Virus record (IMG/VR): IMGVR_UViG_3300017647_000004
Location: 1 to 60,548 of that record
Source of the DNA: a virus
Taxonomy: Duplodnaviria > Caudoviricetes
Direction: 5' to 3' (one strand)
DNA length: 60,548 nucleotides
Part shown: positions 1-60,548 of the stretch, piece by piece
How the letters are laid out: every line of letters begins with the position of its first letter
Position numbering within the stretch: the first letter of the stretch is position 1
Program-made: the position numbers and the translations under genes
The notes under the pieces: model-generated
What the model was told of the DNA's origin: nothing
What the model saw: the letters and a program-made list of their open reading frames with translations, nothing else
Database searches by the model: none

Positions 1-15
1 AAGTCGGTCAATGAC

Positions 16-336
16 GTGGACATCAGCGACTTCGCCAAGCTGGCCGAGATTGGCAAGCACAACATGGCGTTGGTCTCCAAGCTGTTCCATGCGCTGCTGG
101 ACATCTTGCCCAAGGTCGTCCCCTTGTTCACCAACCTGACCTCCGAGCAGTACGACAATCTCCTGATCGACGAGGGCATTCTCGTCCCGGTCGGGATTGT
201 CGGGGTCAACTACCCTTTTTTTACCCAGAGCTTGCTCCCGGCCTTGATCGGTTCGTTCTCTTCGATGACGCAGAAGAGGATGGAGGCGCAAGCAACCAAG
301 ATCGCGTCAAGGCAGCAAAACGGAAAGAAAGGCTGA
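16..336 (+). CDS. Tail assembly chaperone (gpG-like), probably 5'-truncated by window edge
   Basis: Directly upstream of tape measure gene; contains in-frame slippery heptamer C CCT TTT at 213-219. Confidence 0.75.
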   Translation: MDISDFAKLAEIGKHNMALVSKLFHALLDILPKVVPLFTNLTSEQYDNLLIDEGILVPVGIVGVNYPFFTQSLLPALIGSFSSMTQKRMEAQATKIASRQQNGKKG

Positions 337-656
337 AGAACGTCAGCGTTGCAAAATGGGTAGAGGACACGACGGGGCTGCTGGTACAAAACGGGCACAC
401 ACAGTCGGAAATCCGCGAATACTCGTATCTGCAATTCATGGCGTTCGCTCATGTAGCGGAGAGGCAAGAAGCTGCGCGGCGGATGCGGTTCGTAACGGAT
501 ATGGCGTCGGTTGTCGGCGGCATCTTCGCCAAGAAGGATAATCCGATAGCAAAGCATCTTGCGGCTCTTGAAGGTACATACTTCGAGGACACGAAAGATG
601 GCAAACCGAAGCGACCTAGACGTATACGTCAACGGCCACGACAACCTCACGCCTAG
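213..656 (+). other. Programmed -1 frameshift site and gpGT-like extension
   Basis: X XXY YYZ heptamer CCCTTTT (213-219); the -1 frame reads open from ~219 to TAG 654-656 (same frame as listed ORF 438..656). Confidence 0.75.
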
Positions 657-3600
657 TCTCAATCGGACGCTATCGAGCGTTATCCGCTGGGTCGGGGCGG
701 TCTCGTCCGCTCTGGCCGCCGCAGAGGTCGTGGCCTTCCCTGTCAAATCCATCCGCGAGTTCGAGCGCGAGATGGCGAACGTCCAAAAGACGACGCAGTT
801 CAGCGACCAGGAAATCCGGCAACTGTCCGGGAGCCTGAAAGACCTCTCTACTCGCATCGACATCTCGGCCACCGATCTCGCTAAGATCGCGGCGGCGGCG
901 GGCCAGCAGGGTCTCGGGCGCGAAGGCGTCCAGGGCATTGTACAGTTCACCGATTCCGTATCCCGCATGTCCTCGGTACTGGACATCTCGGTTGATGAAG
1001 CCGGTCTCGCGGTCGGTAAGCTGTCCTCCATCTTCAACATTCCCCTGACCGAAACGGAGAAGTTGGCCTCGGCATTCAACGAGGTAGCCAACAACTCCAC
1101 GGCCACGGGCGAGCAGTTGATCGACGTGGTACGACGGGTAGGCGATGCGGCGGGTGCGTTCAAGAGCTACGCCGACACCCTGGGCGTTGCCTCCACGGCT
1201 ATTGACTTCGGCGTATCGCCTGAAGTGGCCGGCACGTCCATCACCAAAATTTTCGCAGACATGCAAGGCAAGGCGGCCAAGTTCGCCGCCTTCATGAACA
1301 CGTCCGTCGATGACTGGATCAACCGCATCCAGACGGATGGCGTCAAGGCGTTCAAGGACTATCTGGACCGACTGCGCGACCTCGACGGCGCGAGCCGCCA
1401 AGCGACGATCCGGGAACTGTCCGGCACCGGGCGGATCGGGGCGCTGCTGAACAAGTTCGTCAACGATACGACCAACACCATCCTCAACCGGAACCTCGCC
1501 TCGGCCTACCGGGGCTTGAACTCCGGCACGTCTGCACTGCGCGAACAAGAGACCGTCATGAAGACGCTCGACGCGCAGATCAAGATCACCCAGAATGCCT
1601 TCCGTAACCTGGGCGTCACAGCCGGCGATCAGTTCGCCAAGCCGCTGGCGTCGATGATGGCGGAGTTGACGGATGCCTTCAAGAACCCTGCTGTCGTCTC
1701 TTTCGCGGAGTCGGTGGGCAAAGCATTCCTGGATGTCTTCCACGCTATCTCCGAGGGCATCAAGTATGTCTCGTCGCTGAACGTCAACTGGGAGAACTTC
1801 ATCCGGTTGGCCGTGGCTCTCACGGCTATCAAGGCGGCGGAATGGGCAGTCTCGTTTATCGCTCGGCTGACCGGCTTGAACCGGGTTTTGCAATCAACTG
1901 CAAAACAAGCGGCTGAGACGGCTGCTGCCGTGGATAATGCGACGAAGGCCGGCGCGGCGAACTCGGCTTCCGGCCAGATTGCGGCCCTGCGCCAGCTTTC
2001 GGCAGAACGCGCCAAGTACAAGGCCGCCATCGACGCCCAGAAGGCCGCAGAAGAGGCCCTGGCTGCTACGGAGGCTGCACGCGCTGCGGCGGTCTCTCGG
2101 CAGAACGCAGCTTTCGCAGGGCGACAGAACGCCTATCAGGCTGTCTCTCCCCAGGCCAGCGCGGTATCGGCCGCCCAGGCGGCTGCTGTCGCGGCCCAGG
2201 CTAACATCCAGCGGGCCACCGAAGCCGCCCAGCGCGCCATGAACACGCGCATCGAGCAAGCCGAGGCCCAACACCAAGCACGGCTGGCCGAGATCGAGCA
2301 GCAGTATCAGGCTCGTCGGCAGGCGGCCAAGGCCGCAGGCAACAATGCCGAGATTCGCGCACTGCGGGCGGCGAGGACCGAAGCCATCGCTGCCGAGGAA
2401 GCCAGCTACGAACGCTCGCTCCGGGCGATCAACGCCTACCATACACGGCGTATTGCCGCCGTCACTGCCGAGGCCCAGCAGGAGGCCGCAATCCGCGCCC
2501 AGGCGCTCGTACAGGCCCAGGCAGGGTACGGACAGGCCGCCAACGCTGCGGGCGTCACAGCGCAGGCTGCGGCCCTGCGGCAGGCATCCGCCGAAGTAGA
2601 CCGCCTGAACAAGGAAGTCGCTGCCGCCAAAGGCAACCTGGACACGGCGGCTGCGGGCGCTGCTGCTGCGGGCGCTGCCTTCAATCGGTTCGGCAACATC
2701 CTGGCAACGGTGCGCGCCGGCATCACGCTTCTGTTCCGCGTCCTGGGCGGGGCCTTCTTCTGGGGCACCATAATCTACACCTTCGCGGATATGTTCGGTC
2801 TGATCGACAAGCTGGGGCCGGCATTCACGAAGCTGACGGACGCCATCGGGCTCACGTCGGAATCGCAACGCAAGCTGAACCAAGAAGCGAAGGAAGCCAA
2901 CGATAGGCTGATCGAGCAGCAAAAGACTATCGACGACCATATCGACAAGTACAAGAAGCTGCAAGACGCCATGACGGGCCAGTTGCGCCCCGAAGACGTA
3001 GCGGCCTTGCCTACGATCCTGGGCGGAGAGAATCGAGATGCTGCCGCGCGCGCACTCGATGACGTTCTCACGACCATTCGCGGGGCGACCGAACTCATCC
3101 AGCAAAATCAGTCCAAACTGAAGTTGCTTCCCGACCAGCGTGCGGAAAAGGCTCAGGAACTTGCCCAGATCGAGAGCCAGTACACAGCGGCTATGCAGCG
3201 CATGCAAGCTGCGTCGGCCAAGCTGTCCGCGTCCCAACTCCAGCAGATCAACAACCCCAACGAGGCGCAAGCGGCCTCGGCTATCACGCCGGCCATGCGC
3301 TCCTATGCGGCGGCCAAGCGCGAAGTCGAGGAACTGACGAAATCGCTCGAAGCTGCCAAGGCTGCGGCGGGGAGCATTGGCGATGGCTTGAAGGAAGGTC
3401 TGGAGAAGCAAATCCGGTCGGCCCAGCAAGACCTCTCCACCTTGGCCCCTGTCGTCGCTGGATTGTTCACCGAGCAATCGGCTGGCATCTTCACCGAGTA
3501 TGCGGCGAAGCTGGCGGACCTGCGCGAGCAGATCGCCAAAGTCTCTCAGGCACGAGCGGAGTCTATCCAGGAGCAGGTCAAGGCCAGCGACAAGGGCCAG

Positions 3601-5763
3601 GAAGCCATCGACGCCCAGAAGGCCAAGACAGAGGAACTGACCAACACCCTGACGACGCTCAACGGCCAACTCCAGACGCAGACCCAAAATGCCCTGGATC
3701 AGATCGACAAGCTGTCCAAGCAACCCGGCGTCAGCCCGGAACTGCTGAACTCGCTGCAATACCTGCGGGTGCTGCTGTCGCTGTCTGCTGATGACACGCG
3801 CACGTTGCTGACTTCGTTGAACGATGTCTCGAAGGCCGGCGTGGCGCTGACCGGATCGAATGCACCCAAGCCGCCTCGTTCGTCCACCGGCACGCAAAGC
3901 TACTCGGCGGGCGGGGATAGCTCCGCACGGCGCGAAGCCAAGGCACGTCTGGCCCTTCTGAAGGCCCAGCACAAGGCCGAAGCCGACCTGGAGAAGCAGG
4001 CCAACGAAGAGCGCTTGCGCGACCTTGAGCACACCAACCAGCAGGGCCTCATCGCTATCCAGGACTTCTACAAGCGCAAACAGGCCATCCAACTGGCCGA
4101 CAACGCTAAGGCTATCGAACTGGCGAAGCTGGAGCGCGAGGGCGTCGCCAAAGAGGTTGCGGCCGCCAAGGATGCAGCGTCCCGGATCAACGCTCAAGCG
4201 TCGCTGGCGCGGCTCGATGGTGAGATCAAGGCTCTGCAACAACAGCGCGGGTTCATCCAGAACCAGATCAACCGCGATCAGGCAGACGCGCTGCGCGAGT
4301 TCACCGACCGGCTAGGCCAGGAGTCGTTGAAGCTGTCGGAATTCCTGGGCGGGACCGAGGACTCGGAGTTCTTCCGTCAAGCCTTGTCCACCTACGAGGC
4401 CGACTACCGCGAGTTCCTGAACCGTCTGCGCGCGCAATCCGCGACGATGCCCGAACTGCTGCCGATGATCGACAAGATCGAACTCCAGTTGAGGTTCCAA
4501 GCGGTCGGCAACGTCTTCAGCCAGATCAGCAAGGAAACCGACCTCGCCAGTGGCTCCCTGGATCGCTATGCCACGCGCCTGGGCCTGCTTCAGCAGCGCG
4601 GTGTTCTCACGACTGGCGATCTGGCAAAAGCCATGGACGGCGTTCGTCGTTCGCAGATCGCGCTCGCCCAAGAAGGTCTGGAGCGGATGGAGGCGCAGCT
4701 TTCCGGTCTGCCGAAAGAGAGCCTTGCGTTCAAGGAGTTGTCGGCGCAAATCGACGAGACCCGCCTGCGCATGCAGACGCTGAAGGCCGAGTCCAACGCA
4801 GTCGCCAAAGAGATCAATGACGGGTTCAAGAACGCCCTGTCCGACGCCTTCACGAACTTCAAGCTGGGCGACAATCTGGGCGATACGCTGCTGGGCATCC
4901 TGGGACAATGGTTGCAGACGCTGCAAGGCGTTCTGGGCCGGGCGCTGGCCGAGAACATCATGCAGGGCATCAATGGAGGGATCGGCGGCGATGGCATCGG
5001 CGGGTTCTTCGCCAACCTGTTCGGGATGTCCGATACGCTGTCGCAACCCGGCTCGTCCCCGACCAACCCGCTCTACACGGTGAATGCACGCGACCCCCTG
5101 GGCGGCCTGGGCGACATCAGCAAGGGCTTCAACATCTTCGGCGGCGGCAGCGACGATCCTCTGGGTGACTTCATCAAGTCTCTAGACGAAACCCCCGGCA
5201 AGATCACCCAGGGGATCGCCGAAGGCGCAGGCGGCCTTACCTCTGGCCTGGGCGGCATTTTCGACTCATTCCTGGGCGGTGCAAGCGGTCTCTTCGACAG
5301 TCTCTTGAATGGTATGGGCAGCCTGTTCTCCAGCCTCAGCGGGTTGTTCTCTGGCGGCGGCTCCGGTATGTGGGGCGCACTCTTCCAGGCCGCTGCGGTT
5401 GCCCACTCCGGGGCCATCGTAGGTCGGGGCGGCGGCGCACGCCGCAATGTCCCGATAGGTCTCTTCCACGGCGCGGCACGCTTTCACAGCGGTGCGGCCG
5501 GTGTTGGCCTGAAGCCGGATGAGGTTGCTGCGGTGCTCCAAAAGGGCGAAGAAGTCCTGTCTCGGAATGACCCTCGCAACGCGCTCAATGGCGGCCTGTC
5601 GGGCAACGGAGATGTCTCGGCCAAGCCGCAGGTCAATCTCCGCGTCGTACCCGTTCTGGACCCCGCTGTAGTCCCTGATGCGATGTCCTCGTCGGCGGGG
5701 GAGCAGGTTGTTATGGTCCACATTCAAAAGAATGCCTCTCGTATCAAACAGATGCTGAAATAA
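598..5763 (+). CDS. Tail tape measure protein
   Basis: Very long Ala/Gln-rich helical protein; TP901-like N-terminus (FEREMANVQKTT); C-terminal HSG..FHSG..PDEVAAVLQKGEEVL; ATG 598 with GAGGA upstream. Confidence 0.93.
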   Translation: MANRSDLDVYVNGHDNLTPSLNRTLSSVIRWVGAVSSALAAAEVVAFPVKSIREFEREMANVQKTTQFSDQEIRQLSGSLKDLSTRIDISATDLAKIAAAAGQQGLGREGVQGIVQFTDSVSRMSSVLDISVDEAGLAVGKLSSIFNIPLTETEKLASAFNEVANNSTATGEQLIDVVRRVGDAAGAFKSYADTLGVASTAIDFGVSPEVAGTSITKIFADMQGKAAKFAAFMNTSVDDWINRIQTDGVKAFKDYLDRLRDLDGASRQATIRELSGTGRIGALLNKFVNDTTNTILNRNLASAYRGLNSGTSALREQETVMKTLDAQIKITQNAFRNLGVTAGDQFAKPLASMMAELTDAFKNPAVVSFAESVGKAFLDVFHAISEGIKYVSSLNVNWENFIRLAVALTAIKAAEWAVSFIARLTGLNRVLQSTAKQAAETAAAVDNATKAGAANSASGQIAALRQLSAERAKYKAAIDAQKAAEEALAATEAARAAAVSRQNAAFAGRQNAYQAVSPQASAVSAAQAAAVAAQANIQRATEAAQRAMNTRIEQAEAQHQARLAEIEQQYQARRQAAKAAGNNAEIRALRAARTEAIAAEEASYERSLRAINAYHTRRIAAVTAEAQQEAAIRAQALVQAQAGYGQAANAAGVTAQAAALRQASAEVDRLNKEVAAAKGNLDTAAAGAAAAGAAFNRFGNILATVRAGITLLFRVLGGAFFWGTIIYTFADMFGLIDKLGPAFTKLTDAIGLTSESQRKLNQEAKEANDRLIEQQKTIDDHIDKYKKLQDAMTGQLRPEDVAALPTILGGENRDAAARALDDVLTTIRGATELIQQNQSKLKLLPDQRAEKAQELAQIESQYTAAMQRMQAASAKLSASQLQQINNPNEAQAASAITPAMRSYAAAKREVEELTKSLEAAKAAAGSIGDGLKEGLEKQIRSAQQDLSTLAPVVAGLFTEQSAGIFTEYAAKLADLREQIAKVSQARAESIQEQVKASDKGQEAIDAQKAKTEELTNTLTTLNGQLQTQTQNALDQIDKLSKQPGVSPELLNSLQYLRVLLSLSADDTRTLLTSLNDVSKAGVALTGSNAPKPPRSSTGTQSYSAGGDSSARREAKARLALLKAQHKAEADLEKQANEERLRDLEHTNQQGLIAIQDFYKRKQAIQLADNAKAIELAKLEREGVAKEVAAAKDAASRINAQASLARLDGEIKALQQQRGFIQNQINRDQADALREFTDRLGQESLKLSEFLGGTEDSEFFRQALSTYEADYREFLNRLRAQSATMPELLPMIDKIELQLRFQAVGNVFSQISKETDLASGSLDRYATRLGLLQQRGVLTTGDLAKAMDGVRRSQIALAQEGLERMEAQLSGLPKESLAFKELSAQIDETRLRMQTLKAESNAVAKEINDGFKNALSDAFTNFKLGDNLGDTLLGILGQWLQTLQGVLGRALAENIMQGINGGIGGDGIGGFFANLFGMSDTLSQPGSSPTNPLYTVNARDPLGGLGDISKGFNIFGGGSDDPLGDFIKSLDETPGKITQGIAEGAGGLTSGLGGIFDSFLGGASGLFDSLLNGMGSLFSSLSGLFSGGGSGMWGALFQAAAVAHSGAIVGRGGGARRNVPIGLFHGAARFHSGAAGVGLKPDEVAAVLQKGEEVLSRNDPRNALNGGLSGNGDVSAKPQVNLRVVPVLDPAVVPDAMSSSAGEQVVMVHIQKNASRIKQMLK
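1889..1902 (+). repeat. 14-bp dispersed motif copy (in TMP)
   Basis: TGCAATCAACTGCA. Confidence 0.85.
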
Positions 5764-5774
5764 GGGTAAAAGAA

Positions 5775-8700
5775 ATGGCTGATCCTATCATTTGGCCGTT
5801 GTTTCCGAACTGGGATGGTGGGGTTCTGGAACGACTCGAATGGCTGACCAGTATCCTGTCCAGCCCCTCCGGGGCGGAGCAGCGTCGCCAGTTGCGGATC
5901 AACCCCCGTCGCACCATCGAGGCGGGGTTTGTTCTCGACGGCACTGACCGCATGTGGGCGGACCTTGCGCTCCAGGACCGCAGCGTCGAGGACTGGTACT
6001 TCCCGATCTGGCACGATGTCACCTTCTACCAGGGCGGGCTGGCCCTGAACGCCACCGAGATTCCCATCGACACCACGGGCCTAGACTACACCGTAGGCGG
6101 TCTTGTCGCGGTTCGCGGGCGGGGGCAGCGGGAAGTCCAGACCTACACCATCACCGACATCCAGCCCAACAAGCTGGTAGTGGATCGCGTCGCCCGGTCC
6201 TGGAATGAGCCGGTCTTCATTTACCCTGTACGGCGCGGCCGGTTCAGCGAGCAACCGAAGCTGACCCGCCTGACCGACCGTAACTGGACGGTCCAGGCCG
6301 AGATCATCTTCAGCGAGAACTCCCCGTGGCCCGAGACCTCGTTTTCGCTCATGCACTTGGGTCTGCCGGTATTCGATACCCGCCCCAACGAAGACGAGAC
6401 CATCGACAGCACCTACCAACGCCTAACGGTAGAGGCCGATAACCAGACCGGCATCCCCAAAGTCACCGATACGGCCAATCTGGGGTTCGCTACGCAGACC
6501 TTTTACTGGACGTTGCGCGGGCGGCAGGCGAATGCAGAACTGCGCTCGCTGCTGTACTACCTGCGCGGGCGGCTTCGCCCGGTTTGGATTCCGTCGCACT
6601 ACGAAGACTTGCAAACGACCACGCCAGTGCTCTCGGGCGGCCACTACATGACGGTAAAGAACGTCGGGTATACCGCGTTTGCCGGCAGGCGTCCCGGGAA
6701 AGAGGACATCTACATCCTCATGAAGAACGGCATGTCGTACTGCCGCAGGGTTAAATCGTCGTACGAGGCTGACCCTAGCCGCGAGGTTCTGGTTTTGGAA
6801 GAAGCATTGCCTCCGGGATGGGACTGGAGGCAGGTTCTGCGCATCAGCTTCCTCTCCCTCATGCGGTTGAACCAGGACAGCATCGAGATCGACCATCAGG
6901 CAGATACGATGGGTGTCTCCAGGGTCACTGCGATCTTCCGCGCAGCGCCCGATCTGCGGGTAGCCACCGACTGGTCTCCAGTACCTTTCCCGTCCGCGTT
7001 CATGAGCGATACCGACTGCGGATGCACCACGGGATGCTGCGGCTCGCCATGGGCGCAGAACGGCGGCACCCCGACCAACGCATGGCTGGACCGCTACCAG
7101 GACTACATACGCGACGATCTGACGCCGATCTTCGTCAACAACATCATCGGCAAGATGGGGCAAGATGGAGCGACGCCGGAACAGATACAGGCCCGAGAGG
7201 AAGCACTGGCGGCGATTGCCAGCGAAGTAGCTGCGTATGGCGACAAGTCGGAGATTTTGTTCTATCTCGCCACGCTGCTGGTTAGCCTGGGCCTGCCGAG
7301 CGCGTATTACGGTATCGAGGCGTACGTCAACAGCACCACGCTGACCATCACGCAATTGCGCAAACTGGCCCAGAACATCAATTTGCAGATGCAGATGTTC
7401 ACCGAGTGGAACTATCGGCCGGTCGGCGTTGATCTTCTCGAAGGCTTGCGGCGCTTCCAGGCGTCGATCAAGAAGTCGGATGAGCCTACGATCCTGGGCG
7501 AGTTCTGCATCGAGATGTCCACCACCAGCCTCTACGGCACGCGGCGCGGCGCTACGACGCAGTTCTGGCCCACGGTAGCCAACATCTTCAAGGCATACGG
7601 CCTGATGGATTCCTGGGTTATCCCGCCGCTGGACGACTTCACTGCCACGCTGGACGGGCTGGACGGATTGGACCTGACGGCGCGTCCTGGTCGAGCGGTC
7701 GTACCCGTCATGATCTCGGAGTTTTTCGCTGCACACGATTACGACAGTAGCGCCAATCTCCCGATTCCAGGTGGCGGAATCTTCGCCCGCGCGGTTGTCA
7801 CCCGCCCCAATCAAATACCCGCAGACAGTCGCTTCAAGTATCGGCAAGGATCAACCACGTATGGCGTGACGGACTCCATCACGTTCCTGGGGGATCGAAG
7901 CGGAGACGCCATTCTGCAAGGATTGCCGAATGGATATGGCGCGTACACGCACTATGCTTTGTTGTATCTAGTTGACGGAAGTGGCAATCCGTTGCCGCGC
8001 AGTCTCCAGCCCACTGCATGGGTCAGCGATGGCGGCACCGAGGGCGACTATAAAGTCGGGTATGACCAGATGCTGACGTATGAACAGATTCTCGCAGGCA
8101 ATGTCTCTTTCCCTGGCGGGATTCCTCCGGGAGCCTGCCTGGGCATCTGGAACGCTTACGAAGGCGAATACGATGAGGAAGGGTTGCCGACCAAGAGGCT
8201 GCTGCGAGCACGCCCCATTGGCTCTATCGTCCCCAACCTCTACTCATCGTTCCGCTACCGCGCGGCCAGCATCGAGGTCCAGATGTCGCATTCGCCTGAC
8301 CAATCCTTCCAGGACGGCTCGGCGTACATCACGACACACCCGACATGCGTGCAGTCCTCTACATCCGTAGGCTCTTTCGAGGGTCGTCAGTGGAGTTGGG
8401 CGAGTCTCGCGGTCAACTATATGGCAGGCCAGCCCAGCACCATCAATACTTACACGGTCACCGCCAAGGACTATCGTAAAAAGCCGGAAGAGTTGCACGA
8501 AGACCTCATGGAAGTCCTTCCTCCTGTTGGCTCTGTTCTTATAATCCAGCCCGGGTTCTTCAACACGGATACGGGGGTTCCTGGCCCGGATGAAATAGCG
8601 GTTAGGTCGCCCATCGACGAGACCATCCAACCGCCGTACAAGCAGATACGGGATCAGTGGAGTCCTAGGAGCCAGCAAATCTATGACTGGGATCAGGAAG

Positions 8701-8879
8701 AGGAAAAATACGCCGCGTTCCCGGCCAGCGACCCCAACGATACGTCGGAAGACCCTTTCTATACGATTAACGGCACTGTCGTGAGCTTGAGCGACAAATG
8801 CCCGATCCCCACGTACTCCCTGGCGTACCCTCCGAGAGTGGCACTCAATGTCCGGGTAGAAGCGCCATCCGAAGATTGA
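5775..8879 (+). CDS. Distal tail/tail-tip structural protein with long C-terminal extension
   Basis: Follows TMP; N-terminus PNWDGGVLERLEWLT..SPSGAEQRR typical of chi/YuA-type tail proteins. Confidence 0.7.
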   Translation: MADPIIWPLFPNWDGGVLERLEWLTSILSSPSGAEQRRQLRINPRRTIEAGFVLDGTDRMWADLALQDRSVEDWYFPIWHDVTFYQGGLALNATEIPIDTTGLDYTVGGLVAVRGRGQREVQTYTITDIQPNKLVVDRVARSWNEPVFIYPVRRGRFSEQPKLTRLTDRNWTVQAEIIFSENSPWPETSFSLMHLGLPVFDTRPNEDETIDSTYQRLTVEADNQTGIPKVTDTANLGFATQTFYWTLRGRQANAELRSLLYYLRGRLRPVWIPSHYEDLQTTTPVLSGGHYMTVKNVGYTAFAGRRPGKEDIYILMKNGMSYCRRVKSSYEADPSREVLVLEEALPPGWDWRQVLRISFLSLMRLNQDSIEIDHQADTMGVSRVTAIFRAAPDLRVATDWSPVPFPSAFMSDTDCGCTTGCCGSPWAQNGGTPTNAWLDRYQDYIRDDLTPIFVNNIIGKMGQDGATPEQIQAREEALAAIASEVAAYGDKSEILFYLATLLVSLGLPSAYYGIEAYVNSTTLTITQLRKLAQNINLQMQMFTEWNYRPVGVDLLEGLRRFQASIKKSDEPTILGEFCIEMSTTSLYGTRRGATTQFWPTVANIFKAYGLMDSWVIPPLDDFTATLDGLDGLDLTARPGRAVVPVMISEFFAAHDYDSSANLPIPGGGIFARAVVTRPNQIPADSRFKYRQGSTTYGVTDSITFLGDRSGDAILQGLPNGYGAYTHYALLYLVDGSGNPLPRSLQPTAWVSDGGTEGDYKVGYDQMLTYEQILAGNVSFPGGIPPGACLGIWNAYEGEYDEEGLPTKRLLRARPIGSIVPNLYSSFRYRAASIEVQMSHSPDQSFQDGSAYITTHPTCVQSSTSVGSFEGRQWSWASLAVNYMAGQPSTINTYTVTAKDYRKKPEELHEDLMEVLPPVGSVLIIQPGFFNTDTGVPGPDEIAVRSPIDETIQPPYKQIRDQWSPRSQQIYDWDQEEEKYAAFPASDPNDTSEDPFYTINGTVVSLSDKCPIPTYSLAYPPRVALNVRVEAPSED

Positions 8880-8890
8880 AATTGATTGCA
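8877..8890 (-). repeat. 14-bp dispersed motif copy (TGA is stop of 5775..8879)
   Basis: TGAAATTGATTGCA on + strand. Confidence 0.9.
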
Positions 8891-8903
8891 AAGAGGTAGA
8901 ATC

Positions 8904-10424
8904 ATGGCTATTGAAGACGGTTGGTTTCAGATGGTCCAAGGCTCGGTCGTGGCGGCCCAGCCTTGGAATCGTCTTGTCGATCTGGTCGTACTGCGCGATA
9001 ACGGCACGCAGGTAGCCGGCATGCGCGTAGAGACGATCAATATCGAGAGCGAGGGGCGGTATCTGGTCTTGTTTCGCAAGGTTGTCCGGTATGCTGCAAC
9101 AGCCCCCGTCACGGGCGGGTTCGAGCTATTGACGGAAACAGGCAATCTCCTAGTCCGGGCGTTGATCCCCCCTTCTTCGGAAGTACCCCCCGCATCCAAT
9201 CTGCCAGTCATCGCTGGCCCGGGGGATCGGATCAGCCCTGAGATCGACCATTGGATGTTCTCCGACCATACCGGAGCCATCCCCACGGCCGACGATGATT
9301 TCGTTGATTTCGGCATCGGCAACCCGAACTTCGGTGTCTACGAGTACCGTAAGGTTGAGGACGAGGACACTATCCTGGTCCGGGCCATCAAAGCGCGTCG
9401 GCAAAGCGCCCAATTCGTCGTTCTGGTCCCGATGACTGCGGTCGTCAAGGCCGACTACGGATGTATGGTCTATGACGAGCCGTCTGGCGCCTGGGCATAC
9501 GAGGCCCACTACCCGATCCAGTTCACTCTCGATGTCTCTGCCAACAAGGATAGTGTGGACACACTGGGCGGTCTGGGTAACACGGGAACCTTGGCCCTGG
9601 CCCCCGGGCAAGAAACCTCCATCAAGGTTCTGGTTCGTCTGTCGGACAACGCGACTATCATCGAGAAAGATGTCCCCGTCACGCTGCCGAACATTCCTAC
9701 GTCGTACTGGAATATGGTCTTGGATCGGTATCAGGTCATGGCCCCCGAAGAGGCGGTCGAAAGCGGCATGACGATGCAGGAGCTTCAATGCCTGAAGCCT
9801 GGAACGTACCAGTACCACAGGACGGATGCTGGCGGCATCGAAGAAGCGACGAATACGTACGGCGGCGGGAGTCTCCACGTCTACGACGGCACCCCCGGAT
9901 TCCCGACGCTGGCTGCGTTCAGCGAATACGCCTCGGACGCCACGCGCTTCCCGGTCTCCACGTACTCGATGGAAGGGTCGCATGAGGTCTTCGGAGATCG
10001 CGGCTCCACCAGCATCTACGCAGCGCGTAACGAGCTTTCGCGGCTCGCGGGGCGCAGCACGGTATTCCGCGAGTACGTCGGCGCGGACCCCATGTCCGTT
10101 GGCCTGCTTGCGTACAAGTTTGACCAAGCCTATTTCAGATTCTACGGCTGGTCCACCAAGGAGGCCCATGGCACATGCTCGGGCCAGCCGGCCACTAACC
10201 CGTCGTTCTGCGGACCGTCTATTCCCTATGAATTCGGGTCGGGCCAGGAGGGTCTATTGCTATGGAATCAGACCGCCCAGAATGGCACTTGCTGGACGGG
10301 GGATGTAGCCACAGGCTGGTGCTACATCTCTCTGACAATCTTCAATCAGGTTTGCCCGGCCCGGAACACGCCGCATATACCTGCGCGGGTTGTCGGAAAA
10401 CCTCGCACGGCTGGCGTTCTGTAA
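8904..10424 (+). CDS. Hypothetical (probable virion) protein
   Basis: ATG 8904 after AGAGGT; within tail module; no recognised motif. Confidence 0.6.
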   Translation: MAIEDGWFQMVQGSVVAAQPWNRLVDLVVLRDNGTQVAGMRVETINIESEGRYLVLFRKVVRYAATAPVTGGFELLTETGNLLVRALIPPSSEVPPASNLPVIAGPGDRISPEIDHWMFSDHTGAIPTADDDFVDFGIGNPNFGVYEYRKVEDEDTILVRAIKARRQSAQFVVLVPMTAVVKADYGCMVYDEPSGAWAYEAHYPIQFTLDVSANKDSVDTLGGLGNTGTLALAPGQETSIKVLVRLSDNATIIEKDVPVTLPNIPTSYWNMVLDRYQVMAPEEAVESGMTMQELQCLKPGTYQYHRTDAGGIEEATNTYGGGSLHVYDGTPGFPTLAAFSEYASDATRFPVSTYSMEGSHEVFGDRGSTSIYAARNELSRLAGRSTVFREYVGADPMSVGLLAYKFDQAYFRFYGWSTKEAHGTCSGQPATNPSFCGPSIPYEFGSGQEGLLLWNQTAQNGTCWTGDVATGWCYISLTIFNQVCPARNTPHIPARVVGKPRTAGVL

Positions 10425-10436
10425 AAAGGTACTGAC

Positions 10437-11252
10437 ATGGCAAACGAATATCTGAGTAACTTCGGCGGCCTCCCTGCCCGCCTGTACGAATTCATGATGG
10501 GCACCCAGGTCTGGCGCTACACGTCGGCGGACGAGGACTGGTTGTTCAATGGGCAGGTCTACACGTCCCCGCGCGGGGGTATTACGGATGGCGGCATGCG
10601 GCAGACTGAACAGGCCGACCAGGACTCGTTCGAGATCACTTGCTCGGACGCAGTAGCTATCGGCCCGATGTTCCGAGGCACGCCCCCGAGCAACACGATC
10701 TTCGTCACGGTACGAGAGGGCCAGTTCGGGACTGACGACGCCCCGGTCATCTGGGTCGGGGACGTGAGTGAGGTCGGCCAGACCCAGGTCAACCAATACA
10801 AGATCACTTGCTTTACGCTGTCCGCGTCGTTCAAGCGCAATGGTCTGCGGTTGTCCTGGGAGCGGAACTGCCACCACTACCTCTACGACCATCTCTGCAA
10901 AGTCAATAAGAACAACTTCGCGGTCACGGCGACGATCCAGGCCCTGGGCGGCACGTCTATCACGGCGGCCGCGTTTGCCGGCAAAGAGACTGGCTGGTTT
11001 GCGGGCGGCTTCGTTGAATGGGAGATATACCCAGGCACGTTCGAGCGACGCGGCATCGACCAACACTCAGGGTCCACCATTACGTTGATGGCCCTCACGG
11101 ACGGCCTCCAGGTAGGGCAGACGATCCGGGCCTACGCCGGCTGCAACCGCACGGCAAATGTGTGTTCCTCGAAGTTCAATAATCATCTAAACTACGGCGG
11201 TGATCCGAACCTGATGGGTAAAAGCCCCTTCGACGGCGACCCGGTTTTCTAG
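10437..11252 (+). CDS. DUF2163/BR0599-family minor tail (hub-associated, Cys-ligated Fe-S type) protein
   Basis: WRYTSAD, CHHYLYDHLC and C-terminal AGCNRTANVCSSKFNNHLNYGG motifs. Confidence 0.8.
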   Translation: MANEYLSNFGGLPARLYEFMMGTQVWRYTSADEDWLFNGQVYTSPRGGITDGGMRQTEQADQDSFEITCSDAVAIGPMFRGTPPSNTIFVTVREGQFGTDDAPVIWVGDVSEVGQTQVNQYKITCFTLSASFKRNGLRLSWERNCHHYLYDHLCKVNKNNFAVTATIQALGGTSITAAAFAGKETGWFAGGFVEWEIYPGTFERRGIDQHSGSTITLMALTDGLQVGQTIRAYAGCNRTANVCSSKFNNHLNYGGDPNLMGKSPFDGDPVF

Positions 11253-11260
11253 GAGAGGCA

Positions 11261-11497
11261 ATGTATACCTTGATCTACTACATCGTTGTCCTGATCGCTT
11301 CGTACTTCATCTCTCAGGCGACGGCGAAACGACCGCAAGACCAGAAACCTGCGGCGTTTTCCGATTTCGATTTTCCGCAGTACGACGAAGGCACCCCGCA
11401 ATGCGTCTTCTTCGGGGACAACTGGACACCTGACTGGATGGTCTTGACCTACGGGAATTTCAGGACCAAACCGATCAAGCGGAGCGGCGGCAAATGA
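11261..11497 (+). CDS. Small tail assembly protein
   Basis: Hydrophobic N-terminus, FDFP..EGTP..FGD motif, conserved position before tail tip gene; AGGAG RBS. Confidence 0.65.
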   Translation: MYTLIYYIVVLIASYFISQATAKRPQDQKPAAFSDFDFPQYDEGTPQCVFFGDNWTPDWMVLTYGNFRTKPIKRSGGK

Positions 11498-11748
11498 CGA
11501 CCCGAGAGTATGAACCCAACCGCGTCTACATGGCAGATGTGCGCGTAATCGAAACCGGGAGAAAGAAGCCCGGTTTTTGCGTAAAGGGGACGCGCGAATG
11601 GTGCGAACGGTACGGGTTCGATTTCAGGGAACTGGTACGCGGCGGACTGGATGCTGATGCGGTGCTTGCCACCGGAGACGCCTTCGCTGCGCGGGCGGTC
11701 GAACAAATGAGAAAGAGGGAACAAAATGGGCGGCGGGAAGAGCAGTAG
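11494..11748 (+). CDS. Small tail assembly protein
   Basis: FCVKGTREWCERYGFD motif typical of chi-like tail module; ATGA overlap. Confidence 0.65.
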   Translation: MTTREYEPNRVYMADVRVIETGRKKPGFCVKGTREWCERYGFDFRELVRGGLDADAVLATGDAFAARAVEQMRKREQNGRREEQ

Positions 11749-14098
11749 CGTCACTATCGGCTATCGGTACTACTTCGGCATCCACATGGGTTTGGGGCGT
11801 GGGCCGGTAGACCAACTCGTCGCCATTCGAGTGGGTGACCGTATCGCATGGCCGCTCGGCTGGGACGAGGTTACCGGCCATATCGAACAGACCGATCCTG
11901 TCACCGGGCTTCCCTTGCCGCCCATTCCGGTCTATACGCACCACCCTCCCCCGGACCCAATCGTTGGCAACCAGTCATTTAAAATCCGGGCCGGCGATCT
12001 GTTCGGAGGCGACAACGGCGAAGGGGGTATCGAGGGCACTTGCTGGGTCATGATGGGCGGGCCGGACCAGACCCCGGTTCAGCCGCTGGTGGATATGCTT
12101 GAAGGCGCTATCGTTCCCGGCTTTCGCGGGGTCGTCACGCTGTTCTACGACGGATTGGTTTGTTCCCTCAACCCGTACCCCAAACAATGGAAGATGCGCG
12201 TCCGGCGCTGGAGCAAAGGCTGGGATAACGACGATTGCTGGTATCCTGAAAAGGCGCTGATCCCCATGCGCTCCATTCATGTTCTGCCCAGCGATCCGTT
12301 CGACGTGTATGCCATGAACCCGGCGCACATGCTGCTGGAGTGCCTGACGAACCGAGATTGGGGGCGGGGTTTGCCGCGCAGCATGCTCAACGAAGAGAGT
12401 TTCGTATCGGCCGCCAACACGCTTTGCGATGAGGGGTTCGGTCTCTGCCTGCGCTGGGCGCGCCAAGACACGCTCCAGTCGTTTGTCGGCCAGATTCTCG
12501 ACCACATCGGCGCGGCGCTGTACGTTGATCGTGGCTCGGGCTTGATGACGCTCCGGCTGATCCGAGACGACTACCAGATAGAAGACTTGCCGCTCTTCAC
12601 CAAGAACTCCGGCCTGCTGGATATTGAGGAAGACGACGCCAGCGCGCGGGACAAGGCCCTGAACGAGGTCGTGGTCAAGTACCATGACCCGGTAGACGAC
12701 GAAGACCGACAGGTCCGCGTACAGAACATCGCCAACCTTCAGAGCGACGGGCAGGTATTCAGCGACACGCGCGATTACCCTGGATGCCCGAACGCTGAAC
12801 TGGCCCTACGTTTGGCACAGCGAGACCTTCGGGCGGAGTCGTACGGTCTCCGTCGCTTCAAGGTCAAGTTGGACCGACGCGCATTCAAGTTGGCTCCGGC
12901 AGCAGCCTTCCGCGTCTCCGACCCGTCGCGCGGCATCGACAATATGGTTCTGCGCTCCGGCCAGATCGTGGACGCCGACATCACCGATGGCTCGTTGACC
13001 ATCTCGGCCATCCAGGATGTCTTCGGATTCCCGATGACCAGCTACATCGATCCGCAGCCGGGCGGCTGGCAACCTCCGTCTTCCGACCCTGTACCCTCGC
13101 AGAATCGCCGCTACATGACGGTCCCGTACCGCGATCTGGCTCGCGTCATGTCTGCCCCCGATCTCGACTACCTGGATGATGCAATTGATTTCATGGGCGT
13201 CATGGCCTCCAAGCCGACGAGCACGGCGCTGAACTACCTTGTCCGGGCCTCGCATGACGGCGGCACCAGCTACGCGGATCACGGGTCGGGAGACTTCACC
13301 CCCACGGCTACGCTGAAGACTGGTATCGGCCACTACACGAAGAACATCACCGTCAACAACCCTGTCGATCTCGACTTGGTTGTCGTGGGCGAAATTGCTC
13401 TGATCGGGGAGGAACTGGTCGCCATCGAGTCCATCGACATCGAGAACAACAAGCTGCGCATCAAGCGCGGCGTCGCGGACACGATTCCTGCCAAGCACTT
13501 GGCCGGGGACCGTATATGGTTCTACGAGCAGTACAACGGCAACGACGAGACCGAGTACACGGACGGCGAAGATGTCGTTTACAAGCTGCTGACCCGTACC
13601 TCGTCGGCCACGCTGCCGGAGGCCAATGCCGCGCCGGACAATGCGACCGTAGCACAGCGCCATGCCCTGCCCTACCCGCCTGGGAACTTCCGCTTGAACG
13701 GCCAACGCTTCGGGGAGGCGGTACTGGCCGAGGGTGATCTGGTCATGTCCTGGGCGCACCGCGATAGGCTGATCGAGCAGGACCAACTGATCGCACATGA
13801 AGAAGGGGACATCGGGCCGGAGCCTGGAACCACCTACACGGTTCGGATCGTTGATCCGTCCGACGATACTGTCAAGCGCACGCAGGCCGGGATCACGGCC
13901 AACACCTGGACCTACACCGCCGCCGATATTCTGGCGGATTGGGGCACGCCGACCGGGGAACCAACCAACATGATTGTCGAGTTGGAGTCAGTCCGGGCGG
14001 GCTTAGTGTCCTGGCAGCAGTATCGCGTTACCATTCAGCACTATGATGTGTTCCCGGCCGGTTGGGGCTTCAACTGGGGCAATAACTTCGGAGGCTAA
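11726..14098 (+). CDS. Tail tip / central fibre (host specificity J-like) protein
   Basis: MGGGK start, GYRYYFGIHMG, FGGDNGEGG, NPYPK, MNPAH motifs. Confidence 0.8.
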   Translation: MGGGKSSSVTIGYRYYFGIHMGLGRGPVDQLVAIRVGDRIAWPLGWDEVTGHIEQTDPVTGLPLPPIPVYTHHPPPDPIVGNQSFKIRAGDLFGGDNGEGGIEGTCWVMMGGPDQTPVQPLVDMLEGAIVPGFRGVVTLFYDGLVCSLNPYPKQWKMRVRRWSKGWDNDDCWYPEKALIPMRSIHVLPSDPFDVYAMNPAHMLLECLTNRDWGRGLPRSMLNEESFVSAANTLCDEGFGLCLRWARQDTLQSFVGQILDHIGAALYVDRGSGLMTLRLIRDDYQIEDLPLFTKNSGLLDIEEDDASARDKALNEVVVKYHDPVDDEDRQVRVQNIANLQSDGQVFSDTRDYPGCPNAELALRLAQRDLRAESYGLRRFKVKLDRRAFKLAPAAAFRVSDPSRGIDNMVLRSGQIVDADITDGSLTISAIQDVFGFPMTSYIDPQPGGWQPPSSDPVPSQNRRYMTVPYRDLARVMSAPDLDYLDDAIDFMGVMASKPTSTALNYLVRASHDGGTSYADHGSGDFTPTATLKTGIGHYTKNITVNNPVDLDLVVVGEIALIGEELVAIESIDIENNKLRIKRGVADTIPAKHLAGDRIWFYEQYNGNDETEYTDGEDVVYKLLTRTSSATLPEANAAPDNATVAQRHALPYPPGNFRLNGQRFGEAVLAEGDLVMSWAHRDRLIEQDQLIAHEEGDIGPEPGTTYTVRIVDPSDDTVKRTQAGITANTWTYTAADILADWGTPTGEPTNMIVELESVRAGLVSWQQYRVTIQHYDVFPAGWGFNWGNNFGG
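13180..13193 (-). repeat. 14-bp dispersed motif copy (in tail tip gene)
   Basis: TGCAATTGATTTCA on + strand. Confidence 0.85.
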
Positions 14099-14099
14099 C

Positions 14100-17000
14100 A
14101 TGCCGCAAAAAACTGGCCCGAATCTGGGCATCTCGTACGGGTGGGACGATGCCGAAAGCGGCTGGGGCCAGCCCACCAACGAATCGCTGGTCTTGCTCGA
14201 CACGGTATCGCAGCTTTCCGTCCTGAGCATGACGACGCAGACCCCTCCGGCCTCGCCGAACGAGGGTGACCGCTATATCGTCCCTGCCGGCGCGACGGAC
14301 GCATGGGCGGGCCACACCAACGACATCGCGGTCTACCTGGACGATGCTTGGATATTTCTTCCCGCGAAGAAGGGCTGGTTTGCTCGCCTGTTGGCAGATG
14401 GCTCGCGTATCTGGTTCGATGGTAGCGCCTGGGTCGATGACGGTCAGGGAGGCGGCGGGGGAGACGGCATTCCCGAGGCTCCCATGGACGGTAAGCAGTA
14501 CGGCCGACAATCCGGTACATGGACCGAGATCACGGGCGGCGATCCTCCCCCTGCCCCTATCGAGACGGAGAGCGTCTGGCGCGGTCCGGGCTTTGGCGTC
14601 GTCACGACGGCCAACTCCGGCGCGGCGCATCTCGGCCTCCGTAAGACCGGCGTCGTAGCCTTTTACGGTACTTCGGTTTTCTCCGGCGCGAATAGCGACT
14701 ACGCGGACATGGAAACGGGTATCGACGATATCCCGGCGCTGTCCGACATCATTGCGGTATACGGCAGCAACGACTTTTCTGCCATCTCCACGGATGCTGA
14801 GGGCTGCACCGTTTACGCACTCGCTCTACGAGCCGATCACTCGGTTGTCGCCTGGGGCAACAAGCATCTCCCGGCGAACTACGCGATCACGCCTCCGGCA
14901 GTCACGGATGCTGTAGGTGCTGCGGCTGGCGCGTACGCTTATGGCATCGTCCACGAAGACGGCACCGTCTCCACGTATCTCGTCAACAGCGAGAGCACGG
15001 CTACGTGGCACGAACCCCCCAGTGGCCTATCCGGCGTCCAGGGCCTCGTCGCCTTGAACAAATGCTTCCTGGCCCTCAAGACTGACGGCTCCCTGGTAGC
15101 CTGGGGAGACTCCAGCGACTCTGCTGCTGCCTCCTTCCTTGACATCCCCAGCGGTATCGGGCCGGTAGCCCGGATATCTGCTATCAACCACTACTCTGCA
15201 CAGTATGGCGTTGTCCTGATCCTCCAGGACGGGACGGCCATCGCGTACGGGGGCCAGTTGTCTTCAAACACAATCCTGTCCACGCTGTCTGGCGTAAAGG
15301 ATGCCGTCGATTTTGGTGGGGCGGCGACGCTTTGGGTAGATACCTCGGGCGTACTGCATGCGGAAGACCCCTCTATCGTTCTCCCGGCCTTGGGGATGGA
15401 CCCCTCATCGTACCCGATCAGCGACGCGGTGGTACTGCAAACCCTGTCCACCAATCCGGCCAGCATGGGTCTGGGAATGGCGGTACTCCGGGCCAATGCG
15501 GATGTCCACGTCTATTCTAGCGCCGAGACCGGAGAGTTTCCGATTTCTGGAGGCTATCATGTCCCCGGCGCAAACATCGTCCGAGAGGTTCCTGAACCCG
15601 TATACGAAGCCCCGGATAGCGGAGGCACGTACGCTCGCAAGAACAAGACTTGGATGCGTATCGACACGCTGTATGCGTCGGCCGCTACGTTCGACGCCGC
15701 CACGGGTATTTTGCAATTGATTGCAAAGGACGGTTCTGTTCTCTCGTCCATGAACGTCGGCTCTCCGCTTCCGCCCATCTCGCATACGCAGCAGGGAGCG
15801 CCCGGGGCTGGAAAGATTTTCCCGGCCGGACAGCGCATGCTGACGCCTGCCGGACAGTTGCTGAATGGCGCGGGGACTCCCTCCACCAGCCCGACGAAGC
15901 CCGTTCAGGCAGCTTTGCTCCTGGGTTCCTATAGCTTCGATCCTCAGTTCTTCAGCTATCAGGACGGGACCACGGCAGTCGTGGGCGGCAGTAGCTATCC
16001 CCTCGCCACCGGATACCCCGCCGGGCTAAAAGACATCGCAATGTTCGCTGCGGTCGATGGTTACCACCCCGGCGCGGCAGTAGATATTTTCGGCACGCTG
16101 CATGTCTGGAACAACGATGTTCCGTCGTACTACTATCCCTGGCAGTTCCCGGCAGGGTTCGACTACAGCAATGTCGCCGCCGTCGCCGCTTCGCAGACCT
16201 GCTTGCTGGTTCTCCGCAAGACGGGGCGCGTTGATCTGGTCCCTGGTCTCGGCACGACGCACACCCCACTGACCGACGACTGGAAGGGCATCGTTGCTGT
16301 CGCCGCCGCTGGCTATATGTTCATGGCCCTGCGTTCTGACGGTAAGGTGTTGGTAGGCGGGAGTTCCAGCAACCTCGTTCAGGAGATGATCGACGACATC
16401 CCTACGGATGTACGGTTCAAGTCGATAGCCATGACCCCTCAGATCGCCTTCGGCGTTACGACTGCCGGCGAAGTACGGGCCTGGGGAGACCTGAGCTATG
16501 ACACCACGTACCACATCGCCACTATTCCCACCGGGTTGCCGGAGGTTCTGTCGATCTCTGTAGACTCGAACACGGCTGTCGTTATCCTGAAGGACAGCAC
16601 GGTAACTTCGTGGGGTTACTACGGCTATTTTCCTCAAACCTGGGCGGCCGGCGCAAAGGTCTTCTACCCGTACCGCGATCCGCTCATCGCGGCCGACTAC
16701 AACCCCGAGACGGGGCAGTTGAGCCTGACTGACACCCAGGGGGCTGTATCGTCTCAGATGCTGCCGCCGCGAACCCGCGTAACGCGCGGACTGGCCCGCC
16801 AGGGCAACACCCTGACGTACGGGAATGTGACCTCGGCCGGAGAGGACCAGAAGACTATCGACCTGGGCGACCTCTCGGTAACCAATATCGACAAGTTCGA
16901 GCCGAACAGTCCGAACGAGTTGGCGCTTGACCCTGTAGTCGTTGGCTCCGCCAATCCGGCCTCGGCGTCCCCGCGTTCCGGCGCGGTAATTGCGGGCGGC

Positions 17001-18281
17001 GCGGCCATCCTGAACGGAGCAACGGAATTCACCGTATTCGTCCGTCTGAAGACCAAGGCCACGTCCTCCCCGCCGACCAACACGATGTTCGACATCGGCC
17101 AAAGCGGGTCGGGGTACGGCGCGGTCTACTTCAGCTATTCGATCCTCAGCGGAATGGTCAATCCCTACCTGTTCATCAACGGTTCGGCAGTCTCGTTCTC
17201 TCCAGGCGGTATCGTCGCTGACCCGGGGAACGATGTCTGGCTGAACGCTTTTGCGCGTGGCAAGAGCGCGACCAAACTCGCTATCGACTTCCTGGGCGTT
17301 CACGCCGAGAAACAGATCACGCAGACGTTCACGGACCCCGGCACGGCAAACAGCTATATAGGCATTGGCACGCGCCACGATGATAATTCGTCGTTCCGCT
17401 CGGCCTGCCAGTACGGCCGCGTGGCCGTATACAACCGCTACCTGACGGATTCCGAGATTGCCGCTCTGGATGCTGGCGCGGAGCCGGACACCATCTCCGG
17501 CCTTGTCGGCTTCTGGGGGCGGACGCCTCCCGGCGCAACGGCCATGAAAAGCCAAGTCTCTGGCGTGCCGGACGCCCCGCCCACGGCTACGGGAGCTATG
17601 GTGGACGGTACGGATATCCGCCCTGGCGCGGCCGTGATTGTCGGCCCCGCACCTACCGGAGATTTTGCCGGGCAAGCCGGCAAGTATGCCCGTCTGGGTA
17701 GCGGCTCTTGGGTCTTCAGCACCCCGGCGCGCGGTTGGATGGTGCGGCTCAAGGGCACGGACCTCTACTACGAGCATACCGGGGGGAAGTGGCAGCTTCT
17801 GGGCGGGGGTGGAGATGCTGGAGGCAAGGTTGCCACGGTCGCGTCGGCCTCTGGCGTTCTCGACCTGTCAGCGCTGCCTGACGGCACTGATACCGTCGTC
17901 GTTGAATTGTCCGAAAACATCACGGCGATCACGTTGCCCTCCGGGGAAGCTGGCAAGCGTGCGGACCTGCTGATCCAGTTCATCAATACCGAGGACAACT
18001 ACACGGTTGCCGGCTGGCCCAGCGTCGCGGTCGAGGGCGGCGGGGAGGTTCCTGCGGTCTCTGGTGGCGATGGCGTCATGACGCAGTTCGCCTTGACCAA
18101 CCTGGATAACCAGGGATGGTTCATGTACGCCAGCAACGGGCGCGTCGTCACGCTCGATGCTGACCCGACCACCGACGAGATCGCAGACGGCACCTTCGGC
18201 GTCTTCCACAACAGCACCAGTGGCGACACCAAGCTCTGGGCCAATGTGGGCGGCACGCTGAAAAGCGTTGCGCTCACCTAG
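14100..18281 (+). CDS. Modular tail fibre: DUF2793-like N-terminus, RCC1-like repeats, ConA/LamG-like domain
   Basis: PNEGDRYIVPAGATDAWAG (DUF2793-like); repeated ALxxDGxxxAWG units; two EAPxDG/SG..Y.R....W linkers; AVYNRYLTDSEI. Confidence 0.75.
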   Translation: MPQKTGPNLGISYGWDDAESGWGQPTNESLVLLDTVSQLSVLSMTTQTPPASPNEGDRYIVPAGATDAWAGHTNDIAVYLDDAWIFLPAKKGWFARLLADGSRIWFDGSAWVDDGQGGGGGDGIPEAPMDGKQYGRQSGTWTEITGGDPPPAPIETESVWRGPGFGVVTTANSGAAHLGLRKTGVVAFYGTSVFSGANSDYADMETGIDDIPALSDIIAVYGSNDFSAISTDAEGCTVYALALRADHSVVAWGNKHLPANYAITPPAVTDAVGAAAGAYAYGIVHEDGTVSTYLVNSESTATWHEPPSGLSGVQGLVALNKCFLALKTDGSLVAWGDSSDSAAASFLDIPSGIGPVARISAINHYSAQYGVVLILQDGTAIAYGGQLSSNTILSTLSGVKDAVDFGGAATLWVDTSGVLHAEDPSIVLPALGMDPSSYPISDAVVLQTLSTNPASMGLGMAVLRANADVHVYSSAETGEFPISGGYHVPGANIVREVPEPVYEAPDSGGTYARKNKTWMRIDTLYASAATFDAATGILQLIAKDGSVLSSMNVGSPLPPISHTQQGAPGAGKIFPAGQRMLTPAGQLLNGAGTPSTSPTKPVQAALLLGSYSFDPQFFSYQDGTTAVVGGSSYPLATGYPAGLKDIAMFAAVDGYHPGAAVDIFGTLHVWNNDVPSYYYPWQFPAGFDYSNVAAVAASQTCLLVLRKTGRVDLVPGLGTTHTPLTDDWKGIVAVAAAGYMFMALRSDGKVLVGGSSSNLVQEMIDDIPTDVRFKSIAMTPQIAFGVTTAGEVRAWGDLSYDTTYHIATIPTGLPEVLSISVDSNTAVVILKDSTVTSWGYYGYFPQTWAAGAKVFYPYRDPLIAADYNPETGQLSLTDTQGAVSSQMLPPRTRVTRGLARQGNTLTYGNVTSAGEDQKTIDLGDLSVTNIDKFEPNSPNELALDPVVVGSANPASASPRSGAVIAGGAAILNGATEFTVFVRLKTKATSSPPTNTMFDIGQSGSGYGAVYFSYSILSGMVNPYLFINGSAVSFSPGGIVADPGNDVWLNAFARGKSATKLAIDFLGVHAEKQITQTFTDPGTANSYIGIGTRHDDNSSFRSACQYGRVAVYNRYLTDSEIAALDAGAEPDTISGLVGFWGRTPPGATAMKSQVSGVPDAPPTATGAMVDGTDIRPGAAVIVGPAPTGDFAGQAGKYARLGSGSWVFSTPARGWMVRLKGTDLYYEHTGGKWQLLGGGGDAGGKVATVASASGVLDLSALPDGTDTVVVELSENITAITLPSGEAGKRADLLIQFINTEDNYTVAGWPSVAVEGGGEVPAVSGGDGVMTQFALTNLDNQGWFMYASNGRVVTLDADPTTDEIADGTFGVFHNSTSGDTKLWANVGGTLKSVALT
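15712..15725 (-). repeat. 14-bp dispersed motif copy (in tail fibre)
   Basis: TGCAATTGATTGCA on + strand. Confidence 0.9.
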
Positions 18282-18291
18282 GGAGGTAGTC

Positions 18292-18996
18292 ATGCTTCCC
18301 AACGCCATCCTCAACAAAGCATCTGGAGCGACCTTCATCATGGGCGGGAAAATACCTTGGATAGCGGATGCCTCGCTAGAGCAATATCAGGCCACATCGA
18401 CGACCTGCACCATGCCGGTTCCTGCGGGGACCAAGGTAGGGGACTTGCTCGTATGCGCTTTGCTCCATCGCGGTACGCTGACCCCGCCTTCGGGTTGGGT
18501 GTTGGCGAAAACCGCAGGCGGGGACGTAGACGGGTCAACGTCGCAATGGTGCAGCATGTATACCAAGACGGCGGATGCGGGAGACCTCGGGCAAACTCGC
18601 ACCTGGACGCAAAGCGTTAGCGGCAGAATCTCGACTTGCTGCGTGGCGATTCGCGGATGGAAGACTGGAGTAATCGCGTCCCAGGGGGTAGTTCAGGCGA
18701 CGGCAAACTCCATGGCGATGGCTGGACTCACGGCGGACGGGCCTTTTGTCGGCATCAGCGCCTTGGCCTCCGTCTACGCGCTCTCCAACGCCTCCACAGG
18801 CATGAACCAACCGGATGGATGGGCTGTTCTGTCTCGCGCTGTTCGCTTCGACGCCGGCAGTAATCCTTGTCGGTTCATCATGGTGGGGAAACACTTCCTC
18901 GACAAAGAGCCGTACACGCTTGCCGGCAATTACACCTACACGGGCGTCAACGCAGCGGCCAATGCCGCCCAGAGCGTTACCGTCGCTATTCAGTAG
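18292..18996 (+). CDS. Hypothetical beta-rich tail-associated protein
   Basis: ATG 18292 after GGGAGG; PAGTKVGDLL..TPPSGW motif common in virion accessory proteins. Confidence 0.6.
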   Translation: MLPNAILNKASGATFIMGGKIPWIADASLEQYQATSTTCTMPVPAGTKVGDLLVCALLHRGTLTPPSGWVLAKTAGGDVDGSTSQWCSMYTKTADAGDLGQTRTWTQSVSGRISTCCVAIRGWKTGVIASQGVVQATANSMAMAGLTADGPFVGISALASVYALSNASTGMNQPDGWAVLSRAVRFDAGSNPCRFIMVGKHFLDKEPYTLAGNYTYTGVNAAANAAQSVTVAIQ

Positions 18997-19004
18997 CCCG
19001 ATTT

Positions 19005-19018
19005 TGAAATTGATTGCA
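19005..19018 (-). repeat. 14-bp dispersed motif copy (intergenic)
   Basis: TGAAATTGATTGCA on + strand. Confidence 0.9.
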
Positions 19019-19075
19019 AACGCGCTGGGCTTTACACTGCCGGCCAACCCTTTGTGTCTCTACTAGGAGAGGACC

Positions 19076-19558
19076 ATGAGCCTGACTGTCATCCGGGGAT
19101 CGAAACTCGGCGTACCGTTCATCCACGCGCTCGACGAGAACGGCAACAATGTTGCCCTCGTCGCGCTGCATCCCGACACCATCGACGCCCTCAATGCTGG
19201 GGGCGGCGGGGGCGGAGGCGTTCCCAATCCTCTCCCGGTTACCGGCCCTCTGACGGATGATGAATTGCGCGCTGCGCCGCTCGACGTGAACATGACGGCG
19301 GACGATCCGATCCCGGTTACGCTGCCCGCCAAGACCTCGCTCACGGCGGCGGTCACGGCCAGCACCACGACGGGGAACACCACAGCCGGCGCTCGCATGG
19401 TCAGCTTCCAGAATACGGGCACGGCGAACGCTACTGTCGCGGGCGGCACGCTGCCTCCCGGACAAACACTCACCTTCGAGGCCCCCAGCGATGCGACCAT
19501 CGGTGCGATTTCGTACGTCGCCACCGGCACGACGTTGCTCATCGCTACCCTGTCGTAA
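19076..19558 (+). CDS. Hypothetical virion accessory protein
   Basis: AGGAGAGG RBS; VTGPLTDDELRA motif; poly-Gly linker. Confidence 0.6.
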   Translation: MSLTVIRGSKLGVPFIHALDENGNNVALVALHPDTIDALNAGGGGGGGVPNPLPVTGPLTDDELRAAPLDVNMTADDPIPVTLPAKTSLTAAVTASTTTGNTTAGARMVSFQNTGTANATVAGGTLPPGQTLTFEAPSDATIGAISYVATGTTLLIATLS

Positions 19559-19628
19559 GGGGCACTACCCGAGCCGGCACCGCCTACAGCGACCCGGACC
19601 CACCATCTCTAGAATTTGAGGTATTAGC

Positions 19629-20765
19629 ATGAGCGGATTCTCTTCTGGCATTGTTTCGCAAATTCAGGCTGGCGAAAACGTCGAGGTCGATAGCACCAAT
19701 GCTGCGCGTCCGAAAATCTCCGCCACGGGCGGCGGGGGCGGCGGGGGCGCTCTCGCCCCCTTCCGGGGCGCGCGGATAACGCAGTCCGCCACGCAAACGT
19801 ACAGCACGACGAGTGCGTGGTTCGACATGCGTTTCGATACGGAAGTATTCGACACGGACGATCTCTGGGATGCGACCAACCCGAACCAGTTCACCGTCCC
19901 GGAGGGCGTAACCAAGGTGGAGTTGATCGGTCTGGTGCAAGGGATCAACATGACCACCGTCCCCTCTAACCAGTTCATCTTCTGGAAAAACAGCTCTTCG
20001 CTGGACGCCGTAAACCAACTCACGAGCAGCGGTTATTCCAATCCGGGTCTCCAGATATCCACGGGGCCTGTTGATGTCGTTGCTGGGGACATCCTGCGGC
20101 TGCGCGGCTACCTCAGTGCGAGCGCTCAAATAGCCCGGGCCAGTATGGTGATAAAGATTCTGGAGTTCACCAATACGAACGCCAGAACCCGCGATCTTTT
20201 GGATGTCACCGCCACGGCCCCGCAAGACGGTCAAGTTCTCGTCTACGATGCTGCCTCCAGTAAGTATGTCCCTGGCACCCCGCAGGTCGCCATCCCGCAA
20301 GATCAGGGCCTGAACAAGTCATTCAAGGGGGCGATGGTTCGGTGGTCAGCCGACAAGAGCCTTACGGCTCCGGTACTGCCCGTAAGCTGGGATGCAGCGA
20401 TGTACGATACCGACAGTTTCTGGTCCGTAGCGTCCCCCTCCCGTTTTACGATTCCGGCCGGGGTCACGAAGATTCGCCTTATGGCCCGGATAGGCTTCGC
20501 CGCCGGACAAGCAACAAAAGGCAATGGTCGCGTTGTCCAATTCATGAAGAATGGGGCAATCGGCGCGGAGCCAGGGGTAGCAGGCACCAGCGACGCCACC
20601 GGGTACACGGATGGCGGGGCCTCCGCGATCACCCCTGTGCTACAGGTCCAGGCCGGCGACTATTTCGAGGTCCGGTACAATACGCAGGAATCCGGCGCGA
20701 AGACGTACGCCAACGCTTCGTCGTTCTTCTCCATCGAGGTTCTGGAAACCACGGAGGTCGTATGA
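19629..20765 (+). CDS. Tail-associated protein with two C1q/TNF-like beta domains
   Basis: Internal duplication: FRGA..FDTE.FDTD..W..TNPNQFTVPEG vs FKGA..WDAAMYDTD..W..SPSRFTIPAG. Confidence 0.6.
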   Translation: MSGFSSGIVSQIQAGENVEVDSTNAARPKISATGGGGGGGALAPFRGARITQSATQTYSTTSAWFDMRFDTEVFDTDDLWDATNPNQFTVPEGVTKVELIGLVQGINMTTVPSNQFIFWKNSSSLDAVNQLTSSGYSNPGLQISTGPVDVVAGDILRLRGYLSASAQIARASMVIKILEFTNTNARTRDLLDVTATAPQDGQVLVYDAASSKYVPGTPQVAIPQDQGLNKSFKGAMVRWSADKSLTAPVLPVSWDAAMYDTDSFWSVASPSRFTIPAGVTKIRLMARIGFAAGQATKGNGRVVQFMKNGAIGAEPGVAGTSDATGYTDGGASAITPVLQVQAGDYFEVRYNTQESGAKTYANASSFFSIEVLETTEVV

Positions 20766-22639
20766 GCGCGGTACTGATCGTCATCAAGGAAGATGCTGAT
20801 CGGGAAGCCTTCGTCGAGGCGCTGAAGAACTCGGGCATGGAATGGTCGGGGTTCTCGGCGCTTCGTCGGCACTTCCGCGTCGAGGACACGACGCCCGAGG
20901 CTTTCCCCCTGAAGGATCACCCCGCTATTCTCGCTGTCGAGGCCAACCGCCAAGGGGCCTACCGGGCGGACAGGGATATCGTCGTCGATAACGGGTATTC
21001 TGGCGCGAACTGGGGGCTGGCCCGCCACACGCACCGGGACAACCCGTTCGCCGCGCCGGGCGCTCGCTTCCCGCTGGAGAGCGAGTTCAACTGCGCCCGG
21101 ACCGGCCAGGGCGTTGACGTGTACATCCTGGACTCAGGGTTCGATTACAACCACCCGGAACTGGTAGGCAAAGGTCTGACGATCTTCGAGAACCAGCCGT
21201 CCGATGCAGACGGGGACAACGACATCGGCCACGGGACCGGCACGTCTTCCGCCATAGTCGGAGCCACCACGGGCATAGCGCCAGACGCCAGGTTCTACAT
21301 GTGCAAGGTACTGCACAATCAGCAGGCATCCGACTCGGCCATGCTGGGCGGATTCAATGCTGCCTTGTACGACTACAACCTGCGCGCGGCAACCAAGCGG
21401 CCCGCCGTCATCAGCGTATCCATCACCAGCACCCTCGCCGTCACGTATGTACAGGCCATCAATGATTGTATCGCGGCGGGGATGATCGTCTGCTACAGCG
21501 CAGGGAATGATCGCGCCCATCTCGGGGATATCTCTGGCAGCCCCCCTTTCCGACAGCCCGGCGTAGTCTGCTGCGGCGGGATACGCATCGACGATGCCCC
21601 ATACAATACCGGCCAGAGCGGCACGAACTACGGGACGGAGGTCGATATTCTGGCGTGCGGCCAGCACGTCTTCCTGGCCCGCCGCCGCAGTCTGGGCACC
21701 GACTATGCCGTATGGAACGGCACGTCGTTCTCTGCCCCTACCGTGGCTGGCGCGCTCGCCTGCATCCTTCAGGACTACGAGCGACCGGACAGCCGCTCCA
21801 AAGTCCAGAACCTCAACGAATACCTCTACGAAGAGGCCACCAAGGGCCGGTACAAGCCCTACCCGCCGCAATCGCCCATGACGGACGCTATTCTGTACCT
21901 GGAGCCGTCCAGCGAGTACCCTGCGGTCCCTACGCTGGTTCCGGGCGGCCCTTTCCCTGACTGGACCCCGCTTGCCGAGGACACAGCGGCGCAGGACGCG
22001 AAGTTCGCGGATGTCATGCTACTGGCCCCGCTCAGTAGCGACCTGACTGACCTGTCGTCGCACGCCTTGGCCGCAGTCCAACGAGATGCCACCAAAAACT
22101 CGTTCGCTGATGGGATGCTGGTCATCCAGCCGGGCGGCGCGGTTCGGTTTGGTTCGGCCTCGGATTTCACCGTCTCCGGCGATTTTTGCCTGGAGTTCGA
22201 CATCTCCATGACCGATCCCACGACGACGACGACGGCATACGACATAGTGAGTTTGTATCGCAGAGATACCAATGAGCGATCACTCGCCGTATGCGCGTCA
22301 TCGAACGTCATGTATTTCTACACGTCGGTAGACGGCACGAACGTGGATTCTAATCCCACGTTCGGCATGCTGCGTAAAAACGTCAGGACTCGTATCTGCT
22401 ACGAGCGGACGGGGAACACGACCCGGCTTTACCGAGATGGCAGGATGATGGCGAAGTTCTCCACCATAGGAACTTTGAAGGCCCCTACCCTGCCGCTGTC
22501 TCTGGGCGAGGCCATACCGTACGACACAGCCACCGCGTTCTCTCAGTTCAGTATTGCCAACGTGCGCTTCACCAAGGCGTCCCGGTACAACAACGATGGC
22601 GGGTACATCCCGCGCAGCACGGCGTTTCCGACCTCGTAA
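20762..22639 (+). CDS. Subtilisin-like (S8) serine peptidase fused to C-terminal ConA/LamG-like domain
   Basis: Triad motifs YILDSG, GHGTGTSS, NGTSFSAPTVAG; oxyanion SAGN; C-terminal NVRFTKASRY. Confidence 0.85.
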   Translation: MSAVLIVIKEDADREAFVEALKNSGMEWSGFSALRRHFRVEDTTPEAFPLKDHPAILAVEANRQGAYRADRDIVVDNGYSGANWGLARHTHRDNPFAAPGARFPLESEFNCARTGQGVDVYILDSGFDYNHPELVGKGLTIFENQPSDADGDNDIGHGTGTSSAIVGATTGIAPDARFYMCKVLHNQQASDSAMLGGFNAALYDYNLRAATKRPAVISVSITSTLAVTYVQAINDCIAAGMIVCYSAGNDRAHLGDISGSPPFRQPGVVCCGGIRIDDAPYNTGQSGTNYGTEVDILACGQHVFLARRRSLGTDYAVWNGTSFSAPTVAGALACILQDYERPDSRSKVQNLNEYLYEEATKGRYKPYPPQSPMTDAILYLEPSSEYPAVPTLVPGGPFPDWTPLAEDTAAQDAKFADVMLLAPLSSDLTDLSSHALAAVQRDATKNSFADGMLVIQPGGAVRFGSASDFTVSGDFCLEFDISMTDPTTTTTAYDIVSLYRRDTNERSLAVCASSNVMYFYTSVDGTNVDSNPTFGMLRKNVRTRICYERTGNTTRLYRDGRMMAKFSTIGTLKAPTLPLSLGEAIPYDTATAFSQFSIANVRFTKASRYNNDGGYIPRSTAFPTS

Positions 22640-22643
22640 ACTT

Positions 22644-22657
22644 TGCAATCAATTGCA
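22644..22657 (+). repeat. 14-bp dispersed motif copy (intergenic)
   Basis: TGCAATCAATTGCA. Confidence 0.9.
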
Positions 22658-22663
22658 CGCCTC

Positions 22664-22699
22664 GGGCGGTCCTGGATATTGTGCTGGACCGCCCTTTTT
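22664..22699 (+). terminator. Rho-independent terminator ending tail operon
   Basis: GGGCGGTCC-N13-GGACCGCCC followed by TTTTT. Confidence 0.65.
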
Positions 22700-22766
22700 G
22701 TACCGGGTAAACTTCGGGCAACTGGTATATGCCGCCTGCTTCACCGGGCTACATCGAGCGTAGGTA

Positions 22767-23240
22767 ATGGATCGCTCATCGACAGATTACACGTCCACCA
22801 CGAGGGCGATGAATGTAGTCATGACTACGACCCAACCAACACCAACACAGGTGCGCGAAATGAACGATGTACTATCCACCGGGGCCGGCATCTGGGGGGC
22901 AATAGGAAGCGCGATAGTGGCAGTTATCACTGGCGCTCTCTACGTCCGCCAGCGACTCTCCAAAGACGGTACGCAGATCGCTTCCGACCGCGCCGAGCGG
23001 GGCATGCTGGAGTTCTTCTCGCGGGAACTGGAGAAAGCAAACGCCCGCACTGAAACGGAACGGCAGGCACGTCTCGTAGCCGAACAACGCGCAGATCAGT
23101 TTGCCAAAGAGCGTAACGATCTCACCAAGTTGGTGGGGGAGTTGAATGGCAAAATCACGGCCCTGGAGGAAAAGGTAGAAAGCCTAAACCAAGACCTCCA
23201 GGAAATGCGCGAACGTCACGAAAGCGGAGACGGCAAATGA
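22767..23240 (+). CDS. Membrane-anchored coiled-coil protein, holin candidate (start uncertain)
   Basis: One TM segment (GIWGAIGSAIVAVITGALYV) then coiled coil; first gene of lysis cassette. Confidence 0.5.
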   Translation: MDRSSTDYTSTTRAMNVVMTTTQPTPTQVREMNDVLSTGAGIWGAIGSAIVAVITGALYVRQRLSKDGTQIASDRAERGMLEFFSRELEKANARTETERQARLVAEQRADQFAKERNDLTKLVGELNGKITALEEKVESLNQDLQEMRERHESGDGK

Positions 23241-23707
23241 AGAATATGTCCGTGAGCACCCGATGCAAACTGCAACGGGCTTGGCTCTACACCAGAATGT
23301 TTTCTCTCGGCCTCTTCCTCAGCGTTGCCTGGGCGAGCACGGGCTGGTTCACCCGCGACGTACTTGCGACGGCGGAGCGGCGCGACATCCGCGCCGACTT
23401 CAACAAATACATCGCGGACAACAACGAGGCCCACGGCATCGAGATCAAGCGGCAGGCGGACTTCTACGGCCTATTGCTGAAGGAGAAAGATGACCGCATC
23501 CAGGAACTAGCCAATCAGGTCTCGATACTGGCGGAAAAGACAGGCAAGGCCGCCAGCACTGCCCAGCAGGCCGCCACGAAGGCCGACAAGGCGTTGAAGA
23601 CTGCGCCGGCCGTGCCATCGGCCGCAGCAGCGCGGGAGAACGCCGCCACCAAGCGGGCGGTCGAGGAAGCCAACAAGCGTATCAAGAAGGCTGGAGAGTC
23701 ACCATGA
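23237..23707 (+). CDS. Membrane-anchored coiled-coil protein (i-spanin-like)
   Basis: N-terminal TM (MFSLGLFLSVAWASTGWF), helical Ala/Lys-rich body; ATGA overlaps on both sides. Confidence 0.5.
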   Translation: MKNMSVSTRCKLQRAWLYTRMFSLGLFLSVAWASTGWFTRDVLATAERRDIRADFNKYIADNNEAHGIEIKRQADFYGLLLKEKDDRIQELANQVSILAEKTGKAASTAQQAATKADKALKTAPAVPSAAAARENAATKRAVEEANKRIKKAGESP

Positions 23708-23877
23708 AGAAGGTCGTTCTCGCTGTGATAATGCTGATGCTGTTGCCGGGCTGCGCCCACCGCAGCAGGGCTTGCCCCACGCTGCCGGAGTACCCGAGCG
23801 TCACCACGGCAGAAGCCATGGGCCAGTACGCCCGCACGGTCGTCACGCTCTACGCGGACTGCGCCGCCTCCAAATAA
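23704..23877 (+). CDS. Small lipoprotein (o-spanin-like), absent from ORF track
   Basis: Hand translation MKKVVLAVIMLMLLPG-CAHRSRACPTLPEYP...LYADCAASK (57 aa); lipobox LPGC; GGAGAG RBS. Confidence 0.65.
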   Translation: MKKVVLAVIMLMLLPGCAHRSRACPTLPEYPSVTTAEAMGQYARTVVTLYADCAASK

Positions 23878-23887
23878 GGACTGACGA

Positions 23888-24481
23888 ATGTTCATCCTCA
23901 CGCCCGACATCCTGCGTCGAATCGGCCCGAACATCTCTCAGGCCAAGGCCGATGAGTACGCCCCGCTGCTTACCTCGACCATGGATCGCTGGGAGATCGA
24001 CACGTTCGACGAGATCACCATGTTCCTGGCGAACCTTCTGCACGAGAGCGGCGAGTTCCGGTGGATGGCTGAGATTTGGGGGCCGACCACCCAGCAACTG
24101 AAGTACGAACGCAACTTCAATGCGGCATGGCCGCCCACGCCCTCGGACCAGACCAATAAGGTCGCGTATGCCCTGGGCAACGACGAATCCGGCGACGGGC
24201 GGCGATATGCGGGCCACGGCCCTATCCAGGTCACCGGCAAGACCAACCATCTGCTGATGGGCTTCCTTCTGGAACTCGATCTGGTCGCGCGCCCCGAACT
24301 GTTGCTGGAGCCGGTTCATGGGTTCGACGCGGCGGGGGCCTTCTGGTGGAACAACCGTCTGGATGACCGGGTACGCAAGGGGTTCGTCTCCGTCGTCAAG
24401 GCGATCAACGGCGGCACCACGGGCCTGGAAGACCGGCAGAAGTATCTCGACCGAGCCACGCAATTCATCCCCCGCTTCTGA
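23888..24481 (+). CDS. Endolysin, glycoside hydrolase family 19
   Basis: FLANLLHESG, LGN..GDGRRYAGHGPIQVTG, AINGGTTGLEDR motifs. Confidence 0.9.
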   Translation: MFILTPDILRRIGPNISQAKADEYAPLLTSTMDRWEIDTFDEITMFLANLLHESGEFRWMAEIWGPTTQQLKYERNFNAAWPPTPSDQTNKVAYALGNDESGDGRRYAGHGPIQVTGKTNHLLMGFLLELDLVARPELLLEPVHGFDAAGAFWWNNRLDDRVRKGFVSVVKAINGGTTGLEDRQKYLDRATQFIPRF

Positions 24482-24488
24482 GGCTATC

Positions 24489-24950
24489 ATGCTCACAGCA
24501 ATCAAAGCGTTCTTCGCGGGCACCAGCGGCGTGCGCAACCTGATCTTGGCCGTCCTCGCGGGCCTCATCATCCTTGCGGTCTTCGGGTCCGTCGCCTACG
24601 CCTCCTACTCGTTCGCCCAGCGCAACAAGCAAAAGGAACTGGACGAACTGAAGACGGCGATGCATGAGCAGTTCGACAAGGAGCGGCAAAACCTCATCGA
24701 GACCTACCAGCGGTCCGACAAGATCGCCGCCGAATTGAGCGCCTTGCGTGGAGCTATCACCAAGCAGGGCGGGGAGATAGCCGTCAGCCTCTCCACGCTG
24801 CGCAAGCAGTACAAGGAAATCTATGAAGTCCTGATACCCGAAGAGGGAGTACAGCAATGGGAAGCCGCACGACAACTCTACAACTCTGCCGCGCGGCCTG
24901 CGCCGCCGCAATCGCCCTCCAGGTCGCCGGCTGCGCGACCAAAACGGTAG
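24489..24950 (+). CDS. Rz-like inner-membrane spanin
   Basis: N-terminal TM (LILAVLAGLIILAVFGSVAYA) plus coiled coil, directly after endolysin. Confidence 0.7.
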   Translation: MLTAIKAFFAGTSGVRNLILAVLAGLIILAVFGSVAYASYSFAQRNKQKELDELKTAMHEQFDKERQNLIETYQRSDKIAAELSALRGAITKQGGEIAVSLSTLRKQYKEIYEVLIPEEGVQQWEAARQLYNSAARPAPPQSPSRSPAARPKR

Positions 24951-25177
24951 ACCAAACCGACAACACGTACCGCAACGCGCTGATCGGGGTCAAAGATGAA
25001 TGGCTGGGCTACTGCGACACCCTGGGGGACCGGCCCGGTAACGCGGTAGGGGACATGCAGCAGGACTTTACCGGACTGGCCGTCGTCGCAGCGCAATGTG
25101 CGGCGGGGAAGCGGTCCCTGGTAGACTACCTCCGACCCTACGTCACTAAGGCAAAAGCCCCCGACCAAAAGAAGTAG
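24857..25177 (+). CDS. Rz1-like outer-membrane lipoprotein spanin
   Basis: Overlaps the 3' end of i-spanin; lipobox VAG-C; two further Cys. Confidence 0.65.
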   Translation: MGSRTTTLQLCRAACAAAIALQVAGCATKTVDQTDNTYRNALIGVKDEWLGYCDTLGDRPGNAVGDMQQDFTGLAVVAAQCAAGKRSLVDYLRPYVTKAKAPDQKK

Positions 25178-25182
25178 TCCAG

Positions 25183-25203
25183 GCCCGCTTCGGCGGGCTT
25201 TTT
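25183..25203 (+). terminator. Rho-independent terminator after lysis cassette
   Basis: GCCCGC-TTCG-GCGGGC-TTTTT. Confidence 0.9.
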
Positions 25204-25215
25204 CATGTGTCCCGC

Positions 25216-25244
25216 TTGCAAAAAATTTGATAAGCCAGTACGAT
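25216..25244 (+). promoter_or_regulatory. Sigma70-like promoter of AAA operon
   Basis: TTGCAA-17 bp-TACGAT in AT-rich intergenic region. Confidence 0.6.
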
Positions 25245-25256
25245 GACTTCCGAGGT

Positions 25257-25270
25257 TGCAATCAATTGCA
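25257..25270 (+). repeat. 14-bp dispersed motif copy (just downstream of promoter)
   Basis: TGCAATCAATTGCA. Confidence 0.9.
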
Positions 25271-25332
25271 CGCCTCATGGTCCTGGAAGACCGGGTTAGC
25301 CTAAAGCGCCCCTCACATACAAGGAAGTCATC

Positions 25333-27030
25333 ATGACGAACGAAGTCACGACCTCGGAGCATTCCGAGAGCCTGTTGATGGACGAGGTATTCAAGCTCGC
25401 TGACGCGGGCGGGTCTCTCATCCAGATTCGCACCAGAGAGTCGATTCGCGCGGCCCTGGTTCTCCGGCGCAGTATTCTGGCCGACACCAACTACCAGTAC
25501 AACGAATGGGATATCGTCAACGGCATGCGGCGATTCACCAACGAGAACTTGACGGACAACAAAGGCGTCAAGGGCGACAACAAGGATTTCGTCGAGTCCC
25601 TGCTGAAGCCGCTGGAAGACCTGCGCAACCCCACGTCGAACGTCAGCGCCAACGCCGCGTCGATCCACTACTTCGTTTACATGAACGCTCACCCGTTCAT
25701 CGAGAACAACCCGTACGCCATCGAACTGCTTCAGCAGTACGCTGCGATCCTGCCGACCTCGAACGTCTGCATCATCCTGGTCACGAACGACAACCCGCTG
25801 CCCCTGCCGACCGGCACGGTCCTGGTTACCGAGATGCGCACGCCCTCGGCCGCCGAACTGCGGGAGGTTCTGGACCGCATCATCAAGAACAACACCAGCA
25901 ATGGGTTCGAGAAGCCGTCCAAGATCACCAGCGAAGAGATGGACCGCATTTGCGCGCTGGGCCAGGGCATGACGCGCTACGAGTTCGAGACGCACGCGGC
26001 CATCTCTGTCGTTCAGGCGTCCATCGACGCCCAGCCCTGCGTCACGGCCGATAACTTCATGGACGGCATCGCCAAGGGCAAGACCGAAGTCGTCAAGCAA
26101 TCTGATATCCTGGAACTGTTCCCGGCCGAGAGCCTGGACAACGTAGGCGGTATGCACCGCCTCAAGGACTGGATCGCCGCCCGCAAGGATGCATTCTCCG
26201 ACGAGGCCAAGGAGTTCGGCATCGAGCCGCCGAAGGGCATCTTCGTGGCCGGCGTTCCGGGTTCCGGCAAGTCGTTGATGGCGAAGGCCATCGCCGGCAC
26301 GCTGGGCATTCCCCTGCTGCGCCTGGACTTCGGTCGCGTCTTCAGCAAGTTCATCGGGGACTCCGAGTCGCGCATGCGGCAGGCTCTGAAAATGGTCGAG
26401 GACATGGGCCGTCTGGTCTTGTTCGCGGACGAGATCGACAAGGGTCTGGGCGGCATCGGTAGCGGCGGCGGGGACAGCGGTACGTCCAGCCGGGTTCTGG
26501 GCGCGTTCCTCACCTGGATGCAGGAAACCAAGTCCCAGGTCTTCGTCGTCATGACGGCCAACCGCGTCGAGGGTCTGCCGCCCGAACTGACCCGCAAGGG
26601 TCGGATGGACCAGATTTTCTCCACGGGCCTGCCGAACGACGAAGAGCGCCGGGAAGTCCTGGCCGTCCATCTGCGCAAGCGCAAGCGCAACATCGAGAAC
26701 TACAGCGCAACGGAGGTCAAGCGGTTCCTGGAGCAGAGCGAGGGCTACGTCCCGGCCGAGATCGAGCAGGCCGTCAAGGATGCGCTGATCCTGGCCTACA
26801 ACGACCAGAAGGCCGACGACCTGGAGATGCGCCACTTGCTGGCCGCCCTCAAGGCCATTGTTCCGCTGTCGAAGTCGCACAAGGCGCAGATCGATCGAAT
26901 CATCGAGTGGGCGGCCCAGAACGCCATCTCGGTCTCCTACAATGGCACCGAGAAGCCCACGGCCGACGAGTCGGAACCGACCCAGCCCGCCGCGCGCATC
27001 GTCCGCACCCCGCGCCGCAACCTTCACTGA
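25333..27030 (+). CDS. Ycf46-like AAA+ ATPase
   Basis: Walker A GVPGSGKS, Walker B LFADEIDK, SRH TANRVEGLPPELTRKGRMD, GGMHRLKDW, GDSGTSSRVLG. Confidence 0.88.
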   Translation: MTNEVTTSEHSESLLMDEVFKLADAGGSLIQIRTRESIRAALVLRRSILADTNYQYNEWDIVNGMRRFTNENLTDNKGVKGDNKDFVESLLKPLEDLRNPTSNVSANAASIHYFVYMNAHPFIENNPYAIELLQQYAAILPTSNVCIILVTNDNPLPLPTGTVLVTEMRTPSAAELREVLDRIIKNNTSNGFEKPSKITSEEMDRICALGQGMTRYEFETHAAISVVQASIDAQPCVTADNFMDGIAKGKTEVVKQSDILELFPAESLDNVGGMHRLKDWIAARKDAFSDEAKEFGIEPPKGIFVAGVPGSGKSLMAKAIAGTLGIPLLRLDFGRVFSKFIGDSESRMRQALKMVEDMGRLVLFADEIDKGLGGIGSGGGDSGTSSRVLGAFLTWMQETKSQVFVVMTANRVEGLPPELTRKGRMDQIFSTGLPNDEERREVLAVHLRKRKRNIENYSATEVKRFLEQSEGYVPAEIEQAVKDALILAYNDQKADDLEMRHLLAALKAIVPLSKSHKAQIDRIIEWAAQNAISVSYNGTEKPTADESEPTQPAARIVRTPRRNLH

Positions 27031-27037
27031 GACCCTC

Positions 27038-27709
27038 ATGACTCAAGCCTCTATCGACATGCTTTTTGGTAACGGGGGCAGCGGCCCTCGCTACATGGAA
27101 GCCACCATCGCCTACGGCAAGATCAACCTGTCCAACGCCTCGCTGTCCGTGGCGTCGTTCCGGGTCCAAGGCCCGTTCAAGCGCGAGAGCGCCGTCAACA
27201 CCGGCAAGCGCCGGCCGGGCTTCGATCAATACGTCCACGCCACCGCGCATCCACAGATCGGCGGCGGATTCTCCACCAACCGCGTCCAGCACGAACCGGG
27301 CACGATCCTGCTGTTCCAGATCAGCCGGACTCGCAACCGCGTCCGAATCTCCGATGGGGCCATCTTTCTGCGCCTGCGCGAGGGGGCGGCCTTCCTGGCG
27401 GTCTCGGCCAAGTTGCCCACCGGGCGCGAAAGCCTGCTGGGCGACCAGTACATCATTTTCCAGGGCAACGCCGATCTGCTGAGTGTGGAAGAGCTGAAGA
27501 CCTCCGGCCTGGAAATCGCGCGGCAGTACGAGCGCAACTTCATGAGCCGGGAAGAGATCGAGGAAAACTTCCAGATCAACATCGTCTCGCCCGAGTCCAC
27601 GCCACGGCCGTCTTTGCAGCGCGTCGTCTCCGATGGCAAGGTTGTCGTACGCGAGATGGCGCAGGAGCCGGTCCGCCGCATCGGCCGCCTGCGCAGGTCC
27701 AGCGTTTGA
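27038..27709 (+). CDS. Hypothetical protein
   Basis: ATG 27038 just after AAA stop; phage-like codon use. Confidence 0.65.
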   Translation: MTQASIDMLFGNGGSGPRYMEATIAYGKINLSNASLSVASFRVQGPFKRESAVNTGKRRPGFDQYVHATAHPQIGGGFSTNRVQHEPGTILLFQISRTRNRVRISDGAIFLRLREGAAFLAVSAKLPTGRESLLGDQYIIFQGNADLLSVEELKTSGLEIARQYERNFMSREEIEENFQINIVSPESTPRPSLQRVVSDGKVVVREMAQEPVRRIGRLRRSSV

Positions 27710-27720
27710 AGTTGATTGCA
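27707..27720 (-). repeat. 14-bp dispersed motif copy (TGA is stop of 27038..27709)
   Basis: TGAAGTTGATTGCA on + strand. Confidence 0.85.
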
Positions 27721-27722
27721 AA

Positions 27723-28211
27723 ATGTCTGAACCTCGCATCCACGCCGGTCCGGGCACGCTGTCTGTAATCCTCGGCATCCCGGATGAAGCGGTCATTCAC
27801 CCCAGGCAGGAGAGAACCACCATTCTCAGCCTGTCTGAGGGGTTGCCCCAGCCCCGCGCGCGGCGGCGCTTCTTGGAGGCTGTGGCAACCTTCTCAGCGA
27901 ACGCCCGGCAGAACTGGCAACCGGAGAACACCCTGGTCAACGTACTGTCTGCTGTGTCGCTGGAGCACTGGCAGCGCTGTTCGATGGAGTTGAACCACAT
28001 CTTCTACAGGTTCCATCGCCTGGACCTACAGACAGAGCGGGACATACGCGCCCGGGAAATGCTGATAGGGTTCTGCGGCCGAATCCCGCTACCCGACGAA
28101 TACATCCAGAAGGAGGAAGATCAATTAATTGCTCGTGTCCAACCTGAACCGCAAAAACCAAGCGTAAAATCCTCTCGTACGTTGGCCTTTCGTCAAACAC
28201 TTCGCTCATAG
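27723..28211 (+). CDS. Hypothetical protein
   Basis: ATG 27723, fills gap in operon. Confidence 0.55.
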   Translation: MSEPRIHAGPGTLSVILGIPDEAVIHPRQERTTILSLSEGLPQPRARRRFLEAVATFSANARQNWQPENTLVNVLSAVSLEHWQRCSMELNHIFYRFHRLDLQTERDIRAREMLIGFCGRIPLPDEYIQKEEDQLIARVQPEPQKPSVKSSRTLAFRQTLRS

Positions 28212-28220
28212 GAGCCAACC

Positions 28221-28661
28221 ATGTCTCACACCACGTCTGTCAAGAGTATCAAGATTGTCAGCATCCCCGCGCTGGAAGCCGCAGTGGCCGAACTGGCGGC
28301 CAAAGGCATCAAGATTTCCCTGGCACAGAATGCCACGCCCCGCGCTTACTACGCCAATCAAGCCGGCCTGGGCAAAGCCGATTACGTCATCAAGCTGGGC
28401 GACGCGCCCTACGATATCGGCCTCTACAAATCCGAGGACGGCAGCTACGAGGCCCGCACCGACTTCTTCGCCGGCCACATCGACCGTATCCTGGGCGCGA
28501 AGGCCAGCAAGCCCGAGAATGCCCAGCAGGCTCGCATGGGCAAGTTCTTCCAGGCGTACGCCATCAACGCCGCCCAGATCGAGGCCCGCAGGAAGGGCTA
28601 CTCGACGCGCCGGATCACCGGCAGCGATGGCGTCGAAAAGCTCGTGGTCACCGGCTTCTAA
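28221..28661 (+). CDS. DUF1257 (Ycf35-like) protein
   Basis: MSHTTSVK start, YDIGL...DGSYE...DF, QAYA; AGGAG RBS; usual partner of Ycf46-type ATPases. Confidence 0.7.
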   Translation: MSHTTSVKSIKIVSIPALEAAVAELAAKGIKISLAQNATPRAYYANQAGLGKADYVIKLGDAPYDIGLYKSEDGSYEARTDFFAGHIDRILGAKASKPENAQQARMGKFFQAYAINAAQIEARRKGYSTRRITGSDGVEKLVVTGF

Positions 28662-28700
28662 GCCGCGCCGCACCTGCCCACAACTCCAGAAGGAATTACC

Positions 28701-28904
28701 ATGAAACAGAAGCAAGTCATCATCACGGTTCAGCCGGACGGCTCCACGGTCGTGGACGCCGATGGCTTCCAGGGCAAGGGTTGCGCGGAGGCCACCCAGG
28801 CGATTGAACTGGCTCTGGCCGGTAGCGACCCGTCGAACCGCGACGACAAGCGCAAGCCCGACTTCTACGCCACCAACCCCGGCACGAACGTCGCCCGCCG
28901 CTGA
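28701..28904 (+). CDS. DUF2997-family protein
   Basis: IITVQPDGSTVVDADGFQGKGCAEAT..IE.AL motif. Confidence 0.75.
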   Translation: MKQKQVIITVQPDGSTVVDADGFQGKGCAEATQAIELALAGSDPSNRDDKRKPDFYATNPGTNVARR

Positions 28905-28925
28905 ACCGCGCCCCAGGAGATCGAG

Positions 28926-29384
28926 ATGAAAGTCATCACCAACTACATGGAGCACGCGGTCCGCGCGGAGAGCATGATGCAGGCTATCGCGGAACGCACG
29001 ATCGACACGGGCAAGGAACTCGTCATCGACTTCTCGCCCGAAGGCGATGTGGAGGCGATGCAGTCGGACAGGTTCTCCCTCGGTTTCCTGGGCGCGCAGC
29101 AGGTCCGTCGCGCTACCGAGATCACGTTCAACGAACTGAATCAGAACTGGGATATCTCCCTCTGCCTCTACAACGAGGACGGCAAGCTCGCCGGCTACCA
29201 CACGCTGATCGAGGCCAAGGGATTCTCGGGCTACGACGCCGCCCGGCAGGTCGAGGTAAAGTGGCTGAATCTTTGCCGCCTGGGCGGGATCGACCCGTCC
29301 AGCGAAGAGGGCAAGGTACTGCTTATCTCGGCCCGGGCGGTCTTCAACGAGGGCTGGACCCTGGAAGGTACGTACCCAGGCTGA
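28926..29384 (+). CDS. Hypothetical protein
   Basis: AGGAG RBS; last gene before terminator. Confidence 0.65.
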   Translation: MKVITNYMEHAVRAESMMQAIAERTIDTGKELVIDFSPEGDVEAMQSDRFSLGFLGAQQVRRATEITFNELNQNWDISLCLYNEDGKLAGYHTLIEAKGFSGYDAARQVEVKWLNLCRLGGIDPSSEEGKVLLISARAVFNEGWTLEGTYPG

Positions 29385-29404
29385 TCGACGCTCCTGCGCC
29401 GTCC

Positions 29405-29430
29405 TGGCCCGCCCTGCGGGCCATTCTTTT
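29405..29430 (+). terminator. Rho-independent terminator
   Basis: TGGCCCGC-CCT-GCGGGCCA-TTCTTTT. Confidence 0.7.
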
Positions 29431-29457
29431 GCCCTAATCCCGGACTAATCCCTATGG

Positions 29458-29486
29458 TTGACGTGGGATGGTATCCGTTGTAAACT
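29458..29486 (+). promoter_or_regulatory. Sigma70-like promoter of replication operon
   Basis: TTGACG-17 bp-TAAACT; preceded by direct repeat CTAATCCC x2. Confidence 0.7.
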
Positions 29487-29518
29487 CTTTTTTCACGATC
29501 AACCCTTGGATACCAACC

Positions 29519-29809
29519 ATGACTGCACCGGCAATGGACGGCGCATTCGCCCGCGTTTTGTCTGCCGCAACCGACCAAGCCTTGTCCGCGCACGACGTTC
29601 GACTGTACGCCTACCTCAACCTCCGAATGCTGGAGAGCGGCGGCGCGCCGGTCGAGTTCTCGTCCCGGAAGGCCGGCGAGGCGACAGCCATGTCCTTCGT
29701 GGCAGCGCAGAACAGCTTGCGGCAACTCGAAGCCCTGGGCAAGGTCAGGTCCAGAGATGGTCGCAAGATCGGCAGATACCCTTGCCGGATCATCGAGAGC
29801 ATTAACTAG
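29519..29809 (+). CDS. Small winged-HTH DNA-binding protein
   Basis: LSAHDVRLYAYL...SSRKAGEATAMS..AAQNSLRQLEALGKV wHTH pattern. Confidence 0.55.
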   Translation: MTAPAMDGAFARVLSAATDQALSAHDVRLYAYLNLRMLESGGAPVEFSSRKAGEATAMSFVAAQNSLRQLEALGKVRSRDGRKIGRYPCRIIESIN

Positions 29810-29818
29810 GGAGGCAGT

Positions 29819-31252
29819 ATGCTCATGCAAAGAAAAACCCCCGCTGGCGGGCGGGGGCTTAAGGGGTTTGGCTCTGGGAAGGGCCTGAAGCACTGGGTGA
29901 CCAACGCAACAGGAACAATTGTAGATGAATACCTCGATCTCTACCAGTCCAATTTCACAGCATTTGAAGTCATAGTGCTACGGTTTGTTAAGTCCCGGAC
30001 ATTACGCTGGGGCAAGGAAGCCGAACGCATCCCCTTTCGACACTTCACCGATGGGGTCGTGACCGACGACGGCGCGCGCATTTGCAGCGGCCTTCCCATG
30101 TCGCCGTCCACGATCCGCAAGGCGCTGTACTCCCTGATCGACAAAGGTTGGATCATCCGCCGCGCGGCCGAACGCCACGATGGCGGCGACGACGCGCACG
30201 AGTACGGCCTGAATATGGACCGTTTCAAGGAGATCGACAACATCGAAGAGGTCGAGGACCGCGCCATCAAGTCGGCGGCGGCTATCCAGGCGAGCGGAAT
30301 CACCCTCGTCGAGTACCTGAATCTCGCTCCGCGCACGGCAAAAGCACACGCCATTGCCGTGGATAAGCAGATCGCCACCCTTCTGAACTACCGATCCGTC
30401 AGCGAATTGGAGCCGGAAATGCACCTGAAATTGCCCAAAAACCCCCGCGCTACCCGGGTATGCGTGGCAGAGAGGGGGGACTATGCCACGCATAGACCAA
30501 ATAACAGATACTCCGTATCTGTAGTAGAAAAGGAAGAAAAGAAAGCTGACGCTTTCTCTTCGACCGCTGCGCGGCCGAGGGCCAGAGTCAACCGGCAAAT
30601 TGAAATTGATTGCAAAACAGAATCCGCCCTACAGACGGTTGAGCGGGTCACCGCTCGCTCTCGCACGCAGCGGGCGGAGAGGGCGGGCAGCGCCAAGGTC
30701 TCCACGCTATCCAAGGCCCAGCTACAAGCGATCCTGGATCGCCTGATCCTCGACGAACAAGTGGACATTCCCCGCACCCTGGTGACCGACAAGTCGTATG
30801 GGCTGATGAAGAAGCGAGCCAAGGAGCATCAGGTCGAAGACCTGCGCGGCTTCCTCAGCTTTGTCGTCATGCACTGGGCGGACCTCGCACACCGCTACAA
30901 CTTCGGCCTGCGCCAAGCCCGCAAGGCGGGCACCACGGTCCACGCCGACGACATGCTGCCGAACCCCGACGCCTGGACCATCGCGTTGAAGTTCTCCTGG
31001 TTTGCGCGGCACTACTCCGCCTACAAGGTCGGTGCTTACGAAGACCTGGGCAAAAAGATTGCCGATGAGAAGGTCTCTGCGCTACAACGCGAAGTAGATC
31101 GCCTCGACCGCTCGAACAAGCATCTGCGCCAAGAGCGCAATCGCATGTTCGGGATCGCGCAGCGCACCGCCCAGGAAGTAGCGAAGACGCGGCGCGCGGG
31201 CCGTTCGATCCTGGGGGAGGACACCCGTTTCCAGACTGATGACGAAGAATAG
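29819..31252 (+). CDS. Replication initiator-like protein (lambda O-like N-terminal wHTH)
   Basis: SRTLRWGKEAERI..HF..G and MSPSTIRKALYSLIDKGWI; upstream of loader/DnaB genes; GGAGG RBS. Confidence 0.55.
   Translation: MLMQRKTPAGGRGLKGFGSGKGLKHWVTNATGTIVDEYLDLYQSNFTAFEVIVLRFVKSRTLRWGKEAERIPFRHFTDGVVTDDGARICSGLPMSPSTIRKALYSLIDKGWIIRRAAERHDGGDDAHEYGLNMDRFKEIDNIEEVEDRAIKSAAAIQASGITLVEYLNLAPRTAKAHAIAVDKQIATLLNYRSVSELEPEMHLKLPKNPRATRVCVAERGDYATHRPNNRYSVSVVEKEEKKADAFSSTAARPRARVNRQIEIDCKTESALQTVERVTARSRTQRAERAGSAKVSTLSKAQLQAILDRLILDEQVDIPRTLVTDKSYGLMKKRAKEHQVEDLRGFLSFVVMHWADLAHRYNFGLRQARKAGTTVHADDMLPNPDAWTIALKFSWFARHYSAYKVGAYEDLGKKIADEKVSALQREVDRLDRSNKHLRQERNRMFGIAQRTAQEVAKTRRAGRSILGEDTRFQTDDEE
30601..30614 (-). 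repeat. 14-bp dispersed motif copy (in initiator gene)
   Basis: TGAAATTGATTGCA on + strand. Confidence 0.9.
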
Positions 31253-31257
31253 GGCAT

Positions 31258-31863
31258 ATGACGACTATCAACGTGGGAAAGTCGAACGCGAAGATCGCGG
31301 CCGACGAACAAAAGCTGAGGGAGGCCGGCGTACCGGCCACGGTTTGGTACGACCGGGAGTCGATGACGAATGCGGGGCTGGGGCATTTGCGAGATGAACT
31401 GCCGTCTCTGTTGGAGATGGATGAAACGCTGATCTACATCACGGGCGGCACCGAGCACGAACGCACGGTCGCATGCGCGGCGTTGAGCAAGGCCCTGGTT
31501 CTGCGCGGCGCTTCGTTGCGGTTCTCGTTCCTGGGGTCTGCCGCCCGCACGCTGGAGATGTACCATGGCGGCGCGTTCATGGATGCGGATGGGGAAATCT
31601 CCAGGTTTGTCCGCCACACGCAGCGCGGATATCTGGCGATCCCCGACCTGTTCGATCCGCTCTTCGGCGCGCTGTCGCGTCAGCAGGCCATCGACATGAC
31701 GCTGTTCTTGCGCCGGCATCTCTACGAGCAGGGGAACTACATTGCCAGCGGCGCGGGGCCGCTCCAGAAAATCGCCGATGCATCCGAGATGCCCTCCGGT
31801 CTGGTGGACTGCCTGATTCGCAAGGCCAAGATCGTCAACCTCCAGAAAAAGGCGAAAGCATGA
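31258..31863 (+). CDS. Degenerate DnaC/IstB-like helicase loader candidate
   Basis: Position between initiator and DnaB; LIYITGG and YLAIPD at Walker A/B-like positions but no canonical GKT. Confidence 0.4.
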   Translation: MTTINVGKSNAKIAADEQKLREAGVPATVWYDRESMTNAGLGHLRDELPSLLEMDETLIYITGGTEHERTVACAALSKALVLRGASLRFSFLGSAARTLEMYHGGAFMDADGEISRFVRHTQRGYLAIPDLFDPLFGALSRQQAIDMTLFLRRHLYEQGNYIASGAGPLQKIADASEMPSGLVDCLIRKAKIVNLQKKAKA

Positions 31864-33116
31864 GCGAGGGTCTGAAACTCATAGCGGCCTGCATCAACGA
31901 GAACAAGCCGGGCATCCTGCTGAAGCTCGACGGGCAGGTACTGATCGACGGGCCGGAGGTTGAGGCCCATCGCTACGCCATCCGCCACTATCGTGAGTTC
32001 GGGTCGCTACCGCAGGCGGCCACGATCCGCGAGAACACCGGGGTCAACATCGGCAACGCGCGGGAGACGGCCGAATACTACGAGGCGAACTGCTACAACC
32101 GATTCGCCAACGCTCAGGCCAAGGAGGTCTTCCCGAACCTCCGGTCTGCCCTGGAGGAAACCACCAGCGAGGCCATAGAGCGGGCCGCCCAGGCGGCCTA
32201 CGACATGCTCCAGGCCCTGCGAGCCGGGCGGCCAGTCAACCGCGTCTACAACGCCCAGCAACTGGGCCAGCGGGTTGTCAACCGGCTTCGGGCTTCCGCC
32301 CTCGCTACCCGGGAGTTGACGGGCCTGACCAGCGGCTGGCCCGAGTTCGATACGATCACCGATGGCTACCAGAACGCCGACCTCGTTTTCTGGGTCGCCC
32401 GTCCAGGCATGGGCAAGACATGGTTCCTGCTGTGGCAGGTCTGGTCTGCCATCATGGCGGGCCACCGCATCCTGGTCGGCACAACCGAGATGAACGAAGA
32501 GCAGATCGCGCGCCGGCTGGCTGCAATCGCCACCGGCATCAACCCTCAGATACTGAAGTCCGGGCGGGTCAGTACCTACGACCAGCGCCGCATTACCGAG
32601 ATGTTCGAGGAACTGTCTCGCGCTATGCTCATCCACGTCATCAGCCTCGGCTTCAATTCGCAGGTCTCCGAGATTGACGCAGCATGCGAGGACATGCGGC
32701 CGGACGGCATCTACCTCGACGGCATCTACCTGCTGAAGCCCTCGGTCAAGGGAAACATGAGCCGCACCGAGAAAGTCGCCTACGTCGCGGACGAACTCAA
32801 GATGATCGCGCTGTCGCGCAACCTGCCCGTGGTCTGCACCACGCAGTTCAACCGGATGGCGGGCAAAGGCGGCAAAGATGGCTCGCTGGAAACGGTCGGT
32901 ATGTCCGACGCACTGGTCCAGAACGGCTCGCTGGTCATCCGTCTCGGCCCGGGCAACACCATCGAGCCGGCGCGCAGCCGGGAGGTCTTTTTCATGAAAG
33001 GCCGGGAGGGTGAAGAAGGCACCCTGAACTTCCATTTTCGCTTTGCCCCTTTGAACTTCTCCGCGATACCCGAGGACGAGGTTCTGGGCGACAACAATGA
33101 GGGCCTGGGAGAATGA
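31860..33116 (+). CDS. DnaB-like replicative helicase
   Basis: GLTSGW..FD, ARPGMGKT, TTEM, IYLDGIYL, TQFNR. Confidence 0.88.
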   Translation: MSEGLKLIAACINENKPGILLKLDGQVLIDGPEVEAHRYAIRHYREFGSLPQAATIRENTGVNIGNARETAEYYEANCYNRFANAQAKEVFPNLRSALEETTSEAIERAAQAAYDMLQALRAGRPVNRVYNAQQLGQRVVNRLRASALATRELTGLTSGWPEFDTITDGYQNADLVFWVARPGMGKTWFLLWQVWSAIMAGHRILVGTTEMNEEQIARRLAAIATGINPQILKSGRVSTYDQRRITEMFEELSRAMLIHVISLGFNSQVSEIDAACEDMRPDGIYLDGIYLLKPSVKGNMSRTEKVAYVADELKMIALSRNLPVVCTTQFNRMAGKGGKDGSLETVGMSDALVQNGSLVIRLGPGNTIEPARSREVFFMKGREGEEGTLNFHFRFAPLNFSAIPEDEVLGDNNEGLGE

Positions 33117-33358
33117 ACGCCAAGGACATGAACACCGATCCGTACAAGATCAACGAAATTGATTTTCTGGATGCGCAGTGGATGCGCGACCACAAGTTCA
33201 ATCCGCTGTCTGTCAAAGCTGCACGACAGGCACGCGCGGTCGTCGTTGCGCGGGAGATGATCGACAGGGCCTACATCGAACTTGACAACGCCCTGGTCGA
33301 ACTCAGCAATACCTGCGCCCAGGTCAAAGAGAAACGGGAGGCCGGCAATGGCGTTTGA
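33113..33358 (+). CDS. Hypothetical protein
   Basis: ATGA overlap with helicase stop; GGAG RBS. Confidence 0.6.
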   Translation: MNAKDMNTDPYKINEIDFLDAQWMRDHKFNPLSVKAARQARAVVVAREMIDRAYIELDNALVELSNTCAQVKEKREAGNGV

Positions 33359-36257
33359 TCCTGAACTCTGCAAGGGTTGCCCTATCGAGGGGGAGCACAG
33401 GCCCTGGGAGCCGGACTACATCGACGAAGCGCGCTTCATGGTCGTGGTCGATCCAATCTCGAAACCCGGCGTCAAGGAAGACCGGGCGATGCCTCCTGCT
33501 ACGCACAAGATGTTCCTCAAGCACATGAAGACCGAGGGTTTCGAGGACGACGATTTCAACTACCACCCCATCTGCCTCTGCCCGTATGACCAGAACGAGT
33601 ACACCAACAAAGAGAAGAAGACCATCCACAAGCATTGCCGCCAGCACATGGTGAACGCGATCAAGGAGTACAAGCCAGACGCGATCATCTCCCTGGGCGC
33701 GGAGCCTACATCGCAGGTTGTCGGGCGGTCGGTCAAGATCACCAAGGTGCGGGGCTTGGGCCAGCAGACGGACGAATTCCGTCAGATGCTCATGCCCATG
33801 TTGCATCCCGGCCAAGCAGTACGCTACCCCGAGAACGAGCCGTTCCTGGCTTCTGATGCCGCTGCGCTGGGCCGGCTGGTCGCCGCTGGCTTCGATGCCC
33901 GCAAGGCGGGCGATGTCCGGGCGGGAGACTATAAAGTCGTCACCGATCTCCAGTTCCTGATCGACATGAAGCCCGAGTTGCTGGCGTTCGACACGGAGAC
34001 CACCGGCCTGAGTTGGTTCCGGGGCGGCGTAGACGTTCGCGGCTACAAGCGCGCTCTGCACGAAGGCAAGTCGTTCTTCAAACCCAAGTTCCAAATCCTC
34101 TGCATGTCGTTCACCGTGGACGAGAACACGTCGTATGTCTTGCCCTGGGACATGCCCGGCCACTCGATACCCGAGAAGGACAGGCCCAAGCTGCGCAATC
34201 AACTGCGCAAGTTGCTTTGCCGCGAGGAAACGCTGGTCGTCGGGCACAACCTGAAGTTCGACAACGTGGCTCTCTGGATGACGGAGGGTATTCGTTTCCG
34301 AATCGGCGGCGATTCCCTGATGTTGGCGGCCGTCTACGACGAAAACGCGATGAACAAGGACTTGGCCTCGATGGTCAAGATTCACTGCCCCGAGATGGCT
34401 GCATACTCGGACTGGTTCGACGCGAAGTACAACAAGGAGCGCATGTGGGAGGTTCCTTGGAACGACATGATCCCGTACGTCGGCGGGGACACCATCGCAG
34501 CCTACCGCTTGTACCTCACCCTTGAAAGGAAGGTCATGGAAGACGACGGCGACTGGAACCACTATTGCCGGGTTTCGATCCCTGGCCTGAATGCGTTCTC
34601 GGCCATCGAGACGCGAGGTATGTTCGTTGACGACGAACGAGCGCTGCCCGAGTTCCAGCAGTTCCTGAGCCAGAAGGTGGAAGAGCAGCGGCAGTCTCTG
34701 CTGGCCCAGGTTCCCCGCGAGATCAAGCGCCAGCACGTCGCAGACCCGCGATTCAAGAACGACCCGGCCGCAGCGCTGGCGTTCTCGCGCCAGGACTTCT
34801 TGCGCGACATCCTCTTCACCCATCCCAAGGGATTCCGTCTGAAGCCTGTCGTCTGGACCAAGACTACGGCCAACTTGCCGGAGCGCATGCGCGTTGCCAG
34901 CACGTCGAGCAAGGACCATCTGCCCTACTTCTTCGATGAGTGCCCATTCACGATGGAGTTGGCGGAATACGTCAAGAACGAACGGCTGCTGTCCACCAAT
35001 ATCATCGGCTTCCGCAACAAGTACGTAGTCGATGGTAAGGTCCGGCCGAACTACTCGCTGTCGAAGACCGTCACACGTCGCACGTCCTCGGATAACCCGA
35101 ACGGACAGAACTTCCCGAAGCGCGGCCAGATGGCGATGACCTACCGTAAGATGTTCGTCGCGCCCCCGGGCTATTACGTCCTGGAAGTAGACTTGTCGCA
35201 GGCCGAACTGCGCATCGCTGGCGACATGGCGGGCGACCCCACGATCATCAAAATCTACCAGACGGGCGGGGACATCCACATCACCACCGCATGCGTCGTT
35301 CTGGGCGTCTCCGAGGCCCAGTTCAAGCAGATGCCGAAGGACAAGCAGAAGGAATGGCGGACCAAGGCCAAGGCCATCAACTTCGGATTCATTTATGGCA
35401 TGGGTTGGCGCAAGTTCATTGGCTACGCCAAGACGCAATACGGAGTGGAGTTCACCGAGAACGAGTCGAAGCGCATCCGCGCGGCGTTTTTCAAGAAGTA
35501 CAGCCGCCTACCGCTGTGGCACGAGAGGATGCGCGCCCTGGCCGCCAAGAACAAGTATGTCCGGTCGTACTCGGGTCTGCGCCGCCATCTGCCGATGATC
35601 GACTCGCCGGAAGAAGGTATCCAGGCGGAAGCCGGTCGGCAGGCCATCAACAGTCCCGTCCAGGAATTCGGCTCCAGCCTGGGCGTTATGGCGCTCGGCC
35701 GGATGAACGACGAGATCGACCCCCAGTATTTCCAGTTCGTCGGCTTTGTCCACGACGCTATCGTGGCCTACGTCAAATGCGAGTATCTGGACTGGGGCCT
35801 CAAGACGCTGAAGGGCTACATGGAGTCCAACCCGCTCAAGGATTGGTTCGGTCGGACGATGAAGGCACCGATCTTGGCCGAGGCCGGTTTCGGACTCAAC
35901 CTGGGCGAGATATACGAACTGCCTGATTTCTCTCTGGATCGCCCCTACGACTTCGCCAACTCCGAGCACCTGAAGGACAAGGAGGGCAAGATGCTGATCG
36001 CCGTTCCGGCGCAGAAGCGTCCACCCAACGACGGCCGCATCCTGCGCAGCCCATACACGCTGCCCACGGACCTGGAGCCGGAGAACGTCGAGGTCGTCGA
36101 GCGTCGCCGTCGCATGGTCCGGGTATCCCCGGCCGTGCCGAAGGCAAAGCAACCGATGCGCCGGGTCGCCCGTACGGCGGATACCGCACCTGCCCGGCCG
36201 TCACGTATTATCAGAAGGACTCGCGTGTCGCAGGACTCGCGGTCTTCCACGCGGTAA
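33348..36257 (+). CDS. Family A DNA polymerase with N-terminal uracil-DNA-glycosylase-like domain and 3'-5' exonuclease
   Basis: CKGCP/IISLGA/MLHPG (UDG-like); AFDTETTG, GHNLKFD (exo); DLSQAELR, RTKAKAINFGFIYG, VHDAI (motifs A,B,C). Confidence 0.92.
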   Translation: MAFDPELCKGCPIEGEHRPWEPDYIDEARFMVVVDPISKPGVKEDRAMPPATHKMFLKHMKTEGFEDDDFNYHPICLCPYDQNEYTNKEKKTIHKHCRQHMVNAIKEYKPDAIISLGAEPTSQVVGRSVKITKVRGLGQQTDEFRQMLMPMLHPGQAVRYPENEPFLASDAAALGRLVAAGFDARKAGDVRAGDYKVVTDLQFLIDMKPELLAFDTETTGLSWFRGGVDVRGYKRALHEGKSFFKPKFQILCMSFTVDENTSYVLPWDMPGHSIPEKDRPKLRNQLRKLLCREETLVVGHNLKFDNVALWMTEGIRFRIGGDSLMLAAVYDENAMNKDLASMVKIHCPEMAAYSDWFDAKYNKERMWEVPWNDMIPYVGGDTIAAYRLYLTLERKVMEDDGDWNHYCRVSIPGLNAFSAIETRGMFVDDERALPEFQQFLSQKVEEQRQSLLAQVPREIKRQHVADPRFKNDPAAALAFSRQDFLRDILFTHPKGFRLKPVVWTKTTANLPERMRVASTSSKDHLPYFFDECPFTMELAEYVKNERLLSTNIIGFRNKYVVDGKVRPNYSLSKTVTRRTSSDNPNGQNFPKRGQMAMTYRKMFVAPPGYYVLEVDLSQAELRIAGDMAGDPTIIKIYQTGGDIHITTACVVLGVSEAQFKQMPKDKQKEWRTKAKAINFGFIYGMGWRKFIGYAKTQYGVEFTENESKRIRAAFFKKYSRLPLWHERMRALAAKNKYVRSYSGLRRHLPMIDSPEEGIQAEAGRQAINSPVQEFGSSLGVMALGRMNDEIDPQYFQFVGFVHDAIVAYVKCEYLDWGLKTLKGYMESNPLKDWFGRTMKAPILAEAGFGLNLGEIYELPDFSLDRPYDFANSEHLKDKEGKMLIAVPAQKRPPNDGRILRSPYTLPTDLEPENVEVVERRRRMVRVSPAVPKAKQPMRRVARTADTAPARPSRIIRRTRVSQDSRSSTR

Positions 36258-36285
36258 ATTATGACTACCCACACTGGAGATACCC

Positions 36286-36825
36286 ATGCCTGTCCAACAC
36301 GCCACGGCGGCCCGCCGTATCACTACCCTGCGGCGCACCGCCGCCGCGAAGCCGGCCGCAGCCGAGGCATCGACCCGCGTTGTTCGGCGCACCCGCGCAG
36401 CCTCCCCGGCCTCCCCGTCCGATGAGGCTATTGCGGAGATCGGGAACCGTTTGCAATTGATTGCAGATGTCGATGCGGAACTGCGCGAGGCGACAACTCG
36501 CCGTGAGATTCTGGTCGCGGAGATCGCCAAGCTGATACACGACGGCAAGATCAGCGGCGAGGTCATCAACCACGGCTACCGGGCGGTTATCGAAGACACG
36601 ATGTCCCGCGCCAGCACGGACATTGATGTCATCGATCTGTTCAACTACCTGAAGAAGATGGGCAAGCAGGACGAGTTCTGGGGGTTGGTGAAGGTCCAGA
36701 TCGGGGAGGTCAAGAAAGTCCTCAGCGACCGGGAATATGCCAAGCTGCCGAAGGAGGAAACCGCCGCCGCGAAGACGGGCAGCAAGATCACCGTCGAGCC
36801 GGTCAAAGTCAAGGGCCGCAAGTAA
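36286..36825 (+). CDS. Hypothetical protein
   Basis: GGAG RBS; Arg/Ala-rich N-terminus then helical region. Confidence 0.65.
   Translation: MPVQHATAARRITTLRRTAAAKPAAAEASTRVVRRTRAASPASPSDEAIAEIGNRLQLIADVDAELREATTRREILVAEIAKLIHDGKISGEVINHGYRAVIEDTMSRASTDIDVIDLFNYLKKMGKQDEFWGLVKVQIGEVKKVLSDREYAKLPKEETAAAKTGSKITVEPVKVKGRK
36452..36465 (-). repeat. 14-bp dispersed motif copy (intragenic)
   Basis: TGCAATTGATTGCA on + strand. Confidence 0.9.
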
Positions 36826-36828
36826 GCT

Positions 36829-38811
36829 ATGGATCGGGATGTCATCAAAGAGGTCGTTCGGGACGTATGGGGTCCGAACTATCCCATGCGCGATGTCGGA
36901 GACTGGGTATCCATGCCCTGCCCGCTGGCGACCTGGAAGCACGAGAAGGGGCACGATAGCTCCCCGTCGTTCGGCATCCACGTCAGCGACAACGATGTCT
37001 CGATCTGCAATTGCCTAGCAGGCGAAACCGAGGTTATCACGCGCGACGGTATACGCCTCGCCAGAGACTTGGCCGGTACTGAACCGGAGTTGTTGATGCC
37101 CGACGGTTCTTGGCAGAGAGCGCCTTTTCGCTCGTTCGGGCGGCAGCGTTTGTACGCTATTGAACTCAAACGCAATGGGGTCAGCAGGACGATATACGCT
37201 ACGGCCAATCATCGTTGGTTTGAAGTCCCCGAAGGCGGGGGCAGGCAACGCGAACGAGTTACCGAAACCCTGCGCCCCAATGCGTATTTGCAGACGACTA
37301 TACCGGCAAGACGCCAAGATTGGACTTTGGACAAAACGGGCGTTTTGCACGGAGTTATGTTCGGTGACGGCACCGCGCGGGGCGCTCATGGGCGAGTGGA
37401 GCTATTCGGAGAAAAGAGACAATTGAGTAGGTATCTGGCGGGAATAGCCACCAACCGGACGGAGTATCCTGACAAGAGCGCACTTAGCGGGCGATTTGGT
37501 TTCATGAAGCTCTCGCCTGAAGCAACTTCGTCGGACCGATATTTGCTAGGCTTTCTCGCCGGCTACCTCGCTACGGATGGTTGCGTGGATGAACGGGGCC
37601 TGACTTGTCTCAACTCTGCGCGGCGGGAAGACCTGGAGTACGTACGAGACATTTGCTTGCGTCTAGGTATTGCCACCTACCCTATCAATCACCAAGTTCG
37701 TCGAGGATTCGGGGCAGAAGATACCCATATCTATCGACTCAATTTCGTACGCTCCAGCCTCTCCCCAGAGTTGTTTATCCGGGACGATCAGCGGGCGCGC
37801 TTCGAGGCGTCTACGAACGACTATGACAGACTGCGTTGGCGGATCGTGTCCGTTACTCCGACAAATCGGCGCGAGGAGGTCTATTGCGCAGAGGTTGAAG
37901 GCCACCACGCTTTCGTATTGGGCGAATTTATAGTGTCAGGAAATTGCTTTACCTGCCACACCAAGAAGCCCTTCCATGCACTGATCCGGGAGTACGCGGA
38001 TTATTCCGGTGAAGACCTGGATAGTCTGGTGCGCGAGATCGAGAAGGAAGAATTCCTGGGGCCTCGAACCTTGAAGGGCTGGGATGCCACCAAGCGGGCG
38101 CGGATGGAAGACATCGCCATGCCCATCGACGAGGGCATCTACATGGACCTGTATCCTCCGGCGTACAATCACCCCTATGTACGTGGGCGGGGCATCTCCG
38201 AAGCTACCGCGCGCCGGCTGGAACTGCTGTATGACCCGGGCGACACCAACAGCGACCGGCAGAAGCGCATCCTGTTCCCTGTACGCGGGCCAGACGGTCT
38301 CCTGTATGGCTTCAGCGGGCGGGCGGTCCACAAGTCCGCAGAACTGAAGGTCCGAGACTACTACGGCCTGAAGAAGGCGCATTGCGTTCTGGGGTCGCAT
38401 CTGGCTGTTCAGGATGCCGGGCGACACGTCTTGGTTGTCGAGGGCCTGTTCGATTACGCCAATGCCTGGGAATGCGGACAGCCCGGCTGCGCAGTCATGC
38501 ACTCCACCATGACGGATTATCAGGCCGCGATCTTCCGAGACATCGGCAAGAAGGTCTACACCTTCTACGACAACGACAAGGCAGGCAAAGACGGTGCTGC
38601 TACCGCGTCCAAGCAACTCTGGCGATACTTGACGGTATTGAATGTCAAATACCCCAGGGTGTGGATCGAAAACCCGAACGAGAAGGGCGGCGGCCATTGG
38701 TTGAAAGACCCAGGCGAGATGCTGCCCGAAGAGTTCGACGAGATGATCGAGAAGTCAACCCTGTACGTTGACGATGAGAAGCCTAGACGCTATATTCGCA
38801 GAACGCGATGA
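36829..38811 (+). CDS. DnaG-like primase (Zn ribbon + TOPRIM) interrupted by an intein
   Basis: CPLATWKH..SPSF..CFTC; RILFPV..GFSGR; VVEGLFD; YDNDKAG; KDPGE. Confidence 0.88.
   Translation: MDRDVIKEVVRDVWGPNYPMRDVGDWVSMPCPLATWKHEKGHDSSPSFGIHVSDNDVSICNCLAGETEVITRDGIRLARDLAGTEPELLMPDGSWQRAPFRSFGRQRLYAIELKRNGVSRTIYATANHRWFEVPEGGGRQRERVTETLRPNAYLQTTIPARRQDWTLDKTGVLHGVMFGDGTARGAHGRVELFGEKRQLSRYLAGIATNRTEYPDKSALSGRFGFMKLSPEATSSDRYLLGFLAGYLATDGCVDERGLTCLNSARREDLEYVRDICLRLGIATYPINHQVRRGFGAEDTHIYRLNFVRSSLSPELFIRDDQRARFEASTNDYDRLRWRIVSVTPTNRREEVYCAEVEGHHAFVLGEFIVSGNCFTCHTKKPFHALIREYADYSGEDLDSLVREIEKEEFLGPRTLKGWDATKRARMEDIAMPIDEGIYMDLYPPAYNHPYVRGRGISEATARRLELLYDPGDTNSDRQKRILFPVRGPDGLLYGFSGRAVHKSAELKVRDYYGLKKAHCVLGSHLAVQDAGRHVLVVEGLFDYANAWECGQPGCAVMHSTMTDYQAAIFRDIGKKVYTFYDNDKAGKDGAATASKQLWRYLTVLNVKYPRVWIENPNEKGGGHWLKDPGEMLPEEFDEMIEKSTLYVDDEKPRRYIRRTR
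37012..37944 (+). mobile_element. Intein with LAGLIDADG homing endonuclease (311 aa)
   Basis: Starts CLAGETEV, block B ATANHRW, LHGVMFGDG and FLAGYLATDG, ends VYC..V...H.F...IVSGN/C; visibly more AT-rich codons than flanks. Confidence 0.9.
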
Positions 38812-39308
38812 CACAAGATCGCAAACGAACGACATCCCGGAGATGTCCTGGAAACCCAGACTTTTTGTTGGATAGATTGATGCCGCTCAAGGATGGCAAA
38901 TGCGTCGTCCTGGCACTGGAAATACCCGCAGTAACAGGCAAAGGAAAAGGTTCGAGAAGGGTTTTGACAATCGCATCTGGGACGCTCTTCGGGTTCGCCC
39001 GAGGCACGGTCCAGGTCTCCGTCTACGGGCGGGGAGCGAACGTCATCAATCCTGCGAACACGAAGGACCGAGGTAAGTTGATCCTGGCTGGAGTTCCAGG
39101 CCATCTTGCCAAGGCGTTGATGGACCGTTTGGTCATCGTTTACATGGAGTCAACTCATGGCAACCGCAAGAACCGCTCGACGCGCTCCGGCGCGGACCGA
39201 AGTGACCGGAACGTCGCAGTATCGCGGCGCGGCCGGACTCAAGAAGATGCAGGAAGAACAGGACCGCGCCGAAGCACGACGCGAAGCCGCAAAGAACCGG
39301 GTACGTGA
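38808..39308 (+). CDS. Hypothetical protein (3' end overlaps next gene)
   Basis: ATGA overlap with primase stop; fills the gap. Confidence 0.45.
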   Translation: MTQDRKRTTSRRCPGNPDFLLDRLMPLKDGKCVVLALEIPAVTGKGKGSRRVLTIASGTLFGFARGTVQVSVYGRGANVINPANTKDRGKLILAGVPGHLAKALMDRLVIVYMESTHGNRKNRSTRSGADRSDRNVAVSRRGRTQEDAGRTGPRRSTTRSRKEPGT

Positions 39309-40380
39309 GCCGTTCCGTTTCTTTTGTTCGGTCGGGGAGACCCGCGAGATCGTCATCGTCGATGACAGCCCGGACTTCTTCCGGTATGAGCACCAACTCA
39401 AGGATGCCCGTACGAAGCGCTGGTCCCTCTTCACGCCCTGCATCGACGCCACGGCCAACTGCCCGGTCTGCGCTGCGTCGGATCGCCCCTCCTACTACGC
39501 GATGTATCTCACGATCATCGACCTCACGCCCTACACCAATGCGGACGGCGATGAAGTCGAGTGGTCGAAGAAGCTGCTTGTCGTCAAGCCGGCGCAGCAG
39601 AAGAAGATCGCGCGGCTCTACGAGAAGCACGGCACGCTGCGCGGCATGCGCCTGGAAATGACCCGCGACGGCGAGAAGGATGCGTCCATCGGCGGGGACA
39701 TCGAATTCCTCGACTTCATGGAGGAAGACGAACTCCAGGAATTCGTTACCGAGTACGAGGACAAGGAAGGCAAGGTCCACGAAGTCATCGGTGACGAGCC
39801 GTTCGACTACGAGGCCATTTTCCCCGAAATGACCGACAAGCAACTGCGCGCTCTGGTCGGCGGGGCCGCCAGCACGGGTAACCGCGAGGACGACGACCGT
39901 GAGATCGGCCGCAGCAGCCGTCGCCGCGACCGCGACGATGACGATGATCCTCCGCGCCGCCGTTCGGCCCGACCCAGCCGCGACGCGGACCAGGACGACG
40001 ACGACGCTCCGCGCAGCCGCAGCGCCCGCCGATCCCGCAACGCCGAAACCGAGGACCAAGACGATGCCGCAGAATCCCGCAGTGAGCGCCGCCGCGCACC
40101 GCCCGATGATGATGTCGATCCTCCGGCTCGCCGGGGCCGACGCGAAGCGGCGGAAGCTGATGACGATCCCCCGCAGCGTTCGCGCACGACTCGTCGCAGC
40201 GAGGCCGCCGAGACTGACGATGATCCGCCCCAACAACCTGCCCGCCGCGCGGCTGCGCGTCGTTCTGCGCCCGCCGAGGATGCGGACCCTGCGGACGATG
40301 CCGGCCAGGACGCCGATCCTCCGCGCCGCACCGGGGCTTCGGTAGCGTCGCGTCGCGCGGCCCTTCGTCGCGGAGCGTAG
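39157..40380 (+). CDS. Single-stranded DNA-binding protein-like, with long Asp/Arg low-complexity tail
   Basis: YEHQ..FTPC....CPVC Zn-type motif as in gp32-like SSBs; position in replication module; GGAG RBS. Confidence 0.6.
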   Translation: MATARTARRAPARTEVTGTSQYRGAAGLKKMQEEQDRAEARREAAKNRVREPFRFFCSVGETREIVIVDDSPDFFRYEHQLKDARTKRWSLFTPCIDATANCPVCAASDRPSYYAMYLTIIDLTPYTNADGDEVEWSKKLLVVKPAQQKKIARLYEKHGTLRGMRLEMTRDGEKDASIGGDIEFLDFMEEDELQEFVTEYEDKEGKVHEVIGDEPFDYEAIFPEMTDKQLRALVGGAASTGNREDDDREIGRSSRRRDRDDDDDPPRRRSARPSRDADQDDDDAPRSRSARRSRNAETEDQDDAAESRSERRRAPPDDDVDPPARRGRREAAEADDDPPQRSRTTRRSEAAETDDDPPQQPARRAAARRSAPAEDADPADDAGQDADPPRRTGASVASRRAALRRGA

Positions 40381-40383
40381 GCC

Positions 40384-42123
40384 ATGCCCCAGGCGCAATT
40401 GTCTGGGGCGATGAAACTTCCCATCTCTCAAGTAGATACCAAGAGCCTGAAGCGCCAACTGACCCTGAAGTATCGACCGATGGGGGCGGAGGCAGACATC
40501 AAGGTTCCGGTCTATGCAGAGGACGGGAAGTTTCTTTCTGTCCCTCGCCAATTCGGGATTCGGTTTTGCAATCAATTGCAGATCGAATGGGAGGACTGCA
40601 CGTCCGAGGGGCATGCTGCCCGGTTCCCGCGCGTACCGAGCCTGCGGGACTACCAGGAAGAGCCAGTCGCGGACCTGCTGGATTGCTTCGGCGATTACTA
40701 CGACGTGGTATTCCGGGCGCGGACAGGCTTCGGCAAGACCATCGCCTCCCTCTACGTCGCTGCGCAGTTTGGCCGCACCACGCTGATCGTGGTAGACCAG
40801 GAGAACTTGCGAGACCAATGGATTGACGAAACGCTGATACCGCACTTCGGGTTCAAGCGGGAAGACATCGGTATCGTCCAGGGCACGAAATGCGACTACA
40901 AGGGCAAGCCGGTCGTTGTCGCCATGATCCAGACGTTGACGCAAAAGAGGTTCGCGCGGGACTTCTACGACTACTTCGGTTTCGTCATATTCGACGAGGT
41001 ACACACCACGGGCGCGCCGACGTTCCAAACCACGCTATCCCAGTTCTCCGCGTCACGCCGGCTGTCGGTGTCGGCCACGCCCAAACGGCGAGACGGGTTG
41101 CAGAAGGCCCTCGACTACAACCTCGGCCCGGTGAGAGTTGCCGCAGACGCGGAGCACGACGAGTCGGCTGTTTACATTCTTCGTCATCCGACTGTATATT
41201 CCTGGTACGCGAACATTTCCCCCAAGGTAGGTCGGATTATCACGGAGGTCTCGGAAGACGGCCCCCGGAATCTGATGGTCGCGGAAGCCATTCAATGGCT
41301 CTACGAAAGCGGGCGAGACGTTCTGGTCCTGAGCGACCGGATCGAGCAGTTGAACGAGATCAAGGAATTGCTCTACTACCTCGGCATGGAGGAAGAAGAG
41401 ATCGGGCTGTACGTTGGTATGCATCCGGTCTGGCAATGGGTCAAAGACCCCAAACCGCCAAGGCGGCCGCAGGGCTGGGAGCCGGGCACCGACTACACCC
41501 CCGTCAAACTGACCATGGTCCAGAAGAAGACGCCGAAGGAGCGACTGAAATGGATCAAGGAGCATGCAAGGATTATCCTGGCGACGTACGGGATGTTCCA
41601 GAAGGGAGTAGATGTACCACGATTGACGGCGGGCATAGACATCACGCCGCGCGGGGTAGCAGAGCAGGTCCACGGGCGGATCAAGCGCGGCAAGGTCGAT
41701 ATCTTGCCGATCTGGGTTACCATCGTGGACGAGAACAACTACAGGCTGTTGCATTCATTTGGGAATCGGGTCCGAGACTATCTGAAAGACAACGCTGTCC
41801 TTTATGAATGGAACGATGACGGGAGTACCACGCCATGCCGCTCAAACCAGTTATTACGCGAAACGGAAAGCCGGGTAACCGATTTAAAAGCACACCGGAT
41901 CGAAACCAACAGAGACGGGATAAATACGCTACTGACCCCGGAATCCGTGAAAAAGCAAAGGAGGCTTCAAGAAGCAGCTATCGTCGAGCGGTTCCGCTCC
42001 GTCCGAGCGCGCTCCAGGGAGGACTCCTTACCGCAGGAACCCTCCGCGAGATCACGCACGAAGACCTCGAACAGCCCACCACCGTCGAGACCTACACGGT
42101 CCCCGAAGCGGCGGCTGCGCTAG
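40384..42123 (+). CDS. Superfamily 2 DNA helicase
   Basis: LRDYQ, ARTGFGKT, FDEVH, SATPKRRDG, GVDVP, QVHGRIKR. Confidence 0.88.
   Translation: MPQAQLSGAMKLPISQVDTKSLKRQLTLKYRPMGAEADIKVPVYAEDGKFLSVPRQFGIRFCNQLQIEWEDCTSEGHAARFPRVPSLRDYQEEPVADLLDCFGDYYDVVFRARTGFGKTIASLYVAAQFGRTTLIVVDQENLRDQWIDETLIPHFGFKREDIGIVQGTKCDYKGKPVVVAMIQTLTQKRFARDFYDYFGFVIFDEVHTTGAPTFQTTLSQFSASRRLSVSATPKRRDGLQKALDYNLGPVRVAADAEHDESAVYILRHPTVYSWYANISPKVGRIITEVSEDGPRNLMVAEAIQWLYESGRDVLVLSDRIEQLNEIKELLYYLGMEEEEIGLYVGMHPVWQWVKDPKPPRRPQGWEPGTDYTPVKLTMVQKKTPKERLKWIKEHARIILATYGMFQKGVDVPRLTAGIDITPRGVAEQVHGRIKRGKVDILPIWVTIVDENNYRLLHSFGNRVRDYLKDNAVLYEWNDDGSTTPCRSNQLLRETESRVTDLKAHRIETNRDGINTLLTPESVKKQRRLQEAAIVERFRSVRARSREDSLPQEPSARSRTKTSNSPPPSRPTRSPKRRLR
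40567..40580 (+). repeat. 14-bp dispersed motif copy (in SF2 helicase)
   Basis: TGCAATCAATTGCA. Confidence 0.9.
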
Positions 42124-42353
42124 GTAAGTCGGTCCCGAACTTCCGGCGCTGGCTGGACCGCGATCTGGTCCCGGCCCCGTATATGCGGGAAACGGCGCGG
42201 GGCCTGCGCGTCTACACGGTAGGAGAACTGGAGATCATCGGGCAGGAGTTGGCCCTGCATGAACAGGAATTCGCCTACTACTGCGCACAACACGAAGACG
42301 TACGCCACCGGATGTTCCAGCGCATCCAAGGCTACCGGGCGCACAATATTTAA
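41835..42353 (+). CDS. MerR-like HTH DNA-binding protein
   Basis: YTVPEAAAALGKSVPNFRRW..RDLVP...RVYT; GGGAG RBS. Confidence 0.6.
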   Translation: MPLKPVITRNGKPGNRFKSTPDRNQQRRDKYATDPGIREKAKEASRSSYRRAVPLRPSALQGGLLTAGTLREITHEDLEQPTTVETYTVPEAAAALGKSVPNFRRWLDRDLVPAPYMRETARGLRVYTVGELEIIGQELALHEQEFAYYCAQHEDVRHRMFQRIQGYRAHNI

Positions 42354-42371
42354 ACCAGAAAGGAAGCCATC

Positions 42372-42716
42372 ATGGCAGAACGCAGACTACGGTCCGCTGC
42401 CGCTCGGGCGAGGTCGGCGGCCAAGAGCGAGACCATCAAACGCACCACGCGCTCCGGCGCTTACGGCAGCGAAGAAGAAGAGCAAGAAACCCTGGGTGAG
42501 GTTGATTTCCCCGCTGGCGTAGAGCCGGCTTTCGTTCGGGTGAGCGCGGGCGGCACCTACAATTTGGGGGACTATAATTCTCTGCGCCTGGATGTCAGCG
42601 TCACGATCCCCTGCCACCCCGGGAAGATCGAGCAGACGTACCGGGACGCCTCCGACTTCGTTGCCGAGAAGTTGAGCGAAGAAGAAACGGCATGGATGGG
42701 CACAAAGAGGAAATAA
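42372..42716 (+). CDS. Hypothetical protein
   Basis: TYNLGDYNSLRLDVSV motif common in phage replication modules; AGGA RBS. Confidence 0.65.
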   Translation: MAERRLRSAAARARSAAKSETIKRTTRSGAYGSEEEEQETLGEVDFPAGVEPAFVRVSAGGTYNLGDYNSLRLDVSVTIPCHPGKIEQTYRDASDFVAEKLSEEETAWMGTKRK

Positions 42717-42717
42717 C

Positions 42718-43869
42718 ATGGCACGCACACGGGTTAGAGGGAAGGTCCAAGGCGTCAAAGAGGGGGCGGAGAAGGCGGCACCCCGGGAACTGGATCAGGT
42801 TGTTGCAGCGATCCGCAAGAACCAAGGCGAGCACACCATCGTCAAGGGCAGCAGCGTCTACCAGCCGCCTCGTCTGTCCACTGGGGTATTTACCCTGGAC
42901 ATGGCGCTCTGTGGCGGGATCATACGTGGCAAGGTCAACGACTTCTCCGGCGCGAAGCACTCCGGGAAGACCACCGTCATGCTCAAGACGCTGGCGTTGT
43001 ACCAGCAGCGATACCCGGACGAGCAGGTTGCGCTGGTCGATGCGGAGCACACTTATGACCCGGTATGGGCTGCGGTTCATGGCATCGACAACGATAGGTT
43101 GCTCATCGTCAAGCCCGATACCGCAGAGCAGGCCATTGATCTGGTCGATGCGCTCATGCGCACGCTGGAGATCGGGTTACTGGGCCTGGACTCCATCGCG
43201 GCGCTGATCCCCACCAAGGTCCAGGAAACGTCCGCCGAGGACAACGACACGCCGGGGCTGCACGCCAAGCTCACGACCAAACTGGTATCGAAGGTGAACT
43301 CCGCGCTGCTGTCCGAGTCGAAGCGCGGGCACTATCCCACCTTGCTCTGCACTAACCAATGGCGCGCCGGCATCGGCAAATGGGCACCCCCGGGCCAGGA
43401 AGCGCTCAGTTCGCCGGGCGGCAAAGCGTACGAACACTATCTGTCCACGCGCACCATCTTCAAGAACTACGAGAAGATCGAGAAGGATAGCCAGGGCTTC
43501 GAGACGCTGGCCTACAACGAGCACTCGTTCAAGATCGACAAGAACAAGTTCAACGCGGGCATCCGTACTGGTGAGTTCCAGATGATGCGGCGCGACCACG
43601 CAACGCTGCCTCTGAGTACCGGCGACATCGACGAGGCCGGCACGATGCTTGCCACCGCCAAGCGCATGGGCATCTACACGGGCGGCGGCCGGTCCTGGAA
43701 GCTGGAAATCATCGACGACGAATACCCGTTCGGTAACGCCGACGAGGCCATCGAGTTCCTGTACGAGAACCAGGACGTAAAGCAGGCGCTGCGCAACCAT
43801 CTGATCGCCCTGCACGCCGTCAAGCTGGGCATGCCCCAGTATTTCATCGACTCGATCTACGAGATGTGA
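42718..43869 (+). CDS. recA: RecA/UvsX-like recombinase
   Basis: STGVFTLDMALCGG, GAKHSGKTT, VDAEH, LDSIAAL, NQWR, PGGKA. Confidence 0.85.
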   Translation: MARTRVRGKVQGVKEGAEKAAPRELDQVVAAIRKNQGEHTIVKGSSVYQPPRLSTGVFTLDMALCGGIIRGKVNDFSGAKHSGKTTVMLKTLALYQQRYPDEQVALVDAEHTYDPVWAAVHGIDNDRLLIVKPDTAEQAIDLVDALMRTLEIGLLGLDSIAALIPTKVQETSAEDNDTPGLHAKLTTKLVSKVNSALLSESKRGHYPTLLCTNQWRAGIGKWAPPGQEALSSPGGKAYEHYLSTRTIFKNYEKIEKDSQGFETLAYNEHSFKIDKNKFNAGIRTGEFQMMRRDHATLPLSTGDIDEAGTMLATAKRMGIYTGGGRSWKLEIIDDEYPFGNADEAIEFLYENQDVKQALRNHLIALHAVKLGMPQYFIDSIYEM

Positions 43870-43870
43870 C

Positions 43871-44257
43871 ATGGCTACCAGAACGATCCGGCGAATCCGC
43901 CGCCCTGTTCAGCAGGACATCTTCCAGCAGACGGGCATCGACAAAGCCTCGGTTGTTGAGCGCATCCGCACGATGCTGCGGGTCCGGCGCGGGGAGACCA
44001 AGGACCAGTTGACCGCCATGTACAAGCGGTTGAATCCAGGTTGCGATCCCCGGGTCGTAGACGCCGCCATCTCCGTCGCCATCGAAGAGGAATACGCCGT
44101 TCAGATGATGGAGGTCTACCGCTTCCTGCGGAAGGTCCAGGACGAGGCACGCACCGTCAAGGCTGCGCGCGCCAAACTGTCAGAGGCATTCGCAGACGAT
44201 CTCAAGCCGGCCGAGATCGACATCATTCTTGAACTGTTGGCTCGCAAGCTACCATGA
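43871..44257 (+). CDS. Hypothetical protein
   Basis: Tightly packed + strand ORF. Confidence 0.6.
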   Translation: MATRTIRRIRRPVQQDIFQQTGIDKASVVERIRTMLRVRRGETKDQLTAMYKRLNPGCDPRVVDAAISVAIEEEYAVQMMEVYRFLRKVQDEARTVKAARAKLSEAFADDLKPAEIDIILELLARKLP

Positions 44258-44757
44258 GCGAGTACGCGGACGAATGGCTGGCCGCAACCGGCCACCGGCC
44301 TGACAAACTGGGCGGCTACGGGGCCAAGGCCGAGACGCGCCGTATCGAGTTCGCCCTGCGCGTCCTGGACGGCATGCGCCCCAAAGGAATGATCGTCGGC
44401 ATGGCTCAGGGCTGGGATATGGCCGTCGCTGAGGCATGCTATCTGCTGGACATCCCCTACCGCGCGTTCGTCCCGTTCCAGGGCCAGGAGAGCGTCTGGC
44501 CGAGCGCCACGCAAACGCTGTATCGCAACCTGCTGGACAAGGCGCTGGAGATCGTCGTAGTCAGCCCGGGCGGGTACAGCAGGAAGGCCATGCAGGACCG
44601 CAACGAGGCCATGGTGGACGATCCCCTGGTCACCACCATCCTGGCCTTGTGGAGCGGCACCCCGGGCGGCACGGCAAGTTGCATCCGCTACGCCCAGCTT
44701 ATCGCAGCCAAGCCAGTAGTAAACCTCTGGCAACTTTGGGATGAACACAATGGCTAA
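44254..44757 (+). CDS. SLOG-superfamily (DUF1273/YspA-like) protein
   Basis: TGHRP, GMAQGWD, PFQGQE..W, MQDRNEAMVD, GGTASC. Confidence 0.8.
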   Translation: MSEYADEWLAATGHRPDKLGGYGAKAETRRIEFALRVLDGMRPKGMIVGMAQGWDMAVAEACYLLDIPYRAFVPFQGQESVWPSATQTLYRNLLDKALEIVVVSPGGYSRKAMQDRNEAMVDDPLVTTILALWSGTPGGTASCIRYAQLIAAKPVVNLWQLWDEHNG

Positions 44758-45127
44758 TCCGTATCTGAAGCGCCTGGAGAACCCGGCTCTGGCTAACTCC
44801 AATGGGCATTCCCACAAACGCGCAAAGCGGCAGGAGAAGGAGATCGCCAAGCGCATCGGCGGGCGGCTGGTTCCTCGATCTGGCGCGGGAGACATCAAAG
44901 GTGACTGCCGTCTGAAGGGCATCTTGCGGATCGAGGCCAAGACCACCGGCAACAGGTCGTTTTCGGTCACCCTGGACATGATCGACAAAATAGAGGAAGC
45001 TGCCGTCTCTGCCGGAGAGATGCCGGTCATCGTCATCGAATTCAACAACAACGGAAAGCGCATGAAAGAGATCGCGGTCTGCCCGACCTGGGTACTCGAC
45101 TCCATCTGCGCGAATCAACAAGGATAG
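44750..45127 (+). CDS. PD-(D/E)xK endonuclease, Hjc-like resolvase
   Basis: E.EIAK..PRSGA..KGD...IEAKTT. Confidence 0.7.
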   Translation: MANPYLKRLENPALANSNGHSHKRAKRQEKEIAKRIGGRLVPRSGAGDIKGDCRLKGILRIEAKTTGNRSFSVTLDMIDKIEEAAVSAGEMPVIVIEFNNNGKRMKEIAVCPTWVLDSICANQQG

Positions 45128-45129
45128 TC

Positions 45130-46086
45130 ATGGTCACCCGTCTGCGCCGCACAATGGTCAAACCCCCGGAGAACACGACGGTCCGCCGCATCACGCGCCG
45201 CCGCCTGGGCGCGCCGGAGCCTGCCCCGGCTCGACGTGCCGATGCTGATGGGAAGATTGTCGAACTGGACGAGGACAGCCCTCTCGTCGAATACCTGAAG
45301 CGAGTACGCTCCACGCCACGGGCAATGCGGGGCGGGGACTACCTCCACGTCTCCGACCTGATCCATCGCTGCCTGCGCAAATCCGCGCTCTGCGAAAAGT
45401 ACAACGTCAAGCCGCGCCCCCAGGTACTAACCTTGGGCGACCGCTTCACCTTTGCACAGGGTGAGGCGATTCACGATACGGCCAAGCAGATGTTCGTCGA
45501 GTCCGCTCCGAACGAGATATGGGGCAGATGGCGCTGCCATTGCGGCTTCCTGCACCACGAGGAACCCTGCACACTGGAAGAGACCGATGTCGATGAGGTC
45601 TGCCCACAATGCCGGAAGAAATGCAACATCTACGAAGAAGTCCCGATGTTCGACGACGAGTTGATGGTTGTGGGCAACCCGGACCTTCTGCACTACCGGC
45701 AAGCGATACAGGCGTTCCACGTATCGGAGTTGAAATCAATTTCACACGATCAATGGAAAGACCTTAAGAGACCGCTGCCGGACCATGTACTCCAGGCGAT
45801 TTTTTACTGGCGCATCATGCACAGGCGGGGGTATCCTCTCACCGACCACGTTTCCATCCTGTATGTCACCAAGGGCTGGGTCTTCGGGTACACATCGCCG
45901 GTCAAGGAATTTGTCCTGAAGGTCGCTCCCGAACTGCCGCGCCTCAACGACATGATCGAGGACGCTATCGCGTACCGGGATGCGAAGAAAAGCGGGCGGT
46001 TGCCCATCCGAATCAAATGCTCGACCACGGAGTCCCCAGATGCGAAGAATTGTGAGGTCTGCCAACTCTGCTTCCAGGAGCGCTAA
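45130..46086 (+). CDS. PD-(D/E)xK (Cas4-like) exonuclease
   Basis: HVSDL..C.RK, GEAIH, EE, GNPD, ELKS, QAIFY, C-terminal C..C..C. Confidence 0.7.
   Translation: MVTRLRRTMVKPPENTTVRRITRRRLGAPEPAPARRADADGKIVELDEDSPLVEYLKRVRSTPRAMRGGDYLHVSDLIHRCLRKSALCEKYNVKPRPQVLTLGDRFTFAQGEAIHDTAKQMFVESAPNEIWGRWRCHCGFLHHEEPCTLEETDVDEVCPQCRKKCNIYEEVPMFDDELMVVGNPDLLHYRQAIQAFHVSELKSISHDQWKDLKRPLPDHVLQAIFYWRIMHRRGYPLTDHVSILYVTKGWVFGYTSPVKEFVLKVAPELPRLNDMIEDAIAYRDAKKSGRLPIRIKCSTTESPDAKNCEVCQLCFQER
45731..45744 (+). repeat. 14-bp dispersed motif copy (in exonuclease)
   Basis: TGAAATCAATTTCA. Confidence 0.85.
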
Positions 46087-46642
46087 ACCTCGACGCCGCA
46101 TCGTCGGTATAGATGCGTCCCTGACTTCCACCGGCTTCGCCTACCGGCTTGATGGGGAAGTACGAACCGGGCGGGTCGATACTGGCAAGCTGCGCGGCTC
46201 CCACCGGCTCTACTACATACGCGAGCGGGCCAGGGAGGTTATCCAGGCATCGCGGGCGGAGGTAGTAGTTCTGGAAGACTATGCGTTCAGTCGAGGCCCC
46301 AAGAGCGGCCGCGTCTTCAACATCGGTGAGGGCGGGGGCGTACTCAAATTATTGTTCTGGGAGATGGGCGTTGATGTTATTATCGTCTCGTCCACTTGTT
46401 TGAAGCGCTCGATTACTGGCAAAGGCCGACTATCGAAGGGCGCGGCGGGCAAGACGGAGATGATGAAGGCAATCCAGCAGTTGCTTGGTTACGACATCCG
46501 ACAGAGCGACGAGGCGGACGCCCTCGGCCTCATGGCCTACGGCGAAGCGTATCTGGATCAGGCAGGGCCTGCCCTACTGCTACAGAGAGTCCGGTCAGGG
46601 GAGCCCCCGACCATAGAGATGGGAGGTAAGCTGAAACGATGA
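46040..46642 (+). CDS. RuvC-like Holliday junction resolvase
   Basis: IVGIDASLTSTG, VVLEDY, LKRSITGKG...K, DEADAL; ATG 46040 with GGAG. Confidence 0.8.
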   Translation: MRRIVRSANSASRSAKPRRRIVGIDASLTSTGFAYRLDGEVRTGRVDTGKLRGSHRLYYIRERAREVIQASRAEVVVLEDYAFSRGPKSGRVFNIGEGGGVLKLLFWEMGVDVIIVSSTCLKRSITGKGRLSKGAAGKTEMMKAIQQLLGYDIRQSDEADALGLMAYGEAYLDQAGPALLLQRVRSGEPPTIEMGGKLKR

Positions 46643-46655
46643 CCCCTAACTAGCC

Positions 46656-46669
46656 TGCAATCAATTGCA
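46656..46669 (+). repeat. 14-bp dispersed motif copy (intergenic)
   Basis: TGCAATCAATTGCA. Confidence 0.9.
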
Positions 46670-46688
46670 AAAAGGTTCATGTGTACGG

Positions 46689-46717
46689 TTGCTGTTTTTC
46701 TCGAATTTCCATAACAT
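46689..46717 (+). promoter_or_regulatory. Possible sigma70-like promoter
   Basis: TTGCTG-17 bp-TAACAT in AT-rich gap, 20 bp downstream of a 14-bp motif copy. Confidence 0.35.
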
Positions 46718-46773
46718 GCATCCTGCACCAACCGAATCGGTCCAACTCCCGTAAACCCTGAAAGGTACACATC

Positions 46774-48027
46774 ATGGCGAAAGCTCAAACGAAGAAGGCG
46801 GCCCCCGCCGCAGCCGACGAGATCGTCGTCGGTTCCCAAGTCAAGTTCCTCGGCTACGACGAAAGTGTCCCCGAAGAGGAACGCATCCTCGAAGCCGAGC
46901 AAGTCTACGAAGTCGTCGGCCTGCCGGAAGTCGTCAAGGATGAAGAATCCGGCGAAGATGTCGAAACCGGCTTCGTGGTCAAGGCCCCGAACCCCGACTT
47001 CAACCCCAAGAAGAAGGTCCACCCCGACACGAACCCCGAATTCCTGGAAACCGAAGTCCTGGAAGACGAGATCGAGCTGGTCCCGGGCGAACCCGCTGCT
47101 GCCGCCGAACCGGCCGCCGAAGCCGAAGCCGAAGCCGAAGCTGCCAAGCCGGCGCGCGGCAAGGGTAAGGCCGGCGTCAAGGAGCAGACGGCTGCTGCCG
47201 ACACCAAAGCGACCAAGACCGCCGCCAAGAAGACCGCCAAGGCCGCGCCCAAGGAAGAAGCCGATGGCGAAGAGGCCGCCAACGACGAACTGCCCGACCT
47301 GGAAAACGAGGACGAGTCGGTTCTGGCGCTGATCGCGGAATCCGACGACCTGATCGCCACGGCGCAGGAACTGGAAGCCAACGTCGCCACGACCGAGTTC
47401 CAACTGGGCGGCATCCTGTTCCACATCAAGAAGGCCAAGTCCTACCTCGAAGTCGAGGGCGGCGAAGCCTACGATGAAGCCGGTGGCTTCCAGAAGTTCC
47501 TGCTGGACTTCTTCAATGTCGATTACCGCAAGGCGATGTACCTGATCGACATCTACACCTGCTTCACCCTGGCCGGCATCGAGAACCCGTCGCAGGTCGT
47601 GGCCGAGATCGGCTGGACCAAGGCCAGCAAGATAGCCAAGCATCTCGTGGGCGAGAACGCCGATGTCGAGGGCCTGATCGCCCTGGCGCAGGAAAACACC
47701 GTGGCCGACCTGTCCGAGGCCATCAAGGAGCAGGTCGAAGTCGGCTCCAGCAAGAACCCGGGCGAGAAGAAGACGCGCCTGACCCTGAAGTTCCGCTACT
47801 TCGAGGAAGAAGCGGCCATCGTCGAGGACACGCTGAACGCGGCCAAGGAACAACTGGGTCTGAAAGACACCACCGAAGCCCTGCTGCACATCCTGCAAGA
47901 ATGGGCGATCACCAACGGCGGTGAAGCGGCCGAGACGGGCAAGGAAGAGCAGGCCGCGCCGGCCCGCAAGGCCCCCGGCAAGCCCGCGACCAAGGCGGCT
48001 TCCAAGCGCGCCACGGCCAAGGCGTAA
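46774..48027 (+). CDS. Acidic/Ala-Lys-rich putative DNA-binding protein
   Basis: Strongly biased (high-expression) codons; histone-like AK tracts; LGGILFHIK..FQKFL..FNVDYRKAMYLI helical HTH-like core. Confidence 0.65.
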   Translation: MAKAQTKKAAPAAADEIVVGSQVKFLGYDESVPEEERILEAEQVYEVVGLPEVVKDEESGEDVETGFVVKAPNPDFNPKKKVHPDTNPEFLETEVLEDEIELVPGEPAAAAEPAAEAEAEAEAAKPARGKGKAGVKEQTAAADTKATKTAAKKTAKAAPKEEADGEEAANDELPDLENEDESVLALIAESDDLIATAQELEANVATTEFQLGGILFHIKKAKSYLEVEGGEAYDEAGGFQKFLLDFFNVDYRKAMYLIDIYTCFTLAGIENPSQVVAEIGWTKASKIAKHLVGENADVEGLIALAQENTVADLSEAIKEQVEVGSSKNPGEKKTRLTLKFRYFEEEAAIVEDTLNAAKEQLGLKDTTEALLHILQEWAITNGGEAAETGKEEQAAPARKAPGKPATKAASKRATAKA

Positions 48028-48054
48028 TCCGCGCCCCGGCCGGTAGCACCAAGC

Positions 48055-48087
48055 AAGGGGACCACTCTACGGGGCGGTCCCCTTTTT
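48055..48087 (+). terminator. Rho-independent terminator
   Basis: AAGGGGACC-N12-GGTCCCCTT-TTT. Confidence 0.7.
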
Positions 48088-48106
48088 CTCGTTCTGGGAG
48101 TGAAGA

Positions 48107-48820
48107 ATGGCAACACGTCGAATCGCCCGCCGAACTGGCGGCACGGCAAGCAGGCCCGAAGCGGCCCCTCAGCAGGACTTTCGCCAACAACGGCTGAAGT
48201 TCGAGTATCGGGACATCACCGATATCAATCCGTACGAATGGAACGCCCGGGACAACGCCAAGGCCGTCGAGGCGGTCAAGAAGTCCATCGAGACCTTCGG
48301 CTTCCTGGTCCCTTGCGTCATCGACGACGAGGGCAATCTGGCGGCGGGGCACACCCGCGTGGAGGCGGCCAAGCTGCTACAGATGACGGCAGTACCCGTG
48401 GTCTACGCCTCGCACCTGACCCCGGAGCAGTTGAACGCCTTCCGGTTGATCGACAACAAGGTCTCCGAGATCGCGGACTGGGACTACGATCTGCTGGCCG
48501 GCGAGATTGCCAAGCTGTCGGATGTCGGGTTCGATCTATCCGGCTACGGCTGGTCGGCGGAAGAAATCGACTGCCTGCGCTCCGTCGTGGCCGACGACTG
48601 CCTGGACAGCAACACGTTGGTCACAGACCAGGAGCGAGAGCAGATCACTCGGGCGGAGCGGCGCGCGCCGGCCACCACCCGTATCGTGATCGGGGAGTTC
48701 GTCTTCTTCGTCCCGCAGCGCAGCTATCGCACCTGGGCGGACGGCATCCGACAACTCTGCGACTTCGACGAAGAGAGCATCGCCGCAGAACTCAAGCGCC
48801 GGCTGGCGATCCCGGAGTAG
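48107..48820 (+). CDS. ParB/Srx N-terminal-domain protein
   Basis: INPYEWNAR, SIETFGF..P, AGHTRVEAA, FRLIDNK. Confidence 0.85.
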   Translation: MATRRIARRTGGTASRPEAAPQQDFRQQRLKFEYRDITDINPYEWNARDNAKAVEAVKKSIETFGFLVPCVIDDEGNLAAGHTRVEAAKLLQMTAVPVVYASHLTPEQLNAFRLIDNKVSEIADWDYDLLAGEIAKLSDVGFDLSGYGWSAEEIDCLRSVVADDCLDSNTLVTDQEREQITRAERRAPATTRIVIGEFVFFVPQRSYRTWADGIRQLCDFDEESIAAELKRRLAIPE

Positions 48821-48823
48821 CCC

Positions 48824-50368
48824 ATGCCCGTCGTTCGACGTACCCGAGTCAAACCGGCCCCACGCAGCGCGATCCTGGCCGTCAGCGTCCACGAACTGGT
48901 CCCGGACGATACCAACCCCCGGCAACCCGATCCGGCGCGCCTGGGACTGCTACGGCTGTCCCTGGCTAAACTGGGATTCCTGATGCCTGTCTTCCGGCAG
49001 AAGGGCACCAATCTGCTGCTGTCGGGCCACCAACGGTTGACCGTAGCCAAAGACCTGGGCCTGGACACCATCCCCTGCATGGATATCGAACTGGACGAGG
49101 CGGACATCAAGGGGGTCAACATCCTGTTCAACCGGATAACCAACGACTTCAACGCCTTCGACACGGGCGGCAAGGTCGCGGAGAAGCTGGACATGCAGAC
49201 GGTCATCGCGGCGGCCGAGGCGCTGCCCGACAAAGACCCGGAAATCCATGCAGCGTTCCACTGCCGGGACGAACCCATAGCACCTATCGTCCGCAGCGTG
49301 CCCGAGCTATACGACAAGAAGGCCGCGCTGGCGGCGCACACGCTGCTGCGCAAGGGCATCAGGATTCCTGCCGTCGTCACGATCTCCGGGCGTGTCATCA
49401 ACGGCATCCACCGGCTGTTCTCGGCGCTTGAATCCGGCGTCACGTCCTGGCCCATTGTCCGGGTGTCGGATGAGATCGGAGACGTAGCCAGCGCCCTGCT
49501 GAACTACCTGTCGATGGACTACAAGATCGACGGCGAATTCAAAGACCTGTTGCGGGCGGGCGCATTCCGGCGAGCGTCGAACGATAAGGGCACGGTCCCG
49601 AAGTCCTACCGCTTCTGGGCCAACGGATGCCGCACGTTGCTGGACAAGGACAGCTACACGCCGGAAGCATGGAACCATTTCAGGCACACGCACGGCCAGA
49701 ACATCCTCGACTTCGGCGCGGGGCTTTGCAAGGTCGCCCCTTACCTCCAGACGAAGGGCATGAATGCCATCGACTTCGAGCCGTACCGATTTGACCCGGA
49801 CAAGCCGGGCGGCCAGCCTGACCCGGCCTATTCCCGTCAACAGGCGAAGCGGTTTCTGCAATTGATTGCAAACCCCAAGCTGAAGTTCGATTCGATCTTC
49901 CTGTCGGCGGTCATGAACTCGATCCCGTTCCCGGAAGATCGTCTGAAGGTGCTCGCTATCGTCCATGCACTCTGCACGCGCGCCACGGCGGTCTACGGTA
50001 CATGTCGGGACATCTCGGACTTCAACTACGAGTACGGCGGGGAGCGCCGCAGCGTATACTTCGTCATGGATGGTGAGCCTGGGGTTCGCCTAGGCGATGT
50101 CACCAGCCGTCCGAAGCTCCAGAAGTTCCACTCCCAGGCTGAGGCGAAGGAGATGTTCAGCCGCTTCTGGAAGACCGTGGAGTTCTGGCCGGGCGGCAAC
50201 GTCTTCTACTATAAGCTGACCAACGCAGTCGGCGTTAATGCAAAAGTCCTGGCCCAGTCGCTGGAGTTCGAGTTTGATCTGCCCTACCTGGACGGGTCCA
50301 CGATGGGTCTGGTCAAGGAAGCCAAAGAGGCTTTCGCAAAGCGGCTCATGATGGGCCGACTACCGTAG
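48824..50368 (+). CDS. Tandem ParB/Srx domains fused to SAM-dependent methyltransferase-like domain
   Basis: NPR..LLSGHQRL; second VINGIHRL; ILDFGAGL, FDSIFLSAVMNS. Confidence 0.75.
   Translation: MPVVRRTRVKPAPRSAILAVSVHELVPDDTNPRQPDPARLGLLRLSLAKLGFLMPVFRQKGTNLLLSGHQRLTVAKDLGLDTIPCMDIELDEADIKGVNILFNRITNDFNAFDTGGKVAEKLDMQTVIAAAEALPDKDPEIHAAFHCRDEPIAPIVRSVPELYDKKAALAAHTLLRKGIRIPAVVTISGRVINGIHRLFSALESGVTSWPIVRVSDEIGDVASALLNYLSMDYKIDGEFKDLLRAGAFRRASNDKGTVPKSYRFWANGCRTLLDKDSYTPEAWNHFRHTHGQNILDFGAGLCKVAPYLQTKGMNAIDFEPYRFDPDKPGGQPDPAYSRQQAKRFLQLIANPKLKFDSIFLSAVMNSIPFPEDRLKVLAIVHALCTRATAVYGTCRDISDFNYEYGGERRSVYFVMDGEPGVRLGDVTSRPKLQKFHSQAEAKEMFSRFWKTVEFWPGGNVFYYKLTNAVGVNAKVLAQSLEFEFDLPYLDGSTMGLVKEAKEAFAKRLMMGRLP
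49857..49870 (-). repeat. 14-bp dispersed motif copy (in ParB-MTase)
   Basis: TGCAATTGATTGCA on + strand. Confidence 0.9.
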
Positions 50369-50377
50369 GAGAGCATC

Positions 50378-50791
50378 ATGCGAGTACCTTTCAATTACGA
50401 TTTGCGCCGCATCACGTCGCACTGCGTCAACCTCTGCAATGGTCGCATCGACGTATTGGCTGACGACAAGAGCAAGGGCCTGGGCGGCGCGCCCACTGTC
50501 TACTACCTCTCGATCAACCACCCGGAGAAGCCTCTGGCGTTCGGGCAGATACGGGACGAGACCACGCGACTCACGTTCCATCAAGGAGACCCGGCCGAGG
50601 GAACGAAAGGCATCACGCACGAAGCCCTGATCGCAGTCCTGATCGACCGTCTGACAGGGTTCCAGGCAGGGCCATTCGCCAGCAACAACAATGACGACGC
50701 CCTCTACCACCTGAAAGAGGCGCAGAAGGCGTTGCAGCAGCGCACTGAAGAGCGCGCGGCGCGCGGCGTCGAGGGCCAAGCGATTCCATGA
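50378..50791 (+). CDS. Tad1-like (Thoeris anti-defence sponge family) protein
   Basis: GLGGA..Y, F.QG, GITHEALIAVLIDRLTGFQAGPFAS..N..AL.HL.EA...L..R..ER..RGV.G matches recalled Tad1 pattern. Confidence 0.7.
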   Translation: MRVPFNYDLRRITSHCVNLCNGRIDVLADDKSKGLGGAPTVYYLSINHPEKPLAFGQIRDETTRLTFHQGDPAEGTKGITHEALIAVLIDRLTGFQAGPFASNNNDDALYHLKEAQKALQQRTEERAARGVEGQAIP

Positions 50792-50857
50792 TGTCGTGAC
50801 ATTGACTTCAGCCGGGGTTAAGATTGTGCCGTAACTTAATCCCGGCCGAGGTCCATC

Positions 50858-51622
50858 ATGAGTCTCAGCGTCAACGAAGACCCGCAAAAGCCTGTTCACT
50901 TCCCTGCCGATCCCGACAAGTTCGTTTTCGACAACGAGGTCACGGCGATTTTCCCGAACATGGCAAAGCGGTCGATCCCGCACTTCTACGAAGCACACGC
51001 CATGCATGCTCGCATGCTGGCCGCCTGGGTCCAACGCCCTGGTCTCCAGATCGCCGACTTCGGCGCATCGCGCGGCGCGTTCATCGACGCTCTGCGGAAC
51101 TGCTACGGCCCCGGCATTGTCAAGCACGTCTGCGCCGCCGATATCTCCGACTCGATGTGCAGTCGCTTGGAAGCTGACTTCCCGGACGCCAGGGTTCACC
51201 GCATGGACATCACCAGCGCCGAGTTCCTGTCGGACGACAACCGTTCGTCGTTCGATATCATCAACCTGAACTACGTCCTGCAATTCGTTCCGCCGACCCT
51301 TCAGGATTGCGTCCTGACCAAGATACTGGATATGGTCAAGCCGGGCGGCGTCCTCATCTATGGCACGAAGGAAGACGACAACACGCCGCTGGGCGCGCTA
51401 CTGCATGAGCAGTACATCCAGTTCCGGCTGGACAACGGCTACACCCGCGAAGAGATCGTGGCAAAGTCGGCGGCCCTGAAGAATTCGATGTGGCCCACGA
51501 ACCGCCTCTGGTTCCTCGGCCGCTTGGCTTCTTCCGGCTTCAGCGTCCGCGAGACCACGCGCTACGCGGTCTTCGCCACCTACTTCGCCATTCGGGACGG
51601 AGGCAACCATGGCGCAGGATGA
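50858..51622 (+). CDS. CmoA-like SAM-dependent transferase
   Basis: FVFDNEVTAIFPNMAKRSIP, DFGASRG, LNYVLQFV, KPGG.L, NGYTREEI. Confidence 0.78.
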   Translation: MSLSVNEDPQKPVHFPADPDKFVFDNEVTAIFPNMAKRSIPHFYEAHAMHARMLAAWVQRPGLQIADFGASRGAFIDALRNCYGPGIVKHVCAADISDSMCSRLEADFPDARVHRMDITSAEFLSDDNRSSFDIINLNYVLQFVPPTLQDCVLTKILDMVKPGGVLIYGTKEDDNTPLGALLHEQYIQFRLDNGYTREEIVAKSAALKNSMWPTNRLWFLGRLASSGFSVRETTRYAVFATYFAIRDGGNHGAG

Positions 51623-52445
51623 TGCCAACACCCCGCAACGGCGCGTCGTGCTTCGGCGCGGCCGCCAGGGCGGCGGCTTCGGCGGGGGCGGAGTACGTGG
51701 CTCCGGTCCGGTCCAGGGCATGCCTCGCAGCCATCACGAGGAAGACGAGGTAGACGACGCCATCGACCCGCACCGGATGAACCAAGCGGTCCGCACTCTG
51801 CCCGCTCCTGGCCCGCAGGGCGGCCCGCCCCCGGACGATCCCGATAACCCGCAGAACCGCCTCTTCCAGGTCGCGGCGGCGGGCAGCAGCGCCTATGCCA
51901 AGGAGTATCGACTGCAACTGCTGCATCGCCTGCTGCTGCGGCGCGTACCCCTGGATCAAATCGCGCGGCAACTGGGCGTCTCCATCTCCACCGTCGAGAA
52001 GGACCGGGCCGAACTGAAGAAGCGGTTGCGCGAGGCGGCGCGGGAACTCGATATCAACGAGATGATTGGCAACCAGACCGAACTCTACGACGAGATATCG
52101 GGCATGGGCCTGCGCATCGCTAGTAGCGATGCTCCGACGCCGATGAAGCTGGCGGCCATGCGTACCTCGCTCGCGGCCAACGCGGACAAGGCGCGCTTCT
52201 ATCAGTCGGCCGGCGTCTTCGATGTCCTGCGCTATCGCCGGTCGGAAGACGGCTCCAGCATCTCGGATGTCCACCAACTCATGGAGAACACCGAGCGCAT
52301 GCTGCAAGTCCTGATGGAGGGCGATGATGCTGCCGATGGTGGCCGTCGCCGCGACCCACCTGCGCCCAGGCGTCGCCGTACGCGCGGCTTCCGGGATTTC
52401 CAGGACACCGACTCCAACGACCATGCGGAAGTTGTCGAACTATGA
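51609..52445 (+). CDS. Terminase small subunit candidate (HTH)
   Basis: LDQIARQLGVSISTVEKD HTH; overlaps terL start (ATGA). Confidence 0.6.
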   Translation: MAQDDANTPQRRVVLRRGRQGGGFGGGGVRGSGPVQGMPRSHHEEDEVDDAIDPHRMNQAVRTLPAPGPQGGPPPDDPDNPQNRLFQVAAAGSSAYAKEYRLQLLHRLLLRRVPLDQIARQLGVSISTVEKDRAELKKRLREAARELDINEMIGNQTELYDEISGMGLRIASSDAPTPMKLAAMRTSLAANADKARFYQSAGVFDVLRYRRSEDGSSISDVHQLMENTERMLQVLMEGDDAADGGRRRDPPAPRRRRTRGFRDFQDTDSNDHAEVVEL

Positions 52446-54346
52446 ATGCACCACTGAATCGCCGGGCGACGCGCTTCCTTGAAGAAGTCGAGGCCGTCGC
52501 CCAAGGCATGAACAACGAGATGTTCGGGGAGATGTACCTCACCGCCGTCAAGAACTTCATGCACGGCGACCCGACGCTGTTTCGGTTTGTCAAGCAACTG
52601 GAGCGCCCGCCTGTCTCCATCCAGGAGTTCATGGACTCCCCGGAGTTCCTGGGTGCGACCGACCTGAACATCTGGCCCGAGGTCCGCAAGGCGCTGATCG
52701 AGATCAACCAGAACTGGTGGCGCGGCGTTGATTATGGGGCGTACGACGAGGGCCTGATGATGGGCGCGACTGGCACGGCCAAGTCCACCATCTCCATGGT
52801 CTCGATCATGTACCACACCTATCTGCTGGGCTGCTGCAAGAACCCGCAGGCTATCTACGGTCTCCCGAAGCAAACGTCCATCGTTTTCCCGATCATGGGC
52901 GCGAAGCCCCACGTCGTGAACAAGGTCGTTTATGCCCCGATGCGCAAGTTCATCGAGGCCATGCCCTACTTCCAGAAGTTCATGCCGCCGTCCAAGCTGA
53001 TCGACAGCGAAATGTACTTCGAGGAAAAGAACATCCGAATCGTCCGGGCAGGCGGCGACGAAGACGCCATCCTGGGTGAAGCCGTCATCGGCGGGATGAT
53101 CGACGAAATCAACTTCATGCAGGTTGTCCAGCGGTCCAAGAAGGCCGAGGTCAGCACCGGGCGGGCGGGCCTGTACGATCAGGCCGAGCAGGTCCACCAC
53201 CGGATGGTCACCCGGAAGAAAGGCCGCTTCCAGAAGCCCGGCAACTTCCCCATGATGGGCATCATCTTCCCGTCCTCGTCCACCCGGTACAAGGGCGACT
53301 TCACCGACAAGCGCAAGGCGTTCGTCGAGCGCAACAAGATCAAATCCACCTACATCTACAACAAGCGACAGTACGATGTCGTCCCGCAGGATCGCTTCAG
53401 CGGCGAGAAGTTCCGCCTGCTGATAGGCAATGACCTGCAACACGATACGCGCGTCCTGGAGCCTGGAGAGACGGTCCCGAAGGGGGCCTGGGTCGAGCAA
53501 GTCCCGGTCGAGTACCTGGAAGCGTTCCGCGACAAGCCGTACGACACGCTGCGCGACGTTCTGGGCATCTCCCACAACGCACTGTCTCCGTTCATCAAGA
53601 GCCGGCACAAGGTCTACGAATGCGTCGAGGCCGGGCGGGAAGAGGGCCTGGAGTCGTTCCTGGTCAAGGATCACGTCATCCTTGGCATCGACGGCATGCT
53701 CCAGGTCAAGCAGCACCACTACTGCGGCAACCCGTCACGCCCCCGTTACGTCCATATCGACTTGTCCATCAACGGCGACCGATGCGGCGTGGCAATGGTC
53801 TGCTTCACGGGCCTGATCGAGGTAGAGCGCCAGGGCCTGCGCGAGTTGATGCCCACGGCGCGCCTGGAGATGGCGGCGACCATTGAGCCGGACGCCAACA
53901 ACGAGATCGACATTGCAGAGGTTCGGGCGTTCGTCGCCCAGCTTCGCAACCGCTACGGCTACCCGATCAAGGGCGTCTCTTACGACGGATTCAATTCTCG
54001 TGAATCCATCCAGGCATGGCGAAAGGCCGGCATGAAAGCTACACTGCTTTCCGTCGATAGGACCGACGTACCGTACAAGCAATTCCGAGATGCGATGTAC
54101 GACGGTCGTATCCTGTTGCTCGATGATGCGGTCTTGCTGGACGAGATCGTCAACCTGGAACACGACACCAAAACCGGCAAGGTCGATCACCCCGTCACGG
54201 GCAGCAAAGACGTATCCGATGCTGTTTGCGGGGCGTATACCAACATGCTCGAACGTCGCTCGACCTGGATGGCCGGCAGTGATGATCGGGACAGCGACGG
54301 CCGGTACATCGGCGGGGAAAGATATTCGGGCGAGCGGCGTTTTTGA
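52442..54346 (+). CDS. Terminase large subunit
   Basis: GATGTAKS (Walker A), GMIDE (Walker B), HIDLS and DH...SKDVSDA nuclease motifs. Confidence 0.8.
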   Translation: MNAPLNRRATRFLEEVEAVAQGMNNEMFGEMYLTAVKNFMHGDPTLFRFVKQLERPPVSIQEFMDSPEFLGATDLNIWPEVRKALIEINQNWWRGVDYGAYDEGLMMGATGTAKSTISMVSIMYHTYLLGCCKNPQAIYGLPKQTSIVFPIMGAKPHVVNKVVYAPMRKFIEAMPYFQKFMPPSKLIDSEMYFEEKNIRIVRAGGDEDAILGEAVIGGMIDEINFMQVVQRSKKAEVSTGRAGLYDQAEQVHHRMVTRKKGRFQKPGNFPMMGIIFPSSSTRYKGDFTDKRKAFVERNKIKSTYIYNKRQYDVVPQDRFSGEKFRLLIGNDLQHDTRVLEPGETVPKGAWVEQVPVEYLEAFRDKPYDTLRDVLGISHNALSPFIKSRHKVYECVEAGREEGLESFLVKDHVILGIDGMLQVKQHHYCGNPSRPRYVHIDLSINGDRCGVAMVCFTGLIEVERQGLRELMPTARLEMAATIEPDANNEIDIAEVRAFVAQLRNRYGYPIKGVSYDGFNSRESIQAWRKAGMKATLLSVDRTDVPYKQFRDAMYDGRILLLDDAVLLDEIVNLEHDTKTGKVDHPVTGSKDVSDAVCGAYTNMLERRSTWMAGSDDRDSDGRYIGGERYSGERRF

Positions 54347-54357
54347 AATTGATTGCA
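54344..54357 (-). repeat. 14-bp dispersed motif copy (TGA is terL stop)
   Basis: TGAAATTGATTGCA on + strand. Confidence 0.9.
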
Positions 54358-54403
54358 CGCGACCCCACGGAGCAGTAGGTACACTCACGCAAGGAAAAGC
54401 ATC

Positions 54404-55396
54404 ATGCAACAATACACGGATTTGGTACAGGATGTTCTCGTCAACGGGCAGGTACGTCAGGATCGGACCGGCGTAGGCACCATCGGGGTCTTCGGGCGGA
54501 CCCTGAACTTCGATCTGGGCGAGGGTTTCCCCATCGTCACTGTCAAGGAAACCAATTTCAAAGCCATCGCGGCCGAACTCGTGGGGTTCATTCGCGGCTT
54601 CGACAGCGCCAAGCAGTTCCGCGATGCTGGCACCAAGATATGGGACGCCAACGCCAACGCTCCCGGCCTGGAAGGGCACCGCAATCCCTGGCTGAACAAC
54701 CCCGTCAGGAAGGGCGAGGACGATCTTGGTCGCATCTATGGCGTCCAATGGCGCGGCTGGAAGGGACCGGCTAGGCCCGAGCCAGTAAGGGAGCCGCATA
54801 GCGGCGAGGTTGCCCCAGCGGATGGCTGGTGGGGGCCGGGTTTGGAGGTCGATCAACTGGACAACCTGCTGCACGACCTTGCCAGCAACCCGTACAGCCG
54901 TCGCCATCTCGTCACGGCATGGAATCCTGGTGAACTGGATCAGATGGCGCTGCCGCCCTGCCACTATGCGTTCCAATGCTACATGCGCGAAGACGGCCAG
55001 GGCGGGTTCTTCCTGGACATGATGGTCCACATGCGCAGCGTCGATGTCTTCCTGGGCCTGCCTTTCAACATCTCCAGCTATGCGGCGCTGACGCACTGGA
55101 TCGCGCACATGGTCACGGTCTGGGGCAATTCGTCCGGGCGCGTCGTCTACCCCGGGCGGCTCATCATGACCCTGGGCGACACGCATATCTACCTCAACCA
55201 CGTCAACGCGGCCAAGCTGATGCTAACCCGCAACTCGAAGTGGAGATGCGCGCACCCGGCAGACGCCGCGTTCCTCATGGCCCCTCGCTTGACTATCGAC
55301 CCGGAACTGGACAGCTACGAGAAGACGGTGGCCGACTCTTTCATCCTCATGGGTTACTATCCCCACAAGCCCATCAGAGTCCCGATGGCTGTCTGA
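54404..55396 (+). CDS. thyA: Thymidylate synthase
   Basis: DRTGVGT, LGRIYGVQWR, SRR, MALPPCH, RSVDVFLGLPFNI, GDTHIY. Confidence 0.93.
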   Translation: MQQYTDLVQDVLVNGQVRQDRTGVGTIGVFGRTLNFDLGEGFPIVTVKETNFKAIAAELVGFIRGFDSAKQFRDAGTKIWDANANAPGLEGHRNPWLNNPVRKGEDDLGRIYGVQWRGWKGPARPEPVREPHSGEVAPADGWWGPGLEVDQLDNLLHDLASNPYSRRHLVTAWNPGELDQMALPPCHYAFQCYMREDGQGGFFLDMMVHMRSVDVFLGLPFNISSYAALTHWIAHMVTVWGNSSGRVVYPGRLIMTLGDTHIYLNHVNAAKLMLTRNSKWRCAHPADAAFLMAPRLTIDPELDSYEKTVADSFILMGYYPHKPIRVPMAV

Positions 55397-55450
55397 CCAT
55401 TGCGCCGCGCCTGCGGGCGCGGTAGCATCTCTTAACTACTGGGGGATGAA

Positions 55451-56017
55451 ATGCTACTGAGCTACGTCGAGTTGAGGGGACTGGCCGAGCGGGGCGTCGT
55501 CACTGACGTTCAGGATGACGCTATCAACGCGGCCAGCATCGACGTACGGCTGGGGCGGGAGATCATGGTCGAAGACCTGGATGTCTGCCGGAACCGTTAC
55601 TCCGGCCAGACCTGTCGGGTCGTCGATCTGTCGAAGCGCGAATCGCTCTCCATGCGCCGCATACGCATCCTGGGCGAGGGCGGCTATCGCCTGAATCCGG
55701 GGCAGTTCATCCTGGCGCACACCATGGAGATGTTCAATCTCCCGAATGACATCTCCGCACAGTTCCTGCTGAAGTCGAGCATGGCCCGCGCGGGGCTGGA
55801 TCACCTGTCCGCCACATGGTGCGACGCCGGCTGGCACGGCTCACGTCTCACCCTGGAACTTCGCAACGTCACCGAGTCCCATATCCTGCTGCTGAAGCCG
55901 GGCATGTTCATCGGGCAGATGAAGTTCTACCGGCATACTCCAGTACCGGATGACAAATCCTACGCAGCGCGTGGGCGGTACAACAACGACGAAACCGTCG
56001 CAGGGATCAAGGAATGA
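55451..56017 (+). CDS. dcd: dCTP deaminase
   Basis: INAASIDVRLG, FILAHT.E, KSSMARAG, DAGWHG..TLEL, GQMKF. Confidence 0.88.
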   Translation: MLLSYVELRGLAERGVVTDVQDDAINAASIDVRLGREIMVEDLDVCRNRYSGQTCRVVDLSKRESLSMRRIRILGEGGYRLNPGQFILAHTMEMFNLPNDISAQFLLKSSMARAGLDHLSATWCDAGWHGSRLTLELRNVTESHILLLKPGMFIGQMKFYRHTPVPDDKSYAARGRYNNDETVAGIKE

Positions 56018-56094
56018 ACTGGGAAGATACCGCCGTTATCGCGGTATGGCTGGTCATTTCTGCGTCCTTTTGGGCAGGGGTACTATCGCTATGA
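56014..56094 (+). CDS. 26-aa single-TM microprotein (absent from ORF track)
   Basis: MNWEDTAVIAVWLVISASFWAGVLSL; ATGA overlaps with both neighbours. Confidence 0.5.
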   Translation: MNWEDTAVIAVWLVISASFWAGVLSL

Positions 56095-56432
56095 TCGCGG
56101 AAGAAGACATCGACGTTGACGACGAGTTCGATCTGGAGGTTTTGCTGGACGCTCTCAGCGCGGACGATACGCTCGACCTGGGCTATCGGCATGCGCTCTG
56201 TGAGCGGCTGGTCACGACATCCGAACTCTGGATTGTCGAACTGTACACGTACTTCGCTGGCATCCGGGATATCGACGGGCACCGGCACAACCAATACGGC
56301 GTGACTATCCCCGGATTTACGACGTTTCTCGTCGGCTCGGCCGATGACCTCAGCGGAGCATTCAGACTCTGCGAGATGCTAGAAAAGAAAGGGGTCGTTC
56401 ACATCTATCCCGCAATGATGCAACGACAGTGA
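56091..56432 (+). CDS. Hypothetical protein
   Basis: ATG 56091, acidic N-terminus. Confidence 0.55.
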   Translation: MIAEEDIDVDDEFDLEVLLDALSADDTLDLGYRHALCERLVTTSELWIVELYTYFAGIRDIDGHRHNQYGVTIPGFTTFLVGSADDLSGAFRLCEMLEKKGVVHIYPAMMQRQ

Positions 56433-56439
56433 GGGCAGT

Positions 56440-57222
56440 ATGGGTAAGCAACGATGGGCTGAAGACCAAACGCAAGATTGGAGAGGTATGAGGAAGGATC
56501 AACAGGCAAGGAACGAGGGGCCTGACAAGCGCAATTGGACTCGGCACGATCTACGCGATATCCGACCCCGAACCGAGCGACAGCGCGACGCCATACGAAG
56601 CTACCTGGAGGGCAACGACATCGCCATGCTTGGCACGGCCGGCACGGGCAAGAGCCTCGTGGCCCTCTACCTTGCAGCGCACTCGCTCACGGACGAACGG
56701 CAGGCCATCGAGCAGATCATCGTCATCCGCGCACCTGTCCCCGCCATCGACCAAGGCTTCCTGCCGGGAGACCTGGACGAGAAGCAGGCCGTCTACGAAG
56801 ACCCGTACCCGCCGTTGCTCGCCAAGCTGTTTGGGCCAGCGACGACGTACGAGAAGATGAAGGCGGCCGGCAAGCTGGTATTCAGGACGCCTTCGTATCT
56901 GCGCGGGGTCACGTTCGACAACGCCGTCGTCGTCCTGGAGGAAGTCCAGAACTGCGCCTTCGAGCACATCGACACGGTGATGACGCGCCTGGGCGAGAAC
57001 TCCCGCATCATCGTCACCGGGGATACTCGCCAAATGGACCTGAACCGGACGCACGGCTATGCCAGCGGCATCCGGGACTTCATTCAAGTGTCCAGGGACA
57101 TGAACGACTTCGAGATCGTAGAATTCAACAAACACGATATCGTTCGCGGCCCGCGCGTCCGAAGTTGGATCACGGCCTGCGAGTCGCTTGTCGATTCCCG
57201 TAAACCCGAACCGGCTCTCTAA
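56440..57222 (+). CDS. phoH: PhoH-family ATPase
   Basis: GTAGTGKS, GFLPGDLDEK, YLRGVTF, EEVQN, TRLGENS, TGD..Q.D, DIVR. Confidence 0.92.
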   Translation: MGKQRWAEDQTQDWRGMRKDQQARNEGPDKRNWTRHDLRDIRPRTERQRDAIRSYLEGNDIAMLGTAGTGKSLVALYLAAHSLTDERQAIEQIIVIRAPVPAIDQGFLPGDLDEKQAVYEDPYPPLLAKLFGPATTYEKMKAAGKLVFRTPSYLRGVTFDNAVVVLEEVQNCAFEHIDTVMTRLGENSRIIVTGDTRQMDLNRTHGYASGIRDFIQVSRDMNDFEIVEFNKHDIVRGPRVRSWITACESLVDSRKPEPAL

Positions 57223-57224
57223 CC

Positions 57225-57392
57225 ATGGACACGCCCTCGATCATCGCCTCAACCTCCGCTATCGTTTATGCCGTGGGTCTCGGCGCGGGGGCGCTCCTGA
57301 TGTACTGTCGTAGCCACGTCGAGCGCATGCACCGTTTGCAATTGATTGCAGCGATGCGCCTCGATCTCGCCTTGGCCCGTCGCGGCCTTTAA
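57225..57392 (+). CDS. 55-aa membrane microprotein (absent from ORF track)
   Basis: MDTPSIIASTSAIVYAVGLGAGALLMYC...; fills gap after phoH. Confidence 0.5.
   Translation: MDTPSIIASTSAIVYAVGLGAGALLMYCRSHVERMHRLQLIAAMRLDLALARRGL
57337..57350 (-). repeat. 14-bp dispersed motif copy (in microprotein ORF)
   Basis: TGCAATTGATTGCA on + strand. Confidence 0.9.
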
Positions 57393-57410
57393 CTCTGGAG
57401 CATTAGGTAT

Positions 57411-57626
57411 ATGGCAACCAACACACTCGGCATCCTCTTGTCGCTCGCTGCGCAGGGTCTGGCAGCGTCCAACCCCAAACGCTACCGCGAAATCAAGAAC
57501 AAGTCCGAAGAGCGCCGCTTGGCTCGCATCCGCAGCATTCCGCTGGGCGAGGTCACTCCGGTTGCCCATGGCGGCGGTAAGCCCTGGGCGGGCAAGAAAT
57601 CCAAGAAGAAGGCCGCGCGGAAATGA
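57411..57626 (+). CDS. Small basic hypothetical protein
   Basis: AGGT RBS; Lys-rich C-terminus. Confidence 0.55.
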   Translation: MATNTLGILLSLAAQGLAASNPKRYREIKNKSEERRLARIRSIPLGEVTPVAHGGGKPWAGKKSKKKAARK

Positions 57627-57838
57627 AAAACCGCCTGTCGCCCTGCCCGCACTGCAAGCCTGCAACCCAGCCCGTCGTGCAGCAAACGCGGATGATGGGT
57701 TGGTCCTGCTACTGCCCTACCTGCCACGCTGGCCCTGACGAAGGGACGTTCCGTCGCAGGGATGCTGAATCGAAGTGGGATCGCTACTGCCTCGAACACC
57801 AAACGAAGGAGAGCAAAGATGCTCCTGGGCATACCTGA
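57623..57838 (+). CDS. Zn-ribbon protein, Lar (restriction alleviation)-like
   Basis: LSPCPHC...CPTCHA.GP...A...WD pattern. Confidence 0.55.
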   Translation: MKNRLSPCPHCKPATQPVVQQTRMMGWSCYCPTCHAGPDEGTFRRRDAESKWDRYCLEHQTKESKDAPGHT

Positions 57839-58160
57839 AATCGTCGTCGGATTCTGGATCGGCTTCGCGCTGGCGTTACTGCTGCACTGGGCAACGGGAG
57901 TCATGGCTCGCATGATGCGAAGGCGGTTCTGCGGCTGCACGAACGAGGACGCGCTCTCCGATGACACGGCCTGCATGGACTGGCTGTCCGACCAGCACGT
58001 CGTCGTTTACTTCCTGGGCGACAGGCATCTCGAATACCCGCTGGAGCACAACCCAGCAGCCCACAAGGTCTGGCCGGGCGGCTTCAGGCAAATGGTCAAT
58101 GACCAGCGCCGCGCGGAGGGCACGAAGAAGATACCCCACCACAAGGAGCAATCCACATGA
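57819..58160 (+). CDS. Hypothetical membrane protein
   Basis: AGGAG RBS; N-terminal TM. Confidence 0.55.
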   Translation: MLLGIPEIVVGFWIGFALALLLHWATGVMARMMRRRFCGCTNEDALSDDTACMDWLSDQHVVVYFLGDRHLEYPLEHNPAAHKVWPGGFRQMVNDQRRAEGTKKIPHHKEQST

Positions 58161-58618
58161 AGATCGTCTACGTTTTGGGCTTTCTCTGCGATCTGAGTAC
58201 CGGCGAGGTACTGCTGATCGAGAAGAAACGTGGCCCGCAGTACGTCGTCGGCCGATGGAATGGCCTGGGCGGCAAGGTCAACGAAGGCGAAGAACTCCAG
58301 GACGCGATGTCGCGGAAGTTCCTGGAGGAAGCCGGCGTTGTCACGAGCAGCCGCGAATGGGAGCCTCGTGGCCTTTTGCAGGTCTGCCAGGAAAGCGATG
58401 GCAAGCCGATCTGCGACATCCATGTTTTCCGTTGCGTCAGCAGCGAAATCATGAATACGGTCAAGACCACCTTGCGGGAGCGGGGCAACCCCGCCGACGA
58501 GACCATCCGGCCCATCCCGCTGGCCGCTATGCCGTCGAACGTCGTCCCCAACGTGCCCTGGCTGCTGGCCGCCTCGCTGGACCAGACCCTGTGCTCGTTC
58601 CGCGCCAACTATGTCTAG
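58157..58618 (+). CDS. Nudix hydrolase
   Basis: VLLIEK..WNGLGGKVNEGE....AMSRKFLEEAG. Confidence 0.8.
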   Translation: MKIVYVLGFLCDLSTGEVLLIEKKRGPQYVVGRWNGLGGKVNEGEELQDAMSRKFLEEAGVVTSSREWEPRGLLQVCQESDGKPICDIHVFRCVSSEIMNTVKTTLRERGNPADETIRPIPLAAMPSNVVPNVPWLLAASLDQTLCSFRANYV

Positions 58619-58627
58619 GAGAGCGTC

Positions 58628-59083
58628 ATGCAATTCACCACCATCGACATGGTGATCGTTTTTATCATCGCCATGCTGCTGAACTACCTGATGTTCGCAG
58701 CGGTCTATCGTCGGATGCTGCGCGCCACTCTGGCGAAGGTATCGGCCGAGGTCCAGGAGTACACGGAACACGTCCGGGCGCACATGCAGCGCTACCCGGG
58801 CGGGCCGATCAAGGCCGACGATGCGGAGTTCGCAGCCATTGCGCAGGAGTTGTTCAGCGATTCCAACGAGATTACCGGCCCCTTTGTGAAGTTGCTCGAC
58901 AGCTACCCGCAGCCGACACACGACGATACCGAGGTTGTCCGGGTCAACGGCCATGCGATCACGGCGGGCGATCTGCGCCGGTTGGCCGTCTTCCAGGCCA
59001 ACATCACCATGAACATGGCGGTCCGCGCCCACCGCAAGATCATGTTCTCGGTCTATGAGGGCCAGGAGGCCGTCCATGGCTGA
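58628..59083 (+). CDS. Hypothetical membrane-anchored protein
   Basis: AGGAG RBS; N-terminal TM. Confidence 0.6.
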   Translation: MQFTTIDMVIVFIIAMLLNYLMFAAVYRRMLRATLAKVSAEVQEYTEHVRAHMQRYPGGPIKADDAEFAAIAQELFSDSNEITGPFVKLLDSYPQPTHDDTEVVRVNGHAITAGDLRRLAVFQANITMNMAVRAHRKIMFSVYEGQEAVHG

Positions 59084-59402
59084 AGGTAGCCTGATCTCCC
59101 AGGACGATCTCCTGGAGGCCCTGACGGCGGCGGGACTCATTCCTCGTACGGTCATTGGTACGGGCGGCACCAAGCGCAAGGTGCTGCACCAAGTACGCCT
59201 GGAAGACCTGCTGCCGGTCATCAACCAACTTGCGCAGGGCTGCATGCCTGACGAGGATCGGGTCGCCTTTCTGGTCATGGACCACATCAAGACGATGTAT
59301 CCGCAGGTATGGGCGGCCATGCACTCGACCTGCCGACTCAGCGTCAAGAACACGGTCAAGCGAGAGATCGGGAACTCGCTGAACCAGTCGCGCAATATCT
59401 GA
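59076..59402 (+). CDS. Hypothetical protein
   Basis: AGGAGG RBS before ATG 59076. Confidence 0.6.
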   Translation: MAEGSLISQDDLLEALTAAGLIPRTVIGTGGTKRKVLHQVRLEDLLPVINQLAQGCMPDEDRVAFLVMDHIKTMYPQVWAAMHSTCRLSVKNTVKREIGNSLNQSRNI

Positions 59403-59413
59403 AATCAATTGCA
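59400..59413 (+). repeat. 14-bp dispersed motif copy (TGA is stop of 59076..59402)
   Basis: TGAAATCAATTGCA. Confidence 0.9.
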
Positions 59414-59428
59414 ATTTGGGAACGGGCA

Positions 59429-60001
59429 ATGAAGGTTGATCTGAGAGCGTTCGCGCGCTTCGCCAAATGGTGGGAGATGGTCCAAAGCTGGGGGGACGAG
59501 GGCAAAGGGATCGACGACAACGATCCTGTTCTCGTTTTCACAGGACAGGCGGGCGAGCAGCATACGGTAACGGCCGGCGACATCCGAGACATGCTTGACG
59601 CGGTATCGGAGATACAGGCGCACCAGGGTAGCCCCAGGCGGCCGCTGGCCCTGCTAATGGACCTACAGTGGTCGGCATGCCATTACCTACACACGCAGGT
59701 ATTCAACCTGCTTGCGCGCCTGCGCGCCCGCTATCGGGCGGGTAATCAGGCCACGGACCACTACGACTTTATCGACGTACGCAGCCCGGCGTCGCCTACG
59801 CCCTTCGCCAGCGGTACGTACGTCGTCGAATGCTATGCCGATGAGCAGCAGTTCATGGGCAGCGTCATGCCGGCGAAGACTTGGCAGACCCTAATGAAAA
59901 TCGTCGTCGCACCCAACGGGAAGATCGTCTATTCCAAGGGGCAGGCAGGCGAGACCTGGAAGGATGTCACGCGCTACTCTCCACACATTCTCCCGGGGTA
60001 A
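59429..60001 (+). CDS. Hypothetical protein
   Basis: ATG 59429; packed + strand ORF. Confidence 0.55.
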   Translation: MKVDLRAFARFAKWWEMVQSWGDEGKGIDDNDPVLVFTGQAGEQHTVTAGDIRDMLDAVSEIQAHQGSPRRPLALLMDLQWSACHYLHTQVFNLLARLRARYRAGNQATDHYDFIDVRSPASPTPFASGTYVVECYADEQQFMGSVMPAKTWQTLMKIVVAPNGKIVYSKGQAGETWKDVTRYSPHILPG

Positions 60002-60004
60002 GCC

Positions 60005-60538
60005 ATGCGACAATTCTCATTGACCGACCTGCGTCCCAATGACGCGATGATCTCCGCTTGCGGCAACTACCGCTACATCCTGAGCCGCGAGGCATTACCG
60101 GAGACCGAGATACGGCACGAGCTTCCGCTGGTGTTCGTCATGCTGAACCCGTCCACGGCGGACGCCGAGAAATCGGACCCCACGGTCAATCGCTGCCGAG
60201 GGTTCGCGCGGGACTGGGGCTACAACGGTCTGCTGGTAGTCAACTTGTACGGCTACCGCGCCACCGACCCATGCCATCTGACCCGCGTGGACGATCCTGT
60301 CGGTCCGTCGAATAACGCCATCCTGAAGACGGTATTCAAGACGCATCGCAAGGTCGTCTGCGCCTGGGGAAACAACGCGGATTGGATTCGGGCGTATGAA
60401 GTCCTGGACCTGATGGCCGCAGCCAAGACGGAGACCTACTGCCTGGGCGTCACGGGCCACGGCGCGCCGAAGCACCCGCTCTACCTGAACCGCAAGACCC
60501 AAATGGAGCCGTTCGTCTGCGCGCGAGGTACGGTATGA
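60005..60538 (+). CDS. DUF1643-family protein
   Basis: YRY.L.R, FVMLNPSTAD..SDPT, VNLY, VCAWG, PKHPLY. Confidence 0.85.
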   Translation: MRQFSLTDLRPNDAMISACGNYRYILSREALPETEIRHELPLVFVMLNPSTADAEKSDPTVNRCRGFARDWGYNGLLVVNLYGYRATDPCHLTRVDDPVGPSNNAILKTVFKTHRKVVCAWGNNADWIRAYEVLDLMAAAKTETYCLGVTGHGAPKHPLYLNRKTQMEPFVCARGTV

Positions 60539-60548
60539 GCATGTTCTG

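Follow-up and report, generated by a model that had tools for sequence, protein, structure and literature searches.

A conserved, evenly spaced array of 14-bp near-palindromes in a large clade of one-direction siphophages and candidates for a protein that may read it

Dispersed arrays of binding sites have been described in a small number of plasmids, chromosomes, and temperate phages. On the IncP plasmid RK2, a replicon of roughly 60 kb, the ParB-family protein KorB recognizes about a dozen or more near-identical short palindromes (OB); certain copies sit immediately 5′ of −35 boxes, others are more distant, and still others are far from any promoter or in genes. Noc from Bacillus subtilis is a ParB-family protein with no ParA partner that acts chromosome-wide through 14-bp palindromic sites. 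Among phages, the Cluster A mycobacteriophages carry 20–35 near-identical stoperators of 13–14 bp, which are asymmetric and oriented with transcription, the Cluster O mycobacteriophages carry 17-bp palindromic repeats, and phage P1, whose prophage is a plasmid, has dispersed C1 operators. Operators of the LacI/GalR family (PurR, cre, and PtxS boxes) share the 14-bp form TG.AA..CG..TT.CA. The primase and Chi signals known to date are short and asymmetric, and they have a set orientation.

The window analyzed here, meaning the whole stretch of 60,548 nucleotides, is a soil phage contig that is 64% complete, with 36% of the genome missing. An initial annotation had listed 17 copies of the 14-mer TG(C/A)AATCAA(T/C)T(G/T)CA, a number put far above chance. 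A search with this pattern (TGMAATCAAYTKCA) returned exactly 17 matches at all of the listed coordinates, 7 on the + strand and 10 on the − strand (Table 1). In 100 dinucleotide-preserving shuffles, the mean number of matches was 0.01 and the maximum was 1, with 17 reached in none, and the reversed pattern used as a control gave 0 and 0 matches. The GC content computed in 4-kb windows was 0.59–0.62, close to the ~62% that had been estimated by eye. Compared with TGCAATCAATTGCA, 8 copies are exact, 7 have one mismatch, and 2 have two mismatches; a three-mismatch threshold added only two places (430 and 34194), so the set of sites is sharply bounded. The central step is CA in 17/17 copies, and the flanks carry TT on the 5′ side at 9/17 sites and AA on the 3′ side at 8/17. 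Nine sites fall within genes and are read, as originally described, as LQSTA, DAIDF, LQLIA (four times), EIDC, CNQLQ, and LKSIS. The suggested comparison with codon-preserving shuffles left this enrichment standing: in 100 synonymous-codon shuffles of the called genes, in-gene sites averaged 0.22 and never numbered more than 2. At four "intergenic" copies (8877, 27707, 54344, and 59400), the stop codon of the upstream gene is the TGA of a variant half-site, TGAAAT. The 14-mer was not found in the literature searched.

Table 1. Copies of the 14-mer in the window and genes considered in relation to them
Feature	Position	Strand	Context
Site TGCAATCAACTGCA	1889..1902	+	inside tape-measure-like gene 598-5763, read as LQSTA
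Site, TGAAATTGATTGCA on +	8877..8890	-	TGA is stop of gene 5775-8879; ribosome-binding site and ATG of next gene 14 nt later
Site	13180..13193	-	inside gene 11726-14098 (DAIDF)
Exact site	15712..15725	-	inside 1393-aa tail gene 14100-18281 (LQLIA)
Site	19005..19018	-	intergenic, 9 nt past stop of 18292-18996
Exact site	22644..22657	+	intergenic, 5 nt past stop of 20762-22639; then G+C-rich hairpin with T run
Exact site	25257..25270	+	63 nt upstream of AAA+ ATPase gene 25333-27030; position also kept in G003, SM1, G004, G005
Site, two mismatches	27707..27720	-	TGA is stop of 27038-27709; next start 3 nt after
Site	30601..30614	-	mid-gene 29819-31252 (weak replication-protein-O-like winged helix); adjoins A+T-rich stretch with inverted repeats; relative position kept in G003 and, with changed centre, in SM1
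Exact site	36452..36465	-	inside gene 36286-36825 (LQLIA)
Exact site	40567..40580	+	inside helicase gene 40384-42123 (CNQLQ); matching relative position in G003
Site TGAAATCAATTTCA	45731..45744	+	both half-sites are the TGAAAT variant; inside exonuclease gene 45130-46086
Exact site	46656..46669	+	105 nt upstream of gene 46774; clade's best conserved site position (7/10 genomes, 75-116 nt upstream of 46774-family gene)
Exact site	49857..49870	-	inside ParB_N-methyltransferase gene 48824-50368 (LQLIA)
Site	54344..54357	-	TGA is stop of terminase-large-subunit-like gene 52442-54346
Exact site	57337..57350	-	between PhoH gene (56488-57222) and 57411, in doubtful 55-aa reading frame
Site	59400..59413	+	TGA is stop of 59076-59402; next start 16 nt after
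Candidate binder 2	41835..42353	+	small MerR/excisionase-type helix-turn-helix protein; overlaps called end of helicase gene
Candidate binder 1	46774..48027	+	unannotated; conserved helical core (RKAxYLxxIY, LGWTK), lysine/alanine/proline-rich tails
Candidate partner	48107..48820	+	ParB N-terminal-domain protein (GHTR motif)
ParB N-terminal domain fused to class I methyltransferase-like domain	48824..50368	+	
Helix-turn-helix protein, sigma region-4-like	51609..52445	+	directly upstream of terminase-like gene; probably small terminase subunit, weaker candidate as site binder

The window belongs to a large clade of 80–120 kb siphophages with one-direction transcription, whose members include Stenotrophomonas phage DLP5, Pseudomonas phage SM1, and a Rhizobium plasmid-prophage. 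The same 14-mer occurs in relatives of 39–62% GC, with 20–50 copies in each, although identity between core proteins is only 25–35%. Complete or near-complete relatives carry 40 (G001), 50 (G002), 23 (G003), 47 (G004), and 30 (G005) copies; sites in G002 are unusually uniform (50/52 exact), and cultured phage DLP5 has 35 copies, 26 of them exact. The GC content of this set of genomes spans 0.47–0.62. The core proteins of relatives sharing the 14-mer are 23–45% identical to those of the window, and the persistence of an identical sequence across distant genomes of differing GC content makes it unlikely that its reader is tied to one host. SM1 and G003 are equally close to the window (about 55% amino acid identity); SM1 has 29 copies of TGCAA(A/G)CGCTTGCA instead and 0 of the window's motif. 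In G007 the motif is TGCAATCGATTGCA; other lineages keep the arms TGCAA-N4-TTGCA with a changed center, and further relatives have a TTAA center or the arms GGCAA, TGACA, TGCAG, or TGAAA. Perfectly palindromic variants dominate in several other lineages. Rhizobium plasmid p7 has 19 copies of TGCAAC(G/C)CGTTGCA in 41.8 kb, and a 109-kb circular Rhizobium plasmid has the gene order of the window together with a lattice of sites. The only spacer length found between the arms was 4. Three sites, one before the AAA+ gene, one within gene 29819, and one before 46774, have kept their position in G000, G003, and SM1 while their sequence has switched. The conservation in related phages that had been proposed as a check thus extends to very distant relatives, with co-evolving variants in some lineages, and the array is an old, conserved property of this clade.

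Across 276 sites, positions 2, 4, and its partner 11 are invariant and position 13 varies once. Variation is about equal within the remaining symmetric pairs (8 and 9 changes at positions 1 and 14, 6 and 7 at 3 and 12, 6 and 10 at 5 and 10, and 9 and 10 at 6 and 9). In the window, 7 sites have a change at position 3 or 12 alone and 1 has both. The substitutions are two-fold symmetric and uncompensated: pairing is not preserved, and the half-sites behave independently. The sites are also spaced more evenly than expected. The coefficient of variation of the gaps is 0.41–0.63 versus about 0.95 under random placement, and the spacing was over-even in 8/8 genomes (P ≤ 0.0015) against a null in which the counts of intergenic and of coding sites were held fixed. 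Sites occur every 1.9–3.6 kb, and no gap exceeds about 7.5 kb. Intergenic DNA makes up 5–9% of each genome and has 85/192 sites (44%) within it or at its edge; of the 107/192 coding sites (56%), 72 are in the frame xTG-CAA-TCA/TTG-ATT-GCA, mostly as LQ(S/L)IA. Conserved flanks are limited to 1–2 bases at most, and no terminal repeats were seen.

The sites had been described as lacking an orientation, which is true of the window (7:10) but not of every relative. Exact sites are divided 11:11 in G003, 29:1 in G005, and 5:18 in G008, and among intergenic sites one orientation prevails in G005 (17:0) and G001 (12:1). Orientations are interspersed, with no block-wise switch along the genomes. All genes lie on one strand, and many sites come after stop codons or before ribosome-binding sites. 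Sites in G001 and G002 are found 5–8 bp upstream of −35 boxes, and those in G005 are just downstream of −10 boxes, overlapping transcription starts. The 46774-family gene has a site 6–8 bp upstream of a −35-like hexamer in G001, G002, G004, and G008. In the window, matches to sigma-70-like promoters were not enriched, and none adjoins a site.

The central proposal of the initial annotation, that a single dimeric protein acts at these sites genome-wide, is well supported at the level of sequence by the symmetry, spacing, in-gene embedding, and conservation. We propose that the 17 copies are part of a chromosome-wide, evenly spaced array of sites for one phage-encoded homodimeric binding protein that silences and/or organizes the chromosome, an explanation to which we give about an even chance of being correct. 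Each monomer would read one TGCAAT half-site, and the single central CpA step would probably be read through DNA deformability. Co-evolution of the sites with their protein would explain why the central four bases, and less often the arms, change from lineage to lineage. Selection keeps one site per few kilobases, even by writing sites into genes, and such selection for regular coverage suggests that the protein's job needs the whole DNA molecule. The sites may serve as nucleation or loading points, comparable with OB for KorB and the 14-bp sites for Noc, and the protein may spread, bridge, or block from them. It would most likely silence and/or organize a phage chromosome that, in cultured relatives, can persist as a plasmid-like prophage, and at some sites it would also regulate neighboring promoters, among them the promoter of gene 46774. 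Among the relatives, DLP5 is a temperate phage with phagemid replication (PMC5834331), and DLP3 forms stable lysogens (PMC7326821). Two observations fit the homodimeric binder less well: near-uniform sites such as those of G002 also suit an enzyme recognition site, and strong orientation biases of either sign, as in G005 and G008, are not predicted by a symmetric binder.

Candidates for the binder include ParB-like, MerR-like, and unannotated universal proteins. The 46774 family was found in 10/10 genomes compared, and in the window a lattice site lies upstream of its gene. The family had no Pfam or NCBIfam match and no PDB sequence match, its best Foldseek E-values were 0.055 and 0.99, and hhalign gave a probability of 0.04 against a ParB-like profile; a ParB helix-turn-helix was pointed to by sub-threshold Atlas rows only. 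The MerR-like 41835 protein is syntenic in 13/15 genomes, but its reading helix differs among genomes with an identical motif, which counts against it. Proteins with a ParB N-terminal domain (ParB_N) are present in 10/10 genomes compared, and six relatives exceed the Pfam cut-off. The two window proteins, 48107 and 48824, score weakly with Pfam ParB_N (19.1 and 18.2 bits versus a cut-off of 26.3) and match a ParB-like PHROG with E-values to 1e-48; their matches to Noc are weak and far below cut-off (E 4e-4 and 2e-3). The G001-type ParB-like profile matches structures of Noc, ParB, and Spo0J (E 2e-14 to 9e-9), with Noc the best. HTH_ParB had no match in any of 10 ParB_N proteins. The PDB alignment of the ParB-like proteins extends into the helix-turn-helix region of Noc, and the aligned segment is acidic. 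Searches of about 45 window proteins, all from outside the structural genes, with Pfam, PHROGs, and NCBIfam found no ParA/Soj-like protein. As regards the earlier option of parS-like loading sites, ParB-domain genes are present, but no ParB-type DNA-reading helix was recognized in their products and no ParA was seen among the scanned proteins.

These features can also be combined in a split ParB system, an arrangement that we consider possible but doubtful. A reader of the 14-mer, maybe the 46774 family, would nucleate, and ParB/Noc-like CTP-switch proteins would spread between sites. The 46774-family protein would be abundant, with histone-H1-like basic tails and a lattice site before its own gene, and the spreading proteins, encoded nearby and without a DNA-reading helix of their own, would cover the few kilobases between sites. 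Together they would coat or organize the entire 80–120 kb chromosome and silence, segregate, or shield a plasmid-like genome; the motif variants would then represent incompatibility or immunity types.

Alternatively, the sites could be operators of the stoperator kind, at which the immunity repressor of an episomal prophage blocks one-directional transcription and variants define immunity groups. The relatives are temperate or plasmid-borne, all genes lie on one strand, the sites are placed at gene boundaries, over transcription starts in G005 and beside −35 boxes in G001 and G002, and their number and uniformity resemble those of Cluster A mycobacteriophage stoperators. A close relative (SM1) that differs in specificity while distant ones share it would also be expected if immunity diversifies. 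We nevertheless regard such operators as rather unlikely. The sites are symmetric, and perfectly palindromic in several lineages, both orientations are mixed in the window whereas G005 and G008 show opposite biases, and neither the 56% of sites in genes nor the over-even spacing is obviously required by roadblocks. The window gave no gene identified as an immunity repressor, and the UF_RH6 abstract describes SM1-type phages as lytic. The suggestion of stoperator-like roadblocks fails on asymmetry and on single orientation. Recognition by a phage enzyme, which would introduce single-strand nicks, as in T5-like phages, or modify bases, is a clearly unlikely reading that would account for the almost invariant sites. 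Its agent could be a ParB-like nuclease domain or the ParB_N-methyltransferase fusion, as the window encodes ParB-like nuclease-type domains and has two methyltransferase-like genes, and the non-palindromic CpA center and the 29:1 strand bias of G005 would agree with an action on one strand. Only 4/36 restriction enzymes cut the DNA of DLP5, which was called heavily modified (PMC5834331). However, the methyltransferase domains of the window belong in Pfam to a generic small-molecule/RNA class and not to DNA methylase families, the half-site-symmetric tolerance points to a symmetric reader, and a symmetric cutter would give double-strand breaks in the lineages where palindromic variants dominate. 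Nicks or marks also have no obvious need for even spacing. Assembled contigs of public runs bridge the sites, although contigs are blind to nicks.

Sites for initiator binding or priming, dispersed along the genome, or Chi-like signals used by the phage helicase, nuclease, and RecA set, would fit the spacing, which is of the order of lagging-strand fragments, and the conserved site inside the O-like gene beside an A+T-rich, repeat-bearing stretch. Helicase and RecA-like proteins are two of only three families common to all 10 genomes, and the exonuclease is in 9. Such replication or recombination signals are very unlikely given that the sites are 14 bp, symmetric, and mixed in orientation, unlike known primase and Chi signals, and that orientation shows no block-wise switch; a Chi-like signal in particular was rejected because the site is symmetric and its orientations are interspersed. 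A hairpin in RNA or single-stranded DNA (5–7 bp stem and 4-nt loop) on long one-directional transcripts is disfavored and highly improbable. The motif and its flanks can fold at −4.4 kcal/mol, and the positions after stop codons or before ribosome-binding sites and the intergenic orientation bias (G005 and G001) would agree with it, but this stem is weak, both orientations occur on the transcribed strand of the window, with the opposite bias in G008, and over half of the sites are in genes. In the window, the ratio of pairing-breaking single changes to compensated changes is 7 to 1, and no Rfam family was matched. Lineage-specific orientation biases could instead reflect the copying of a selfish or neutral short repeat with no function. 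The spacing and conservation results disfavor this reading and leave it scarcely credible: spacing is over-even, in-gene copies are in frame, some positions are kept across about 55%-identical genomes, and the 14-mer persists over very deep divergence with minimal conserved flanks and no terminal repeats.

In the array described here, selection for even spacing is visible and sites are written into protein-coding sequence. The same 14 bases persist across phages that have only about 30% protein identity and whose hosts differ greatly in base composition, which ranks the array with the best-conserved DNA features of a large phage group that has been little studied. The group contains both plasmid-like prophages and phages considered for therapy against Stenotrophomonas and Pseudomonas. 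Identifying the reader would give a function to at least one "hypothetical" core gene and could explain episome persistence or the protection and organization of DNA in these phages. The lineages also offer natural, co-evolved protein–site pairs (centers TCAA, TTAA, TCGA, RCGC, and CSCG) for studying how specificity changes across dozens of sites, and the motif is a simple metagenome marker for members of the clade.

The array shares features with each of the described systems. As with LacI/GalR operators, it has a 14-bp shape, and a central CG appears in the variants TGCAATCGATTGCA (G007) and TGCAAACGCTTGCA (SM1); the window center is CA in 17/17 copies and a scan of roughly 45 window proteins gave no LacI-type domain, so the operator resemblance noted in the initial annotation is a likeness only. 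Like stoperators, many sites occupy short intergenic gaps or start and stop codons and the motif varies between related phages, but the lattice sites are symmetric, mixed in orientation, and 56% in genes. The Cluster O and P1 repeats are likewise short, conserved, and dispersed over a phage genome, and a single regulator has been proposed to bind them; they are essentially intergenic and promoter-linked, and to our knowledge no selection for even spacing or gene embedding is on record for them. Noc sites are also 14-bp palindromes in many dispersed copies. The differences are the phage genome, a density about 20 times higher, an unrelated half-site, and the weak match of the window's own ParB_N proteins to Noc. 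Compared with KorB–OB, the phage sites are 14 bp (TGCAAT-CA-ATTGCA) rather than 13 bp, 2–4 times denser per kilobase, over-evenly spaced, and half in genes, and no ParB-type DNA-reading helix, KorA, or ParA/IncC partner was recognized in the phage; a ParA-type partner ATPase, characteristic of ParB–parS, was not seen among the about 45 window proteins scanned. In common with ParB–parS, KorB–OB, and Noc, a short palindrome in several near-identical copies is accompanied by a ParB_N-type protein on the same replicon, and the likeness to KorB–OB extends to dispersed near-identical palindromes, ParB-family genes, −35-adjacent sites in G001 and G002, and plasmid persistence.

A pattern search of the 60,548-base window recovered the 17 copies of the near-palindrome TG(C/A)AATCAA(T/C)T(G/T)CA claimed in the initial annotation, all at the same coordinates, with seven on the plus strand and ten on the minus strand. 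Dinucleotide-preserving shuffles of the window gave an expectation of 0.01 copies, and the pattern read backwards had zero matches in it. Eight of the 17 copies are exactly TGCAATCAATTGCA, seven differ by one base, and two differ by two bases; allowing three mismatches added only two further, unrelated-looking places in the window. The motif is an inverted repeat (TGCAAT/ATTGCA) with its two-fold axis on a single central CpA step. Its flanks are T-rich and A-rich, as first described, and re-reading of the coding copies returned the same peptides (LQSTA, DAIDF, LQLIA four times, EIDC, CNQLQ, and LKSIS). The initial annotation also proposed a codon-preserving control; when synonymous codons were shuffled within the window genes, 0.22 in-gene sites were expected versus the nine found. 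Four window sites carry the variant half-site TGAAAT, and its TGA serves the upstream gene as stop codon. The record is linear, an estimated 64% complete, and has a GC content of ~0.61; a gene model based on codon usage and trained on the record's own sequence placed 60 of 61 called genes on the plus strand. The window is present in 13 listed public runs from soil, wastewater, and sludge metagenomes. Assembled contigs of four soil runs (X1 to X4), which are unfit to show nicks, ends, or modification, bridge several of these sites, and no variant was found inside the seven sites covered. One X1 contig contains a long-range junction (see the table) that is probably an assembly artefact or derived from another organism.

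Conservation in relatives had been suggested as a further check, and the 14-mer does recur in distant phages, with 20–50 copies in seven records including G001–G005. Whole-record counts in these related genomes were 40 (G001), 50 (G002), 23 (G003), 47 (G004), 30 (G005), 23 (G008, 64% complete), 20 (G009), 10 (G010), 9 (G006), and 4 (G007), and the backwards-motif control gave zero in every record counted. The cultured, temperate Stenotrophomonas phage DLP5 has 35 copies, 26 of them exact, and a scan of a viral collection identified many viral contigs of 90–100 kb with several exact 14-mers. The GC content of the relatives ranges from 0.39 to 0.62, all those compared have one-strand transcription, and replication and recombination proteins share only 23–45% identity with those of the window; G003 and the Pseudomonas phage SM1 alone are closer (~45–63%). 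By DNA, the SM1-type 93-kb Pseudomonas siphophages are the only isolated-phage relatives of the window; an 8-kb probe matched them at ~65% identity along a quarter of its length. G006 (L149–L153; 38.6% GC) contains G+C-rich 12-mers such as GCCCGAAAGGGC 10–13 times, probably representing terminator hairpins or a different repeat family.

Substitutions were counted over 276 sites from seven genomes. Positions 2, 4, and 11 are invariant, position 13 varies once, and the symmetry-related pairs 1/14, 3/12, 5/10, and 6/9 show about equal variation, as expected if a homodimer reads two equal half-sites. At the centre, the conserved step is CpA in the window and TpA or CpG in other lineages; it is best regarded as a single dinucleotide step at the dyad, perhaps read through its deformability. 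An RNA or DNA hairpin element is an unlikely explanation of the repeat. In the window, seven sites are changed at position 3 or 12 alone and one at both, so base pairing is broken rather than kept, and the stem is weak, with a calculated stability of only -4.4 kcal/mol. Both orientations are found on one transcribed strand, and a search of the window matched no Rfam family.

The motif varies among lineages in sequence. SM1 is as near to the window as G003 and has zero copies of the window's motif; it instead carries 29 copies of TGCAA(A/G)CGCTTGCA. In three places the window, G003, and SM1 nonetheless have a site at a matching position: ahead of the AAA+ ATPase gene, midway along gene 29819, and ahead of gene 46774 (genes are named by their start coordinates in the window). 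Since the SM1 sequence has switched and its positions have been kept, the sites are maintained in place and change together with their reader, the protein presumed to bind them; such a reader is more likely to be encoded by the phage than supplied by the host. TGCAA and TTGCA arms are paired only at a 4-base spacer in every genome checked, and G007 favours the perfect palindrome TGCAATCGATTGCA. Variants were surveyed at 80 loci around 46774 homologues, the best 80 of at least 145 relatives, and in 38 of the loci a single 5-N4-5 inverted repeat is present at least four times in a span of at most 20 kb. TGCAA arms occur in 32 of these 38, around the centres TCAA, TTAA, TCGA, CTGA, CCCG, or GCGA; others have GGCAA, TGACA, TGCAG, or TGAAA arms. 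A Rhizobium isolate has a 109-kb circular plasmid (p7) with the window's gene order and 19 sites of the TGCAAC(G/C)CGTTGCA type in 41.8 kb. A relative free of the array was sought among ~117-kb phages, which are poor in the strict pattern; a relaxed search found degenerate or flank-shifted versions, including GCAATCAATTGC 23 times in G014 and 39 sites with up to three mismatches in G013, and none of these phages proved to be a clean array-free control.

Placement was surveyed for 192 sites (up to two mismatches) in five genomes. Intergenic DNA makes up only 5–9% of each genome, and 85 of the sites lie in it or at its edge; the other 107 are inside genes, 72 of them in the frame that gives LQSIA or LQLIA. 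G002 contains 21 in-gene sites versus 0.64 expected from synonymous-codon shuffles. The even spacing is the most unusual property of the array. Gap lengths have a coefficient of variation of 0.41 in the window, 0.52–0.63 in seven relatives, and 0.46 in DLP5, compared with ~0.95 for random placement. Spacing was more even than a null that kept the numbers of intergenic and coding sites, with one site per intergenic gap, in all eight genomes (P ≤ 0.0015), and the largest gaps in these eight are 4.1–7.5 kb. Each long tail gene has a site inside it or at its end. The orientation of exact sites, given by the central CpA with respect to the coding strand, is not uniform among genomes: it is balanced in the window (4:4) and G003 (11:11), 32:15 in G004, 33:17 in G002, 29:1 in G005, and 5:18 in G008. 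Strand composition was rejected as the source of this bias because the skews do not fit.

The relation of the sites to transcription signals differs between genomes. Many sites in G001 and G002 are 5–8 bp upstream of good -35/-10 pairs, several in G005 directly follow the -10 box of a recurring kind of promoter, and others come after terminator hairpins or stop codons or directly before ribosome-binding sites. A promoter scan of the window showed no enrichment of consensus matches and none adjoining a site, and a terminator scan of the window showed neither enrichment nor a link to the sites. Two known site types were rejected from the sequences: the ATCAA core of an IHF site is present, but the TTR part is absent and SM1 lacks the core, and the spacing is two bases too short for a sigma-54 site.

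In the initial comparison of 10 genomes, only three families were common to all: a helicase, a RecA-like protein, and the 46774 family, a candidate for the reader. Among the core genes, that of the 46774 family has the best conserved lattice position. A site is located 75–116 nt upstream of the start in 7 of the 10 genomes, 6–8 bp before a -35-like box in four of those, and in DLP5 a site with one mismatch precedes the family member by 64 nt. The protein has a conserved helical core, with lysine/alanine/proline-rich tails in the window member, whose codon-usage score (237.9 for 417 aa) is the third-highest in the window and among the highest per residue. Comparison of the family with PDB sequences gave no match below an E of 0.07. 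Foldseek matches to the full model were dominated by the window-specific SH3-like N terminus, with Noc only at rank 33, and the best match to a short homologue (residues 40–170, pLDDT ~90) was Raf1 at an E of 0.99. Atlas rows linking the family to ParB helix-turn-helix clusters were all below threshold, hhalign against a ParB-like profile gave a probability of 0.04, and no Pfam domain was found in any of the nine members searched. All 478 homologues are annotated as hypothetical, and none has a Pfam domain.

Two other protein types were considered. The gene placed at 41835 by the initial annotation was found as a small ORF of the MerR/excisionase type, syntenic in 13 of 15 related genomes and annotated in SM1 (gp044) as a truncated 62-aa version. 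Its presumed reading helix differs among genomes with an identical motif; over the 80 loci, the helix of about half of 53 hits was set against motif type, which in many loci rests on two to three copies, and gave no informative pattern. Proteins with a ParB N-terminal domain (ParB_N) occur in 10 of 10 genomes, and those of the G001 type match Noc and ParB structures at an E of 2e-14. The stretch that aligns with the ParB helix-turn-helix is acidic. The ParB_N genes adjoin terminase genes, so these proteins may serve in packaging. No ParA was found among the window proteins scanned.

DLP5 is a temperate phage with phagemid replication, and only 4 of 36 restriction enzymes cut its DNA (PMC5834331). 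Stable lysogens are described for the Stenotrophomonas phage DLP3, which the authors of that report suspect to be a phagemid in view of its ParB domains (PMC7326821). Vibrio phage VHS1, which encodes a 46774 homologue, is described in the accessible part of its source as extrachromosomal in lysogens (PMC3148565), and the Rhizobium circular plasmid is a further extrachromosomal relative. SM1-type phages are described as lytic in the accessible part of another source (UF_RH6). None of the 14-mers was found in a phage context in the searched literature. Such repeats are not mentioned in the main text for DLP5 (PMC5834331) or in the accessible parts of the reports on DLP3 (PMC7326821) and RcZahn.

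Several other features of the window are collected in the table. The primase gene is probably interrupted by an intein, as judged from its double length together with its domain matches. The sigma-region-4-like protein encoded upstream of the terminase-like gene is probably the small terminase subunit. The A+T-rich segment within the O-like gene may be a replication origin inside an initiator gene, an arrangement found in lambda. The nucleotide-metabolism set may be related to the heavy DNA modification reported for DLP5.

Coordinates and properties of selected features of the window
Feature	Coordinates	Strand	Remarks
Conserved trio	25333-29384		CDC48/FtsH-like AAA+ ATPase, then DUF1257 and DUF2997 proteins; lattice site upstream of ATPase gene kept in 5/8 genomes
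O-like gene	29819-31252
A+T-rich segment	30459-30560		Two short inverted repeats; inside O-like gene, 40 nt before lattice site
DnaG/Toprim-type primase gene	36829-38811		660 aa versus 321-366 in relatives (~2x); LAGLIDADG and intein-splicing domain matches
MerR/excisionase-type helix-turn-helix ORF	41835-42353	+	Overlaps called 3' end of helicase gene
X1 contig junction	44860 to 56856		Skips 11,995 bases; shorter side only 21 letters
Stretch without called gene	46087-46773		690 bp, longest in window; holds lattice site; upstream of 46774
46774-family gene	46774-48027
Terminase-large-subunit-like gene	region 51609-54346		634 aa; amid nucleotide-metabolism region, far from tail genes; sigma-region-4-like helix-turn-helix protein and two ParB_N genes upstream; terminase/ParB_N gene order same in DLP3, DLP5, and Rhizobium plasmid
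Nucleotide-metabolism set	54404-60538		Thymidylate synthase with insertion (330 aa versus 266-position profile), dCTP deaminase, PhoH, NUDIX, DUF1643

The best-supported reading of the array, drawn from sequence comparison, is a set of predicted binding sites for a phage-encoded symmetric dimer with a function that would need whole-chromosome coverage. Recognition by an enzyme that nicks or modifies the DNA remains a serious rival because the copies are so uniform and the DNA of the relative DLP5 is heavily modified. The array lacks defining features of stoperators and LacI-type operators that were tested. Among known systems, the closest parallels to predicted dimer-binding sites distributed in this way are KorB and its operators on RK2, a plasmid, and Noc and its 14-bp sites.
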